Below, in pieces: positions 1 through 64,000 of a DNA stretch of 64,000 nucleotides (positions within the stretch are counted from its first letter, which is position 1; every line of letters starts with the position of its first letter). The notes beneath the pieces are model-generated. The model saw only the letters and a list, made by a program, of their open reading frames with translations, was not told where the DNA came from and made no database searches. The DNA is taken from assembly GCA_047495785.1 (NCBI GenBank), contig JBLDXI010000002.1, forward strand, positions 930,001 through 994,000, given 5' to 3'. This DNA is from Lepidodermella squamata. Taxonomy: Eukaryota; Animalia; Gastrotricha. Position numbers and translations under genes: made by a program.

Positions 1-164
1 GTGAGTATCCTAACTCGCCGATTTTAAAATTCACCTGAATTCCGTTTCAAAAAATTAGGATGATGTTTCTAGTTTTTTTTGAGACAGGTAACTTTTTTCT
101 GTTGAAACCTTCTGCTTTCTAAATTAGGGCCTCTTGCTACGTCGAAATTTGCCCGGTTGCGGAA

Positions 165-449
165 TCATTCAAGTAAAAACTCACGCCTGGTTGTAGTTGA
201 TCCGATTGGCCTAACGATTGATGGATCTGCGAAAAACTCAATCAACGACATCTCTGTCGTAGATGTCGTCGTAATTGTCGTTAATCGAATAGGAAACAGC
301 TGGAAAATATCTCCAGTATCATTTTTCTCCAATGAATCATCCTCCGTAAAATTTGCGACAATGACCAAGTTATCGCCTTGCTGCCCTTCCTGAGCATGAC
401 TGATGACGATGATGTTCAAAATAAGTATGTCGACAACAAGTGCTTTCAT
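165..449 (-). CDS. Possible small secreted protein (hydrophobic N-terminus, Thr-rich)
   Basis: 94-aa ORF with signal-peptide-like start MKALVVDILILNIIVISHA and Thr runs; no recognisable domain. Confidence 0.35.
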   Translation of the reverse strand: MKALVVDILILNIIVISHAQEGQQGDNLVIVANFTEDDSLEKNDTGDIFQLFPIRLTTITTTSTTEMSLIEFFADPSIVRPIGSTTTRREFLLE

Positions 450-848
450 CTTACATAAAATTCCGTTTTAATAACCGCTGTAACACGTGCGCGGTTTTTA
501 GGAGCGTGCGAATTTTTGTGACCCCCTGCTGTTAGGCGAGTATAAATACAATCTCGACCGCGCGCACATTAAGAGTTATGTTTTCATCTCACTGAACTGC
601 CTTGTTATTTTTACATTTTATTAAGGTGTCAATTGTTTCTTTTGAACAACTACCGCAAATTTTTGAAAATATAGGTCACGCGACAATGAAGTCTAAAATT
701 AGAAATTATGTCATGCGTATAACGATAAAAGCATAAGATTTCGAATTTTAATTATTATCAAATTTGAAATTTTGTATTTTAATTCAAATTAAATTTGAAC
801 GATGAAAATTCGTCTACATAAAACCGGAAACGGTATCGACCTTATTAA

Positions 849-1618
849 CCCTTTCACGGCGGGAAGGACGATTTCGGAATTTCTACTTTGAAAATTCGCA
901 GAAAATTGATTTTGATGAATTCTTGATCGCCCTTTTGAGGAATATTGCTCTTCGATGTTGGCTACAAGGTTTTGAGACCAGGACACCGTTATCTTGCATG
1001 GTCAGGACATACTAGCAATTTGAAAATAGTCAACCTGAGATTGAAATTTCGATTTTTTTCAACTTGAAATTTCATGGGGTTCTGATCATTTTTGATCCAA
1101 CAAAAAATACCACCGTATCCGCCATAGTCTCATTGACCTCTGTGTAAATTTTTTCGACTTGGAAGCTAAAATTGACGACGCTATTGAACTTCAATCAAAC
1201 CGGCCGAATTCGTCCTATCTGCCCAGACTTATACAGGCAGAGTGCGTGATTTTTGTGCTGAAAAAACCGTCGCGAGCAAAAACTGGAAAAGCTGAATTCA
1301 GATCTGAATGCTGAGCCTCTGACACTTTTTTAAACTGAATCGTTTCGGTGATATAAGTGAGGAAGAATCTTGGGGACATTCATGGGAGTAAGTTATAATC
1401 TAAAATTCCAAAACTGAAGGCACCTGACACAGAAGTTAGGGTGCTCGAAAAATCGCCTGAAATCAGCTGGGCGATTTCGGCCAGTTTTCGTACAGCCTTA
1501 ACGGTGATAGATAAAGACAAACGGATTTCAAAATCGTGATCAGGGCCTTTGAAAATCCGTAGAACTGCCGTCAAATATTTTTTCTACCGCGCAGATAAAT
1601 AATTCCGCCATGAAAGGG
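849..1618. mobile_element. piggyBac-type MITE
   Basis: TTAA|CCCTTTCACGGCGG ... CCGCCATGAAAGGG|TTAA: inverted termini with TTAA duplication (845-848, 1619-1622); no transposase ORF. Confidence 0.85.
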
Positions 1619-2596
1619 TTAAGATGCCAAATAAAACAATTATTACTATTATTATTATTAAAAATGAAATTTTTCGCATTACATTCTAATTTGAGTGCTG
1701 CATGAGACTTTGTTACTCAATATTTTCGGCCGATCTTTATGATAAGATGCTGATACCATTGGAATGCAAGTCCAGCAAGAATTTCGCGATGAAATACCGT
1801 ACATGAGACGAGAACGAGCCCCTTGACGACCGTTGCTATGTTTTAGCGTGGATTTCAATTTTAGAAATTTGCTGCCTTTGCAAGAATAAAGTCGCAAAAT
1901 ATTATCCTCCTTATAATTATCGATTTTCTATGCGATAACATTTATTTCGAAAATTGACCTGGAATTTGATTAATTTTTTCGAATATTTTTCCAATATAAT
2001 CCGAGATTTTCTGGTTTGTGGCATAGTACCGTTTACAAGAAACAGCGATATACATCCTGAAGACTGTATATATCTCTCTTAAATATCTGAGAACAAAACA
2101 ACAAAAACAATGGCTTAGCGTCGTCGAGTAAATATTGGCGCTGATGACATGACGTTTTGTCAAAAAATATCGAATAAACAAAAAGCTTTCAGTGTGCAAT
2201 AATTTAACGCAAAAATATTAATTGCTCTCAGCTGCTTTCAGCTTTCAGAATACAAGAAAAACCACCGCACCATCACCGTTACTATAAGAACTGCGTGCGA
2301 TGAGTGAGACATTTTTAAGCCACTATAAGTATACCTATGTATGTGTATTTTTGTTATTTCTTTGTCTTATATAGCCCGCGTTTGAGTCGTCGGCTTTTCT
2401 CGGCGGCTGTCATGAATCCGCGCGCGTTACACCACGCCGACTTGATTATTTACTTAATTTACATTTCAGGTACGCTTTTATCACTGCTTTTGTTCATCTG
2501 TATGCTATGCCTCATCTGGTACCAAGTCTAAAAATAAAACAGTCGCAGTTCTATCTCAAAAAATCGAATTTTTTTATTATAGGGAACTAATTAAAC

Positions 2597-5500
2597 ATGT
2601 TGCCCTTGTCGATATTTTCGGCAATTATTTTTATCCCGCAATTCGTGACCTGTTTCGGATCCGCTGGCACCGCGGGTCCCGCTGCTGGTACCGAGATTAA
2701 TTTTCAAAAATTAACCAACATCCCGCCGGCTCAACCTGTTCAGAAATTTTACCAGCCCCCGCCTGGTTTATTAAACCCGGGTTCTCAAGAGCAACAACCT
2801 GTTTACTTCGGCGGGAACCAAAATGGAGCCGGGTTCCAGCAGCCGCAGCAACAGCCACCGTTTCGGAACCGTAATTTTGCCGAGCCGGGTTATAATTCTG
2901 GGAATTTAATACGGCCTAGTTATAACAACAACCGGTGGTACCCGGGTCAGAACCAGGGTTACCAACAGCAGCAGGGTGGCTACAACGAACCCGGCGGCTA
3001 TTTCAACCGGAATTACCAGCCACCGCCGAATCGCCCGATGAAAAATTTCAACAACCCGCCGCCGCTTCAGTTGAACCCTAATTACCAACCTGGACCGCCT
3101 TTTAACCCGCAACAGTTCCAGTCGAATAATAACGCAATGATGGATCCTGCTAATTACGGCGGTTTTAGCCAGAATGTTTCCCAGAATGTTGAAAATCCTA
3201 ATAATTTCGGCGTTGGCGGTGAGTTGTTGAACAAACCGGCTGTTTTGGAGGCGCCACAACTCGGCGGTGGTCTGCGATTGGTCCGGTGCAGTGGGCAGAC
3301 TTTTGTGACGTCGGATGAGGAAGCGTCGCAAATTGCGTGTTGCGGCGCGCAGGCGTACAATTTTAGACGGGTCACGTGCTCGAATGGGCGCGTTGTTATG
3401 CCTGAGACCGGTGAAGGTGGGGAGGAACACAATTCGACGCAGCCTGCAGAGGTGGCGATGACTACTCCGGTGACTACGACCACAACTCCGATTCCTACCA
3501 CGACTACCACCAGTAAAATCCTTTTTCAAGATTTTGTTCATAAATTCGGGGAAAATTAGGTCAGGCATTGGGATCCTGAATCAATCTTAAGGCAGCTTTT
3601 TTCTCTCTAAATTTTAGATACGCAGATTTCTAGCTTATCAACCTAAAAATGCCTCTCTAAAACTACGACAAATTGAGAAATCGAGGAATTTTGGCCAAAT
3701 TAATGCCAGAAAAAAGTCTGGATAATTCAAAGTTATTGCTAAATCTATTTCGAAACATCATTCCACCTAGTTAGGGTTATTCCTATCCATAATGAAAGTT
3801 TTTCAAATTTTGGGAATTTTCTGAAATTTAGGAAAATAAATTTGAGGTAAACTGGTACCCTAAGATTTAAGGTTCAATTGGGAAAGCTCGGAAACTGAAA
3901 AATCCTCATTTCTAGGGAGTTTTTGGGGCCGAAATTCTTAATTTAGGGGCCCTCTATTATAAAAAATTTCATCTGCGAATAAAATGTTTTGAAAAACATT
4001 ATTTTAAATTTTAAATTTTAAAAATTTCACTGCTAAATTTTCTTACAAACGAGGAATTTTCTTCATTACTAATATGTATTGATTCCGGCCTTTCAACGCC
4101 AATTTTTCTCACTCCATTTTCATATTTTTAGCCGAATTACCAACGACAACTACTGAAGCTACAACCACCGCTTCGTTATCGACAGCAGCTTTCAAAATGC
4201 CGCCAGCCGAAGAAATTTTAAACTGGCTAATAAGTTCATCAATGCAAGCAACGCCCGGCGAGGGCAGCAACTACCTTCAAACGTTAATTCAGTACCGAAA
4301 CATGCTACAACAAGGAAACCGGCAGCAAAGCTCTACGACACAATCTACAACCACAACTACAACAACGGCTCAGCCTGTGCCGCCGCAGCATCATCAAAAT
4401 TTCTCTCCAGATCAATTTTTATCTCAGTCCTGGCTTCAACAACAGTCGAGCCTGCCGTTTCAGCAACCTAGGCCGATTAACTTGGAAACGAGAAGAGCTC
4501 CTCCGGTTTACGACCCTTCGAAACATAGCGGCCATTCCCATAATGTGCCTCAGGAATTTTTCCCCAACCAAAATCAATCTCCTCAAGGATTCCAGCCGCC
4601 TCAGGGATACCAACAAAGACCTCAAATTTACGAAGATCCGCAGCAAAATTACCAACAACAACAGTACCAGCCTGAATACGGCCCGGTTCCATTTCGGAAC
4701 CAGCAGCAGTTCCAGCCAAGGTTCCAAGCCCCTGAAAATTATGCGGCTAATCGGTATCAACAGTTCCAACAACAGCAAGATCAACCCGGACCTAACTACC
4801 CGAATCCGGCCTTTGTCCTACCCGGTCCTGGACCTTTACCAGCTTTCACCCCGAACCAGGCCTATGATTTTCGGCGGCCTGAATTCTCATTTCCGAACCA
4901 AAACCGGCCTCAATTAGCTTCGAGATTAGGCCCTAAAGGCCCTACGTTGTTCCCTCAACCTCCTAAACAGCCCAACACGATATTGGTACCAACTTGGAAC
5001 CCGAATTTACCCGACACGCCGCCGCATGTCTTGCCACAGTCGAATTACGAACTATCTCCGTTGAAAGCCGGCGAACCTTCGATCTCGAACGGCCAATTTC
5101 ATTTGACTCCGTTGGAGAACCAAACTGGTTCCGAGTCGCAGAGACCACCGAAAGCTAACCTAACACCTGTCAATCAAATGCCATCCGTCGATATTAGGGT
5201 GAATGGTGCCGTAGCTAGGTCTAGCAGCAGCCAGCAGCTCATGTCGAACTGGCAAGATGGCGATGAAGTGGCTAAATCTAGGTCAAATAATAACCATCAA
5301 AAGCAGGAAACATCAGGTGCCTATATGTTTAAATGTTCAAGCCGGACTTGGCAGACTAAGGAAACTGGTGATCATTACGTTTGCTGTGGTGAAACTTTGA
5401 TTGATACCCGGCATATGGCTTGCGGTGGCCAGAATTCTCAGCCGCTTTTTGTCACATTCGTGCCGGCGGCGAATTTTGAAGATCCGACGGGCATGGGAAT

Positions 5501-6348
5501 GGTTGAAATCAATGTAGAGGTTGAAAATGATAACAGCTCAAAGCCGGCTAATGAAAATAATCAGGTAAATTATTAAATTTTCCAGACTCAAATAGGTTTC
5601 GAAAAGTTTAATTAAAACTGGTTATTTTTCGAATTTTTAAATTTCAAATTTAATTAAATTTTCTAATATTTTGAAACACATTTTTCAATTTTTAAATTGT
5701 TCTATGAATATTTCATGATTTTTTTTCATTTTTTCAAGCATTTACCACCTCATCGGCAGTTGCAAAAAATTACGAGCGAAAATTCTGAGAATTCTGCGAC
5801 CGATAATTTGGGCAATAATCAACAAATTTCAGTGCTACAACCTCTGATTTCGACGTCGGACAAAAACTTGGACGACGTTGTCGCGCCTTTTCTCACGTTA
5901 CCGAAAACGAATTTCAAGCGGCCTCAGAGTATAAACCGATTTATCCGACCGAGAAATTCCGCTAGATCTAGTACGAGTACTCGGGGCGAGAAAGTTCGAA
6001 GTGAAGAAGAGGAGGAAAATAACGGTAAGGTGAAATGCGGAAATCGGCAGCCGGTCTTCTACAGCCCGGCTAATCAATTCTGCTGCGGTGAATTCGTCTA
6101 CGATACGGCTCCTGGACAAACGTTAATTCCTTTTAATCAATTAAGATCAGTTATTTCATTTTTTTGCATATTTTAAGGTGCTGTGATGGAACTTATGGAT
6201 ACTCAACGAATGGACAGTTAGGATGCTGCGGGCAGCTCCCATACAATTTGAACACCCATGTGAGATCTTAATTATTATTTCTTGATTTTTATTAATGCAA
6301 TTAATCTTTTAGATTTGCGCGAACGACGAGGTCATGGCAAAATACTGA
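2597..6348 (+). CDS. Secreted Q/P/N-rich protein with galaxin-like di-cysteine repeats (multi-exon)
   Basis: Signal peptide; ORFs 2597-3559, 4197-5576 and 5697-6176 plus short 3' exons (CCDGTYGY..GCCGQLPY, ICANDEVMAKY* ending 6348); recurring C..CCG..Y..C motifs; internal exon borders approximate. Confidence 0.7.
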
Positions 6349-8092
6349 TCACTAATCTCGAACAAATTTTAGTCCTTTGATCATGCCGATTAATTTCAAA
6401 AATCGGGATGATTTCAATTTCTGTTTGTATCTCGCAAAAAATATGTATGCGCATACCTTGCTCAAAATTTTTATGACTCGAATATAGCGGGTGAAAAAAT
6501 ATATACTTGGAATCAAAATGGAGCGAAATCAATAAAACACAAATTTTGGAATTTATTCATTTCAAAAATTCATCAGTGGGTATCGTAACTTGGGAAAATG
6601 TGTACTATTCATTGCTTAAAAATCAGCCAATGCTCAGTTAATTCCAGAATTCGAACCAACTGTGGGCAATGTGATCCCTGATTTTTTGGCAAATTTTGAG
6701 AATTTTTCTACTTTTAACTGATTTTTGATAATTTACAAGGTAATTTACCAAAATTCGCTAACCTTGGAAATTTGGGCTCAATTTTGGATGCTCATTTGCA
6801 TATGCAGTGCCGGATTTTTTGTTTTTCTTCGGATTTTAGAAGGAGAAATGTTGAAGAGATACCCATGTCGAGAATTTCATTCAAAACTTTTTCTGATCAT
6901 TACGAAGATCTTAGTTGTCCTTAATACTGAAAATCAATTTTTCATCCAATCACATTGATTTTTATGCATAATTCAGTGTGAGTTTGAACATTTAATCACC
7001 TACATTTTCCGAAGTTACCCTGTCCACACTAACCAGGTGCTATCCATGGTATATCTATAATTGAGGGCCATTTGCAAGGCGGGAGACATGTCGCGTGTTT
7101 ACACCTAAATTTCAAGCCAATTTACTCGCGAGCGGGCGCGCGCGGTGCTGTGTTTAGATTTTGATGTTGTTGTAACTTTGAGCCCGCAGGTGCCGCCTTA
7201 AACTCACACGCGCGACACACACTCGCTTACTTATATTTGCCAACTAATCAGCCAGCTATTCTGCGGCGGGAAATGGCCGTCAAAGCGCGTTATTTCAAGT
7301 AGCACCTATTTGTCTAACAAGAGTGGAGCCGGATGTAATTTATTTGTTTATTATTAGAAGCAATCGGCCCTTACAATGAGATGATGATCATATTGTAGGT
7401 CGCGGCGTCGTTTAATCTATAATAGGTGTCGCCGCACGCTTGTGCCACTTGTCTTTGAATTATTAAAGCCGCGTTATTTGGGTCATGCGTGTTCGCAAAC
7501 ACGGGCCAATTATCGTGTTAAACAATTACGCGGGGAAAAAAGACTGTGCGTAAAATTTCAAATATTTTATTAATATTTTTAAATCAAATCAAACTGTATC
7601 ATATTATTGTTCACATTATACACAACCAGAGTCATTAAAAAATTGAGTGAAAAAAGCACTGTATAAATTTGCATATTCAAATGAGGCGAGTGAAAAATTG
7701 ATTTGCGGCAATAATTGATCATCATCAGCAGCATCAGAAATAAGTGAGCGCGAGAAATCGACAACAAAAAATGAAGGCTTAAATTCAACAAATATTAATC
7801 GGAGTCAACAACTATGAAATGGTACATGGGCCTAGGGCAATTATCAACGAGAACAATAAGTTGACAACGATGAAACGAAAAACGAGCGGCCTTAAAACGA
7901 AAAACACAACAATTTGCTGTTGCAGTATTTTCAGAGTCGTTATTATACTCAAATATTGAGTAAAGAAATCGGAATAAATTGGCGGTGTAAAAATTGGTGT
8001 ATAATATTTTTCGATTATTATTGTTTTACAAGATAATAATAATAATAATAAATTTTTGAATATAAAAAATTGATAATAAATGTAAATAAATT

Positions 8093-9721
8093 TCAAATCG
8101 GCGTCGCGAAGATCTGTTGCTGGTGGTTGGTGTTCGATACTGAAGTCGAGGGTGAAACGGGCGAGGTGCCGTTCTCCCAGCCGTCCGATCGTTCGTGTAA
8201 CGAGGCCAACGAGGCGGACGAGGCCGTCGAAGCGCTGTCGTGTAAATGCGCAGCGTTTTGGCGGCGCGTTGGCGTTTGCGAACCAGCCTGGTTTTGGACA
8301 CCTTGCGACTGAGCTTGCTGCATCTGCCCGTTTTGCATTTGTTGTTGCTGATGATGATTATGAGCCGATGGCAGTTGATTTTGGCCCGGCATCAGGCCAT
8401 TGGCGAGCATGTTCGGGGCGGAGAAAACTTTCGAAATGGCCTGGGAGAAAATAGCCTGCTCCTTCTTGGCCTTAACGCGGCGGTTTTGGAACCAGATTTT
8501 GACCTGTTTCTCGGACAATCTGCAAAAATAAAAAAAATTAATTACAAATTGTTCGTTAAATCTGAAAAATTGGAAATTCTTTTTAAAATAAATTCAATTT
8601 TCTTTCAAAATTTCAAATTTCAATTTCAATTTCAAAAATTTAGAAAATTCAAAAATTCAAAAATTCAAGATATTTCGATTTTTTTTCATCATTTCTAATT
8701 ATTTTTTCTCTTTTAAGCTTACTTGAGGGCAGTCGCGATTTCAATGCGGCGAAGGCGCGACAGATAAGAATTGCGAGCGAATTCGCGCTCGAGGCATAGG
8801 AGTTGCTTGGCGGTGAACGAAGTTCGAGCTCGCCGGCCGTTGTTGTCATTGGCATCATCGTTGCAGTCATCAATGTCGCAACAGGAAGGCGACAGCGATC
8901 CAGCCGCGTCAATGTTATCATGGCTGGACGAGCCGGAGCGCGAACTTGCTGCTGTTGACTGATGATCTCCTGCTGTAATAAAAACAACAATTAGTTATTA
9001 GTCAAAACAAGCACTTGAGATGGTGTCTCTCACTTACCGTCAACAAGTGGCAACAAGTCGAAGGTTGCGCGTGTTTGTTCAGATGACGTGGTGCGCGACC
9101 TCTTGGCAACGGGCGGAGCATCATCTTCCGCCGCGGCAACCGTAGCCTCCGACTTGCGCGATTTCGCCGGCGCATTTGTCGCAGCGCCATTGACGGCAGA
9201 AGCGAGCAGGTTCGAAAACTGGGTCACATTCTCGACGGGTGAGCACGGCGATGGGAAAAAGTTGTAAGCCGGTTGTTGCGCGACTTGGCTTTGGAACTGC
9301 TGAGCAGCGGCCGAAAAATCAATGGCAAACTGGCCGTTCGACCCCATTTTCCACGGCGCAGTAAAAGCGCTCTGTTGAATTTCTGAAAAAATTCGAAAAA
9401 AATGTAAAAAAATCCACCTTAATAAAAATTTGCGCACTAACCTTGTTGTTGCTGTTGTAGAACGAGCTGTTGGCGGCGCAAAAGCGCAGTGAGCAGGAAA
9501 TTCGAAAGCGGGGTCGAAGTTGAGGGCGGGGTGATGGGCCATTGGGCACCCTGTGCGGCCTGATTTTCCGGCGGCGTGACGTTGTTGCTCGAAACCGGCC
9601 AAGCGTAACTGCCAGGTAGCGGCTGTAACATCGGCGGGACTTGCGGCGTCGAGTCGGTCGAGTGGTCACCCTGCACTGATACCGGGTTGCCGAGCAGAGA
9701 AGCAATCGAAAATGACTTCAT
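8093..9721 (-). CDS. Gsx: ParaHox homeobox protein Gsx/ind (4 exons: 9721-9442, 9382-9038, ~8969-8723, 8519-8093)
   Basis: Spliced homeodomain [58 protein letters not shown] has the Gsx-diagnostic [11 protein letters not shown] and RRVK; N-terminal eh1-like [10 protein letters not shown]; GT-AG introns in consistent phase. Confidence 0.88.
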
Positions 9722-11234
9722 GTTGATGATTGATATCGAACACAACAATCGAGTTTTAAAGTGTCTAATAAGATGGGAAAAGTGACAAGTGAGCGAGGCG
9801 GTGATGATAGGAGCGGCACGAGGCTGAATTTTCAAGATCATTATGTCACCCGCCGGCGCCGGTCGCGCCGGAAAAGGGTGCGCAAATAGATAGTAGAATG
9901 AATAAATAAATAAATAACTAGCGCCAATAATCGTTGTTACATTCTTGAGTTATTGTGTTGTTCGCCTGTGTGTCTGTTTACCTCTAGACACTTGCAAAGT
10001 GATAGCAAACATCGAATTATCGCGAATTATGGCAATAAATAATAACAACAATAGCCGTCGCGTTGAACAGAAGGCCAATTGACAGCTAAATTGATAGGGT
10101 GACAACAAAATGTTGCTGTGCCTTTTCGATGTCTACGGCTGATTTTTGCTTATAAATGGGTGGAAAGGCCCAGGCGCCGCGCGCGACAGATTGGTATCAT
10201 CACCCGTGTTTGACGCCAAAAGGTGCGCGCGCCGGATCAACCGAGCGGATAATTATAGGCGCCCTACGCGCGCGCGCCCACTGGGTGATTTTTTGCATGC
10301 TGGGTGTTCGCGCACAATGCGCGTCCGCTTCCTCGCTGTGAGCGTGAACACCTTGCCGAAATTTTATCTACACTGCGACTACTAGGTGTAATTAGTCGCG
10401 ATTGGGCAGATGTGTTCGAAGTCGTCGGCTAATACCTGGCAATAATGCGTTCGAGCCTCGCAGGCATATCAATCCACCTTAACGCAAAATCGACGCGGCA
10501 CCGCGCGTTTATTCTCACTTTTAAACTTTATTAGGCCGCGCGCGAGATGCGCCTCAAGGCATGCCGTTTGACAAATTAATTAGCCGTAGTGCGTTGTAAA
10601 AAGGGAAACGCGGCCGCGCGCTGCCTTTAATTGCCGGGTTTTTGCGCGCACACGCTCCATTAAGCCAAATTAGGTCACCGAGCGCACGCTCGCGCACCTC
10701 TCGCGCGTTCGAAATCTAAAGATAACATCAAAATTTGTCGCGGGTTAATAATAAATTATTACTGGGTAGGTATTTTAAAATTAGGAAATTCTACCCGCCT
10801 TAACAGCCGCCTGCTAATCCTGAACTATATATCGCAAAGTTCACCCAAATATTGTTGTTAATTTTAGAAGTGAGATCTGACGAGGGCGAGATGTAGCCAT
10901 AACCAACATCAGAGCATCAGTTGTTATTTAGAACAGATGTGATGAAAAGCAAAGTCTGGTTTTATTGACAACCTGTTTCACAACAGAAAGATACAGGTGC
11001 CACAATGAAAAATGATTAAAAAATTTCAGAAAATTCATTCATTTTCGTATATTTTGTAGCTTTTGCTGATCGGGAAAAGTTCGTCGACAGATCCAACAAT
11101 CTTGATGAATGGCGAATTTTTTTCCACTAATTTTTGCCAACCAGCATAGATAGCTGATCGCTTTCTGCAGTCCTTTATTTCACTGTCGAGTAAATTCAGA
11201 AAATTCAGTAAAAATAAAATAAAAATGAACTGTT

Positions 11235-11588
11235 TTACCACGAGTGGACATCAAGTACAACCGAACACTGTTTCTTCGGCCAAATTCGTTTATACCTCAG
11301 CAGCGCATCGAAACAGCGGCAGAGCGTGCAGTCATCCGTGGCCGTGAAATACAGGCATTCCCGACAACACATCCAATTCAGACAGCCGTGCTCTTTTTCA
11401 ATACATTTTGCTAGAATTTCTGTTGATAAATCCTCGTCCGAGTGTACAATATTGAAAATTTCATCCAACAGGTAAAACTTGGGATCGGGAGGTTGGGATG
11501 TAGTCAGATATGAGTTTAATTCCACGGCTTTGGATTCAGGCACCATAGAGGAGGCATTCGCGAGAGCAATAATAGCAAATAAGCTCAT
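11235..11588 (-). CDS. Small secreted cysteine-rich protein
   Basis: Signal peptide followed by a Cys cluster (LSTEILAKC...CC..C...C..C.C); may continue in a downstream exon. Confidence 0.6.
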   Translation of the reverse strand: MSLFAIIALANASSMVPESKAVELNSYLTTSQPPDPKFYLLDEIFNIVHSDEDLSTEILAKCIEKEHGCLNWMCCRECLYFTATDDCTLCRCFDALLRYKRIWPKKQCSVVLDVHSW

Positions 11589-12102
11589 TTTGTAGTCACC
11601 TTGCTATAATTTTTTCTCAAATGAGCAAAAATGGGTCAATCAGAATTTTCTCTACCTCGATTTTTTTCCAGATATCGATATAATCAAGACTGACTGGTAC
11701 GCGTTTAATTGGCAATTTATAATTTATTGGTTGGGATGCGAGAAATTAATTTAATAAACTGGAAAATATGATTAAAAGCTGGAATAATTTTATTGGCATT
11801 TTATTTTGTTGAAATAAATTAGTTTATTTATTCAATCGAAATTATGGCGAAATTAATTGCCGTATTGTCTTTGTAGTTCTTCCCAAACTTTTGAGAGAAG
11901 GCTTGCCGTAGCACTGCCGCCCATAATGTCCCCAAAGGTCGCGTTATGAGCTCGCAATCGAAGCAATCGAACAAATGAGGCCGACCGAAATTGACAGGTG
12001 TGATTGAAGCTAAAATTGGAAAAATATAAAAAAATTATAATAATAAATCAGGAAGTATTGAAAAATCTTTTTCGAGACATTTAAAAGAATGTTAAGATTT
12101 TA

Positions 12103-12387
12103 TTACTTTTCTCTTAGCCGGCAATCTGGCCCCAAGGGTGACTGTAGGCATTGCACTTGGCACTCGGAGCAGCTTTTGCCTTTTGATTGGCAGCAAGTTC
12201 GATCATGGCAGCACATTTTAGCGACACATTTCGCGTAAACCCTCGTCGAAAGCGTCCATTTCAGGTCGACGCCGTTGAACAGACCATCGATTTCGGGGTC
12301 AAGTTTAGCCGATATCAAATTTTCAGCTACAAAACATAACAAAACCCCAATAATTACGAGAAAAATAAAATTAGAAACCGCAGCCAT
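12103..12387 (-). CDS. Small secreted cysteine-rich protein (likely paralog of 11235-11588; first exon)
   Basis: Signal peptide, LSTRVYAKC..MCC...CC...C..C...C; probable second exon near 11860-12010. Confidence 0.6.
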   Translation of the reverse strand: MAAVSNFIFLVIIGVLLCFVAENLISAKLDPEIDGLFNGVDLKWTLSTRVYAKCVAKMCCHDRTCCQSKGKSCSECQVQCLQSPLGPDCRLREK

Positions 12388-12617
12388 TGCTTATTATTGT
12401 GAAAGGCTGGTATAGTTCGCAGGTCTTTTTTATACTCGAGTTTTTTCGGTTCCGCTACTTTGCCCTGCCAAATTAATTGGCTTCACGGGTAATGACCTTC
12501 AACCCACACAGCTCGCCACACCTGGATAGGTAAATTGGCTGGATGCGGTTGAAAAATATTCAGCGAAAAGCCGCATATGGAGCTCCAGGTCAAAATTAGG
12601 GTTAATAAAATTGATAA

Positions 12618-13385
12618 TTAATCATAGAATTTATTTTGAACTGCGTCGTATTTTACATCAAGAAATTCAGGTAGGAATAATTTCGAATCTTTTGCCAATT
12701 TTTCAATGTGAGGCCACAGTAATTCGGCCAACATTCGCGATCCATCAACGGCTAGGTGTAGACCATCAGTGAAAAATTGTATCGAATTTTCACCGGCTTT
12801 TTCGTCCATTCCCCGAGATGCTCCAGCAGTTACAGCCTCAGCGTGAAAATCGATAAAATTTGCGCCGATTTGTTTCGAAGCTCTCTCAGCAGCTCTAGCG
12901 TATAATTCCACCTGTTCATTCGATCGGTCCCCTGCCGTTGCGAAACCCTTCGAAACAGCATAGTCGAACCAAGCTTTTTCGTCAACAGGCGGTGGGGAGA
13001 CCACAAAAATTTGGCCGGGGGTTAAATAATCGAAATTCGCCAAAATCTCTCGGCAAATATCGGCCAAGAATCGCTCGAATTCATCCAATGGGACATGCTG
13101 AAATGCGTTTTTCTCCCTATTAGCCGCGTCATTTGCGCCGAGAAAAATGACAACACCAGCGATTTTGTGGTAGCTTTTCAGTGATTCGATGATTGATGGT
13201 AGGTAGTGGTGGATGAAACGCGTTGTGTAGCCGGAAAAGCCGCGGTTAACGACCTCGCAACGGCGTTGTAGTCGGTCGGCGAGAATTGAAGCCCAGCCGC
13301 CGTCTTGCGACCACGATAATTGGGTCAATGAGTCGCCGAGCAAAACCAGCGTCGGCATAGGCTCTTTCGTATGTTTCTCACTCAT
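12618..13385 (-). CDS. IAH1: SGNH/GDSL hydrolase, isoamyl acetate-hydrolysing esterase 1-like
   Basis: GDSLT, NRGFSGYTT, GAND and DGLH catalytic blocks; intronless 255 aa. Confidence 0.88.
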   Translation of the reverse strand: MSEKHTKEPMPTLVLLGDSLTQLSWSQDGGWASILADRLQRRCEVVNRGFSGYTTRFIHHYLPSIIESLKSYHKIAGVVIFLGANDAANREKNAFQHVPLDEFERFLADICREILANFDYLTPGQIFVVSPPPVDEKAWFDYAVSKGFATAGDRSNEQVELYARAAERASKQIGANFIDFHAEAVTAGASRGMDEKAGENSIQFFTDGLHLAVDGSRMLAELLWPHIEKLAKDSKLFLPEFLDVKYDAVQNKFYD

Positions 13386-14002
13386 TTTCTAATTAATAGA
13401 AAAAATTCACAATTTTATTAAAAATTACCCTGTAATTATATAGGATAAGACAAATTCCTTGGAAACTGATAAGATAAAAAATTTAAGATAATTTTTTACT
13501 GACAAAAAATCTTGCAATTTTGTTTTCATTCATGAAAAAAACAATTTTTGTACCTCTCATTTTTTTTATTTCAATACAATTACTAATGTCAACCGATTTT
13601 TTCTGGCTTTTCAGCATCGTCGCACATTTTGTCGTTCGAAATTATCAAATAAATCAATTATTTAATAACGCAACAAATCGTTTTCTGTTATTTACAAAAA
13701 TTATCGGCGGCTACCGTGAGCTGTTTTTTTTTCCAATAAATGAGCTTTCTTTTTTGTCCAATAAAATTTGCATAGAGCAATATGTATATAGATGTGATGA
13801 GAGTCTACATTTTGCGCGATGTTAACAGCGCGTTATTTCCCGCAAACAACAAAAAAATGCACAACAACAAATGTTTTTGTAAAAGAAAATATGAGAGAGA
13901 AACAAAGAGAGAGAGAAGAGAGACACAGAGACAGACAAGAGACAAAATTTCTTCCTTTTCAGGTGAGAATTTTTTTCAAGGATTGATTTGAGCTGTTCTA
14001 AT

Positions 14003-15573
14003 CTAGTGATTTTCCTGGTCCCGTCGGCAAACATATGTCCGAATATCGCTGGGAAAAAATTGAAAAATAAATTTCAAAAAATTTTAAAAATTATTTCAAC
14101 TCACTATGGTGTCCGTCCACAGCAGCTATAAAAATTGGAAAAAATTAAAAATTAAGAAAAAAATTGAAATTAAAATACAAACCTGATGTATCCAGAGCTG
14201 TAAGAAAAAAAGAGAAAAAAGATTAAATTTTGAATTTTTTAAGGTGGATTTTTCTAACCTGTTGTCGCTGTATACACCGTTGCAGCAGAGTTGGCCGCTT
14301 TTACGCTCATGGATGAAAGAACCGCAGCAGAAATGAGTCTTGGTCGAGTACAAAGCGTTGCCACAGCAGTCGTAGGCCAGAGATCCGCCATTACCCATCA
14401 GCTGGAAAAAATTTCAGAAATTACAAAAAATTTCAAATTTTCTAAAATTCTTCAAACCTTATTCTGTTCGCAATAAGGCTGAACTTGGCGAGGGCCGGCG
14501 AGGGGAGGGAGGTAGTGGTTATTGAGGGCGAGCGGGGCCGAGTCAGCCTTGCGTGACGGCGCGTAGAAATTGACACGGTACGAATTGAAGCCGATCAACT
14601 CGCCACCAGGCAGTAGCACAATCGGTTCGGTGTAGCCAACCGGTGAGCATTGGAACTGGGTTGTATCGACCAAGTTATCGCCACAGCAGCGGTAGATTTC
14701 GAACGGATTAGCCAGGTGGAACCACTTGCTCGTACCGCATCGGACGTAGCAGCCGTGGGCGGGCGGGACGATTGTCGGGAATGAGGTCAAAACAGTGATG
14801 CCTGGGAAGTTAGGGACATGACGGTGGCCGAGACCGGCGGCGATCCCGCTCGTATGCGATACCAGGGTGTTCGGGAGGACTCCGGCTACGGCACCCAGCG
14901 GGCCAACTGGGATGACGGGCTCGTTGAGGGTTGTCGGGTCGCGGCTGATGTGGGGCCACGGCGCGTCCTGGACCATGACGACGCGGTTATTGACGCAGGT
15001 GTAGTACAGCCAGTTGTAGACGTCATCGCCACAGCATGAGAAGTAGCCGTACTGGCTTGGGTCGGTCAGGCGGTGGAACTTGCCGTTGCAGTTCAGCATG
15101 TCCTGGCCGTAGACGTCGCGAACCGTGGCGCGACGGTCCGGATCCGCCGGGATCTCGACCTCACGAGCCGCGACACCCTGCTGGTCAGCGAGGCCCTTCG
15201 GCCGGGTTCCGACGAAATTCGCGACCGAGCCATCGATGCCGAACTCGGTGAAGCGTTGAGTTGGTCGCTGGAAAACTGTTCGATCGACGTTGACGTATTC
15301 GAGCACGACGCCGTTGACGCAGAGTTCGCGGCGAGGGTCGTACGACTGGGTGTTGCAGCACAACAGGGTTCCGGCTGGGTTGTTCACGATGACGTCATTA
15401 CAGCACAGCAAATCGCGCCTCGACGATGGCACCACAGTTTTTCCGCAGCAAAATTCCGAGGTCGGGTCGTATCTCGCGTTGCCGCACGATGAGTACATGA
15501 ATCGAGCGAATTCGCCGCCGGCATTCGCTAGGCCGAGGCCGAGCGCCAGTACCACGGTGACTGCAAGTCGCAT
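14003..15573 (-). CDS. Secreted galaxin-like protein (exons 15573-14458, 14401-14259, 14197-14183, 14125-14105, 14048-14003)
   Basis: Signal peptide MRLAVTVVLALGLGLANA; repeated CG..YDP..E.CC and CCG..Y motifs; GT-AG introns keep frame to TAG at 14003. Confidence 0.75.
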
Positions 15574-18170
15574 TTCTCTTTTTTTATATAAGCGCGGAAG
15601 TTGAAATCCTAGATTTAAAACAGGCGTAAAATTTGAGAAATGACTTTCGCGGAGGCGCTCACTTGAAGATGACATTTTGCGCGCAACAAAAGCGCGCTTT
15701 CACAGACAATAAAAAAGAAGCGCGCGCGCATTGACACGCAATCAAAAAATGTTTGTCTGCGCGCGCGCGCAATAGAAAAAAATTCTCAGTGTTAATAAAA
15801 CGCGCGCTCGCTCGTTTATTTCAATCTCAGAGTCAATAAAAAGAATAGCGCGCGCGTTTTTATTATACACACTGGCGTATTTTTAGCAAATTTTTTACGC
15901 CATCCGCACAAAGACCGAAAAATTTCTGAATCAAAATAATGGCATCTTTTCGCGGAAGAAAATTTACAAGAAAAATTACCTCGCAGATCAAATTAATTGA
16001 TAATTAGTCAAGCAACAAAGTTTGAGATGGCGTCGGGTCACGGTAAAAGTAATGATTAAAAAATTTAATTAGTTACCATCTTGCTTCGAGAAAAATGAAG
16101 TTAGTTGCTGAAACTGAAAAATATTCTAGATGAAAAATGTAGACTATTTTGCTAGAATTCAGCGAAATAGCTCAGTTTAATTTTTCTACTCTTATCCCGG
16201 ATTTATTTAAGATGCGGGAAAAAATTGGATTAAAAAGATGGGAACTCTTGGAATATAAAGTGGGATATTAAGCTATTATGAATGTTTATATAATCCCCCT
16301 TAATATTTGCGCAGAAAATAACAACATCACACGCGTGACTTTTCGCCATGTTTCGCGCTTTGTGGTGAAATTAAAAATTAGCAACCGCGCATCTATTAAT
16401 TGCGGCTCGCTCGTGAGCGAGAAAGTGAGCCCGCCATTGTCACCCCGTGCGACAAAATTGCCATCTTCCCATTTAATTAATGATACCTTTTTATTGTATT
16501 ATTAATAGCGTCATTTAACACACGAGAAAAAGTCTTGGCGGCGTTAATTCTACAAATTAGGCGCTTATAAAAACTAGGCCCCCTCGAAATAATCCATTCC
16601 GAGTCAAAAACGTCAAATTTTCATGACGCCGAAAGTTTACGGTAATCAAAAATGTATAATTTAGCAAAGTAGGGGTATTAAAAGTTTTAAAGTGGCCTGA
16701 AACGAGAAGACCAGAGTGAAATAATTTTCGCGCAACATTCCCAAAACAATAAATATAGTTTAATAAAACAAATAATTTCGAACCAATTTGATCAAGAATA
16801 ATTTCAAGGAGCAACTTTTAAATTGTGCTCAGTGGTGATATGATTAAAGCTCTCAAGGGTAAAATATTATTGCGAATGTTTACTTTTGAAAATAGCCAAC
16901 ACGCGTGTATATTAACTTGCGCGATTTTATTTACAACAAAAAGGTAGCTGTTTATAGCGCTTTTTGCGCTTTTATTGTCTCTCAAAAGCGCATTATCGCT
17001 TTTTTGCATCATCAAAACATTTTAGCGGTTATTCAAGGTAATAAAATGGGCCAACGCGAAAAATACCTTAAATTAACTTTTAAATTTTAAGCTAAGGTTG
17101 CTATATTTTGAAAATAAATATGAGTAAAGAATTCTGATTTTACGCATGACCAATCAACAGGTGGATAAAAGGCGGTTTTCGCCATAATAAAATGATAGGT
17201 GGCAACAGGTGGTTGTGGCTGTTGTTCAGGTATATGATGAATGAAGTAGCGTGAGCCAAAAAATATTAAGGCGGCTGATGAGGTATTCGCACGCGACGCC
17301 TTCTGTTTTTGCCGCGCGGCGAACAATAAAACCGCGTGACAATAATGGACATGAAGACAACAATGATACATGTGCAATTAAGGTGGCAGTATATGAAACC
17401 GGTGATCTGTTTTTTCTTGTTTTCATGAGATACATGCGAAATGGCTGTTGTTATCGCCGCGATACCGTGTGTCTTCGCGGATAAAGTAGTATACCACTCT
17501 AGGTAGCGGAAATAGCTCTGCTCTGGGCAAAAAAAGATTCCATACCGTGAAACCAAAGGTAACAACAACGACAAGGCCATGTTATTCAAAGATTCAAATA
17601 AACCTTCTAAAATTAGGAGCAAAATGGCCAGGGCTCAGGGTGAGTCATAATTTTTCTTCAAATTTTGAGACATCTCTAGTTTTGTGCAATAATTAGTACG
17701 TAATGTTATGCGCTAATTTGCATATGCATGAGATCCTCATTAGGCCGTTGAATATGCAAATGAGCTCCAAATTGCCGCTGAAATTTGCGTCGAATTTTGA
17801 AGGAAATTCGGTTTTCCTCATATTAAAAAAAATATTTATAAAATTAAACATCCCACGATTCTATAGCGGTAATTCAGGTAAATGCCCTCCTTTAGCTCAC
17901 AGTCAAAATTCGATTTTTCATTCGATTAATGCAAATATTTTCGATTCCATGTTCTAAAACGCCATCTATAAGGATTAAAGAAATAATTGACTTTTCCAGC
18001 TTTGAAACCTGTGGTAGTAATCTGCCACATTTTGAAGCTTTTAGATGTGCTTGCCATTAAAAACATGTCAAGAATTTTCTGGAAAATTACGGCCACTGAA
18101 AAACTGATTAACCAGCTGTCCTGATTTTTCTTTATTTTTTTCTCAAATAAAAACGAACAACAAAAAAATG

Positions 18171-21100
18171 TTAATGTCGAGCGAGAGAGCGAGATTTATC
18201 GCCACGACGTTGAATCGGGTTTGAAGTCTTGCCTCTTGAAGGAGCTGGGTCGACGGGTTTTGAGCCATCTAGTAAGTGAATGGCCTCGCGGAAATCAGAG
18301 TCACGAGCAATATCAAAAGCTGCCTGGCCGTTATTGTTAGTAGCCGTTAAATCCGATATAGGCTTTAAGAACTTGACAATCGGTATCGACCTGGCCGAAA
18401 CAGCTGCCATTAACGGGGTATTTCCATCTGCATCCTTAGCATTGACGTCAATACCCCATTTCACAAGAATTTTCGCCATTTCGATGAATCCATGTTCAAT
18501 AGAAATGTGTAACAGGGTTCGGCCTGATGGGTGGTCTTTCACATCGATCTTCGCGTTTTGTTCGAGTAGAAGTCTAACAAGTCGAAGATCGTTCCTTTCA
18601 ACGGCGGTGATTAACGGCGATTTTAGATGGCCAATAGCTTCAACATCAGCGCCGTAGCTAAGGAGTAGCTTTGCGATTTTAAAATTCGATGATTCACAAG
18701 CTTTGATCAACGCATCTGCCATTTCTGAATCACTGATTGCAACACCGCTATCCAACCAGTACTGAATCGCTTTTGGATCTTGAGATTCAGCTGCTCGGTC
18801 GAAATTGCCGTAATAGGCTGGTGTTGTAGTTGTAGTCGAAGTCGTAGTAGTCGTAGTAGTCGTGATTTCGATGCAAGGATCGGGTAGAAGCCACTGATTG
18901 TTGTCGAGGCATATCAGCCTGTTGTTACTCGGCGAATTTTCGTAAAATGTATAGCAAAGAACAGTCAAATATTCGCCAACAAATAAGGAATTACGCTCGC
19001 CTCTTTCTTTGTAATACCCATGCGTCGCCTCAGGAATGTCAAAGCAAGCTGTGGAAATTAATTAAAATTTATTTGGCCTTAATTTCACATTGAAGATATT
19101 TCTCACCTTTCCGGCAAGTTCCTGAAAATGACCATTTCCTATTGGGTAGACATTGGACCACGTTAGAGCCGTCTAAGGCGTAGCCATTGGTACATTTCAG
19201 GGTCAAAATTGTTCCAACAGGGAACCTGGAGTCGTCTGTTTTGATGAAAGGTTCAGCATTGGGAAATAGCGGCGGTTTTCCACAAGGCTCTTCGTGCGCC
19301 CTGAGATCTGGAAAAAAAGCGAAATTTATTGAGGGCCATATTAAAATTCTAGAATTTTTTCAATTATTTATGGAATTTTTTTTGGGTTAAACTCAACCAA
19401 GTTTTAAGCGTTACATACAGCGCGTCCCATAAGTAGCGCAAGCAAAAAAACATAGGGAAAAGGTTCAGAAACTCTAAATTGAGAGGCGATGTCACATCTC
19501 ATGGCCAGAAAATTTCGAAAATTCACGAGAATAGTAGGTCAAGTATGTCATGGTATTAAAAAAGTCAGGGGAAATTCGTTCCAACCGGGTCAAATACCGA
19601 AAATTACCGAACCAGTTACCATCGGGGTTTTTTCAGGTTTTCTCCGGAATTGTTTTTATTTCTTCGGATAAATCGCGGATAAAAGATGGAATTTTCTCTT
19701 GATAGGTTAAATTCAATAAAATTAGTTGAATTCCTCCAAAAATTTGCCAAAATAAATATAAGATTCAGCGAAACTGGGACACGCTGTATTGGGGGAAAAT
19801 AAATTGTGAGATCAATACCTTTCCGATTCAATGTTTAATTGAATCACTGAGAAAAATATCTTGAGAAAAATATTAACTTATTTTACTGAAAATTTGGAAA
19901 AATTTCTTCCGGCCAATTCGTCATTAAATGACGAAAAATCTGAAAAATCCCGGAAGTATTAGACAATCTCATCCAAAATTGACAAACCATTCCGTAGCTT
20001 TACGACTAAATCGCGGTTGAAATCTTTCGTCAAATCAACGCCGTGATCTAGCAGCATTTTCAGGAACTGCCTATTGCCAGCTTTGATCGCTACAATAGCC
20101 GCTGATTCACCCCTGCTGTTTCCAACCGCTAAATCCGCTCCATTTCGCAACAAAACCTCGCCGATCCCAGCATAACCGCCGCGAGCAGCTAGCGTCAATG
20201 GAGTATCGAAACCGTAATCAACATTAAGGTGAGCTTCAGTAGAGTCGAAAATAGCGTTCAAATCAATGATTTTGCTGGTTTGATTCAGATAAATTTCAAC
20301 CATTCGCGAATTATTCACGAAAATAGCGGTATAGAACCCGTGCTGGACGGTTTTTGCTGAAAGTGGTAGGTTCAGCATGAGTTCAACAGCCGGATAGTGG
20401 CCAAGCCCGGTAGCTAGAACCAGAGCTGAGATTCCATTTTCATGCTTCGGAATGTATTCAATGACTTCTTTATCCTTGATTAGGAGCTTCAAAATATCAG
20501 GATCAGCTCCGGTATAGATTGCCAACTGAAGCGCATCCGTGTCATCTTGGGCTCGGACGTCGATTCTAGCGCCTTTTTCTAGGAGGTATTGAACCACCTT
20601 ACTGGTCGAATTTTGGCACGAAATTGCTCTAATCAGGGCGGTTTGGTTGACTCCGTGGAGGAAACAGTCCTTCGCGTACATTGGGTTCTGCCAGTTTATA
20701 TCAAGGCCGTGCTTTACGAACAATTTTTCGGCCTCGGCCAAATTATGGGCTATGATCGCATCGAAAAAATCCATCTCCGCATCGCCTAGGTGAAGAGAAA
20801 AGCTAATTTCATGAAATTTCCAATTCCTAAATATTTAATAAAAATCGAAAATTTCTGAAAAAATTCAAATGAATTTTATTTTATTAATGCAATAATAAAT
20901 TCAAATTCATTAATTTTATTTTGAAGCTAGGAACAAATATAAAATTATTCAAAATTTATCATTTTTTTTAGAAAAATCCTAATAGCTCGCGAATACCTGT
21001 ATTTTTGATTTTACGAGGAATAATTAGTTTACCTGGACCCTCACAGCTCGCTGCGAGAGATGCATTCCATAAGCCTGTTGCAATCGAGCAATAAGCCTGA

Positions 21101-21321
21101 GCAGCCGTATAATTCGAGGGTGGGCAAATTAATCGCAGGTTAGTTTTGCCTAGAGCCAGCCAATCATCAGGAACAGCATAAGTCATCCAAGCTAGATTTC
21201 TCGTCGTAAGTTGCTCGTAAATGCCGAATTTTATCTTCGGAATCGGGCAGCTTTTAGCAGCCGATAAGGCAGGGTATAGGATGAAGAAAATCAAGCAGAT
21301 CACAAAAATATCCCGAGACAT
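18171..21321 (-). CDS. Secreted Sushi/CCP + ankyrin-repeat protein (4 exons)
   Basis: Signal peptide + Sushi-like exon, ankyrin exon (~20790-19990), Sushi exon (~19308-19107), then Sushi + Thr linker + ankyrin exon to 18171; all junctions are phase-1 GT-AG. Confidence 0.7.
19418..19786. mobile_element. Tc1/mariner-type MITE (TA TSD) in an intron
   Basis: TA|CAGCGCGTCCCA ... TGGGACACGCTG|TA. Confidence 0.75.
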
Positions 21322-21902
21322 GAGCCTGGAATCGTCTATAAATTTGAAAGAGCGAACCTTTAATTAAAAAATTGAAAATTTCGCCAGTGAGAATTGAAAA
21401 TTAATATTGGGAGCAAAATTAGCTAATTAAAACCCATTATTTGAACTGAAAATAATTGTTCATAACAGTTGCTTGTACCTATTATTCATGCGCAGCTGTT
21501 TGCATGTTTACCTTGGGAACAGTGTAATTCCCAGATGATTCAAACTTGAGGGGCCATTTTCGCCAGAAACATTATTTACTGAAAATCTTCTTACAAGATT
21601 CTCGGGCACTCAGCGAGCCAAATTTTATTGAAAAGTCTTGACTGGAACTTTGGGCCTGAATCTTGGCTTTTCAAAGCTATAATTTTAAAATTAATCAATT
21701 TTAAAAAAATCTACCAGCTTTGATTTTCCCTTTCTTCCCAATGCAAATCCGCGTCGTCTTGAAAAATTCAATAAAGGCAGTGAAATTACCGGAGTTTTTT
21801 TATTTATTCAAAAATGATCAAAGCGTTTTTCCAGAGATGGCAAGTGTTGATGTTGATTTGTTGAGCCGAAAGCCAAAGGTAGGTCCGAACAGCCGCCGAT
21901 TA

Positions 21903-22049
21903 TTATTTATCGATGCTCCTTAAAGACTGAATGAAGCCGTCGATGTAGATACCGGCGAAAAATAGCAAGCCGGCTAGCATGAATGTCGCGATGACGAGGC
22001 CAAATATGACTATGCCAAGCGAATAGCCGCATTCGTTATTACAGCTCAT
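21903..22049 (-). CDS. Putative 48-aa single-pass membrane micropeptide
   Basis: MSCNNECGYSLGIVIFGLVIATFMLAGLLFFAGIYIDGFIQSLRSIDK*; paralog at 24329-24445. Confidence 0.45.
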   Translation of the reverse strand: MSCNNECGYSLGIVIFGLVIATFMLAGLLFFAGIYIDGFIQSLRSIDK

Positions 22050-22129
22050 CGGTATAATATAATCTTAAGAAAAAACTTCGAATAAAGTTCCAAGTTTATC
22101 GAATGATATATGAAGAAAAAGATTCCGGA

Positions 22130-22261
22130 TCAGTAGTTTAACATTTTATCGAAATATGGAACGGCGATGAGCCATATTACGGCGACGATGAAAGCCGAGC
22201 CGAAGACGATGCCGCAGAATGACAAATAATATGCCGGCCAGGACATATTTTCGTAGCCCAT
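22130..22261 (-). CDS. Putative 43-aa single-pass membrane micropeptide
   Basis: MGYENMSWPAYYLSFCGIVFGSAFIVAVIWLIAVPYFDKMLNY*; truncated paralog starts at 23680. Confidence 0.45.
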   Translation of the reverse strand: MGYENMSWPAYYLSFCGIVFGSAFIVAVIWLIAVPYFDKMLNY

Positions 22262-22560
22262 GGTAGTGCCGGTCCGAAAAATCCAAAAAAAAAAATAAAA
22301 TCGGAATTAAAATGATAGACACCCTGCCCGTCGTGTCCCACTTTTCATACGCTAATCGGCGGCACGGCTCCACTTACCAACCAGATTAACCGTGGGTTTG
22401 ACAAAGTTCCAGGTGTTGTCGCACTTTTACAGTGATGATTCACCGCCTAAGGTTATTAGCGCAATGAGGCCACTTCACGCATGTTTGCGCAAATATCAAA
22501 TGGGCTAATGCCTAATGCCTATTGTCCCTAACTACTGGCCCTAATTTTGAATAGCAAAAC

Positions 22561-22874
22561 ATGGAACTATTCGCTGCTTCCCTGTGGCTGTTCACTCTCG
22601 CTCTAGCCGGTGCATTTGCTACGTTGGGCGCCTTAGGATTACTGATTTATCACCTGATAGTGAGTTATTGAAAGCAAAAACATATTTATTCAAGTTAGGC
22701 AACACAATTTAAAATTCAAATTTTTCAGATCTCCACAATCGATTTTTCTTAAGTATGAGGCTACCGCAATGGTCGGGTCCCGAAACCTTTGTCTGCGCTA
22801 TTGTTGGCGTTGTCTTTTTACTTGGAGGAGTCGTTGCTTTCTTCGCCTACATTTATCAATCTGCGGCTTCATGA
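22561..22874 (+). pseudogene. Two-exon 2-TM small protein, copy 1 (exon 2 out of phase at the obvious acceptor)
   Basis: Close paralog of 24826-25142, but 2 extra nt after the AG acceptor break the frame. Confidence 0.4.
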
Positions 22875-23118
22875 CCAATTTTTAAATAAAATTTGTACAT
22901 CAAACAAATGTATTTTTTCGGAAATTCTTAGTAAGTTGAGGGGACAATGACAGAATCAAAGGCATCGGCCGCACTTTAAGGTGTAATTGCGACTATTTTT
23001 CAGGTAGATTCAAGGTGTAACGCGGGTACCAGCTACGGCAATGTTGGGCTGAAGTGGGAAAAATCAGGAAAATATGAGCATTCCTTGTAACGCTGGCTCA
23101 TCTTTTGAATTGGTAATA

Positions 23119-24217
23119 CAGCGTGTCGCAGAAGTTGCGCAAGTTGTTTTCAATTTGGCAGTTTTTCTTTGGAGGAAAATCAGCCAATTGTTTTTGCAAT
23201 TAAACCTAAACCGAGGGAATATTCCATCTCTTATCCGCGATTTTACCGAAGAAATGAATAATTTACCGGAGAAAACCCGGAAAACCCTGATGGTTATTGG
23301 CTCGGTAATTTTCGGTTGGGACCACATTTCTCGTGACTTTTTTAACCCCATTAACCAATGACAGAGCCCGAAAAAGCCGAACTTTTACCGTTTATTGTCA
23401 AAAAATTGATCATTTATGAAAAATTGTGAAAAAGCGGCGAATTTCCTTGCGAATCGAGCGAATTTTTGATGTTTCTATTATTGTGAAGCCGAAAGCTACT
23501 GATCCATGGAAGGTTGCCGTCATGCTTCTTAGTTGAATTAGCGCTGGTTTTGTGGATGGAAATCCCGGCGAATAAAATGAAGCCAATTATAACAGCAAAA
23601 TTTCGCGACGATCAGGCCTGATCAACAATTCCGCAAAATTTCAAATAAAAAGCCGACCATGACATATTTTCGTAGCCCATGATGATTCAAAATTTTAAAA
23701 AATTTAAATTTAAATTCTATTCTATCCCAAATAATCGACCTGGGAATTTTGCCTAAGAAATCGCTTGTCCCAATTAAATACGTGCCACCTACTGGCGCAA
23801 GCCGAAATTAATCCGAAGCGGCGAGTTTATACATCTCAACCAGATTAGCTCATGAGACGTAGTTAGCTACGTCTCATGGATTAGCTGTGTACTTTCGGCT
23901 TCTTGGTTCCAAGCTTAATCTTAAGATCTTAGAAACATCTAAAGTGCCATATGGAACAGTAATCAGGTGTGTCTCTTTTCAATGGGATTAAAAAAATCCG
24001 AAAAAATCTGATCCAACCAGGTAAAAACCGAAAATTACCGAACCAGTAATCATCGGGATTATCGAGTTTTTTCCGGTTAATTTTTTATTTCTTCAGTAAA
24101 AAATCGTTAATGAAGGACAGAAGATTCCCCCAGTGGTCTTAATTACTGAAAATGAGTTTTACATTTCTAAAAAAATTCAAAAATTCAAAATGTTTGCGCA
24201 ACTTGTGGGACACACTG
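23119..24217. mobile_element. Inverted pair of Tc1/mariner-type MITE ends (same family as 19418-19786)
   Basis: TA|CAGCGTGTCGCAGAAGTTGCGCAA ... TTGCGCAACTTGTGGGACACACTG|TA; ~230-bp arms resemble the 19418 element. Confidence 0.55.
23851..23878. mobile_element. 28-bp hairpin mini-element with 8-bp TSD (hAT-like)
   Basis: CATGAGACGTAG-TTAG-CTACGTCTCATG flanked by GATTAGCT twice; absent from the paralogous sites at ~22380 and ~24650. Confidence 0.75.
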
Positions 24218-24328
24218 TAGAATCATTAGAAAATCAACATTTGGGACATTTTTAAAGTCAAGACCAAAATTGGCTCCACAACAGCAAATTAGGTCCCGGT
24301 CACCGTTTAGGTTGGAATTAGGTTCAGC

Positions 24329-24445
24329 TCAAAAGCTCAAAGAACCGGCGGTCATAATTAAGGCGACTAAGGCCCCTGTCGCGATGATGAGGCCAAATAT
24401 GATAAATGCGCCAAGAAAATAGCCGCTTACGTCGTGGCAGCTCAT
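24329..24445 (-). CDS. Putative 38-aa membrane micropeptide (paralog of 21903-22049)
   Basis: MSCHDVSGYFLGAFIIFGLIIATGALVALIMTAGSLSF*. Confidence 0.4.
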   Translation of the reverse strand: MSCHDVSGYFLGAFIIFGLIIATGALVALIMTAGSLSF

Positions 24446-24825
24446 CTCTATAGCCGGAATAGAGAAAATAACTTCAAAGGCAGTTTATGTTTAACAAATT
24501 ATCAAATTGTTAGCATTTTTGAATGCCGCGGTTTTACTTATAATACTTCGAATCGGATTTTAATATCGGATTTTGAATGAGACTTTTCCGTGAATAAAAC
24601 CCAGCCCATCGTGTCCCACTTTTCATATCTGATGTGAGGACTCAACCGGATTAGCCGTGGGCTTGAAAAATTCCCAATTGTTTTCACCCTGAGCTACCGC
24701 TTTTAAGGTGATTTGCGCAGCGCAACTCCGCGCCACTTCACGCGAGCTTTTGAAACTGTGCGCTAATACCACATCCACTAATGCCAATGTCCCTACCGGC
24801 TGGCCTCAATGCTGAGTAGCGAAAC

Positions 24826-25142
24826 ATGGAACTTCTTCATCCAACCCTGTGGTTTTTCACTCTCGCTGTAGCCGGTGCATTCGCTACATTAGGCGCCATA
24901 GGAATACTGATTTATTACCTGATAGTGAGTTTTTGAAAGATAACAGGTAAGTATTTTCTCGAATCTCGCTACAGAAGTTAAAATTCAATTTTTTTCAGAA
25001 CTACAATCGATTTTTCTTAAGTATGAGGCTACCGCAATGGTCGGGCCCCGAAACTTTTGTCTGCGCTATTGTTGGCGTTGTCTTTTTACTTGGAGGAGTC
25101 GCTGCTTTCTTCGCCTACATTTATCAATCTGCGGCTGCATGA
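24826..25142 (+). CDS. Two-exon ~80-aa protein with two TM helices
   Basis: MELLHPTLWFFTLAVAGAFATLGAIGILIYYLI | NYNRFFLSMRLPQWSGPETFVCAIVGVVFLLGGVAAFFAYIYQSAAA*; GTGAGT...TTTCAG intron; AATAAA downstream. Confidence 0.55.
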
Positions 25143-25301
25143 GCAATTTTTAAATAAAATTTCGTACATCAAACAACGTTTTTATTCCGAAATTCTTAGA
25201 AAATTGAGGTGCAAACAAGTATGAAAAACCTAAAAAAATCATCGGGCAGTGAATATTAAACGGAAAATTCATGAAAAAGAGTTAGGAAAGCAGTTTATCG
25301 G

Positions 25302-27382
25302 CTAGAAACTGTCGGCGTCGTAGTCGTTGAGTCGAACGCATCGGCCGTAAGTTTCCCATTGGCCATCTTCAGAGCACTTGATCAGCGGCGTCGCTTCTGG
25401 GAAAAATCCAGGGTTGCAGGTCACTGACCGCTCGGCTAGCTGCATTGAACCACCGCCATTTACCAGCCCGTTTTCGATCGACGGTTCGCCGGTACAATAG
25501 GCTTGAAAAATCAAAGATGTGTGGATAAAATTGCACGAAAAATTTCACAAAAAATAGGGAAAATGAAATTAGTTTTGAAACAGGGACTTGAAAAAATTAG
25601 GAAATTATTAATTAAAAATTTTTTTAAATTAAAATATACAAGTGAGAAATAATTTTCAGAATTTTTCCAAAAAATTTTCAAAATATTTTCGAAAATTTTA
25701 AAATTAAATTCTAGAAATTCCTCACAAAATTAAGAATTTTAATAATATTTTTCAATGTTTTTCAGATTTTTTGCTAATTTTCGAACTTTGAATATAATAG
25801 ATTTTAATCTAATTTTTTTCCTGAGAAATCGAAACTAACCCATGCAAGTGTATTTCCCGTTGAGATCATCAGACCAAGAGCCAGTGTCCAAGCACGTGAC
25901 CTCAATGCCATGCTTCCTCATATTCGGCCTGATGCAGTGAATTCTCGCAACTGTCCCGGCTGGGACTTTCGGCCTGTTCGTATCAGCCCATTCGCCGTCC
26001 TCGTCGCGCAGCTGTAACCTGCCCCGGTTGTTGTAGATCCGCGTCATGCCGCAATACGGGCCCTGGCCAGCGTTTTTCGGCGCCGTCGATTGCGTAGTCG
26101 AGTCCAGATCTGCTTTAAATTCCGCCACCGCGTTCGACCGGTTCGAGCAAATATGACCGAGTCCGATGGTAAATTCGCCGTCGAGTTGGCATGTCGTCAC
26201 AAATACGGGGTTGTCAGCTGGAAGGTGGCCACATGTGACGCGAAATTGCTCGCCGTACGACATGGACGATCTCCTGAGCGGCAGCCATCTCGAGTCGGGC
26301 GTTTTCCGAATTTCGAGTTTTTGATAGGTTCCAAGGTAAGGCACACGGCAGTAAGCAGCGCCTCGTTCACTCTGAAAATAAGGAAATTGGTAAGGTAAAA
26401 TAAAAAAAAATTCGAAATAAAATTTTAAATTTAATCTTGGAAAAATTAAATGGGTCAACAGATTTGCGCCACTAAAATTGAGGTTCTAGCACCGAAATTT
26501 AGCGTCATTTCGTTATACAAATGTTTTTAAATTATTTCTGATTTCTCGCTTTCTTGATGAATTGCGCCCTCTTTTTCATCTTATAGGTACCTATACCTGG
26601 AACCATCAGCTGCAGTGAAAACATTCTCAATGCTGGCTTCCAAGCCCAATTATATCGGAAAAATTGATATGAAATTGATAAAATCACTGATTTGTAAAAT
26701 CGATACTTGAAATCGATATTGACTCTGAGGGCCGAAGCCTCGTGGATCCATTAGTTCGGTATTAGTATAAAAAACCCACATTCCATGGAAGACTTGAAAT
26801 TCGAAAAATATTTGTTTGGAAAATTTGGTACTGGAACCCTAAATTTAGGATGCGCACAATTTAATATAATATTTTTTTATTTTTAATTAATAACAGAAAT
26901 TCGATTAAATTTGAGAAAGTTAAATTAAAATATGTAATTAAAATTATAAAAAATGGATCTTACTCCGTCATCGTCATCATCACCATCAGCAGTGGTTTCT
27001 GGAAGGTTAATTGGCGCAACGTCGCCGAGTTTCACGCATCGGTGGCTGAAGGGCGGTGACCAGTCGTTGTCGCCCTCGCAAGTCAACTGCCAGCTGTCGT
27101 CCGGCGATTTGAGCTGGTATTTATCACGGCAGTAGATTCCGATAACTGTATTCGCATTGACCCTAGTCAGGTTAGTTTGAGAAGGTTCGACATCGCCTAG
27201 TTTTTTCTCGTCGATAACGCTGATAAATCCGTGCTTGATCAAAGGAACTCTGCAATGCTAGATTTATAAAAAAAATATCTTAAAAATCACTGAGTTTTGA
27301 GTCAAGTATAACTGACCGGTCGTTGATGAGCTAACGACAAGGTTGAGCATAAAGCGAAGGCCAAAACTGGAAGTAGGATCAT
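25302..27382 (-). CDS. Secreted multi-Sushi/CCP domain protein (4 exons)
   Basis: Signal-peptide exon at 27382, then exons with C-P...C...C..DG.W....C Sushi patterns (ORFs 26925-27242, 25835-26458, 25302-25514). Confidence 0.7.
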
Positions 27383-27696
27383 TTTGTTAACCATTAAATT
27401 GTAAAAACTTGAACTGCTCTGTTATGAAGAGTTCAAATTTGGGATAGAATTAAGTAAATATTTGTTGGGGGTGGCTCAGGTGGTGCAGCCCTTATTTGCG
27501 GCTTGATAACAGGTGTGTAACTTGGTGCAACATTTGGTTTCCCGCGAAAATTTGAAAAATTAAGCAAATAATGCGAAAAATGGGGACTGGCTAAGTTAAA
27601 TCAAACGAAGTGCACTTTCATACATATTTATGTATGACAAAATTAACTTGCATACATATTTTTTTCATAAAATCGTGTTTTTTAGCCAAACTGTGA

Positions 27697-27808
27697 TTGG
27701 GAATTGGGAATTGGGAATTGGGTTTAGGGGTTAGGGTTAGGGGTTAGGGTTAGGTGCCAGGGTTCGGGTTCGGGTTAGGGTTAGGTTCAGGGTTTGGTTA
27801 GGGTTGGG
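27697..27808 (+). repeat. Degenerate interstitial telomere-like tract (TTAGGG/TTCGGG/TTGGGA)
   Basis: ttgggaa units followed by ggttagggttaggggttagggttagg...ttcgggttcgggttagggttagg. Confidence 0.75.
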
Positions 27809-28368
27809 AAATTTCGAGTTTCGGGTTTCCACGAAGCTCGATTTTTGGGCCCTTGCGCTTCCCCAATAACCATTTTCATGCGGAAAAAATGTTTTCAGCT
27901 TGAATTTAATGAAAAAATATGTATGAAAGTTTTTTTTGGGCGATTTTGATTTATTCCGACATGAAAATATCGATTTTCTCGATTTTCCCAAGTTCGATTT
28001 TTCCGTAGGGGTATACCCTTTTTATGCACCCTATTTTGGCCCTATTATGCACCCTGAACCGGCAGAATTTTATGGTGAAAGATTCATGGCGATCCGAGTA
28101 GTCACTTTTTTACTGTAATTTTTTGAAAATATGAAAAGAAAAGTCGGCTGGTTTCAGTCACATATTTGGTTGTCGGATGAAAAAAGTTTTCCCCTAAATA
28201 AAATGTGTATGAAATTATTTTTTTTTACAAAAATGAGTGCCTTCCGGTTTGCCATGAGCAAATTTCCCCCAATCATGGTCTACTTACTACTCTGAATATC
28301 GCTACTGAATACCGCGGTAAAACGTCAAATAATAAACCTAAAATTATAGACCGCACTGTAGCCTATAA

Positions 28369-29091
28369 AATAGCGATAAATTTTCCCAATGTTGGATTTC
28401 GTCACAGCTTTTCATAATATTGGGAGTGAACTGCTCTTTACGACCTATTTAGCTGTCAAACCTGAAGGGTTATCCGCATTAGGTAGTCCAATCAAAATTT
28501 AACGAGTGACTCAATAACTCGATTGTATTTCCCCCATATCTGAGATAAAAAGCTTTAAAATCGTCGACATAGGCTTGGATTTTACGATGGTGAGCAGAAA
28601 CAAATTACATTCGGTTTCGAAAAGCACGCAAAGCCGGTTTTCAGCTCATTTTCGATAGACAAGCTGCCATTCTGTTTTTCGTTCGTTCGTTCGTTCGTTC
28701 AATACACATTTTCATTCAATTCTTCCCAAGCATTCCTAATTGCTGCTGATGAAACAATTCGATTTTATGTGCAGACAATTCGATTCCTGTGGTTCAGTTC
28801 CAGCGTAGCGAGAAAAAAAACTGAAAATCATTTTTATTGCACGTTTATTAAAGCATGGAAATGTGCAGGGGGAGATATTTACTCAGGCCTGCTGTTGTAG
28901 TTGTCTTCCTCACGCTTAGCCTCGAGGTAGTTTTATTCATAGTTTTATTGGCCGCTTTGCTGGTCACCTTGCTGGCCACCTCGTTGGCCACCTTGTGTGA
29001 GACCGTGCTGGCCGCCCTGTTGGCCACCTTGGCCGCTTACCAGGTCACCTAGCTGGCCGCCCTGTTGGCCACCTTGGCCGCTTTGCTGGTC
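28369..29091 (+). repeat. Left copy of 723-bp direct repeat flanking the Maverick (3' part of peptide gene D)
   Basis: Matches 52870-53593 apart from one A in a homopolymer; abuts the left TIR exactly. Confidence 0.93.
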
Positions 29092-29219
29092 AGGAGGATG
29101 ATTAGGGCGGAACGAAAAAATAGCCTCAAAAAATTAGCTTATTTATTTGATTTTCCATGTTAAATATTAGTGCAAAACTGGATGCTAAAAATGGAGGATA
29201 TTTTTTTTTTTTCACCCTG
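29092..29219 (+). repeat. Left terminal inverted repeat
   Basis: AGGAGGATGATTAGGGCGGAACG...; first ~90 bp match the right TIR with one mismatch, then the copies diverge. Confidence 0.93.
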
Positions 29220-29347
29220 TTTTTTATAAAAATGTCACCCGCTGCAACACATGCTATATGATTTTTTTTTCGAACTCAATTTTATTGTTATATCAGTGAA
29301 CACATGAAATCAATAAATGAATGGTGTCATTAAGCCATTGTCAAGAA

Positions 29348-30022
29348 TTAATTGATATGACGGCCAAATCTAAGAACGCCAGGACCGCGGCCAACACCTC
29401 CAGTCAACAGAGCAAATCCTCCGATGAGTCCAACAGCAGTTAGTAATGCAGAGAGCCCAGCGCAAGTTGCCAAGAGTACCGCATCCCAACCAATACCACT
29501 ACCACCATTGCTCGATGCCTCATCCTCAACTGCATCTGGAGCTACAACAGGCGACAACAGACCAGTCGTACAATTCGAGAGTGTATCAATTGTCATAAGC
29601 GTTGTAGTAGTGGTTGGCATGGTCGAAGACGGTGGGTTACAGTTGTTTATCGTTGTCGCTCTCTGCGTCGTGGATATCATCTTTCCAGAATCCATACATG
29701 AGACATCCGGCGAAGTCACCCCAACAGGGGGCGTTTGTGTTGACACCGATTTAACTGTGGCAGTTGATATAACAGATATGAGTATTGGCGTCCGTGTGGA
29801 TGTTGGCATCTTTGTAGACGTTTTTGACGTGGGCGGCGGCGTCCAAATTGTGGTCGTAGTACACGGACGCGATCGGACAGTTTTATTACCGGCAAACGAT
29901 GTAACACCCGACGGAGTGGTGTTCAAGGCGTAGGCTGCATTCACTCGGCCCACGGATGGCGGTAGTAATGCCAGTGATATATTTGCCAGTATAAAATTAG
30001 CGACATTAAGAAGCTGTGACAT
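29348..30022 (-). CDS. Mucin-like type I membrane glycoprotein (Maverick accessory)
   Basis: Hydrophobic N-terminus, T/S/P-rich ectodomain with NxT sequons, C-terminal hydrophobic helix, short tail. Confidence 0.7.
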   Translation of the reverse strand: MSQLLNVANFILANISLALLPPSVGRVNAAYALNTTPSGVTSFAGNKTVRSRPCTTTTIWTPPPTSKTSTKMPTSTRTPILISVISTATVKSVSTQTPPVGVTSPDVSCMDSGKMISTTQRATTINNCNPPSSTMPTTTTTLMTIDTLSNCTTGLLSPVVAPDAVEDEASSNGGSGIGWDAVLLATCAGLSALLTAVGLIGGFALLTGGVGRGPGVLRFGRHIN

Positions 30023-30045
30023 CTAAAATAAGTGTAAAAAAGTAA

Positions 30046-30744
30046 TTATTCAGTTTTATTATTACAGTTAGAAGATAGGAAATTATGATCATCCTGCGTT
30101 AGATCAAGACTAAAATGGTGATTATAGATCTTGTTGCAGAACTGAATGAATTCATGAACAAGAGCTATTCCGTCGTCAAGATTTTTCACTCCTATTATAG
30201 TAAATCGTCCCGAGAAAGGGAAGAAATTAACTTTTCGATTGTTAAATGAGAGTCGCATAGCTGAGAAAATTTCAGGTTGATATACAGTTTTAACTGTGTT
30301 CGTCTCCTTGATAAAGTATAGGTATAAAAGATTCAAGTCGATGAATTCAAACGGTAGTCGTCCAGTCAATACGATGTTATGCACTTGGAAGTCTGAATAA
30401 GACGGAGGTTTCGGAGACGATATCCATTTACATATCTTTGATGCAATTTTAGATGACGCCAGCTCGAGACTATTTATATCGCGGAAGTTACGCCCTCCAA
30501 GTAGTAAAACCTTTCCGGATGCGAAGACTCTCGCGGTCACTCGAGGCTCACATTTCAAATTTACACATCTTGGTACCTTCATACTATTGAAATATGTGTT
30601 TACACCTTGACTGGCAAGCAATCGTAAATTTACACATCGATCAAGGTTAAATGTCGCGACAATATTGCCTATTCTGATATCTACAATCCAATCAGCCGTG
30701 ACAGGCTTTGGACTTCTCATTGGTGTTGTCAAAGTACTGTCCAT
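30046..30744 (-). CDS. TATA-binding-protein (TBP/TRF2)-like factor
   Basis: Two TBP repeats: NIVATFNL..VNLRLLA..EPRVTARVFASGKVLLLG and FQVHNIV..IDL..YQPEIFSA..SGRFTIIG; probable ATG at 30744. Confidence 0.85.
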   Translation of the reverse strand: MDSTLTTPMRSPKPVTADWIVDIRIGNIVATFNLDRCVNLRLLASQGVNTYFNSMKVPRCVNLKCEPRVTARVFASGKVLLLGGRNFRDINSLELASSKIASKICKWISSPKPPSYSDFQVHNIVLTGRLPFEFIDLNLLYLYFIKETNTVKTVYQPEIFSAMRLSFNNRKVNFFPFSGRFTIIGVKNLDDGIALVHEFIQFCNKIYNHHFSLDLTQDDHNFLSSNCNNKTE

Positions 30745-31752
30745 GCTGCTGAGCAAAGTGACATCTACCACGCCGCAGAATGTCACTGGCTAGGTTAGCC
30801 GATGGTCGATTGATAGGATCCTTACACAACATTAGATAAATAAGACTAAGAATGGAATCAAAATTTAAAATCGAGCGATGATCAAGATTCAAACTCGAGT
30901 AAAACGCATTTTTACACTGAGTCTTTCGAATAATCTCTTTATATAATGTGGTAAGTTGACGAGATGAAAACAAGGGTTCTAACGTAATTAGTTCTAATAT
31001 AGTTACAGCTAAGGACCAAATGTCGATTTTTTCATCATATTTCTTTTTGGGAAAAACTATCTCGAAAGCTCGGTATGAGAATGTTGTAACAGTATCTGTC
31101 ATAGGTGGAATGAAGGACTCTTCATCACAAATTGCACGAGGAAGTGATGACAATGAGCAGAGCGCATACGGATTCAATCGAGCCATTCCGAAGTCTGCTA
31201 GGTACACGTCCAAGCCATTCTGATGAACCATGATGTTCTGTAAATTGCTAAATATATATAGGTTAATGTAATTGACTAGGAAACCTGAGGACAAATGTCC
31301 CGATGAATAATGTTGAGACTGTGAATCTTGTCCAGTGCATTAAGCATTTGATCGAGCCAACGTGCGGTGAGAAGAGACATCATAGGGACGCTCAGGTTGT
31401 TAATCACATGCCTTAAATCCATTTTGTAGAGTTCCATTACGATATTGAGATCTTGCCCATTCGTGATGGCTGAGTTCGATGGAGGATAAATGACCTCAAT
31501 CAACCTGAAATATTTAAATTGATGACAAATAAAATAACCTCAGCATTTGAATTAAAACCTTGCAATGTTGGCCATTCCAGCTAGCTGGGTAAGGCAAAAA
31601 ATCTCCCGAGTCGCAGATTCATGTTGATATTGATTTGAGAGGCGTATCGTTTTGATCGCGTAGAGCTCTCCAGATTCGACATCGCGGTACTTGGCCACGG
31701 ATCCATAGGTACCGCTTCCGATGTGACTGATGTAAGTGTAATGTCCTGACAT
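30692..31752 (-). CDS. CMGC (CDK/MAPK-like) Ser/Thr kinase, 319 aa (exons 31752-31559, 31504-31285, 31237-30692)
   Basis: GSGTYG, AIK, SATREI, HRDICPQN, DFGMAR, YRAFE, DIWS; two GT-AG introns (54 and 47 bp) restore the frame. Confidence 0.9.
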
Positions 31753-31790
31753 TATTTAAAACGGCTGTTCCTGTTGATAGATAGTTGGCT

Positions 31791-34128
31791 ATGGGTAAAA
31801 CCAAGAATCCCCAGGATCAACTATCCAGTCAATTAGGGGAGATCTACTACTCTCCAAATCACGTAGGCAGTCTTGGTAGCGTCGCGTCGTTATACAAAGC
31901 TTACAAGGAAAAATATCCTAAAAATGGAATTACTGTTAAAAAAGTTCGCGAGTGGTTGGGAAATCAACGTACTTGGAGCGTATACAAGCAGGTTAGTACT
32001 CGAAATAGGAAATCTCGGAAAGTAGCATGCTTCAGTACTCACAGTTTGTATGCTGCAGATCTGTTATCAACGGTAAACGTTCAAGATGAAAACGATGGAG
32101 TAACTTGGCTTCTTACATGTAAAGACACGTTTTCGAGATACGCCTTTGTAGAGCCAATGCAAAATAAGTCAGGCCGAGAAACTGTTCGAGCTATCAAGAA
32201 ATTATCACCCCTCTGAAATTATTTATGCCTTGGTCCTAAAATCAGTCGGCCACTGTGTTGACCATTGTTCGGATTAAAATCAGACCGGCGGATTTTATGA
32301 GCGAGCCGCCGGTCTGATTTGTCTTAACTCGAACGAAGGTCAACTCAGTAGCCGTCAGATGGCAGAGCAAAAATTAAGACAACCCAAAAAGAGACAGGAC
32401 AAACAATAGGTTAAGGAGAAAATGGCGAAAATACAACAAATTCCTGGCTTAGGTAAAGGTAAAAGGCCACGTTGAAAATAGCAAAAAATTAACTAAAATG
32501 GCTTGGCTAATGGAATAGAGCTCAATATTGAATCAAGACAAAAATTCGTTCTAATTTGAATTATACAATTCACCCTGTTTTCTAAGCAGAGATTAAGAAT
32601 AATTCCAGAATTCAAGAGATTTGAACAGGTTTGAGGAAAAGTTACCGTTCTCATTCATTTTAGATTAATTTGTTCAACGCTGTTATCAGTGATCAAAATT
32701 TTTGGATTTGCCAATTGCCAATTTTCGATCAGCTGGTGCTTTAATTTGAAATCAATAGCAATGCCATGAATATCGAAATGCAGGCCGGAAAGAGTAATAG
32801 GGTTAGATCCCTCTATAAATTTTAGGAGCAGTTTGACGGCAACTGAAATTTATCGCCTGAAAGCTGTATTTAAACAAAAAACGGAATTGTATTTACAGTA
32901 GATAATATAGAGCTAGGTCTGACAATCTACATCACCTGAAACCTCAATAATTACTGAAAATACCTGAACTTGAGCCGTTCTTGCCACCTTCGGTTAAAAA
33001 GAATCTATTCAAACCTCCGAAACTCAGCTTAAAACATGCTAGTAGCTTTCGAATCAAAATTCGGAAAAATGAAGCCCGACTAATGTTTACGAAGTCCACG
33101 TGTCTTAGTCCAAAGGAAAAAAAATCAGTCTCTTTTCCGTCGTGACGCGGATTACTACTAGGACATGTCGCAGATGGGTGATAATAAGTATATTGCCTTA
33201 TTTGCAATTTTAGTCAGCTGGCGGATTTTGGTCTCCGGCCTGGCGGCCTCCGACCAAAAATCCGCCCGCTGACTAAAATTACAACTAAGGCAATATATTA
33301 TAAATATTTAGTAGGGTCAAGCAGTTGCCATACGCCCTGGTATGTGATAGAGGGTCAGAATTTGTCAATAAAGAAGTCAAAACGTATTTGAAATCTGTTG
33401 GTGTTCACATGTATGCGACCAACTCGGAGAAGAAAGTCCCTCAAATCGAATCGTTCAACAAGTTACTGAGGATTCGTCTAGCCAAGCTGGCGTTGGCACG
33501 GAACGATTACCGATTCATCGATGACTTGGAAGACATAGTTCAAACATATAACAACTCAGTTCATTCCGCGACGAAACTTACCCCATCTCAACTATATCAT
33601 GATCCTGCAAACGAGAAGAAGAATAAGTTATATGAAAATTCCGAACTTGGACTTGAAGTCTATGAAGGATCCCGAATGCAATATCAAGCGTTCGTAAACG
33701 TGTTTGGGAGCGATCAGCCGTGGCGGACACAAAAGTCGGTGAAATTCGCTTTAGGTGATGTGGTGAGAATATCTGCTGAACGTGGTGTGTTCGACAGAAC
33801 GCGACATATCACCTTTACAGATGAGTATTTCAAAATAGCTAAAGTAATAAAGCCAGACAAGTTCGGACCGTACACATATAAATTATACGAGTGGGATAAG
33901 GATGTTGGCGACTACGTGAGTCCAGTTGCCGGGGTGTTTTACGATCATGAACTTCAAAAAGTCGAATTACCGGAAGAGTACTTAATAGATGAGGTCGGTA
34001 GTGAGAAGCGAAAGTTCCGTGATGGAACAACTCGAGTATTGGTGACTTGGAAAGGATTCCCGAAATCACAAGCTTCATGGGAACCCATCGAGAATATAAG
34101 AGCAGCTAATAGAGCAAGTAACAAGTAA
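31791..34128 (+). pseudogene. Retroviral-like (rve) integrase with C-terminal chromodomain, interrupted by a 1.1-kb insertion
   Basis: AADL/DTFSRYA, CDRGSEF and IESFN DDE motifs; chromodomain LVTWKGFPKSQASWEP; removing 32202-33303 gives a continuous 411-aa ORF (..AIKK|IFSRVKQLPY..). Confidence 0.9.
32202..33303. mobile_element. Non-autonomous insertion with asymmetric subterminal inverted repeats and long hairpins (Crypton- or Helentron/HINE-like)
   Basis: TTATCACCCCTCTG at the left end pairs with CAGATGGGTGATAA at 33171-33184; imperfect palindromes at ~32248-32353 and ~33189-33297; inserted in an A-run; no convincing ORF. Confidence 0.7.
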
Positions 34129-34159
34129 TCAATGAAATTAATATATAAAAGCAAATAAA

Positions 34160-34528
34160 ATGAGCATCATGCTATCGATGAATCGCAAATGGTTCGGAGG
34201 CGACGCACATATCGTAAATACAGACTCTATGCCGCAACTCGACGACGTCCAGCAACGAAACGTCGTAGGCATTGATCGATCGTCAATCGATGAATTCACA
34301 CAGCGCATTGACGACAATCATCGTAACTTAGAGCCGTCTGAGGAACAGTCAAATCAAAGTAGCAGCGGTTGGACAGTCCAATTTCGGCGTAGTCTGAGAG
34401 TCGCATCAGTTGCCTTCTTTCTGACCGCCTGGCTTGTCACTGAAATATTTCGTGCAGCCAACGAATACCTTTGGTGTCGCAATAGTAGTATCCCACCCGA
34501 GTCATCAAATTATCAAAACAGGACATAA
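34160..34528 (+). CDS. Small Maverick protein with one hydrophobic segment
   Basis: 122-aa ORF packed between integrase and mCP; hydrophobic stretch VASVAFFLTAWLV. Confidence 0.55.
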   Translation: MSIMLSMNRKWFGGDAHIVNTDSMPQLDDVQQRNVVGIDRSSIDEFTQRIDDNHRNLEPSEEQSNQSSSGWTVQFRRSLRVASVAFFLTAWLVTEIFRAANEYLWCRNSSIPPESSNYQNRT

Positions 34529-34530
34529 TA

Positions 34531-36381
34531 ATGACCGGTCATCAACAAATCAACTCATTTTACTTGTATCTACCAAGTAATTCGAGCATGTCCTACTACC
34601 CAGACAACAATCCAGCTTCATTTCAAGTTAAATTAGCGAATGAAATTGACCTCGGAGGTGTAGGTAACTGGGAAATGGGACTGATCGAGTATATAGGACC
34701 GGCTACTTGGGAAACTCTAGAAAAAACCAACTATTACGTGTTTAACTGCCATTACGTTATTGGGGAAAAATTCCCGGACGATCCGTTTACGAGTGGGGAC
34801 GCCTTCGAATGCAGTGTCGGTGGAGCTTACTATCCATCCCCTGAGGATTTAGTAGAGCATATGACAAGGTCAAATCCCAAGCCTAACGATATAATTATTG
34901 ATTACGATCGAGTAATCAACCGGGTATCGCTGAGAATCCGCCAAGGGAGTGAGTGGGGGCTGTACATACCTGAGAACTTGGCTAACGTCTTAGGGTTTCC
35001 TGGGGCGGTTCTCGCTATCAATTACTATGATGAGTCAGAAGTAGAGCAGGGCTCTAATCGGGATATATGGTTCGCTAAAGATTTCCAGGGGCTATTAGGT
35101 TATTTTGTGCATGGCTATAAGGTGAATAGACCCCTTATTCACGGTCCGCTGCATCGAATGGAAGGCAATCGATTATGGTACCGCGGCAGAGTCCACACAG
35201 TGGATGAACCGTCAGGTCTAAAACGTGCACGAAGGGACGCAGCTGGACCTGTGCCGGATGCAGAGACGTTCAATGAGGTAGACATGTCATCTCTAATTAT
35301 TAAGCTGAGTGGAAAACGAGGAAATGATCTCGATGAAACACAACCACAGAAAGCACCAATGGCATCTGCAACAACGAAAACAACAACAACAACAACGATG
35401 AATGGAGCGAAAACAACAGCAGCGGTGAAATCTACGGCAACCACGGCGGAGCCACCCAAGACGGTGACGTCTACGACAACCAGTGCGGTGCCACCCAAGA
35501 CGTCTACGGCAACCAGTGCGGTGCCACCCAAGACGTCAACGACAACCAGTGTGGCACCAACCACAGCTGCGACGGTGACGTCAACGGCAACCAGTGCGGT
35601 GCCAACCAAGACGGTGACGTCTACGACAACCACTGCGTCAACGACAACCAGTGCGGTGCCACCCAAGACGTCTACGGCAACCACTGCGTCAACGGCAACC
35701 AGTGCGGTGCCACTCAAGACGTCAACGGTAACCAATGTGGCACCAACCACAGCTGCGACGGTGACCTCAACGGCAACCAGTGCGGTGCCACCCAAGACGT
35801 CAACGGTAACCAGTGCGACACCAACCACAGCCGCGACGGTGACGTCAACGGCAACCAGTGCGACACCAACCACAACGACCACCGTCGCCATCGCACCATC
35901 GCAAACGCCGTCTGATACTCGTAACACAGAAATCTCTGGCGAGGAACCACCAGCGCAACCGGGTCAAAAACGACAACGACTATCGGATATCCTTGACGTG
36001 GAAGACGATGAGGTGAAAATTGGCAATTGGCAAATCGAGACGTCATATCTAGTGTACCATCTATCGAAAACTGAGAAAAAAGTGGCGCCGTATGCAGTGC
36101 AACTAGATTACGGCCTACCATTTATCTGGATGTATTGTGACGTTCTAGAGAGTATAGTTGTGGGAGATGTGAAATCACCCTTATTGCGTATTATCCCTAC
36201 AGAGAAAAATGTCGAACGGAAAGCAGTATTTTCTGTATCTTTTAAAAAACCAATATATGTTAAAATTCAACGTCGTATATTAGATACTATTGCTCTGAGT
36301 CTATATAAAGACAGTGGTCGGCGTATAGCCTTCCAGTCTGGCAAATCAATCGCTGTTGTTCACATCCGTCCTATTGTGTAA
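34531..36381 (+). CDS. Minor capsid protein (penton) with Thr/Ala-rich insertion
   Basis: Polinton mCP-type N-terminus FYLYLPSNSS..YPDN..F..L..W..GL.E and C-terminus YCD.....VGD..PLLR.I...Y..I....G..I.F. Confidence 0.85.
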   Translation: MTGHQQINSFYLYLPSNSSMSYYPDNNPASFQVKLANEIDLGGVGNWEMGLIEYIGPATWETLEKTNYYVFNCHYVIGEKFPDDPFTSGDAFECSVGGAYYPSPEDLVEHMTRSNPKPNDIIIDYDRVINRVSLRIRQGSEWGLYIPENLANVLGFPGAVLAINYYDESEVEQGSNRDIWFAKDFQGLLGYFVHGYKVNRPLIHGPLHRMEGNRLWYRGRVHTVDEPSGLKRARRDAAGPVPDAETFNEVDMSSLIIKLSGKRGNDLDETQPQKAPMASATTKTTTTTTMNGAKTTAAVKSTATTAEPPKTVTSTTTSAVPPKTSTATSAVPPKTSTTTSVAPTTAATVTSTATSAVPTKTVTSTTTTASTTTSAVPPKTSTATTASTATSAVPLKTSTVTNVAPTTAATVTSTATSAVPPKTSTVTSATPTTAATVTSTATSATPTTTTTVAIAPSQTPSDTRNTEISGEEPPAQPGQKRQRLSDILDVEDDEVKIGNWQIETSYLVYHLSKTEKKVAPYAVQLDYGLPFIWMYCDVLESIVVGDVKSPLLRIIPTEKNVERKAVFSVSFKKPIYVKIQRRILDTIALSLYKDSGRRIAFQSGKSIAVVHIRPIV

Positions 36382-36413
36382 TTGCCGTTATTAATAAAAA
36401 TAATAAAAACGCT

Positions 36414-36839
36414 ATGCACAGTGCAGATGTTTACGAGAATTTTTTGTTACATCAGGCCGGTTACGGTAACATTGAAGCCTTTCGAGGGCAGCAGATAGTA
36501 TTTCCATCGTATCAGTCTGGAGGTGGTTTTGGCAGTGCAGCCGTTGGTTTTTTGAGAAAGCATTTTATACCATTACTAGCTCCTATTTTCAAAAATATAA
36601 CGGCCACAACGGCCAATATTGCCCAGGATCTGATTGAGAAGAAGGGTGGTGACACGGGCGCAATATTCAAAGCAAGGGCTCTCGAAGGCGCAAAATCATT
36701 AGGAAAGGATGTACTTAGCTATGCCTCGAACCAAATCGGGTCTGGGGTGGCTAGGCGCAAGCGAAAGAGAAAAGTCGCCGCAACAAATCAACGCACTCGT
36801 GGTGGGAAACGCGGTAGATCAAGACGCGTTTTCATGTAA
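36414..36839 (+). CDS. Putative virion core protein with QxGxG motifs and Arg-rich tail
   Basis: QAGYG, QSGGG, QIGSG; C-terminal RRKRKRK..RGGKRGRSRR; lies between mCP and MCP. Confidence 0.7.
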   Translation: MHSADVYENFLLHQAGYGNIEAFRGQQIVFPSYQSGGGFGSAAVGFLRKHFIPLLAPIFKNITATTANIAQDLIEKKGGDTGAIFKARALEGAKSLGKDVLSYASNQIGSGVARRKRKRKVAATNQRTRGGKRGRSRRVFM

Positions 36840-36895
36840 AAAGTATATATAAAACACACTAGTGTGCAATCCTCATCGAATAGTATGCGCTAGCA

Positions 36896-38281
36896 ATGTT
36901 CATTCACCCGTCGTCTGAGAGCGCTCTTAGAGCTGAACTCGATGTGTTCAGTATAAGCCCGACACAGGTTGAAATAGAAGGAAACTACATCACAGAGTAT
37001 GCTCCAACATCGTCAATTGTAAATCAAACCCGCCTAGACTTCGATGTTTGTACTTCAAACGACTGGACAGACCTGAGTCGCAGTTACATTGAAATTCGGT
37101 GTAGAATCATCAACGGAACTGACGCAACAAAGAAAGTCGACGGTGACGTCGCTGCTATCAACCTGCTGTTGCATTCGATGTTTTCACAGGTCGACATGTT
37201 TCTCGGTAATACTCAAATCACGGAAAGTTCCCCGACCTACCCTTATCGCGCTCTAATATCGACGATACTTAGCTATGACATTGCAGCTAAGGAGACATAT
37301 CTACCTCTCCAGGGATATTACGCTGACGAGGCGGGGAAGCTCAATGATATGGTGAACTCGGCGACTGGGGTAGATCCTGTCACAACCATGTCCAACGGAT
37401 TCAAAGTTAGGAAGGAGGTATCAGCGAAGGGAACCACCATGCTACTTATCGGAAAGCCGGTAACTTATATATTTTATCATTTGAAATGTACATTTAATAA
37501 AAATGAATAAATATAGCATCTCGAAATGTTCAACCAGCCTAAATTTTTGGTACCTAACATGAGTTTCCGGCTGTCATTCATTCGATCGCCCGACTCATTC
37601 GTTTTGATGTACCCTGATTCGAGCAAGTCTTATAAATTGGAGATTTTAGACGCAAAGTTAATGATCAGACGTGTTCGGGTCACTCCGCAATACACGCTCG
37701 GCTTACAAAAAGCACTCCTAAAAACCAATTGTCGATATCCGTTGAATCGAAATTGGATCAAAACGGTCAACTTACAGAAAGGATCCTTCACGTACAACTT
37801 GTCAAATATCATAATTGGACGCATCCCGAGGCGAATGATTATGTGTCTTGTGAAAGATTCGGAAATGAAGGGATCTGCTCAAACTAATCCGTTCAATTTC
37901 ATTCACGCCAAATTACAGCGAATATCGGTATTCATAGATTCCGAGCAGGTAGTCAACAGCCCATTGGAACTTGACTATTCAACCGGTCAAGTTGCGCGAG
38001 GCCTTCACAGCTTGAACCAGTGTCTATTTCCCTATTCAAAGAAGAATAATGGCATCACCCTAAAAGAGTATTCAAAAGAGGGAGGCTATAATTTCTGGGG
38101 TTGGGATCTGAGCAGTGATAGTAGTAGAAGTTTGTTCAGCCTGGTTCGTACCGGGGTTTTACGTATCGATTTGGTGTTCGCAGAAGCACTAGCTGAAAAT
38201 TTGAATTTACTCCTCTACTTTGAATCCGATCAAATTCTGGAAATTACGTGGAATCGAGCTGTCGTGGTAGATTTTAGCTAA
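36896..38281 (+). CDS. Major capsid protein (double jelly-roll), 442 aa; intron 37460-37516
   Basis: ELDVF..PTQ, N.LHSMFSQVD, YPYRA, NPFNF motifs; the 57-bp GT-AG intron joins GKP|HLEMFNQPK. Confidence 0.93.
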
Positions 38282-38955
38282 TGTCAGCATTCGGACCGTA
38301 TAATGATAGGACAAGTAGTCTTAATTCTGTCCAACTTGAATGTATGCTAGCCTACGCAGATTGCTGTCTTCAGCATGTTCCTGTGAGGCGGGTGTTACCG
38401 TGGGATCACCTAATACACGGTTTCGCGTCGCATACTGTACGACCGATGGCATTCATTGTAAATACAGATGCTAGCGGCATGCCTGGGTCGCACTGGCTAG
38501 CAATTTACATCGGGTCTAACCCAGAAAATCCACCGCTGTTTTTCGATAGCTACGGGCAAAGTGCTGGCTATTATAATGCCGCGATTGAAAACTATTTAGA
38601 AACTATATCTGCAGCGCCTATTACGGCATACGAGTATAATACTAAATGCTGGCAAGCTCAGAAATCACGGGCATGCGGCTATTACTGTTACTACTTCTTA
38701 TATTTGGCGGCAAGAGGTGCTAGCCTAGAAATGATTTGCCGATTTTTAGCAACTGCCGCAGACCATCGTCAAACGACAGTAGATGAATTTGTGTACAATC
38801 AGGTGAATAAAATCATATATAAAATTCAAGCGGTGGTTGTAAATAGCAAGAATCGACAACGCAATTCGTGTTCTGCCCAGGAATGCAAGTCGCTGGCGGA
38901 GCACGGGCTGAGGTTGAGTTCGACCTTAGCCTGCAAGCGCCATTCACTAGTCTAA
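38281..38955 (+). CDS. Adenain-like cysteine maturation protease
   Basis: IVNTD...GSHW, FFDSYG, Q...CG.YC (His/Asp/Cys); ATG overlaps the MCP stop (TAATG). Confidence 0.92.
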   Translation: MSAFGPYNDRTSSLNSVQLECMLAYADCCLQHVPVRRVLPWDHLIHGFASHTVRPMAFIVNTDASGMPGSHWLAIYIGSNPENPPLFFDSYGQSAGYYNAAIENYLETISAAPITAYEYNTKCWQAQKSRACGYYCYYFLYLAARGASLEMICRFLATAADHRQTTVDEFVYNQVNKIIYKIQAVVVNSKNRQRNSCSAQECKSLAEHGLRLSSTLACKRHSLV

Positions 38956-39590
38956 TAATCGGTCCTAGCTCATCTGGTAAAACGCATCTAATCAGGCAGC
39001 TGTTAAATGACACAGATTCGATAACGCCGAGGCCCAATCGAATTATATGGTATCACGGAGTGACGCAACAGGTGCATGATGTCATTCGTCAAGAAGTGCT
39101 AGCTAGTCGCAAAATCGATATCGAATTTCGCACTAATGGGCTTGAAGACCTACATTTCGATGAATTTTCGACAACAGCTACGACAGCACCAGCCTCGCAC
39201 AGCTTACTTATAATTGATGACCTTTATGATGTAGCTAAAAATTCTGATAAGGTGGCGCAATTATTTTTCAAGTATTCTCATCATATGAATTTATCTGTTT
39301 TCCTAACTCAGAATAATATATATCCTAGAGGCAGTAGAAGTAAAGATATGGCTGTAAATACGCACTATTTGTTTTTGTTTCGTAATCGCGGTGATATGCG
39401 TCAATTCAGATACTTGGCAGGGCAAATTGAAAATAATTGGCGATTTCTAGTGGATGCATATGAGACTGAGACTGCAGAGAGTCATCACTACTTATTGATT
39501 GATCTAACACCCGGCTGCCCAGATTCATTGAGATACCGAACAGGGGTCGGATCTAAACCTGGAGTGGTGTACTTGCCTACTGAATCGTAA
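38883..39590 (+). CDS. A32/FtsK-like genome packaging ATPase
   Basis: Walker A GPSSSGKT, Walker B LIIDDL, SHH.N.S....QN motif. Confidence 0.92.
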   Translation: MQVAGGARAEVEFDLSLQAPFTSLIIGPSSSGKTHLIRQLLNDTDSITPRPNRIIWYHGVTQQVHDVIRQEVLASRKIDIEFRTNGLEDLHFDEFSTTATTAPASHSLLIIDDLYDVAKNSDKVAQLFFKYSHHMNLSVFLTQNNIYPRGSRSKDMAVNTHYLFLFRNRGDMRQFRYLAGQIENNWRFLVDAYETETAESHHYLLIDLTPGCPDSLRYRTGVGSKPGVVYLPTES

Positions 39591-39701
39591 AAATTTGATT
39601 ATCTTGAACGATGTGAAATAAATATGTATAAAGAAATAAACTTGCCGTTGTTTTTTCGCGTATTTCTATCTCTCTCTTGCACAGGTAACGTGTACACGCA
39701 C

Positions 39702-40136
39702 ATGCATCGCCAGGAAAGCAGTAAAAAGCAACGCACGTTAGGGTTCATCGAGCAGATAATTCAAGCTGGTAGCGATGAAAAACGGCGTCAGTTGTTATCT
39801 ATAGCTACAGATACTGTAATAAAAGTGATCACAGAAATTTGTATGAACATATTAGCTAAAAATCTCTCCGTGCCCGAGAGCGATGCAGTAAAATTTCGTA
39901 AAAATCGCGCGGCAATGAAACGCTTATGTCATTCCAATCGGTCAGTGTCCGCCAACCGCAGGTTACTGTGCAATCATGCGCCTCAGCGCGGCGGAGCAGC
40001 CATCGTGGTACCAATGCTCACAGCCGCTGCAAGTAAGTTTACTATGCGCGCGCAATTGAAATCTATATATAAAACGTATCACGCAGGTTTACTACCTAAA
40101 ATCATCGAATCAATCATTGCAGCTAGGTCGAAATAA
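39702..40136 (+). CDS. Polinton-type virion protein with QRGG site and amphipathic tail (probable in-frame intron 40033-40086)
   Basis: I.EIC.NIL...RRLL...QRGG pattern; 54-bp GTAAGT...GCAG intron candidate. Confidence 0.65.
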   Translation: MHRQESSKKQRTLGFIEQIIQAGSDEKRRQLLSIATDTVIKVITEICMNILAKNLSVPESDAVKFRKNRAAMKRLCHSNRSVSANRRLLCNHAPQRGGAAIVVPMLTAAASKFTMRAQLKSIYKTYHAGLLPKIIESIIAARSK

Positions 40137-40139
40137 GTG

Positions 40140-41246
40140 ATGGTACAGCCGCAGCAGCAAAAGAGAAAGTATGCTCGCAAATATGCACTCGTTCCCGTAG
40201 TCACCAGCACCACAGCAGTTGCGACGGCGCCGGCACAACAGCCGACAACAGCTGAGAATATCAGCGCAAAGCGACTGGCGCGTGAAGCTGTCGAACAGCC
40301 GCAAAAATCTCAGCTCAAAAATAAAGTTGAATCCTTGATCGACATTCTGTTTAGCGATGGCGGTGATGGTGGCGGCGATGGTGATGATAACGCGCGAGTT
40401 AAATTGCTCAAATTCGAATCCGCGTTCCGAGATTTTCATCGTATTGTCAATGAAATAAAAACACATGAAGATGCGCAGCAGAAACGTGAAGATGACGACG
40501 ACGGGCGCAGCAGAGCAGAAGCTGCCGCGACAATCGATGCACCGCAGCGCCGACAGCACCGACAACGACAGCGTCAACTGTCGACGTTGAGACAGGTACT
40601 TGGTCGGCGGCTATCTACTGTGATAAAGCAAGAACCACCGCCAGCGATTGATATATCGCCAATTGTCGACGCACAACAACAACAAAACAGACCGCCGCAG
40701 CAGCTCTCTACCTCGACACCGATCACCACAGCCGGGCCGGCGGGCGGGCGGGCGGCGGCGGGCGGGCCTCCGGCGGCGCCAAGTGTCGTAGCTGGCGATC
40801 TGATCAGAGAATCACCCATGTTCGATGAGGAGCGAATATTACGTGATTTTGCGAAGGCCCCACAAAAGCAACGTAAGGCTATTGCTGATGTTTTGTCGCA
40901 CTATCGAACAACTCGCCAGGATAATATCATTGTTACGGACAATAGCAGTAAGATTCGGCTAAAATCAGCTCCTATCAGTGACGCTATTGGCGTGAATGAA
41001 TTCATAGATCAAATAACATCTAAAAGTAGTAATAGTACTAGTAATGAGAAACGTGATAAAATACGAGCACTAGTTGCACACTCTGGGTTTACTTCACAGC
41101 AAATCGTGAACCCTGTTTTCCAGCGATCTATAATAAGTCTGCGCGGTGCCAGCGATGATGCAAACAGTAATAACATGCAAGTAGGAGGGAGTTATAGAAT
41201 TGGCAATGTTCTGTGGAAGCGATGGCGTCCAAGCAAAAGTAATTAG
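40140..41246 (+). CDS. Maverick hypothetical protein (low complexity, Trp-containing C-terminus)
   Basis: ~368-aa ORF closing the structural gene block; ends QVGG...WKRW. Confidence 0.65.
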   Translation: MVQPQQQKRKYARKYALVPVVTSTTAVATAPAQQPTTAENISAKRLAREAVEQPQKSQLKNKVESLIDILFSDGGDGGGDGDDNARVKLLKFESAFRDFHRIVNEIKTHEDAQQKREDDDDGRSRAEAAATIDAPQRRQHRQRQRQLSTLRQVLGRRLSTVIKQEPPPAIDISPIVDAQQQQNRPPQQLSTSTPITTAGPAGGRAAAGGPPAAPSVVAGDLIRESPMFDEERILRDFAKAPQKQRKAIADVLSHYRTTRQDNIIVTDNSSKIRLKSAPISDAIGVNEFIDQITSKSSNSTSNEKRDKIRALVAHSGFTSQQIVNPVFQRSIISLRGASDDANSNNMQVGGSYRIGNVLWKRWRPSKSN

Positions 41247-42506
41247 GAGACAAGGAAAACGATCGGCATTTGATACGGTTGATTATAACGATCGCACATG
41301 CTAGCATTTATGAAATTTGTTTTATCATTTCGCACTGAACCGTGTGCTATAAAATAAAAACTCGATATAAACCATGAATGTGTGTTTGTATGTTTTTCAA
41401 CTAGCCTTCATGAACATGGCCGAATACGTGAACAGCCAAGTTTAATCGATTGGCAACATGATTCGTCAGCGCCAAGCACCCGTAATGTTTGCCGCTCTCG
41501 GTGGCGTCAAGTACGCCTGCGCACGGGCCGTGGGTTAACAGAATGTCTGTGTTATCAGGTATTTGCTTCCATTTCTCATCGAGACTAGCTCCGCGAGTTA
41601 GCGTGAACGCACGATGAGCGGTGCAGCTGATTGGCGGATGTGGTGTCCTAAAGAAATAAAAAAAAAAAGATAGGAAGATAGATAGAAAGAAAGATTATAC
41701 CATGGCGATCCGTAGATTAACAGCCCGTTGACCCAAATAGAGTCATCCTGCAGGTAAGTGATATTATCCCCATAGTAGCGGCATGTCTCGTCCCAGATGA
41801 ATTTTGGATATTGCTGTAGCGACCGGTCGTGATTTCCAGCGATGAAAATGATGGATTGGAAATGAGGCGATAGTTTTCCCAATATTTTCAGAAACGCTAT
41901 GACCTCTTTACGACTACCGTAGCTAGTTGCATCGCCCGTATGTACCAGTACGTCTGCGTGCACTCGGTTTTGATCTGACAAGACGCTTTCGAAAAAATCC
42001 TCGCCGTGAGTATCAGAGATAGCGAGGAACTTTGTCCTCTTGTGGCTTGGCGAATAAACCATTCGCCTATCATCATCATTACCATCATTTGTCTGCTTGC
42101 GTCCGTCATTACGAAAGGCCCTGACGAGCATCAATGTACCGTCCATAACACGGCTCACACCGCCGAGAGCATCTTCGTAATCACCATTCTCGTCAACCGC
42201 TGATTGTAATGAGGCGACAAATTGGTTAAATGACTGCGCGGTTAAAAAAATATATAATATATATGACATTCATAGTATAAATATCACACATACCTTGTTC
42301 CCATGTATCAAAGTAAGGTAATTGATCGGTGATGTCAAGTCCTTCGGGCTGGTCCAGCAAACGCCCTTCTCCGGTATATCAGTGTCATCATACGAGTCGT
42401 CTGAATCAATGCCATCCATCGGCCATGCCTCATCGTCGTCGTCGTCACTACAGCGGAATACAGGTGCGTTTAATAATTCCATCTTTGCGAGAGAGCGCTC
42501 ATCCAT
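41243..42506 (-). CDS. MPPED-like calcineurin-fold metallophosphoesterase (exons 42506-42294, 42233-41701, 41647-~41401, possible last exon 41346-41243)
   Basis: ISDTH, HTGD, GNHD, YGSPW, THGP and FGHVHE motifs; GT-AG introns of 60 and 53 bp; last junction unresolved. Confidence 0.85.
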
Positions 42507-42661
42507 CTTTGCGAGCACGAGAGCACGAGAGAGAAACAAAATATTAATTAATATTAGCCTAAAATAAATAAAAATGTCAAAATAATAGTATATACATTTT
42601 ATTATTTACCCGCATGCACAATCGCAAACACAATAGGCGTTTATTTTTTAGGCGCGCATTT

Positions 42662-43225
42662 TTATTCGTCATCGATGATAATTACAGCCGACGGTGAATT
42701 TGGCGCTCTAACATCACGGCGCAACTTTTTATTTCGGCGCTGCTTAGTCATCGACGCAGCCGTGCAACCACGCTGTTTAGCATGCGGCGCCATCGAACAC
42801 TGTTCTGCCATTGTGCTGGTACCGACTGTAGGAGCAGCCGAAGTAGATGTGAATATACAATCTCGTTCATGTATAGCCAAAGTATTACGCGAGAAGGCGC
42901 CTTTACATCCGTTTCCTACGAATTTACAGCTAAATCGAAGGCGTTCATTAACCAGTTGCTTGACGATTCGTGGCGCAGGTTCGATGTCGAATAGCGTATG
43001 ATCACTACGACAAGTTGGACATTGGCGAATTGCGAAAATTGAAATCCTTGTACCATTAGGCTCCACGTCTTTTCTCAGAGCCATCATCATGCATTTCTCA
43101 CAGAAACAATGTCCGCACGCGTTGATGATGACTGGGTTTTCGAATAAACCCAGACATATAGCGCACTTAAGTTCTTCAATCGCATCAAGAGTGGATACAC
43201 ATCGGGATACCAAATCCTGCTCCAT
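42662..43225 (-). CDS. RING finger (C3HC4) + TRAF-type zinc finger, putative E3 ubiquitin ligase
   Basis: CAIC...CGHCFCEKC...CPTCR followed by C....GC.......H...C; basic C-terminal NLS-like segment. Confidence 0.85.
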   Translation of the reverse strand: MEQDLVSRCVSTLDAIEELKCAICLGLFENPVIINACGHCFCEKCMMMALRKDVEPNGTRISIFAIRQCPTCRSDHTLFDIEPAPRIVKQLVNERLRFSCKFVGNGCKGAFSRNTLAIHERDCIFTSTSAAPTVGTSTMAEQCSMAPHAKQRGCTAASMTKQRRNKKLRRDVRAPNSPSAVIIIDDE

Positions 43226-43319
43226 GTCTCCGATCAGTGGTGAAGATAATATATATTACTAATGATCACTACGATTAATATATATAACATGTATTAACAC
43301 GGTATTAACGCGGTTATTA

Positions 43320-46300
43320 TTATTTGGGTTTATAGCCATATGGAACAGAGTCGTACGTATTCTTGTCAAAAACACGCTTGTTGAGCTGCGGTTTCAGCCT
43401 TTTCTTTACGTTAACCAATTGAACACCAGCAGGAGCTTGAAATCGACGGAAAAATGTTTGATCCATGGATAGGTAATTAGCACCACGTGTCGCTGAATTA
43501 GCATACTCACTGTCAAAGTAAGACGCTAACAGCTCAATTAAGGAATCATGCGAGATTTCATGCTGATTGCTGAATGTTTGAGTCAGCCCTGATTGTGCGC
43601 GCGGCCATTATCATGTGTCGTAAATTATTATTAATACGCATACTTACCTTTTGCCTTGCTTATTACCTTGCCTGATGACAGTGTTAAACAGTAAGTCTTA
43701 CACGCGATTGATGTGAATTCAAGAATGCATTCACCTAGTCCTATTTCACTTTTCCACTCGCCTAAATGATAACTCTCAGGAATCGGATCGATCTCACCTT
43801 CGTCAAGGTAATAGATCAGGGAATCAGCTAGTTTGAGAGCGAGCGAGATACATATATAATATATATTTATAGAAAATATAATAACGTACTATCCGTATAA
43901 AGTAGTCTGTTACCGAGTTTGACCATGTTCTCGTGCAGAAGAATTCTACTGTACGCGGTTATCATACTGGCGATAACTGGATTGGTCGTGGCCTTAGAAA
44001 CCTCGCAGTCCTCAGCATCTGAGAATGAAACACGAGCCCTCTCGCACCCACCTGTTGGTCCGACGATATCGACTGATTGAACTGATTTATTTGTGCTTGA
44101 CATAAGTTCAATCAACTGGCTTGGATCTTCTAAATATACAACCTCCTGGTTACCCTCGCGCAGGGCAAAGCGACCAAACGATGCATTACTCAAAAGCTTA
44201 GCCACAGATCGAAGAGGTGGATTTGGAGAGTTAAGCTGCTGTTTATCTAGAGTGAAATTATATCTCTCCTGGCATTCGCGTATAAATGTATCTATATCAA
44301 TATTTTCCGGTAATGCTGAGTTTTCCATCTTGGACTTTTGTAAATCGAGCACAAGCTTGTCAAAGTTCAAATTCGACCTTTGTTTCCAAGACCATGCCTC
44401 GTAAATAGTGATCAGTTTATAGCCGCAATTTTCAATGGCATATGTCACCTCAGGAGTTGTCCAGGCTGATGTAAGAGCCCTCTGCTCCTCATCATGTTGA
44501 CAATCGAGTGTTGTTACACACTCAGATGCGCAAGTGAAACAATTAGTGAAAACAAAACGAGAGGACGCACCACATCCGATCTTAATTCCTAGAGCTGGGA
44601 TCAAATTCGAGGGGTCTGGTAATATTTTACAATATAAAACGCCGAATAATTTGAGAGACTCATCTTGACTATAAAATCGAGCTTTTAAAGCTTCATCGTT
44701 CAGTCTGAGTCGAAGGACATCATGGTCGATTTCGCCTTGAATGTAAACTTGCGAGAACATGGAATAGGCATACGATGAGTTCAGATCTTTAATAAGAATT
44801 TTTCGAGTTTTTCCATCAACTTTCATGTGGCATTTCAAGACTTCAACTCTACCTCCACTTAAACTAGATCTGGCTTTAAGCGGGGGAATTATTTTAAATT
44901 TAGAGTTTAATTCACTAGAAATAGATTGGTTTTCAGAGAGAAATCGTTTCCATTGGCAGGTGGTTTGAACTCTCAGGCTGTACCCGCTCTCTCTAATTGC
45001 CTGATGCCTCATTTGACTCTTATAGTTCAACTTACCATACGTAGTTCGCATTAATGTTGAGTAGGAGTTGGAATCAAAACAATCGGAACAGCCGTGAATA
45101 TGGCACGAGTCGAACTCTAGTACTTCAAGAATCTTACCTGAATCGATATGTCTTACAGCTCCGTCTACTTTAATCCAATTTCCATTAGCTAGTCTAAGAG
45201 TCACCTCTCGCCCGTTTTCACTACTATCTATCCTATGATAAGCCGGTGTTGCTTGAGATGATAGAAAATGTATCCATTGTCGACATTGAACACTAGTTGA
45301 GTCAAGTAAGCAATAGCCAGAGATGGGAATGTACTGAATGCTATCGGCGGACATGTATTTAAGCTTATACAGCGCATGAGCTATCGAGCTTATGGTACAA
45401 TGCGCGGCCAATGCATTGATACCAGCTGGAGCTTTCGGACAGATTGAAAGGTCGCGAAATAGCTTGTTAAATCGAGTCATTGCTAATCGCATGACTGCTA
45501 CGTCGATTGCTGTGTATTCCGTGATTTCATCGTGAAAATTAAATGGCTGGCCTAATCTTCGCTTTTTATCGATCATATTGCGCAAATCTACGACATCTTG
45601 CTCATTTTTGATTTTCGATGTGTCATAGGCTGAAATATTAGGCCACGGGTCTATAGTGTTATTTCCAGGCTTGAAACACTCAACTGTGTGAATGAGATGG
45701 GGAAATATACCTTTTCGAATTTTCATTTCAGGTAAAAATGCCGGCCCGAGCTTACTCACACTTGTATGCACAAATGAATAGCCGTCTATAAAACGCGGAC
45801 CTAGCCGACCTATGCGTAATTCTAATATGGACCCATTGCGAAACAAGGTGTTTAATTTTAATCCAGAATCTTGAGCCACCCTAGCAACTAAGAGCTGGTC
45901 AAATTTAGATCCGAACCAGCTTACGTATGTTATCCCACTCAATTGCTCCTGCATGATGTGCTTTACAAATTGGGTCATTGCATCTACTCGATTAATATAA
46001 TCGTAATAGAAAAATAACTGGTGGCACTCGCATACACCTGGATATACTGGGCTTCGGTCACTTGGATAATCGACTGCTTCGAAATTTTCACATTTGTTGC
46101 AGCTGAATTGGCAACAAACGACGGACGGAACAAAGTAGTTATTTTCATCTCGGAAAGTCTCCGTGTCAAACCACCCGAATTTATAGGTCGATCGCTCTTT
46201 CGGTGGGAAGGCCTGCCAATAACATACTCGATGGTCGCGAAAATTTCCATCGATAATTATACCGCATTGTGGGCATTTTTTACCACCTCGGCATCGATGA

Positions 46301-47790
46301 GCGGCTAGGTGCTTTCTAGTCAGCGTTTTACTACATTTTTCACAGCGAGCGTAGTTGGCACATGTCTTATTTTTAAGATGGTTGCTGTAGCATTGTGCTG
46401 AGAAATACAACCTATTACAACTAGCGCAATGAATCTTCGATTCATCGTCTAAATAACTACTACATCTGACCCACGATCGACGCTGGACTAGAGTCGCAGG
46501 TGACAGTATATTACTGGGGTCAGTGTGACTCGTCCGAGTAGGCTCTAGGCACGCCCGACATCGGAAGCGACACGCATGGCTTAGTTTTGTATTTACTACA
46601 GTATAACACTCAGTACATAATACACGACCTCTCATAAGTTGTGATGGAATATTTTTCAAGCCGCCGTAGTGGCCGAACGTCCTACCCATAAGCTTCGGGC
46701 TAATGTAAACTAGGTAAAACTTTTTCGTATAGCTGGTTTTCTTAACATCTGGGTAGCTATAGCATATTGCTCTCTGTTCTAAATCATATACTAAAACTTG
46801 CCATTTGTCGAATCTATTATAATATTGAAGAATTCGTTCAAGCGTGTCGATACCATAGCTCTCAGCTGTGGGATCTATACCAGCTTTGTTCATAAGATCC
46901 AGCGCAACGCTTCTTAACAATGCCGCATTTTTGATGAGGCGAAAATATATCCGCCCTTTTTCTTCGAGGTATGGATGTAATATGTACATGAGCATATCTT
47001 TCGCGCGCTTTTTACGATATAAAAGAAATTCAGCGTATGCGCGTGCTAATATTATTGCGTAAATAAGACAATAATTTGAATCATCCTCTGGTGTTTTGAT
47101 GTAACCCGATAGGCTCTCGACCCAGTTCGTTAATTTTTGCTCTAGTAGCGGACGACGGCGTGTTACAGAACGTCCGCGACCCATCATTTGCTTAGCTGTC
47201 GTCTCCGCGTCAGATGAGTTCTGAATTTTCAGTCTTTTATCTGCTACGGTGGAGATGCCGGCGCCATCGATAATAGCTGTAGTAGAATTACGCTTTTTCA
47301 CATTGGAGCTATCAGCACTGCTGTTGTTATTTTCTGCTAGTATAACACGCGCAAATACTGAAAAATGCTGTTGACCTGCTGCGACGTGATCATTCGATTG
47401 AACAACTCGCTCTATCCTATTCAAAATCACGTCTCCAGACAGTTTTGCTATCTGGATATACTCCATATCGACTGGATATCGTAAATCAGGATTATCTAGT
47501 TGTAATTTGCATATATCACGCTCGTTGAACTTTGAACGTAAATATGTGACGATTTCTTCAAAATTAGCGTGAATTTTTTCGTAGAATAGCTTCAGATCTA
47601 TTGCTGGCTTTTTGTCCTGCTTAACCCCGGCGGTGCTACTACGGCCATATCCGTGTTGTTGGGCGCTGACTAGAATATTAGCTACGTCCTCGCAGTTTTC
47701 ATACTCAGGTAGTTCCAGGGTGAATGAAAAAGATATTAGACCGAATTTCTGCGAATGTATCACACATGGCGTGACATTTTTTATGGCCAT
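43320..47790 (-). CDS. Protein-primed family B DNA polymerase, 1449 aa (exons 47790-43890, 43827-43648, 43588-43320)
   Basis: ExoI FDTET, ExoII FD, ExoIII YTAID, GGRVE, DLNSSY, K..SN..FG, spliced YTDTDS and KAKG, terminal PYGY; OTU-like C/H region and internal Vsr-like VDG..EF..C..HGC domain. Confidence 0.95.
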
Positions 47791-48078
47791 TCATAATTTC
47801 TACTATTTAAAATTTTCTATATAAAGTTTAATTTTGTCCTTACTAATATCACCTCTCTTAACTGTAAAACACACATTAAAAAAAAAAAAACACACACGCA
47901 GGTTATTTCAACAGGGTAAATTGAGATTTATTAGTAGATCAGACCGAGTAAGATAAAAGACGAGAGCAGCAGCGTCATGCATGTTTTTCAGGGAAAATGG
48001 GTGATTACAAAACATTGTGTTACGTTATTATTATTATCGAGTCGTGTGCCGCGAACAGCTGGGGCAACGCCAACCACG

Positions 48079-49577
48079 TGCTAGTCATCCCTGCGACGAA
48101 AAACAATATATTTCATTTTAAATTACAAAAATGACTCGGCTTACTTATTAGCAGTCACTTTTCTCGGGCCCGACTGGCATCGGCGGCGCTGGTGGCGTAC
48201 TGGCGTGCTTTTCCTACGTCGCCTAAAAACAAATATATAGGTATCGTCATCATTATTTTCAATTATGACAGTACTTACTGTGGCGTTTTCAGCACATCTT
48301 CAGTATTGGTTGTTGTCGTAATCTTATCGTCCTGGTCGTGACAAGCCAACACCGCACCGTCAACCGCTGGCTTTTGCTGCTGTAGCTTCAGCCGCATCTT
48401 CAACGGAAGTTGCTGTTCGGCGCTGACATTTTGCTGATCGGCATGTGACTCAACAACAGACATATCACCGGCACCATCGCTGTTGTTCTGCGGCTCCGAT
48501 GTAGCACTGTTCTGCGGCTGTTCTGCTGCTCCGGGTTGATGGTACAGCAGACTTGATTGCTGGCTCGACTGCAGAGATTGTTGCATCATACGTTGCACTA
48601 TTAGAAAGTGTAATGCTTGCCAGTGTTTTCTCGTGCCGGGCTGTCGCCTCATCGGCTGTCTTCTTCGCCGCCAGCAATTCTTCGATTGTCCCGCGTAGTA
48701 TCGTAGTTTCAACATCCAACTCCTCGACCTTCCTCTCAGCCTTCCCGAGTTTAGTACGTTGATTATGTATCTCGTTCTCATGGCGCGCTGCTAACAGTCT
48801 CCATCCCGCCAAATCAACGATCATGTCGCCCAGTAAGATGACCATCGAGCTCATAAGCTCAGATGGCATGTACATAAGCGTGCCCTCGAATTTTTGTACT
48901 ACTGCCGTAGTGACGCCGGAAATCTCACCCAAGGCATCAACGTCGGCGTAATTTTCCGCCAAGAATCTTGGTAAACCTAGAGTCACATAAATCACGTGAT
49001 GGTTTTCAATGACGAGAAAAAAATACTTGCGAGTATAAGTATGTCTATCCAAATATTGACGAAACCGTGATTGTGAATACATTTGAGCTGGAATCTCCAT
49101 CATAGGCGCCATCGGTCTGGTCGCCATCTGCGGCATCGGCAGGGGCGCAATAGACAACATGTGCGCCTTCGGCTGCGGCGCCATCAGCCCGGTTGCAATC
49201 GGCCCGGGCGCAATCGGCCTGGGCAGCACAGGCGCCATCGGTTGGGGCGGCACAGGGATGGGCGGCATAGGCGCCATCGGCCGGGGCGCCATCGGTTGGG
49301 GCGGCACAGGCATGGGCGGCATAGGCGCCATCGGCCGGGGCGCCATCGGTTGGGGCGGCACAGGCATGGGCGGCATCGGCACTTGCTGCTGCTGCTGAGC
49401 GATCGGTGCTTGGCTCATGTTACTCGATGTTTGTTGTTGTTGGACACTAGGTGCCATGGAGAGCGGGTGTTGTCGCTGAGCGGTCTGGTGAGAGACTGGC
49501 AGTTGATTGTCACTCGCGAGGCGTGGAATAGGCATTATCGCTGGCTTGATGCCTGGCATCGCTTGATGCTGTTGCAT
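48079..49577 (-). CDS. Q/P-rich protein with coiled coil and spliced basic tail (apparent frameshift near 48540)
   Basis: ORF 48465-49577 (54-bp PMAPRPMAPMPPMPVPPQ repeats, heptad Leu) overlaps ORF 48275-48781, which splices via GTAAGT to an RRRKST..RRR exon. Confidence 0.55.
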
Positions 49578-49651
49578 GGCTATGATTAGTAAAACTCTAA
49601 TAAAATAAAAACGCGTATATTATTATTTTTTACTTTATTTCACACACGCAA

Positions 49652-49984
49652 TCACTCAGGTGAGGATGAGGCAAAGAACGCAGGGCAGAGCCGTTGTATA
49701 ATACGTAGCGCGTATATGTAACATTCGGGTACTGAATGATTACTATTAGCATATTTGTTATAATATTTCAGAAATGTTTCACACGCGTATGATATCTGAG
49801 CATCGCTATCGTACAAGCTAAGAATAACGATAGCCATAAAATATGCTGATGTATCGTTTTTTCGTAGGTTCTGATATTTTGACTGACTAATGCCGCGATG
49901 TTGCAGATGATACGACATATATTTTCCGAACGTGTCGCACAGCTGTTCTATCAAGAGATGAATATATGCGTCGCTCGATGCCAT
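49652..49984 (-). CDS. Maverick hypothetical protein
   Basis: 110-aa ATG ORF of ordinary composition between AT-rich spacers. Confidence 0.5.
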   Translation of the reverse strand: MASSDAYIHLLIEQLCDTFGKYMSYHLQHRGISQSKYQNLRKNDTSAYFMAIVILSLYDSDAQISYACETFLKYYNKYANSNHSVPECYIYALRIIQRLCPAFFASSSPE

Positions 49985-50193
49985 GAATTATTATTAATAT
50001 GTATAAGAAATTATTTCTAGAGAGAGAGAGAAAACCGAAAACGTCGCGTAAATTAATTTGAAACGTCGCGCGTTTTACTTACTTTGCACGCACCTTATAT
50101 GCGACGTATTTTTTTAGATTTATTTTTTTATTTGCGCGATTTTCGAATTAATTTACGCAACGCTTTTTAAGAGCCACAATTAAATATATAATA

Positions 50194-50386
50194 CACCGTG
50201 TCCCAGTATTAGCGCAACTATTTTTTTTTTTTTTGTTTAATTGAGTAATTTTTTTGTTTAGAAAATTCAACTATTTCAATCCCAATAAAATTTGATATGC
50301 GCGATATATCTATTCTCATGATTTTTCTGTCTATGAGATGTGACTCTCAGATTTTTTTTCGCTTGCGCTACTTATGGGACACGATG
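50194..50386. mobile_element. Host Tc1/mariner-type MITE nested in the Maverick
   Basis: TA|CACCGTGTCCCA...TGGGACACGATG|TA; right end closely matches the 19418 MITE terminus (GTCCCATAAGTAGCGCAAGC). Confidence 0.8.
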
Positions 50387-50429
50387 TATATTATATTTTA
50401 ATAACAACTCGCGTGGCCTGGCGTTATAA

Positions 50430-51231
50430 CTAGTCGCGAATGACGCGCTTCAAAATCGAAGGCAGTTGGCGCATCGACTCATAACTGAACGAAACACCAT
50501 CGCGAGAGGGGCACGGTTTGTCATTATTGTCAAGGTAGTAAAAGCGAATGTCACAATGGAGCCGAATCTTATTCGCAGAGTTATACCCAGGATAATAACA
50601 TTGGGCATAAAATCCATCCCATATTTCAAACAGATCACCAACCCGCGTGATATCAGCCGGCGTATTGACCTTAACGAGCTCCAACTCCCCGGATCGCTCT
50701 AGTTTTTCTATAATATCACAAACCCGCTTGAACCAGTCCGATCGCTGAGTCATACCTTCCAAAAGTTTTCGGGCTTCTGTTGTTGACAGCCATAACCCCC
50801 GCGAAAAAAATTTGGATTGCAGCTTATCAGAGAAAAATATATCTTCACTGACCACCCCTAAGAAATAAACTGGGTACCCGGGTTCACTCGTGGAAAATCG
50901 AATAACCTTTTGCTGTTTGTTATTGCGAAAGGGCTGAATTTCATCTAATTCACAAATGTTACCTGCCAGCGTGATATAACGCCGGCTTGGCCGTACCAAT
51001 GACGCATCGCGATTGACGATTGTCTATATATTTAAAACAATATTTTATATGTTAAATTTACGAATAAATAAATACCTTGGTGCTTGGTGGAATGTTCTCC
51101 TCGTTTTCTCGTCGCGGCGATGAGTCAGGAGATGACGCTGACGGTGATGTCGCTGTGACGCGTGCCGTTGTTGTGTTGGTTTTATCACCAAGCGATTTGC
51201 GAGATTGCTCTTGCGGCAGAAGAGGTGCCAT
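50430..51231 (-). CDS. PC4/Sub1-like ssDNA-binding coactivator, 249 aa (exons 51231-51076, 51023-50430)
   Basis: CDIRFYYLDNNDKPCPSRDGVSFSYESMRQL matches the PC4 pattern IDIREYW.D..G...P.RKGISL..EQW.QL; Ser/Thr-rich N-terminal exon; 52-bp GT-AG intron. Confidence 0.75.
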
Positions 51232-52072
51232 TATAGAGCGAACAGTGTTTTATAGCGCGAATAATAAGACAATGATAACACAAATGATTTTGGCAACTGA
51301 TTATGAGGTGGCTTATCGACTCGTATTTATAGGTGCGTATTTGCATCGATCACTCAATCAGCTTTCACCTGAACCGTGAAAATGAATGAACTAGACTACT
51401 ACTCATGCTACTGCTTTTTGATCTCTTTATCGGCTGTTTCGGCCGCTTTTTTCCTTTGTCGGCAATCTCAGCTTCCCACGTGAGAGTTGATATCTTTATC
51501 GGCATTTTAGCGCTTGTCAAACAGCTGTGTTTTATAACCGGTGGCTGATACTATATATATATAATATACTTGCGGTGTATATTATTACATATTTTTACTA
51601 CATATCACAGTGGTATATGATTGGTCGGTTAGGTCTTATATTTCGATGGCGATTGGTCGACGCTGAGAGCGTGATATTATCGCAACATATCGATAATCTT
51701 ATATCAATGCGGCGATTGGCTGATACTTCTACGCGGCGAGCGTGTTCATATTATCGCAATATATCGATAGCGCGCGCACATCATCATCGGCTGCTATAAT
51801 CGGCACTTATAATCCCTCTGTATTTTTGTCCTTTGCCGCAATGCAACGTTTTACTTAACTCCAGATCACACATCTGGCTGAGAACACCCTCGCTAGAATA
51901 TCATTTTTCAGTCGGAATTATTACCGCCAACGCTGTTAATTTTTACTCTCCGTCTCTTCACGTATTACCGCAATCGTCATCCGTCCGCCCTCTCGCCTGA
52001 AATATATATATCTGGTATGATATTAATTTATTATTATTTTTTTAATGATTTTTATTCATTTTTGTTCAAGCT

Positions 52073-52513
52073 ATGTCGCGTCGCCCTCCTACTGGTCGTT
52101 CTATCCGTCACACGTCGAAATCACTCGCCAGTAATACACGTCCAGCTGCAGGTGTTGTGTTTGGCGAAATTACAGCTGAATCGCCGCCAATAATCGATGA
52201 TGTGCAATTCACTCGTATGAAAATACCGATGACTAACATATATATGTCACGGCGGCGTCTCTATCGCTCAGCGACCACTGTTGTTGTCTCGGCTCAGCCA
52301 CCTGCTTATCGACTGCAACCCGTCAAAGGAGGTTTGGCTTATGTCGATGTTTACTTCGACGACGCAATTCGCGAGTCCGGTGATACCTTTATTCGATCTT
52401 ATTATATCGATCGCCTGTTAAATGCGCATTCGCTTGTCAAGGCCATTGAAGGCTATCTCGAAAATTATATTTACACCGGTAGTGGCTGCTTTATTGAATA
52501 CTTGTATTACTAA
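52073..52513 (+). CDS. Maverick hypothetical protein
   Basis: 146-aa ATG ORF near the right TIR, with AATAAA downstream. Confidence 0.5.
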   Translation: MSRRPPTGRSIRHTSKSLASNTRPAAGVVFGEITAESPPIIDDVQFTRMKIPMTNIYMSRRRLYRSATTVVVSAQPPAYRLQPVKGGLAYVDVYFDDAIRESGDTFIRSYYIDRLLNAHSLVKAIEGYLENYIYTGSGCFIEYLYY

Positions 52514-52742
52514 TAGTCTCTCGATCCTATACACCTCATACGTGTTCGATAATGACGGCTGCCTCATTACATTCTTGCGTTCCTTTGCACACTCGATTGG
52601 CAATTATACTCGCTCCGCAGTTAAATAAAAATTTTAATCACCGTGATATATCAATCTTTATTTTCTCATCAAGTTGATTTTACAGGGCAGGGTGACAGGA
52701 AAGTGATAGCCGTTGCTGTTGGCGAAAAAATGAAAAATATAG

Positions 52743-52869
52743 CAGGGTGACTTAAAAATATCCTCGATTTTTTTAGCTTCCAGTTTTGCACTAATATTTA
52801 ACATGGAAAATCAAATAAATAGGCTAATTTTTTGAGGCTATTTTTTCGTTCCGCCCTAATCATCCTCCT
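52743..52869 (-). repeat. Right terminal inverted repeat
   Basis: Reverse complement of 29092-29219; ends ...CCGCCCTAATCATCCTCCT. Confidence 0.93.
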
Positions 52870-53593
52870 AATAGCGATAAATTTTCCCAATGTTGGATTT
52901 CGTCACAGCTTTTCATAATATTGGGAGTGAACTGCTCTTTACGACCTATTTAGCTGTCAAACCTGAAGGGTTATCCGCATTAGGTAGTCCAATCAAAATT
53001 TAACGAGTGACTCAATAACTCGATTGTATTTCCCCCATATCTGAGATAAAAAGCTTTAAAATCGTCGACATAGGCTTGGATTTTACGATGGTGAGCAGAA
53101 ACAAATTACATTCGGTTTCGAAAAGCACGCAAAGCCGGTTTTCAGCTCATTTTCGATAGACAAGCTGCCATTCTGTTTTTCGTTCGTTCGTTCGTTCGTT
53201 CAATACACATTTTCATTCAATTCTTCCCAAGCATTCCTAATTGCTGCTGATGAAACAATTCGATTTTATGTGCAGACAATTCGATTCCTGTGGTTCAGTT
53301 CCAGCGTAGCGAGAAAAAAAAACTGAAAATCATTTTTATTGCACGTTTATTAAAGCATGGAAATGTGCAGGGGGAGATATTTACTCAGGCCTGCTGTTGT
53401 AGTTGTCTTCCTCACGCTTAGCCTCGAGGTAGTTTTATTCATAGTTTTATTGGCCGCTTTGCTGGTCACCTTGCTGGCCACCTCGTTGGCCACCTTGTGT
53501 GAGACCGTGCTGGCCGCCCTGTTGGCCACCTTGGCCGCTTACCAGGTCACCTAGCTGGCCGCCCTGTTGGCCACCTTGGCCGCTTTGCTGGTC
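52870..53593 (+). repeat. Right copy of the 724-bp direct repeat flanking the Maverick
   Basis: Begins immediately after the right TIR; near-identical to 28369-29091. Confidence 0.93.
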
Positions 53594-53821
53594 ACCTTGC
53601 TGGCCACCTCGTTGGCCACCTTGTGTGAGACCTTGCTGGCCACCCTGTAGAGTAGCTAGGCCGCTTACCAGGTCATACGCTTCACCACGCTTGGCCTCGT
53701 AAAGAGGATTTGCAGCGACTGACGCTACCTGAGTAAAATACAATAGGAATATATAGGTAACATGTCAACTTTGAAATCGGCTGATTACCAAGAATGCAAA
53801 CAGCGAAAGTTGGTTGATCAT
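53447..53821 (-). CDS. Secreted peptide-precursor family member D (GGQQ-rich)
   Basis: Exon 1 MINQLSLFAFL + exon 2 VASVAANPLYEAKR-GEAYD..(GGQQ)n; family-type sequence (NYLEAKREEDNY) continues past two in-frame TAA. Confidence 0.65.
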
Positions 53822-54790
53822 TCTTTGCAGACTGTTATTCATAAACGGAATGAGGAAATTGAGGAAAATATTCGCAGTGTGAGAAAGGTTGCTGTTTGAT
53901 TCGAATATATGATTTTCCAGCTCATTGTTGATGCTTTTATAGGCTGGCAGACGAGTTAATCTCGACGTTGCGGGCGAATAATCGCCGCCCAGGGTGCCGT
54001 TTTACGTGTTTTTCGCTGATAGCTTCACTCCAAAATATTCACCTGCGGTGTATGTAAACTTTACATCCGCTGTTGATCATTTTTTAGTTTGCATTCAACT
54101 TCGAAAAGAACGCCCAGCCGGTTAGCCGCACATTTTGATAGACAAGCTGGCATTCTGCCCAGAAGGTTTGTTGAGTCGCACACAATAACTTTTTCAGCAA
54201 AACGCAAACAACAGCCGTAGCCAAATGAATTTGAAAATTCTTCAATTTACATAGCCGTAGGTGCATAATATTTGACAATAATTCACAACATAATTCACCT
54301 ATCAAGTGACAAGGCATGCTACTGCATCAGACCGATAGATCGGTGTTTGCTCTTTCAATTCACTTTTTTTATTAATAGTATCATCTTTCCCCAGCATGCT
54401 TAATTGCTGCTGATATAACAACATCTATGCGCAGAAAATTCGGTTCCTGTGGTTCAGTACCAGCGTAGAAAGAAAAATTAACATCTTTATTGTATCTGTA
54501 TTATCTAAACAAAGATTGAAAATGTGCATTACATTTAGAACTTTGCAGAAAATATAACATAAGCCATTACCTATAGAACTTAAAAGCTATGCATTTGAAA
54601 GCTTTAGATAATTAGCAGTAGTTTGTAGCGACACATCTCTTTGCGGAATATAGCTATAAGCGAGCGAAGTCATGACAGATATATAATGTCATTTTTATAG
54701 GTGTCTTTTCAAGGTTGAGATATTTATTTGGCTTCGCGGTAGTTTCCCTCACCACGTTTGGCCTCATGGTAGTTGTCTTCCGATACCTTG

Positions 54791-55366
54791 TTAGCCGCCT
54801 TGCTGGACTAGCTGGCCTTGCTGGCCACCTGGCGAACCACCTTGCTGGCCACCTTTCTGGCCAACTTGCTGGCCACCTTGTTGCCCACCTTGTTGCCCAC
54901 CTCGCTGGCCACCTTGTTGGCCACCTCGTTGGCCACCTTGTGTGAGACCACCTTGGCCGCACTGTTGGCCACCTTGGCCGCTTACCAGGTCACATAGCTG
55001 GCCGCCCTGTTGGCCACCTTTGCCGCTTTGCTGGTCACCTTGCTGGCCACCTCGTTGGCCACCTTGTGTGAGACCACCTTGGCCGCCCTGTTGGCCACCT
55101 TGGCCGCCCTGTTGGCCACCTTGGCCGCTTTGCTGGTCACCTTGCTGGCCACCTCGTTGGCCACCTTGTGTGAGACCTTGCTGGCCACCCTGTAGAGTAG
55201 CTAGGCCGCTTACCAGGTCATACGCTTCACCACGCTTGGCCTCGTAAAGAGGATTTGCAGCGACTGACGCTACCTGAGTAAAATACAATAGGAATATATA
55301 GGTAACATGTCAACTTTGAAATCGGCTGATTACCAAGAATGCAAACAGCGAAAGTTGGTTGATCAT
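54791..55366 (-). CDS. Secreted peptide-precursor family member C (GGQQ-rich)
   Basis: Exons 55366-55334 and 55273-54791; 5' region near-identical to D; degenerate EDNYHEAKRGEGNYREAK tail out of frame beyond the stop. Confidence 0.65.
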
Positions 55367-56498
55367 TCTTTGCAGACTGTTATTCATAAACGGAATGAGG
55401 AAATTGAGGAAAATATTCGCAGTGTGAGAAAGGTTGCTGTTTGATTCGAATATATGATTTTCCAGCTCATTGTTGATGCTTTTATAGGCTGGCAGACGAG
55501 TTAATTTCGACGTTGCGGGTGAATAATAGCCGCCCAGGGTGCCGTTTTACGTGTTTTTCGCTGATAGCTTCACTCCAAAATATTCACCTGCGGTGTATGT
55601 AAACTTTGCGTCCGCTGTTGATCATTTTTTAGTTTGATGTTTGACAGCTCTTCTTCATTAGTTGATGAAAAGCCATTAGAAATGACTTGAGTTAGTTAAA
55701 TCAACAAATATCATATTCTTCAATTGAGCGAACAATATAGAAGATATTTTGTCATAAGCATTAAGCACGGACTATGGCACGGACGATACACATCGTATGC
55801 CATCCGAAATATGAAGGTGGCGTTAAGAAAATTCTGACAGCAAATCCAACTGACCCCTGGCCCGTTGAATGTAGGAAGGATTCATCTTTCAGATTTTATA
55901 TTTCCGGTATCGGCTCTATTGTTGTAAGTTGTTCATTTGTTAGTTTTATTTGAGATTATGGTATCTATACAATTCTATATGTTATTTTTCATGAAAGCCT
56001 GCCAAGCTGTCTACGTCTAAACTATTCGCAAAATTGAATTTCGCCATTTTCTTTCGTAATAAATTGCTTTGAAACACGATATCCCTGTGTTTTTCATACA
56101 AATGAGCTGTTTCAAGACTTCGGAAACCCTCAAGAAGGGTTGAAAATGGGCCATCTACATTCAAAATACAGATAATTCAGGTCAAAAATAAATATGCACC
56201 TGAATCTATGTTTGTCTGATATTGTACGAGTTTCATTCATATCTGAGTTCATATCTGGAAAATTGCATCTTTTATTTTTCAAACAAAGCATGAAAATGCT
56301 CATTGCATGTAAAACTTCGCAGAAATTATAAACGAACTTGAAAGCTAACTTTAAAGCTTGGAAGCGTCAATTAAAAATTAAGTGGTAGGTTGTTGCGGCA
56401 TCGCTATTTGCGGAAAATAGCTTTAAGCGAGCGATTATGAAGTCTTAAGATATAAGAGGTAAGTTTTATAGGTGTCTGTTCACGGGTGAGATATTTAC

Positions 56499-57135
56499 TC
56501 AGGCTTCTTGGTAGTTCTCCTCACCACGCTTTGCCTCCTGGGAGTTCTCTTCCCCACGCTTGGCTTCCTGGTAGTTCTCCTCACCACGCTTTGCCTCCTG
56601 GTAGTTCTCTTCCCCACGTTTGGCTTCCTGGTAGTTCTCCTCACCACGCTTGGCTTCCTGGTAGTTCTCTTCCCCACGTTTGGCTTCTTGGTAGTTCTCT
56701 TCACCACGCTTTGCCTCCTGGTAGTTCTCTTCCCCACGCTTGGCTTCCTGGTAGTTCTCCTCACCACGCTTGGCCTCTTGGTAGTTCTCTTCCCCACGTT
56801 TGGCTTCCTGGTAGTTCTCCTCACCACGCTTGGCCTCTTGGTAGTTCTCTTCCCCACGTTTGGCTTCTTGGTAGTTCTCTTCACCACGCTTTGCCTCCTG
56901 GTAGTTCTCTTCCCCACGCTTGGCTTCCTGGTAGTTCTCCTCACCACGCTTGGCCTCTTGGTAGTTCTCTTCCCCACGTTTGGCTTCCTGGTAGTTCTCC
57001 TCACCACGCTTGGCTTCTTGGTAGTTCTCTTCACCACGCTTTGCCTCCTGGTAGTTCTCTTCCCCACGTTTGGCTTCCTGGTAGTTCTCCTCACCACGCT
57101 TGGCCTCTTGGTAGTTCTCTTCACCACGCTTGGCC
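56499..57135. repeat. 30-bp tandem repeat array (coding)
   Basis: ~21 units of tcaccacgct-tggcttcctg-gtagttctcc with no spacers. Confidence 0.95.
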
Positions 57136-57253
57136 TCGAAAAGTGGGTTTGCCGCGACGGTTGCGACCTATGGTATAATAAAATAGGAGTTAAGTAAAAT
57201 GCCGGATTTCAGCTGGTTACCAAGAATGCAGTCAACGCTAGTTTGTACATCAT
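56499..57253 (-). CDS. Secreted peptide precursor A: signal peptide + 21 KR-separated GEENYQEA-type peptides
   Basis: Exons 57253-57221 and 57167-56499 give MMYKLALTAFLVATVAANPLFEAKR(GEENYQEAKR)20GEENYQEA*; repeat variants are synonymous in this frame except one Y>S. Confidence 0.88.
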
Positions 57254-57375
57254 TTTTTGTTTGCAGAAAGTTGATCGTAAACTGAGGATGAGAAAATTGT
57301 TGAAAATATTTGCAATGCGAGAAAAACCGTTGTTTGATTCGAATGATTTTCCAGCTTATTACTTATGCTTATTAC

Positions 57376-57648
57376 TTATGCCTCCTCGTAGGCGGCTTCA
57401 CCACGCTTGGCTTCCTCGTAGGCAGCTTCACCGCGCTTTGCTTCCTCGTAGGCGGCTTCACCGCGCTTTGCCTCCTCGTAGGCGGCTTCACCGCGCTTTG
57501 CTTCCCTGTAGGCAGCTTCACCGCGCTTTGCCTCGAAAAGGGGATTTGCCGCGACTGTTGCGACCTAGGGTATAATAAAATGGTAAGTTTAGTAAAATGC
57601 TGGATTTCAGCTGGTTACTAATAATGCAGTCAACGCCAGCTTGTACAT
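57376..57648 (-). CDS. Secreted peptide precursor B: 5 KR-separated GEAAYEEA-type peptides
   Basis: Exons 57648-57619 and 57564-57376: MYKLALTALLVATVAANPLFEAKR GEAAYREAKR (GEAAYEEAKR)3 GEAAYEEA*. Confidence 0.85.
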
Positions 57649-58401
57649 CGTTTTTTGCTTGCAGAAAGTCGATCGTAAACCGATGAGAAAATATTCGCAA
57701 TGTGAGATAATTCTGCTGTTTGATTCGAATGATTCTCCAGCTCATTATCGATGCTTTTATAGGCTGGCAGATGAGTTCATTTCGACATTGGCGATGAATA
57801 ATTGCCGCCCAGGGTACCTTCTCACGTGTTGTTTTGCTGATGGCTTCACTCCAAAAATGTTCAGCTGCGATGTATGTCAACTTTGCGTTCGCCGTTCGGC
57901 ACCTTTTTTTAGTTTTTAAAGATTAAACAAAGCTTCTTTGTCAGCTGATGAGAAGCTAAAAGAAAATTTATCGAAGCAGTTGAATCAACAATCATCAATC
58001 GAGCGAACAATATTATGGAAGATTCTTCATCTTTGCATTTACAATTATGTGAGTAATGGTGAATTAAAAAATCATAATTTTCGATACCGCCTGGTAAAAT
58101 ACCGAGAATTAACAAACTAGTTGCCATCGGGGTTTACCGGTTTCCTTCGGTAAATTGGTATTTTTGCTTAAATTGTGGATGATGAGAGGAAATGCTTGAA
58201 AAAGCATCTCCCCACTTTTTATCCTCGATTTCACCGAAGAAAACCCGAAAAAACTGTTGTTTATCTACCTGATTGAACTATATTCTACGCCAAATTCTAT
58301 ATCGTACTGGAAAGATCTTTCTCCTGTTGTATAAAGTGTGTTGTTTTTCTCTCTTTCTCAAAGACGAATGGAAGAAAGACGATGTTATGTTATGTTACTA
58401 G

Positions 58402-58714
58402 CGGTGATAGGGATTTTGTTTGATTTGGTTTGAAAAGGAAAGGCTGTGCTTTGGATTTGTTTTCGTTTTCATCAAAACAAATAAAGCACACAACCATTCC
58501 GGTTGGGGCATTCGCATCCTTTTTTTTACTATTTTTATGGTTTTTTGGTTTTGTTTTGGAAAAATCAAAACATTTCAAAACTTGCTTTGAAAATTTAAGT
58601 TTTGGTTTGAAACGTTCTGAGGGAATGTTTCAATGTTTTGTTTTGAACATGTTTTGATTTGAACAAGCCGTGTTTTGCTTTGAGGTATCAAATCAAACCA
58701 AATCCCTTACTCTG
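58402..58714. mobile_element. hAT-type MITE
   Basis: 8-bp TSD GTTACTAG (58394-58401, 58715-58722); imperfect TIRs C.G.G..AGGGATTT.GTTTGATTTG. Confidence 0.75.
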
Positions 58715-59356
58715 GTTACTAGTTATGTTAGTTATGTTATGATAATAGTGAAAATGGCTGTAAAACATCAACTAATAAGCCTAAAAATTGTAGACTATAC
58801 ACTAGACCATACATATTTCAGCATACGCAAAAAGCCGCAGCCAAATGTATTTGAGAATTCTTGAATTTACTTAGCCGTGGGTGGTTAATTTTTCAGTCTA
58901 CTTCACTCTTGTTTGCAGGTTTCATAATCATTTGATCTGCCTTTTGCTACTGCAGCAGACCACTAGATCTACAATTCCCCTCTCAATACACTTTTCATTC
59001 AATTCAACTTTCCCCAGCAGGCTTAATTGCTGCTGATAAAGCAACACCTACGACCTACGCTCACATAATTCGAATCCTGCGGTTCAGTTCCGGCGTATTC
59101 GAATGAACTGGATTTGAATCAAAAGTGAACTGTGAAATGAACTGAGAAAAATGAACTGAAAAACATCTTTATTGTATCTATATCCAAATAAAGCATGCCC
59201 ATCACAATTATATAACTCTATGGAAGCCATTATCGATGTCAAAGCTATGCATTTGAAGGCGTCAAACATCGACTTAAAAATGGATGTTTGAAAAAAATGT
59301 TTGAAATGCATTTACAAGATCAAACTGGTTTGTCCAACATTGGAAAAGGTAACAGG

Positions 59357-59667
59357 TCACTTCTCAACCTTGACTGGACCTTGCTAGCCTCCTTGTTGGT
59401 CACCTTGTAGGCCACCTTGTGGGGGAACTTGTTGTCCACCTTGTGGGGGACCTTGCTGGCGTCCTTGCTGGCCTCCTTGTTGGTCACCTTGCTGGTAGCT
59501 GTCACGTTTGGCTTCCTGGTAATTCTATTCACCACGCTTGACTTCGAAAGGAGTATTTGCAGCGACTGCTGCGACCTGGGTAAATGCAATAGGAATGTAG
59601 GTAACATGTCAGGTTTTATACTGGCTGATATTACCAATAATACTAATATCGCTGGTTTGTACATCAT
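59357..59667 (-). pseudogene. Peptide-precursor family member E (premature stops; promoter displaced by LINE)
   Basis: MMYKPAILVLL|VAAVAANTPFEVKRGE*NYQEAKR..GGQQ; in-frame TAG codons. Confidence 0.75.
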
Positions 59668-59733
59668 TCTCATTCTCATTCTCATTTTTATTGCAAATTG
59701 TTTTTCAACAGTTAGCAAATAGTTAAGTTTAGT

Positions 59734-62580
59734 TTAGCAGAAAGTTGTTTCTTGGCGCCTCACCACAGAAGTCACGTAGTTTACCAATGAAGGCGAATTA
59801 AATTTTATATGTTTGCAAAAAGCACTGTGAGAGTTGTTAACCACGCAAGACGGCAGACGGTTCCACGCAGCACGCACGCGCCTGGAGAAGCTAAATTTAT
59901 AGTTCAGGTTATTTCTAACCGCTTTCATCGTCACAGAATGAGGAGGAAGGCGAGAGTTTCGGGAGATTATAAAAAAGTCAGAGAAATTTATATCAATACA
60001 ACCCTGATACATTTTATGCATTAGAATGAGGTCATGTTGGAAGCGGCGAACCTCTAGCGTCGTTAAGCCCAATTTCTGTAGACGTTCCTCATAAGATGCA
60101 CCCTCGACCGTTTCGTGATACGAGCTTCGATAGAGTAGTCTTTTTGTGAACCGCTTTTGTACCGATTCAAGGTCATCAATATCCTGTAATGAAAAAGGCG
60201 AGTACACGGCTGGACAGAAGTCCAAACGAGATAATGTGTATGTTTTATACGCTCTAAATCGGAGGGCCTTAGACGAAAATGATTTGGCTATCATTCCATT
60301 AATACGATTACATTTCGCTGCGAGAGACTGACAATGATCTGAAAAAGATAGCTTTGAATCGATAGTAACACCGAGATCTTTCACTGAGTTGACAACTTGC
60401 AGGTCCACACCATTGATGCTAAATTGAAACGGAAATTCATTTTTGCCCATTCTCAGTACGACACATTTTTTAGAATTAACAGACAATCCGTTATCGTCAA
60501 ACCATTTGATTAACCGATCTAAGTCTTCCTGAAGTTCAAAGCAGTCTGTGAGATTACGAATGACCTTGTATAGCTTCGTGTCATCAGCAAATAACTTCAT
60601 AATCGATTTCAGAATACACGAGTTTACATCCGATGTGTATATCAGAAACAATATCGGACCAAGAACCGAGCCTTGAGGCACCCCGGAAGTTACGGGGGAC
60701 CATTCCGAGGCTTCAGAGTTGACAATCACACGAAAGAAACGATCGGAAAGAAAAGCTTTTATCCAGCGAAGGAGCGCGCCACAAACGTTAATGTCAAGAA
60801 GCTTTGCTAACAACAATGTGATCGGAACTGTATCGAAAGCCTTGGAAAGATCGAGGTAAATAACTACAACATCGAGGAGTTGGTCTAGAAAACCAAGCCA
60901 GTCGTTAGTACAAGAGAGGAGCTGCGTCTCGCAACATCTGCGCGATATGAAACCGAATTGGTTATCTGGGATCAAGTTATTCCTGTTCAAGTATATCAAC
61001 AATTTGTCTTTTACAATAGTTTCCTGAACTTTACATAGAATACAGGTTAGACTAACGGGTCTGTAATTCCCCGCCGAAGAAGCATCACCACTCTTCTTAT
61101 AGATAGGAGCCACATTTGCGTATTTCCACACAAGAGGAATTTCACCGGTCACTAATGATATTTGAAATAACAAAGATAAAGGCGTACAAAGCGATCGAGC
61201 TAGTTTTTTTATCAAGACGGCTGGTAGATTATCAACACCACCTACTGGCTTTTCTTTGATCTGACAGACATAATCATACACCAAATCAGCAGTAAAATCT
61301 ATGGTCTGAATACAGTCGTTTACAGCCTTAAAGTTCGGTGTAGCTGAGAATGACTTATTGTTGTAGGCTCCAGCGAATTGCTGCCTAAAGGCTTCAGCCT
61401 TACCTGAATCATCCACAATGCTAACGTTGTTCAAAACTAGGGCTGGAATCGCTGGGCGAGCTTTGAAACGCATAGAGAAGTAATTGTACAGATCATCAAT
61501 TTTGTTAGCAGAGAGCAGATTTTCCTCGTAATTTCGTCTAGCCTTGCGATATTCACAATCATACATTAAGCAGGCCGCTTTATAGCGAAGAAAGTCAGAT
61601 GATAATTTCCCACTTGCTCTCCATTGGCGGTACAGGCGACTTTTCCTATTTGATAACCGCTGAATGGCCGCGCTGACCCAGGGCATTCGCCCTTTCTTTC
61701 GCTTACGAGTCTTCCGTCGAGGTACGAATAGCAAAATGCCTCGATAGATTGTGTGCAGAAACCGTGTGTAACAGGTGTCCATGCTGCAGTTTGAGAACAT
61801 TACAAGCCAGTTTACCGAATCTACATAGTTCCCAAAGTTGACGTAGTCGCATTTCCGAAAGTTGAAGGCGCTCAAAACATGAGTCTTTGAACTTGATGAG
61901 CAAAATTCCACATTCATCCTGAATCTTACAACATTATGATCACAAGAAGCCGCGAGCGGTTCATCAACTTCGACACACGAGACGATATTAGGAATATTAG
62001 ATATGACTAGGTCGAGGATATTATCACCACGCGTTGGTTTATCAACATATTGGATTAGATTATTTCTCAGAAAGAACTCGGTAAAACATGAGTAAAGTAA
62101 TTTGCTAGGATTTTTGAACGTTACCCAGTTGAACTCTGGCAAGTTGAAGTCACCAACCATTACGCAGGGTTCTGTAGTATCGACTTGCTTTTGCAAGTAA
62201 CTCACGAGATCACGAATGGATTCCATTGGCGAATTAGGTGACCGATATACGATAACCAACCGTAGCGATGTTCTATCGAGCTGACAAAGACAAGTGACAC
62301 ATTCTATATAGCCATCGAAAGAGAAGGTGCTAAGAAGGCGAGGATTGAGAGAGTGATGAATGAAGCCGGCTGACCCTCCACTTTTATGAGCGACTCTATT
62401 TTGAGTAAACGAGATGTAGCCAAGGCTTTCTAGCTCATTAGCGCTTTTCTTATCCTCTTTGAAGCCGGATTCTACTACTATGATAACAAGCGGAGGAGCG
62501 TCGCCAATTTTCATCAGCAAGTTGTCGATCTTATTGTTAAGAGAATTAGCATTACAATAAAGCACAGTTACGAACGACAT
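59734..62580 (-). CDS. LINE ORF2: APE endonuclease + reverse transcriptase
   Basis: NANSL, VYRSP, GDFN, DHN; NYRPVSLT, GVPQGSVLGP, FADD; intact 948 aa. Confidence 0.95.
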   Translation of the reverse strand: MSFVTVLYCNANSLNNKIDNLLMKIGDAPPLVIIVVESGFKEDKKSANELESLGYISFTQNRVAHKSGGSAGFIHHSLNPRLLSTFSFDGYIECVTCLCQLDRTSLRLVIVYRSPNSPMESIRDLVSYLQKQVDTTEPCVMVGDFNLPEFNWVTFKNPSKLLYSCFTEFFLRNNLIQYVDKPTRGDNILDLVISNIPNIVSCVEVDEPLAASCDHNVVRFRMNVEFCSSSSKTHVLSAFNFRKCDYVNFGNYVDSVNWLVMFSNCSMDTCYTRFLHTIYRGILLFVPRRKTRKRKKGRMPWVSAAIQRLSNRKSRLYRQWRASGKLSSDFLRYKAACLMYDCEYRKARRNYEENLLSANKIDDLYNYFSMRFKARPAIPALVLNNVSIVDDSGKAEAFRQQFAGAYNNKSFSATPNFKAVNDCIQTIDFTADLVYDYVCQIKEKPVGGVDNLPAVLIKKLARSLCTPLSLLFQISLVTGEIPLVWKYANVAPIYKKSGDASSAGNYRPVSLTCILCKVQETIVKDKLLIYLNRNNLIPDNQFGFISRRCCETQLLSCTNDWLGFLDQLLDVVVIYLDLSKAFDTVPITLLLAKLLDINVCGALLRWIKAFLSDRFFRVIVNSEASEWSPVTSGVPQGSVLGPILFLIYTSDVNSCILKSIMKLFADDTKLYKVIRNLTDCFELQEDLDRLIKWFDDNGLSVNSKKCVVLRMGKNEFPFQFSINGVDLQVVNSVKDLGVTIDSKLSFSDHCQSLAAKCNRINGMIAKSFSSKALRFRAYKTYTLSRLDFCPAVYSPFSLQDIDDLESVQKRFTKRLLYRSSYHETVEGASYEERLQKLGLTTLEVRRFQHDLILMHKMYQGCIDINFSDFFIISRNSRLPPHSVTMKAVRNNLNYKFSFSRRVRAAWNRLPSCVVNNSHSAFCKHIKFNSPSLVNYVTSVVRRQETTFC

Positions 62581-62619
62581 CAGATTGCGAGAAGCATTGC
62601 CTGTGGGGGCGCCAATTAC

Positions 62620-63312
62620 CTATTTGGTGAATAGTTCAGAGAAAGCGAGCGAATTGCATACATTCACGCCTTTGTCGAGAGTATCGAAGAAGTCTTTACC
62701 GGACGGAGCTTTGTTTTTCACATGCAGTCCATATTTTCCCCATGAATCATGAAATAGGTAGTCAAAACGAGCAATAAACGCTTCATAACTTGGTGGAACA
62801 GGTAGATCATCATTGCACACACCGCCGTTTGCATTACAAACCTGAGCGAAATCAGGAATATTTTTGAGAAGGTGATGGGAAAGTTCAGGAGGCTCTGGTA
62901 GAGGCAGCAGCACATCATCCAGTTTATCACAACCACATAGGTAAGCCAAATTACTATCTTTTTGCATCACAATTTTAATTACAGATTTCGACAATTTGGA
63001 ACAGTCCTGATGAATTTCATTATCGCAAAGCCGGCATTTAATTCGAACGTCGCTATTGTTGAATTCCTTTCTGCATTTCCAACACGCATTCTTGATGCAT
63101 CCAACGTAGCCAGATCTATGTTCAAAGTCCTGAATTTTGATAGATGTTTCTCCCGGGTGTAGATTAAGTCGCTCGAGAAAAACGACTGGAGCCATTTTTT
63201 GCCCTAATTTTTCATCAATGACAGGCGGCATTTGGTGCTCGCGTGGAATCTTCTTGACTCTACTAGCGCGTGGCAGCGATTTAGCTTTTTGGCTGCTGTC
63301 ACGCTTCACCAT
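62620..63312 (-). CDS. LINE ORF1 with PHD-like zinc finger
   Basis: CWKC..C..C...H..C...C.C pattern; probable start MVKRDS at 63312. Confidence 0.7.
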   Translation of the reverse strand: MVKRDSSQKAKSLPRASRVKKIPREHQMPPVIDEKLGQKMAPVVFLERLNLHPGETSIKIQDFEHRSGYVGCIKNACWKCRKEFNNSDVRIKCRLCDNEIHQDCSKLSKSVIKIVMQKDSNLAYLCGCDKLDDVLLPLPEPPELSHHLLKNIPDFAQVCNANGGVCNDDLPVPPSYEAFIARFDYLFHDSWGKYGLHVKNKAPSGKDFFDTLDKGVNVCNSLAFSELFTK

Positions 63313-63671
63313 GTTGAGTTGTTTACGAGGAGAAAGCACAGAGTCCAAACGTAAGATATTTGAATGAATGAAAACTCGAACGATGGACTTTGACCTCGAC
63401 CAGGTTCGAGCTGCCTCTTGTCGATGCCTGGTTAACTTGGTATGAGCGAGTAGGGAGATGAATACCTTGCCTTTAGGTGAGCTGCAGTCGAAGCCGTATC
63501 CAATCAGCAAATCAGACCCGACGCCAAACAGCGGCTCACAGATGGATTGTGATGAGTGAATCGATTATAAACAGTATTTTAATCGTGCAAGCGCTGTCGA
63601 AACCAGGTGTTAGGAAACCTGGTACGCACTTCACGTCCCCTATCTTAGACACAAATCAAATTCGCAGATCA

Positions 63672-63960
63672 TCCTTTGCTTGTTGCAGAATGTAAACGGA
63701 ATGAGAAGATTGTGAAAAAATTCGCACTGTGAGAAAAGTTGCTTGTTGATTTGAATAGTTTTTCAGCTCCGTGTCGATGCTTCTATAGGCTGGCAGACGA
63801 CTTAATATCGACGTTGGGGATGAAACGTCGCCGCCCGGGTTACCCTATCTCACGTGTTTTCACCGATGGCTTCACTTAAAAATATTCAGCTGTGGTATAT
63901 GAAAACTTTCCATACGCCATTGATCATTTTTTAGTTTGATGTTTAATAACGCTTCTTTAT
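63672..63960 (-). promoter_or_regulatory. Upstream/promoter block of the peptide-precursor family, orphaned by the LINE
   Basis: Homologous to the upstream regions of members B, C and D; TATA-like CCTATAGAAG (CCTATAAAAG in paralogs) at ~63780-63789. Confidence 0.65.
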
Positions 63961-64000
63961 TAGTTGATGTAAAGCTATTAGAAAATAGCTATTAAAAAAT

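Follow-up and report, generated by a model that had tools for sequence, protein, structure and literature searches.

A TIR-bounded interval of 23,778 bp (~23.8 kb) in the Lepidodermella squamata window (the whole 64,000-nucleotide stretch of DNA that was analysed), at positions 29092-52869, is a recently integrated, almost complete Maverick/Polinton (polintovirus-type) element. Its cargo, which includes a divergent TBP paralogue, a CDK-like kinase, a RING protein and a phosphoesterase, is real and unusual. The reading favored here, tentatively and with a probability of roughly 45%, is that host nuclear machinery expresses the element and that the accessory genes are long-held viral genes, each reprogramming the host nucleus separately. 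An initial annotation of this DNA had described a virus carrying its own transcription-initiation and signalling module; its observations are partly confirmed and its interpretation is partly supported. New here are nine short introns in both core and cargo genes, TATA boxes before 8 of 20 gene starts, and the placement of the TBP paralogue on a long branch.

Element boundaries and core genes

The two TIR arms (100 nt, 98% identical) end exactly at 29092 and 52869, in agreement with the TIR-bounded Polinton/Maverick of ~24 kb originally proposed (Table 1). The TIR identity indicates a young insertion, and intact reading frames alone therefore prove little. No target-site duplication is visible beside either TIR, and the flanks of the element within the window contain no copies of any element gene. 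A minisatellite directly adjoins the left end. Inside the element the genes are tightly packed, with the accessory genes distributed over three separate blocks instead of forming one unit. Not even PolB has a close relative in the protein databases.

The core gene classes all lie inside the TIRs in the usual order. Profile matches bear out four of the six core genes that had been listed (PolB, integrase, ATPase and protease), while the two capsid genes are candidates assigned by position (the 616-aa ORF as minor capsid, or penton, protein) or by position and size (the major capsid protein, MCP). In PolB, splicing of the first intron is needed to complete the YxDTDS motif, and the KxY motif lies in the following exon. 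The integrase contains a chromodomain (Pfam E 3e-7), and its rve profile match is split into two pieces (positions 19-56 and 69-96). Matches of the ATPase (Pox_A32 E 1e-4, 22.3 bits versus a Pfam cut-off of 22.8; Adeno_IVa2 E 9e-4) and the protease (Peptidase_C5 E 3.6e-4, 20.7 bits versus a cut-off of 21.3; Peptidase_C48 E 0.008) are close to threshold. The candidate MCP has no match in Pfam, PHROG or any other library searched, and the candidate penton ORF, in which a long Thr-rich tandem-repeat region separates globular N and C parts, has none in Pfam, the PDB or the protein database.

Table 1. Features of the element, in window coordinates
Feature	Position	Strand	Description
Left TIR	29092..29191		100 nt, 98% complementary to right arm; outermost bases AGGAGG
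Mucin-like membrane protein	29348..30022	-	224 aa, Thr/Pro-rich; N-terminal hydrophobic leader, C-terminal membrane span
TBP paralogue	30046..30744	-	Single exon, 232 aa counted from first ATG
CDK-like (CMGC) protein kinase	30692..31752	-	Exons 31559-31752, 31285-31504, 30692-31237
Integrase	31791..34128	+	rve core and C-terminal chromodomain; frame broken once
TATA box TATATAAAA	34142..34150	+	18 nt upstream of ATG at 34160
122-aa ORF	34160..34528	+	No library match (Pfam, PHROG)
Candidate minor capsid (penton) protein	34531..36381	+	616-aa ORF
141-aa ORF	36414..36839	+	Basic tail; no assigned function
TATA box TATATAAAA overlapping TATAAAACAC	36846..36857	+	~50 nt upstream of candidate MCP ATG
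Candidate MCP	36896..38281	+	Two exons, 57-nt GT-AG intron 37460-37516
Adenain-like cysteine protease	38281..38955	+	Peptidase_C5, Peptidase_C48
TATA box TATATAAAA	38816..38824	+	Upstream of ATPase ATG
Packaging ATPase, A32/IVa2-like	38883..39590	+	Walker A motif present
170-aa ORF	39624..40136	+	No assigned function
TATA box TATATAAAA	40066..40074	+	Upstream of 368-aa ORF
368-aa ORF	40140..41246	+	Low-complexity, Q/acidic-rich; no assigned function
Accessory block 2	Between virion block and PolB		MPPED-like phosphoesterase and RING protein
MPPED-like metallophosphoesterase	41243..42506	-	Four exons
RING-finger protein	42662..43225	-	187 aa; RING, TRAF/Sina-type Cys/His finger pattern, basic stretch, hydrophobic-acidic C-terminal tail
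Protein-primed PolB (pPolB)	43320..47790	-	Pfam DNA_pol_B_2 E 9e-24
Accessory block 3	Between PolB and right TIR		Q/P-rich protein, small ORFs, probable PC4-like protein
Q/P-rich protein	48275..49577	-	54-nt coding repeat, coiled-coil C-terminal part
110-aa ORF	49652..49984	-	No assigned function
Probable PC4-like protein	50430..51231	-	Exon 1 51076-51231, 52-nt GT-AG intron, exon 2 50430-51023
TATA box TATAAAACAC	51245..51254	-	23 nt upstream of PC4-like ATG
46-aa small ORF	51365..51505	-	Lys/Ser-rich; no assigned function
TATA box TATAAAACAC	51527..51536	-	31 nt upstream of the 46-aa ORF's ATG
146-aa ORF	52073..52513	+	No assigned function
Right TIR	52770..52869		100 nt

Accessory genes

The TBP fold named in the initial annotation is upheld by both sequence and model, and the predicted domain identity is solid: the Pfam TBP profile matches in two stretches corresponding to the two repeats (E 4.8e-19), PDB TBPs match across both repeats (E 1e-11), and an AlphaFold2 model built from a 40-sequence alignment (pLDDT 85.7) aligns with TBP cores in Foldseek at TM-scores of 0.75-0.86. 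The protein is 27-34% (about 29%) identical to 143 TBP representatives, which themselves have a median identity of 51% to a canonical TBP. By sequence, the paralogue thus sits at the end of a long branch, and recent capture of a canonical TBP does not account for it; such divergence combined with an intact frame argues, from one sequence, for long maintenance under constraint. Aligned with yeast TBP, the protein retains the two central Asn, the two Val and three of the four DNA-kinking Phe residues, and differs at one DNA-kinking Phe, both Thr positions of the saddle and one TFIIB-contact Glu; the roles given to these positions are those known from TBP structures. Because of these differences in the saddle and at the TFIIB contact, binding of TATA or TFIIB by the paralogue is not assured. 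Foldseek searches of BFVD returned matches at E ~3e-12 to 1e-8 for the top ten and ~1e-4 lower down; the viral TBP-like structures named among them all come from a giant virus, asfarvirus or iridovirus, which bears out the earlier remark that viral TBPs are known chiefly from much larger DNA viruses. The neighboring mucin-like gene, absent from the initial list, encodes a protein with no Pfam or PHROG match, and a tract resembling a 3' splice site immediately precedes its ATG.

The kinase gene, whose stop codon is located 53 nt within the TBP frame so that the two frames overlap, contains two GT-AG introns (54 and 47 nt). Its sequence solidly supports a CMGC/CDK-like identity, as first described (CDK/MAPK-like): Pfam Pkinase matches exons 2 and 3, and the best PDB relatives are CDK13/12 for exon 1 and PfPK6, MAPK and CDK13/12/8 for exon 3, with weak matches to MAPK4 and CK1 for exon 2. 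The preference for CDK12/13 over CDK1/2/5 and MAPKs amounts to only a few bits, and the sequence does not allow placement of the kinase in the CTD-kinase subgroup. The usual catalytic-loop lysine is missing and the APE motif is deviant, so the kinase may be inactive.

The identities of the phosphoesterase and of the RING domain are likewise solid at the sequence level. Metallophos matches exon 2 (E 1.9e-10, profile positions 2-96) and exon 3 (E 4.5e-4, positions 136-190) of the phosphoesterase, all five metal-binding motifs are present, and MPPED2 is the sole PDB match (E 5e-9), as expected of the MPPED-like enzyme first reported. Its introns measure 60, 53 and 59 nt; two are GT-AG and one belongs to the rare GC-AG class. 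For the protein originally called RING-TRAF, the RING half stands (zf-C3HC4_2 E 2e-9; best PDB matches RING1B/BMI1, BRCA1 and TRIM5), whereas the TRAF half is reduced to faint Sina_ZnF (0.003) and TRAF3_RING (0.007) matches and one Cys/His finger pattern, Pfam detecting no TRAF-C domain.

The PC4-like protein, proposed from the outset, is weakly identified from its sequence, and a firm identity is not upheld. Matches to the PC4 Pfam profile (E 0.003-0.0075, 16-17.5 bits versus a cut-off of 25), to human PC4 and its phage T5 homologue in the PDB (4usg, E 0.26; 4bg7, E 0.67) and to PHROG 4053 (E 0.0085) are all weak and share a common segment of ~30 residues. Exon 1 is rich in Ser, Thr, Pro and acidic residues, and a single-sequence structure model (pLDDT 35) is unusable. 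The Q/P-rich coiled-coil protein is present as described, with its coding repeat and coiled-coil tail; the gene either stops at the first stop codon or has one frameshift, the only profile match is CCDC106 (E 0.002), and a PDB search gave no meaningful match.

Introns, promoters and codon usage

PolB and the candidate MCP among the core genes, and the kinase, phosphoesterase and PC4-like gene among the cargo, share the nine introns (47-62 nt, GC 0.12-0.39), which are alike in both groups. Since these two core genes have introns of this kind, introns are no mark of host origin here. Of 20 gene starts, 8 have a TATAWAW box in the 100 nt upstream, compared with 2.1 expected (P = 0.0007). TATATAAAA stands upstream of four virion-block genes. 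The exact 10-mer TATAAAACAC has three occurrences (0.22 expected), before the candidate MCP, the PC4-like gene and the 46-aa ORF; at least one cargo gene therefore has a promoter element in common with a virion gene. The TBP, kinase and mucin-like genes have no TATA box of their own upstream. Host TBP would bind the element's TATA boxes too. Codon usage of the cargo correlates with that of core genes at r 0.51 versus r 0.34 with flank ORFs, a weak tie between cargo and core.

Comparison with known elements

In nematode Mavericks, cargo occupies the corresponding position; it consists of WASP proteases and of HipA/CtkA-like KRMA kinases bearing ubiquitin-like heads, and the core genes lack introns (Widen et al. 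2023, preprint 10.1101/2022.07.12.499685). Here, by contrast, a eukaryotic CDK-like kinase adjoins a TBP paralogue, introns extend to the core genes, and two additional blocks of cargo are present. Vertebrate Mavericks share the two-module architecture, TIRs and a doubled terminal trinucleotide (AGT there, AGG here), but are intronless with 6-bp target-site duplications (Barreat and Katzourakis 2021, PMC8097293), whereas this element has nine introns and no visible duplication. Polintoviruses of stony corals are abundant and integrated, with patchy accessory genes (e.g., the transcription factor VLTF3, antirepressor-like, DUF5679, collagen-like, nucleases); the main text of that study lists no TBP, PC4, CDK-like kinase or metallophosphoesterase among them (Stephens et al. 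2024, PMC11131425).

A precedent for part of the cargo, at the level of gene labels, is found on maps of MELD and polinton-like viruses, where TBP, TRAF, UCH and F-box are marked (Starrett et al. 2021, PMC8502044, 10.1101/697771). These viruses are also mid-size, PolB-encoding and Polinton-related, with host TBP and TRAF homologues that appear as figure-legend labels, without analysis, in the section on non-animal eukaryote datasets. The initial impression that the combination was undescribed is softened accordingly, TBP and TRAF being already on those maps; a combination with a CDK-like kinase, MPPED-like enzyme and PC4-like protein is not mentioned in that paper. The element also resembles Nucleocytoviricota (Terrestrivirus, Heterosigma akashiwo virus 01, the asfarvirus B263R homologue) in encoding a two-repeat TBP fold, at a sequence identity of only 7-21% to those viral proteins. 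Giant viruses and their relatives possess an RNA polymerase of their own and genomes that run to hundreds of kb, and transcription is cytoplasmic in most of them; in contrast, this 24-kb element lacks polymerase subunits and depends on the nuclear spliceosome. KSHV ORF24 is a herpesvirus late-gene TBP mimic that steers Pol II to viral promoters (PMC12529657), and thus another case, as proposed here, of a nuclear DNA virus providing its own TBP-type factor. ORF24 is there a distant structural mimic within a large multi-protein complex, unlike the recognizable Pfam TBP member found here, and the likeness is functional with no homology implied.

Possible roles of the accessory genes

Spliceosomal AT-rich introns in both core and accessory genes, together with many canonical TATA boxes, point to expression by host nuclear machinery, and steering of host transcription by the cargo is plausible from the gene content. 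The TBP paralogue would bind the element's TATA boxes and favor its own transcription by Pol II, the kinase might target the cell cycle or Pol II, the RING protein could direct ubiquitin-mediated removal of host factors, and the phosphoesterase may hydrolyse a nucleotide signal. The PC4-like protein may serve transcription or protein-primed replication by binding single-stranded DNA. Selection on the cargo is something we infer from one sequence.

It is unlikely that the TBP, PC4-like protein and CDK-like kinase constitute a joint pre-initiation module redirecting Pol II to viral promoters, supplemented by a linked signalling toolkit of RING protein and phosphoesterase. The solid TBP fold, the rank of the CTD kinases CDK13/12 (best for kinase exon 1, high for exon 3), the enrichment of canonical TATA boxes before genes and the TATAAAACAC element common to the PC4-like gene and candidate MCP all favor such coordination. 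However, the TBP, kinase and PC4-like genes lie in two blocks ~20 kb apart, the CDK12/13 preference is slight and the catalytic loop atypical, and the PC4 match is below the Pfam cut-off. PC4-like proteins also act as single-strand-binding proteins in phage replication, and the phage homologue 4bg7 is among the PDB matches. The coordinated module first claimed is therefore not sustained, given the weak PC4 match, the unassignable kinase subgroup, the missing TRAF domain and the three separate blocks.

Similarly doubtful is the view that the cargo consists of passengers, i.e., host genes captured at established cargo sites of Mavericks, as happens in nematodes, with no role in the element's cycle and evolving neutrally or decaying. 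Introns in cargo genes, the atypical catalytic motifs of the kinase and the GC-AG intron of the phosphoesterase would fit passengers, but PolB and the candidate MCP have the same intron type, the TBP is ~29% identical to every TBP and far from canonical cellular ones, and the reading frames, the splice sites and the residues that define the folds are all intact. The tight packing, with the 53-nt kinase/TBP frame overlap, and the promoter element in common with a virion gene also speak against passengers.

Less probable still is interference: the TBP paralogue would serve as a decoy, sequestering the partners of host TBP or sitting on promoters of the host (host shut-off or silencing of immune genes), with the viral genes relying on host TBP. 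Several saddle and TFIIB-contact positions are off consensus, and the TATA boxes of the element match the consensus perfectly, as sites that host TBP binds well; retention of three of the four Phe and both Asn of the DNA-binding face would nevertheless be unexpected if DNA were no longer needed. Mis-assembly or chance pairing of repeats around host genes, which the lack of a target-site duplication and the left-end minisatellite might suggest, is very improbable given 98% identical 100-nt arms at the exact outer bounds, the full set of core gene classes enclosed in the customary order, flanks free of element gene copies, and an intron style and promoter motifs that are uniform throughout the interval.

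Gene content and integrity of the element

The interval between two terminal inverted repeats (TIRs), which were found exactly at the bounds proposed in the initial annotation, is best accounted for as a young Maverick (Polinton) carrying accessory genes of long viral residence that act on the host nucleus. From TIR end to TIR end the element measures 23,778 bp, inside the 15-25 kb Maverick range, and the outermost bases of its TIRs (AGGAGG) recall vertebrate Mavericks, in which the terminal trinucleotide is doubled (PMC8097293).

Features of the element and its flanks, with positions in the window
Feature	Position	Strand	Introns	Description
Galaxin-like repeat ORF	14452-15675	-		407 aa, single exon, E 3e-11
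39-nt segment between two ankyrin ORFs	19415-19453			90% match to 50351-50389, opposite strand
Minisatellite	28949-29081			12- and 21-nt periods
Left TIR	29092-29191			100 nt, 98% complementary to right arm
Mucin-like gene	29348-30022	-		224 aa, adjoining left TIR
Tract ahead of mucin-like ATG	30022-30046	-		3' splice-site-like
TBP paralogue	30046-30744	-		
Kinase/TBP overlap	30692-30744	-		53 nt
Kinase	30692-31752	-	2	
Integrase				Broken once; insertion-type interruption of ~1.1 kb, hairpin-forming ends, no usable splice donor
616-aa ORF	34531-36381	+		Candidate minor capsid
Tandem array within 616-aa ORF	35423-35874	+		Thr-rich coding, mid-gene, periods 33-78 nt
Candidate MCP	36896-38281	+	1	
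PolB	43320-47790	-	2	Introns near 3' end
PolB part with N-terminal extension	43870-47790	-		Extension of 550 residues
Phosphoesterase			3	
Q/P-rich gene				Ends at its first stop codon or carries one frameshift
54-nt repeat	49177-49381	-		2.8 copies, 97% matches; codes for Pro/Met-rich part of Q/P-rich protein
PC4-like gene			1	
39-nt segment just 3' of PC4-like stop codon	50351-50389			90% match to 19415-19453, opposite strand
Right TIR	52770-52869			100 nt, 98% complementary to left arm
APE/RT ORF	59734-62580	-		948 aa, unbroken; RVT_1 E 4e-31
ORF upstream of APE/RT ORF	62620-63510	-		296 aa, no Pfam match

Profile searches between the TIRs, run per exon with the exons kept as separate queries, support four core gene classes (PolB, integrase, ATPase, and protease). 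The PolB is protein-primed (PF03175, E 9e-24), and its catalytic motif YxDTDS is complete only across the first intron, a canonical one; a reading of this gene as truncated was dropped, since its conserved motifs are whole once two canonical introns are taken out. The integrase matches the rve profile in two collinear pieces, each half of the profile scoring weakly (E 0.01 and 0.04), and carries a C-terminal chromodomain (E 3e-7). The A32/IVa2-like ATPase (22.3 bits versus a Pfam cut-off of 22.8) and the adenain-like protease (20.7 bits versus 21.3) lie next to each other at the expected positions. The two capsid candidates, between integrase and protease, have no match in Pfam, PHROGs, PDB, or the protein database; neither exon 2 of the candidate MCP nor the N-terminal part of the 616-aa ORF gave a hit when searched by sequence against the PDB. 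Of the six core genes counted in the initial annotation, PolB and integrase are recovered by profile, ATPase and protease fall no more than 1 bit below their cut-offs, and the capsid genes (double jelly-roll MCP and penton) are candidates named by position only. A Thr-rich tandem array occupies the middle of the 616-aa ORF. At its N-terminus the PolB is extended by a long segment that contains several Cys/His clusters and matches nothing in Pfam; adintovirus-type PolBs have been reported with an OTU domain in this place (Starrett et al., PMC8502044), a domain not detected here.

The gene structure, with nine introns in the element, is new relative to the initial annotation. The introns are 47-62 nt long with a GC content of 0.12-0.39, and on the DNA reading eight are GT-AG and one is GC-AG. 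The splice models are supported by conserved motifs that are completed or continued across introns (e.g., the kinase catalytic loop runs on across the second intron, and exon 3 of the phosphoesterase takes up the Metallophos profile at positions beyond those matched by exon 2, in collinear order). Once introns are allowed, PolB, the candidate MCP, the protease, and the ATPase are free of stops and frameshifts, as are the TBP, kinase, phosphoesterase, RING, and PC4-like genes. With these introns the element needs the nuclear spliceosome, and since they also occur in core genes, they are no marker of host-derived genes here. Whereas the core genes of nematode and vertebrate Mavericks are intronless (10.1101/2022.07.12.499685, PMC8097293), PolB and the candidate MCP have introns in this element. 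Introns are documented in dinoflagellate Maverick-Polinton-like elements.

A divergent TBP paralogue

The TBP paralogue scores 68.4 bits against the PF00352 cut-off of 22.9, in two stretches corresponding to two tandem repeats, both of which align by HMMER to yeast and other TBPs (E about 1e-11). An AlphaFold2 model built on an alignment of 40 family members (pLDDT 85.7, pTM 0.77) is matched by Foldseek to TBP cores with TM-scores of 0.75-0.86 (normalised to the cores) and E about 1e-13, so that the predicted structure has the saddle fold and the TBP-fold protein of the initial annotation is upheld by both profile and model. Aligned to the yeast TBP chain 1rm1_A, the protein retains the two central Asn, the two Val, and three of four Phe, the latter at positions that, from known TBP-DNA structures, we take to kink the TATA box, while one Phe and both Thr positions of the concave face are replaced. 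The three TFIIB-contact positions show one retained residue, one conservative substitution, and one further substitution.

An HMMER scan of 1.84 billion representatives returned 545 TBP family members, none with E below 1e-30. The paralogue is 27-34% identical to all representatives, which themselves have a median identity of 51% to canonical metazoan TBP; identity this low throughout indicates a protein on a long branch and no fresh copy of canonical TBP. One database entry, P0003 (E 4e-20), was rejected as a special relative, being a four-repeat canonical TBP that scores twice. A word-indexed protein search with the TBP-like ORF found two TBPs at ~28% identity and no others, and for the polymerase part of PolB and the 616-aa ORF the same type of search, covering 5.8 billion clusters from public protein collections, gave no relative at all. 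It seems that the lineage of this element is unsampled in these collections or that the word-indexed search was saturated by low-complexity words. Because the PolB search, a positive control, was empty, the absence of a close TBP relative cannot mean that sister elements lack TBP, nor does it bear on co-conservation of the cargo. In BFVD, every named viral TBP-like structure matched belongs to a giant virus, asfarvirus, or iridovirus, in agreement with the earlier statement that viral TBPs are chiefly known from much larger DNA viruses.

Other accessory genes

Three further proteins listed in the initial annotation are recovered as described there. The CDK/MAPK-like kinase is a eukaryotic kinase domain of CMGC-like type, with Pfam Pkinase matches on exons 2 and 3 and with CDKs and MAPKs among its best solved relatives. 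Exon 1 aligns best to CDK13/12 (the CDK13 N-lobe), followed by MAP4Ks and CDK1/5/4/2, the lead of CDK13/12 over the last group being about 5 bits; exon 2 gives weak alignments with MAPK4 and CK1 on top, and for exon 3 the leading alignments are those with PfPK6, a MAPK, CDK13/12, and CDK8. The kinase has the Gly loop, VAIK lysine, HRD, and DFG motifs. It lacks the lysine of the catalytic loop and departs from the APE motif (one position each off consensus), so kinase activity is not to be assumed. No cyclin gene was found within the element. The MPPED-like phosphoesterase matches PF00149 on exons 2 and 3 at collinear profile positions and has all five metal-binding motifs; its PDB matches are three MPPED2 entries only (E 5e-9), making MPPED2 its sole solved relative. 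On a speculative reading, its substrates could be cyclic nucleotides that serve as immune signals. The Q/P-rich protein has the expected coiled-coil tail, together with a coding repeat, and is without an informative match.

Two other assignments stand in part. The protein described as RING-TRAF has an N-terminal RING (zf-C3HC4_2, E 2e-9), with RING1B/BMI1, BRCA1, and TRIM5 as its best solved relatives, but it lacks a C-terminal TRAF (MATH) domain: the 187-aa ORF has no match to MATH or to zf-TRAF, and Sina_ZnF falls below the cut-off (E 0.003). Past the RING lie one TRAF/Sina-type Cys/His finger pattern, a low-complexity basic stretch, and a hydrophobic-acidic tail that may resemble a SUMO-interaction motif. 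The PC4-like protein does not reach the Pfam threshold, with PF02229 scoring 16.2-17.5 bits versus a cut-off of 25 (profile positions 21-49 of 52, E 0.003). The weak matches to human PC4 (E 0.26) and its phage T5 homologue (E 0.67) in the PDB and to PHROG 4053 (E 0.0085) mean that three independent libraries point, all sub-threshold, to the same ~30 residues, and the PC4-like assignment is considered probable. A single-sequence AlphaFold2 model of this protein (pLDDT 35) was kept out of the fold search, so that the ssDNA-binding fold of the PC4 family (four-stranded sheet plus helix) is putative here, and an internal duplication in the ORF found no BLASTP support.

A gene absent from the initial annotation encodes a protein rich in Thr and Pro that starts with a leader-like segment and has a membrane span at its C-terminus, resembling a membrane glycoprotein of mucin type. 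As a fusogen is carried by nematode Mavericks, this membrane protein may be relevant to the biology of the particle or the cell surface.

Promoters and possible transcription units

The motif TATAWAW occurs at most 100 nt upstream of 8 of the 20 gene starts, compared with 2.1 expected at random positions (P = 0.0007). The consensus box TATATAAAA has five occurrences in the window, four of which are on the plus strand ahead of four virion-block genes. The exact 10-mer TATAAAACAC occurs three times versus 0.22 expected (0 of 100 shuffles reached three), each copy lying in the gene's own orientation and 14-48 nt upstream of an ATG, namely that of the candidate MCP, of the PC4-like gene, or of a small Lys-rich ORF; its presence before the first two indicates a promoter element common to at least one accessory gene and a virion gene.

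No TATA box was found upstream of the kinase, TBP, or mucin-like genes. These are arranged head to tail, with the kinase stop inside the TBP frame and with the TBP and mucin-like ATGs each preceded by a pyrimidine-rich 3' splice-site-like tract ending in AG. From this arrangement, it is possible that the three genes form one leftward, alternatively spliced unit, whose putative start is suggested to lie in the 38-nt gap common with the divergent integrase gene. A transcription unit shared by kinase and TBP is likewise possible. A kinase-TBP fusion protein made through splicing was rejected, as no intron long enough to be usable was seen to link their frames.

Relatives and proposed role of the accessory genes

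The arguments for long maintenance of the cargo genes, drawn from this one sequence, are indirect. They comprise a deep divergence in which frames and fold residues have stayed intact, a promoter element and intron style in common with the core, and a codon usage (counts summed per ORF) that is nearer to the core genes (r 0.51) than to the flank ORFs (r 0.34), a weakly informative difference. The most plausible role of the TBP paralogue would be service to the element's own TATA promoters, a mode of action like that of the herpesvirus late-gene TBP mimic, an unrelated protein (PMC12529657). The accessory genes as passenger cargo and the TBP as a decoy are both live alternatives. A coordinated pre-initiation module, as proposed initially, is possible, its support extending as far as the co-residence of the genes in one element.

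One of the cargo blocks here has the same position as the cargo of nematode Mavericks (10.1101/2022.07.12.499685). If the cargo genes are absent from other copies, the finding would come down to another gene pick-up at a known cargo position. A survey of stony-coral polintoviruses (PMC11131425) gives VLTF3 and other accessory genes in its main text, none of them the cargo seen here. Homologues of TBP, TRAF, UCH, and F-box are labelled in the figure legends to maps of mid-size viruses by Starrett et al. (PMC8502044), from non-animal datasets and without analysis. The initial annotation knew of no description of such a combination for Mavericks; that holds in part, since TBP and TRAF are already labelled in these related viruses, and within the literature searched this is the only link found between Polinton-type viruses and TBP.

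The element extends the known cargo range of Mavericks past the proteases and kinases of nematode elements to regulators of the nucleus, namely the kinase, RING protein, and phosphoesterase, which are candidates for manipulating an invertebrate host. Mavericks are placed near the root of adenoviruses, virophages, and giant viruses, and are usually described as wholly host-dependent for transcription. A well-preserved element that combines spliced genes and strong TATA boxes with a deeply diverged TBP would show that basal transcription factors are gained and kept even by the small nuclear viruses of this lineage, and the TBP-like genes of giant viruses would then be comparable with a small-virus counterpart. 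That this is a 24-kb intron-bearing nuclear Maverick with its own basal Pol II factors, namely a TBP paralogue tuned to its TATATAAAA and TATAAAACAC boxes, a PC4-like co-factor, and a CDK-like kinase, is a speculative reading with a probability of about one in five. If true, no smaller virus-like element with a pre-initiation toolkit of its own would be known, and the element would be a living example of a Maverick-like ancestor beginning to own transcription parts, a step required by the nuclear-escape view of giant-virus origins.

Insertion site and flanking sequence

No 5-6 bp target-site duplication is visible, as the hexamers beside the TIRs differ at the positions read. The minisatellite of the left flank stops 10 nt short of the left TIR and does not resume beyond the right TIR, which, taken with the absent duplication, may point to an insertion site that is rearranged or otherwise unusual. 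The window gave no matches when scanned for Rfam families and tRNAs, an exact look-up of five flank ORFs was likewise empty, and no second copy of any element gene was found in its flanks, which contain a galaxin-like repeat protein, ankyrin genes, a GDSL lipase, and an APE+RT retrotransposon. The galaxin-like ORF has a GC3 of 0.70, unusually high against its neighbours, and is the chief pointer among the flank genes to a host of marine-invertebrate type; the host is probably an invertebrate-type animal and is not human. The ORF with APE endonuclease and reverse-transcriptase domains marks an apparently intact LINE-type retrotransposon, of which the ORF upstream could be ORF1. A 39-nt match between the 3' side of the PC4-like gene and the gap separating two ankyrin ORFs may be chance or a small shared repeat.

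What the first reader, a model, noticed from the sequence alone, without database searches (positions are those of the whole stretch)
30046..30744. Virus-encoded TBP-like protein with mixed TBP/TRF2 features
Both saddle repeats are recognisable. VNLRLLASQGVNTYF resembles TRF2 (LNLRKIALEGANVIY), while NIVATFNL, EPRVTA, FASGK and YQPEIF resemble TBP. The first DNA-intercalating Phe appears replaced (NSMKV vs NPKRF), so DNA specificity may differ from host TBP. There is no long N-terminal extension, and the start overlaps the 3' end of the kinase gene.
Basis: partly seen in the sequence, partly recalled or inferred. Interest (0 to 1): 0.82.

Follow-up and report, generated by a model that had tools for sequence, protein, structure and literature searches.

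The report
Maverick element's own TATA-binding protein
A virus-like Maverick/Polinton element inserted in an animal genome carries a heavily altered gene for the TATA-binding protein, and five of its eight capsid-block genes sit behind an ordinary TATA box, so the protein likely helps the host's RNA polymerase switch on those genes, although the host's own TATA-binding protein could read the same boxes.

Summary
Confirmed: 30046-30744(-) encodes a two-lobed TBP (Pfam 68.7 bits; AlphaFold pLDDT 87; TM about 0.8 to solved TBPs), 26-38% identical to its best database hits. It lies 950 bp inside a 23.8-kb Maverick/Polinton (TIRs 29092/52869; pPolB, integrase, capsid, protease, ATPase) in an animal, probably nematode, genome. 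No RNA polymerase or TFIIB was detected in the element. Phe1 is Val, the other three Phe are kept, one of two TFIIB glutamates is lost, and the saddle is more polar. 'Mixed TBP/TRF2' is weak: 6 TBP, 4 TRF2 and 15 other states at 25 diagnostic columns, and trees reject neither origin. TATATAAA precedes 5 of 8 virion-block genes and 0 of 11 others, but it is a canonical box that host TBP prefers. Best reading (0.5): a late-gene promoter factor working with host Pol II. Neighbours include a spliced CDK-like kinase and a likely PC4 homolog. The copy is single and its integrase is interrupted. This scan reported Maverick TBPs before in other genomes; in print I found only a figure-legend label.

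The parts
30046..30744 (-). Divergent two-lobed TBP, 232 aa (V57/F74/F160/F177 at the four Phe sites; YQPE TFIIB loop)
29092..29205 (+). Left terminal inverted repeat, begins AGGAGG
   Evidence: 100 nt at 98%; 116 nt at 95.7%
52754..52869 (-). Right terminal inverted repeat
28369..29091 (.). Left copy of a 723-bp host duplication flanking the element
   Evidence: 99.9%; depth 86-90 against 49
52870..53593 (.). Right copy of the flanking duplication
29348..30022 (-). Ser/Thr-rich ORF with hydrophobic ends (probable membrane glycoprotein; read from the sequence)
   Evidence: no Pfam hit
30692..31752 (-). CMGC/CDK-like kinase, three predicted exons (introns 31558-31505 and 31284-31238); 3' end overlaps the TBP start by 53 nt
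30938..30945 (-). TATATAAA 201 nt upstream of the TBP ATG, inside kinase exon 3; three ATGs lie between
31791..34128 (+). rve integrase with C-terminal chromodomain, interrupted by a multi-copy insertion of about 1.1 kb
   Evidence: depth 380-580 over the insert against 49
34142..34149 (+). TATATAAA box before orf122 and the minor capsid gene
34160..34528 (+). orf122, unknown
34531..36381 (+). Putative minor capsid protein with Thr/Ala repeat insert (assignment from position and recalled motifs; no Pfam hit)
36302..36309 (+). TATATAAA box 112 nt before orf141, inside the minor capsid coding sequence (weakest site)
36414..36839 (+). orf141, basic C-terminus, unknown
36846..36853 (+). TATATAAA box 50 nt before the major capsid gene
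36896..38281 (+). Double-jelly-roll major capsid gene with a predicted 57-nt intron (37460-37516)
   Evidence: (DJR-like clusters, cosine 0.98)
38281..38955 (+). Adenovirus-type cysteine protease
   Evidence: PF00770, 20.7 bits against cut-off 21.3
38816..38823 (+). TATATAAA box 67 nt before the ATPase, inside the protease coding sequence
38883..39590 (+). A32/IVa2-type packaging ATPase
39624..40136 (+). orf170, unknown
40066..40073 (+). TATATAAA box 74 nt before orf368, inside orf170
40140..41246 (+). orf368, unknown
41598..42269 (-). Metallophosphoesterase (part of a predicted spliced gene)
42662..43225 (-). RING-finger protein
43867..47790 (-). Protein-primed DNA polymerase B (main ORF; continues past a predicted 3' intron)
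   Evidence: (PF03175, 84.6 bits)
50430..50753 (-). Likely PC4/Sub1-like ssDNA-binding protein
   Evidence: all weak, all point to PC4

Best explanation
A Maverick/Polinton carries a divergent TBP gene whose product likely binds the TATATAAA boxes in front of the element's virion-block genes and would help host RNA polymerase II start there. Shown: the fold, its place inside the TIRs, three of four Phe and both Asn kept, and the box in front of 5 of 8 virion-block genes. Inferred: (1) the protein still bends minor-groove DNA; (2) its target is the element's own box; (3) it uses host Pol II and host general factors, since no polymerase or TFIIB was detected in the element and its genes carry predicted spliceosomal introns; (4) its gain is independence from host TBP supply or regulation rather than a new sequence word, since the helix-2 basic patch is partly lost while the box is canonical. 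This copy is probably immobile because its integrase is interrupted.
For: Fold and residues. The query keeps 9 of 9 columns conserved at 90% or more in 102 other TBPs, 15 of 28, 15 of 44 and 16 of 99 in lower bins, a gradient expected from selection on the fold. Core pI is 9.6 against 9.8 for plant TBP. TATATAAA lies in sense within 150 nt of 5 of 8 virion-block starts and 0 of 11 other starts; the best 8-mer reached 5 of 8 in 0 of 2000 random element draws and 7 of 2000 host-flank draws. ATATATAAAA occurs 4 times in 64 kb, all at these sites, expected 0.35. The three virion-block genes without a box each directly follow a gene that has one. Six AT-rich GT-AG introns keep frames open. Precedent: herpesvirus ORF24 is a polar-surfaced TBP mimic that drives late genes with host Pol II (PMC12529657, passages).
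Against: The box is the preferred site of wild-type TBP (TATATAA then G, PMC1636458, passages), so host TBP suffices and the motif does not implicate the element's protein. RING and orf146 also have TATATATA-type boxes. Three of five boxes lie in coding sequence. The gene grouping and starts were my choice after seeing the motif, and four word lengths were tried. Phe1 is Val, and ORF24 needs all four Phe. L72, R63 and P149 equivalents are R72, L63 and S161, and the first TFIIB glutamate is Q156. Most viruses with a TBP also encode a TFIIB (PMC7221094 section 11). No close relatives were found, so neither dN/dS nor gene-motif co-occurrence could be tested.
Confidence: 0.5

Rival explanations
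1. Host TBP reads the element's canonical boxes. The element's TBP is a decoy or dominant-negative that occupies host TATA promoters or soaks up host regulators (TFIIA, NC2, Mot1, TAF1) without recruiting TFIIB, dampening host transcription.
For: Canonical box. First TFIIB glutamate lost. It sits with host-modulation-type cargo (kinase, phosphoesterase, RING). TRF2/TLF can repress by sequestering TFIIA (PMC3142196, passages).
Against: The second glutamate (E158) is kept. The helix-2 basic residues that such regulators contact (recalled role) are partly lost: K91, R95, K96, R99, K103 map to E94, S98, K99, S102, K106, which suits escape from regulators better than titrating them.
Confidence: 0.2
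2. A host TBP or TRF2 copy captured as a passenger, with no function for the element and drifting.
For: Single copy, in an element with an interrupted integrase. Very long branch. No orthologue found.
Against: Open 232-codon frame and conservation gradient. A well-folded model. About 70% divergence cannot arise in a copy whose TIRs are 96-98% and flanking duplicates 99.9% identical. GC3 of 0.35 is at the low end of element genes (0.35-0.48), below three host ORFs (0.46-0.73).
Confidence: 0.12
3. The saddle has been repurposed for a non-promoter job, such as binding single-stranded or terminal DNA during protein-primed replication or packaging.
For: The saddle is more polar (R59, R72, R164, N173). 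Giardia TBP, which lost three Phe, prefers ssDNA (PMC12209930, passages). A PC4-like neighbour could serve replication (best fold hit is the phage T5 PC4 homolog).
Against: Three Phe, both Asn, both flanking Val and T70 are kept, unlike Giardia. No TATATAAA was found in the TIRs.
Confidence: 0.1
4. It is a TRF2-derived factor that drives TATA-less transcription of element genes.
For: TRF2 states at F32, N39, G47, T182, and Val at Phe1. Query plus TRF2 is not rejected (p 0.39).
Against: It lacks Trp at Phe2 and His at Phe3. BLAST bits are 58 to plant TBP and 56, 62, 40 to three TRF2-like proteins; the TRF2 HMM gives 48.0 bits against 45.3-57.6 for 8 three-sequence TBP HMMs. The TRF2 clade is 100/100 without it.
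Confidence: 0.08

Closest known systems
Cellular TBP (PF00352; PDB 1cdw, 1qn3, 1ytb, 1mp9)
   Same: Two-lobed saddle; N27, V29, T70, F74, N123, V125, F160, F177 kept; basic surface.
   Different: About 25-30% identity; Phe1 is Val; the three yeast positions that alter second-base reading (I194, V203, L205; PMC1636458) map to R164, N173, F175, and P191 to S161; YEPE is YQPE; one residue shorter after Phe4.
TRF2/TBPL1/TLF (P0123, P0032, P0040 here, recognised by recalled motifs)
   Same: A few N-lobe residues and Val at Phe1.
   Different: No Trp at Phe2, no His at Phe3; not inside the TRF2 clade in either tree.
TBP-labelled gene in a MELD virus with adintovirus-like PolB (Starrett et al. 2021, PMC8502044, Fig. 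5 legend)
   Same: A TBP homolog in a midsize pPolB element.
   Different: Only a legend label in the section on non-animal datasets; no residues, promoters or function given in the text I read. I could not see the figure. This element is in an animal genome.
Beta/gamma-herpesvirus TBP mimics (KSHV ORF24; PMC12529657)
   Same: Virus-encoded TBP with a polar saddle, proposed late-gene role with host Pol II, loss of TFIIB acids.
   Different: ORF24 is a large multidomain protein with five partner activators, keeps all four Phe and reads a non-canonical TATTWAA box. Here a stand-alone 232-aa TBP lies beside canonical TATATAAA boxes.
NCLDV TBP homologs (BFVD hits; PMC7221094)
   Same: Same fold (best E 2e-10); diverged adapter surface.
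   Different: Those viruses mostly encode a cognate TFIIB (and, recalled, their own RNA polymerase); none was detected here. Identity to them is 8-21%, lower than to cellular TBP.
Animal Mavericks/Polintons (adintoviruses; PMC8097293, bioRxiv 2023.08.22.554363)
   Same: Core gene set, TIRs, size, accessory genes flanking the core.
   Different: Predicted introns in core genes (intact vertebrate elements are reported intronless), AGGAGG termini, and a 723-bp flanking duplication instead of a 5-8 bp TSD.

Membership tests
TBP family (fold) | Two TBP repeats forming a saddle | tested here: met
Canonical TBP | Four intercalating Phe | tested here: not met
   V57, F74, F160, F177; register of F177 rests on MAFFT and on strand E172-177 mirroring E69-74
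Canonical TBP | Two base-contacting Asn | tested here: met
   N27, N123
Canonical TBP | Two TFIIB-binding Glu (C.L3.2, C.L3.4 of PMC7221094) | tested here: not met
   Q156 and E158: one of two
Canonical TBP | Binds and bends a TATA box | not testable with these tools
   needs EMSA or SELEX
TRF2/TBPL1 | Trp at the second Phe site and His at the third | tested here: not met
   F74 and F160 (Trp also stated in PMC7221094)
TRF2/TBPL1 | Groups with TRF2 in trees | tested here: inconclusive
   outside the clade, but AU p 0.39
Maverick/Polinton | pPolB and rve integrase | tested here: met
   (PF03175 above cut-off; rve below cut-off on the 5' piece; chromodomain above cut-off); integrase interrupted
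Maverick/Polinton | Protease, packaging ATPase, major capsid | tested here: met
   (protease and ATPase just below cut-offs)
Maverick/Polinton | Minor capsid protein | tested here: inconclusive
   no Pfam hit; assigned from position and recalled motifs
Maverick/Polinton | TIRs of 100-1500 bp, length 13-25 kb | tested here: met
   100-116 bp, 23,778 bp (ranges)
Maverick/Polinton (canonical insertion junction) | 5-8 bp target site duplication | tested here: not met
   no 4-9 bp match; a 723-bp duplication instead. I treat this as a property of this insertion: the element is filed on gene set and TIRs, not as a canonical intact copy.
Herpesvirus-type late TBP mimic | Non-canonical late box | tested here: not met
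   shared word is canonical TATATAAA
NCLDV-type orthogonal TBP/TFIIB pair | TFIIB homolog encoded by the element | tested here: inconclusive
   none by Pfam among the element ORFs scanned (one sub-threshold zinc-ribbon hit lies inside pPolB); orphan ORFs were not folded

The most novel reading that the evidence does not exclude
This Maverick lineage carries a minimal private Pol II initiation kit: a TBP that has shed host regulatory surfaces, a PC4-like coactivator and a CDK-like kinase acting on the polymerase tail. Together they would take over canonical TATA promoters for virion genes with no viral TFIIB or polymerase, the smallest such system in a DNA virus.
Probability: 0.18. Interest if true: 0.75.

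Novelty: new variant of a known kind. Interest (0 to 1): 0.45.

Why it matters
I found no account of how Mavericks switch on capsid genes in the passages I read, and their virions have not been observed (PMC8097293, abstract). An element-encoded TBP with a defined set of candidate promoters makes this testable with one small protein and five short DNA sites. This case also qualifies the idea, from this scan's earlier notes, that Maverick TBPs exist to read a non-standard box: here the box is canonical, so the advantage, if any, would lie in supply or regulation. The protein is also a natural TBP variant at positions known to set specificity in yeast.

Tried and rejected
No whole genome is held, so host TBP/TRF2 and other copies could not be compared. 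Word-indexed homolog search with the protein: 0 of 223 candidates scored. Related loci: none for the protein in metagenome or viral contigs; none for a 5-sequence alignment of divergent TBPs (0 of 244 and 0 of 93 stretches); none for the capsid in viral contigs; a 6-sequence alignment had no usable pattern. The ATPase found 1 relative among 252 candidates. Sequencing runs: no RNA holder listed, which is no evidence on expression. Run X1 may be the window's own source, and it gave no cover beyond about 36,200. The loose grouping with 10 other divergent TBP-like proteins (89/91, unstarred, long-branch warning) is not taken as kinship; one of them (P0013) comes from a 17.8-kb contig but its context could not be fetched. 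The PC4-like ORF folded poorly (pLDDT 53); its fold hits are weak (best E 0.24). No second TBP-like frame lies in the window. No complex was predicted, because no eukaryotic TFIIB or TFIIA was on hand. A giant-virus origin of the window was rejected on gene content and animal-type flanks. A paper search on long integration duplications (listing only) gave nothing I used.

Full report
Observation. It matches Pfam TBP at 68.7 bits with two stretches, and all 35 PDB sequences hit at E<=1 are TBPs or TBP fusions. An AlphaFold2 model from a 103-sequence alignment is confident (pLDDT 87.1, pTM 0.79). It superposes on eukaryotic and archaeal TBPs, for example 1cdw at rmsd 2.4 A, and less well on giant-virus TBPs. 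About 20 residues precede the first strand, and the start overlaps the kinase frame by 53 nt.

Where it sits. Inverted repeats at 29092-29191 and 52770-52869 (98%; 116 nt at 95.7%) bound a 23,778-bp element. Inside are a protein-primed PolB, an rve integrase with chromodomain, an adenovirus-type protease and an A32/IVa2 ATPase, a double-jelly-roll capsid and a putative minor capsid (recalled motifs only). This is the Maverick/Polinton gene set (bioRxiv 2023.08.22.554363, passages). The flanks hold ankyrin, GDSL, galaxin-repeat and LINE genes. TTTCAG is the commonest of five acceptor words counted in the first 28 kb (46 against 32, 26, 10, 9); with the short introns this suggests a nematode host, which is an inference. 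In the one run that holds the sequence, possibly the window's source, a single contig covers 29153-32229 with no differences at depth 49. The flanking 723-bp duplication has depth 86-90, and the insert inside the integrase 380-580. So the TBP region is single-copy, the duplication looks real, and the integrase is interrupted by a host repeat. Six AT-rich GT-AG stretches of 47-62 nt keep frames open in the kinase (two), capsid, polymerase, phosphoesterase and orf168, so several apparently broken genes are probably spliced. Intact vertebrate Mavericks are reported intronless (PMC8097293, passages).

Relatives. Among 1.84 billion representatives, 548 proteins scored E<=0.001; the best 150 are 26-38% identical, and the top hit is a plant gene model with TBP written twice. 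A tree of 31 rows puts the protein on a 2.25-long branch in an unstarred group with 10 other divergent TBP-like proteins. With those 10 rows and 2 archaeal rows left out it falls unresolved among canonical TBPs. No locus for any of them could be fetched.

Residues (plant numbering, which equals the query's in lobe 1; yeast is plant plus 42, from the 1rm1 match). Kept: N27, V29, T31, T70, F74, S76, K78, N123, V125, F160, F177. Changed: F57 to V, A59 to R, R63 to L, L72 to R, P149 to S161, I152 to R164, V161 to N173, L163 to F175. The last three are the positions of the yeast TBPm3 altered-specificity mutant, and P191 is proposed to fix the first T (PMC1636458, passages). The TFIIB loop is YQPE, keeping one of the two glutamates defined in PMC7221094 (section 11 read). 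The helix-2 basic patch is partly lost (its role as a regulator surface is recalled). The query keeps 9 of 9 columns conserved at 90% or more, falling to 16 of 99 in the most variable bin, the pattern of a protein under structural constraint.

TBP versus TRF2. Three TRF2-like proteins were among the hits. At 25 columns that separate canonical TBP from two of them, the query has 6 TBP, 4 TRF2 and 15 other states.

Promoters. Earlier notes of this scan prompted a search for a shared word. TATATAAA lies in sense within 150 nt of 5 of 8 virion-block starts (34142, 36302, 36846, 38816, 40066) and 0 of 11 other starts. The best 8-mer reached 5 of 8 in 0 of 2000 random element draws and 7 of 2000 host draws. 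ATATATAAAA occurs 4 times in the window, all at these sites, against 0.35 expected. Caveats: the grouping was chosen after seeing the motif; three boxes lie in coding sequence; RING and orf146 have TATATATA boxes. The word is canonical: TATATAA followed by G is the sequence most often selected by wild-type TBP. It marks real-looking Pol II promoters but does not show who reads them. A sixth sense-strand TATATAAA lies 201 nt before the TBP start with three ATGs between.

Neighbours. The kinase is CMGC-type: exon 3 hits Plasmodium PK6 (organism recalled), a MAPK, CDK8 and CDK12/13, which does not single out a CTD kinase. ORF 50430-50753(-) is likely PC4-like: Pfam E 0.0046 below cut-off, 4 of 4 PDB hits are PC4 family at E 0.12-0.69, and the top three fold hits are PC4 family but weak. 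PC4 folds also serve phage replication, so this does not prove a transcription module. No TFIIB or polymerase subunit was detected by Pfam.

Mechanism. Most likely (0.5) the protein binds the virion-block boxes and works with host Pol II as a late-gene factor, in the manner of herpesvirus ORF24 (PMC12529657, passages) but at canonical boxes. Rivals are a decoy (0.2), a drifting passenger (0.12), a replication or ssDNA role (0.1; compare Giardia TBP, PMC12209930, passages) and a TRF2-derived factor (0.08; TRF2 background from PMC3142196, passages). Only the fold, location, residues and motif are shown; binding and function are inferred.

Prior knowledge. Viral TBPs are established (PMC7221094, passages). 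For pPolB elements, Starrett et al. label a TBP in a figure legend (PMC8502044 passages and section 10; preprint passages; the one supplement held as text had no hit; figures and other supplements were not visible and may bear on this). Four other Polinton papers had no occurrence of TBP or TATA (passages). Searches listed no paper that, by title or abstract start, describes a TBP in an animal Maverick; the library lacks most subscription journals. This scan's own notes report Maverick TBPs in seven findings from other genomes (unchecked, not independent support), several with a non-standard box. None resembled this protein by shared words.

Verdict. A real, divergent TBP carried by an animal Maverick: a new variant of a known kind, already seen several times in this scan, function untested. 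Interest 0.45.

Noticed in passing
window 28369-29091 and 52870-53593: The element is flanked by a 723/724-bp direct duplication (99.9%) instead of a 5-8 bp TSD, at twice the element's depth. It could come from an aberrant one-ended integration or from recombination between two insertions 723 bp apart; the TIRs also diverge after about 116 bp.
   Followed up: partly
window 31238-31558, 37460-37516, 41648-41700, 48223-48278 and the 3' end of pPolB: Predicted short spliceosomal introns in core and cargo genes of a Maverick, including capsid and polymerase.
   Followed up: partly
window 50430-50753 (-): Likely PC4/Sub1-like protein in the element's right arm.
   Followed up: partly
window 30745-30752 (-) and 30023-30065 (-): Acceptor-like CAG-CAG directly before the TBP ATG, in phase with the kinase exon-1 donor, and an AT-rich GT..TTTTAG stretch ending exactly at the ATG of the next ORF. 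Alternative splicing or trans-splicing may express these genes.
   Followed up: no
window 31237-31295 (-): The kinase catalytic loop reads HRDICPQ, with Cys at the usual Lys position (recalled consensus); activity or specificity may be unusual.
   Followed up: no
window 32210-33300: Multi-copy non-coding insertion with terminal hairpins (32241-32360, 33184-33301) inside the integrase gene. Run X1 also holds a contig joining 31993 to 33816 at depth 192, perhaps an internally deleted relative.
   Followed up: partly
window 53300-59700: Host tandem gene-like array with 12- and 30-bp internal repeats and a 1545-bp duplication, into which the element inserted; no family assigned.
   Followed up: no
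window 59734-63312 (-): Apparently intact non-LTR retrotransposon (endonuclease-RT ORF of 948 aa plus an upstream zinc-finger ORF).
   Followed up: no
window 27700-27800: Degenerate telomere-like GGGTTA repeats within a very high-copy host repeat (depth in the thousands).
   Followed up: no
P0013, P0181, P0182, P0188, P0251: A separate family of divergent, short TBP-like proteins (GVN..Y, DPTIF motifs) from metagenomes, one on a 17.8-kb contig; candidates for other element-borne TBPs.
   Followed up: partly
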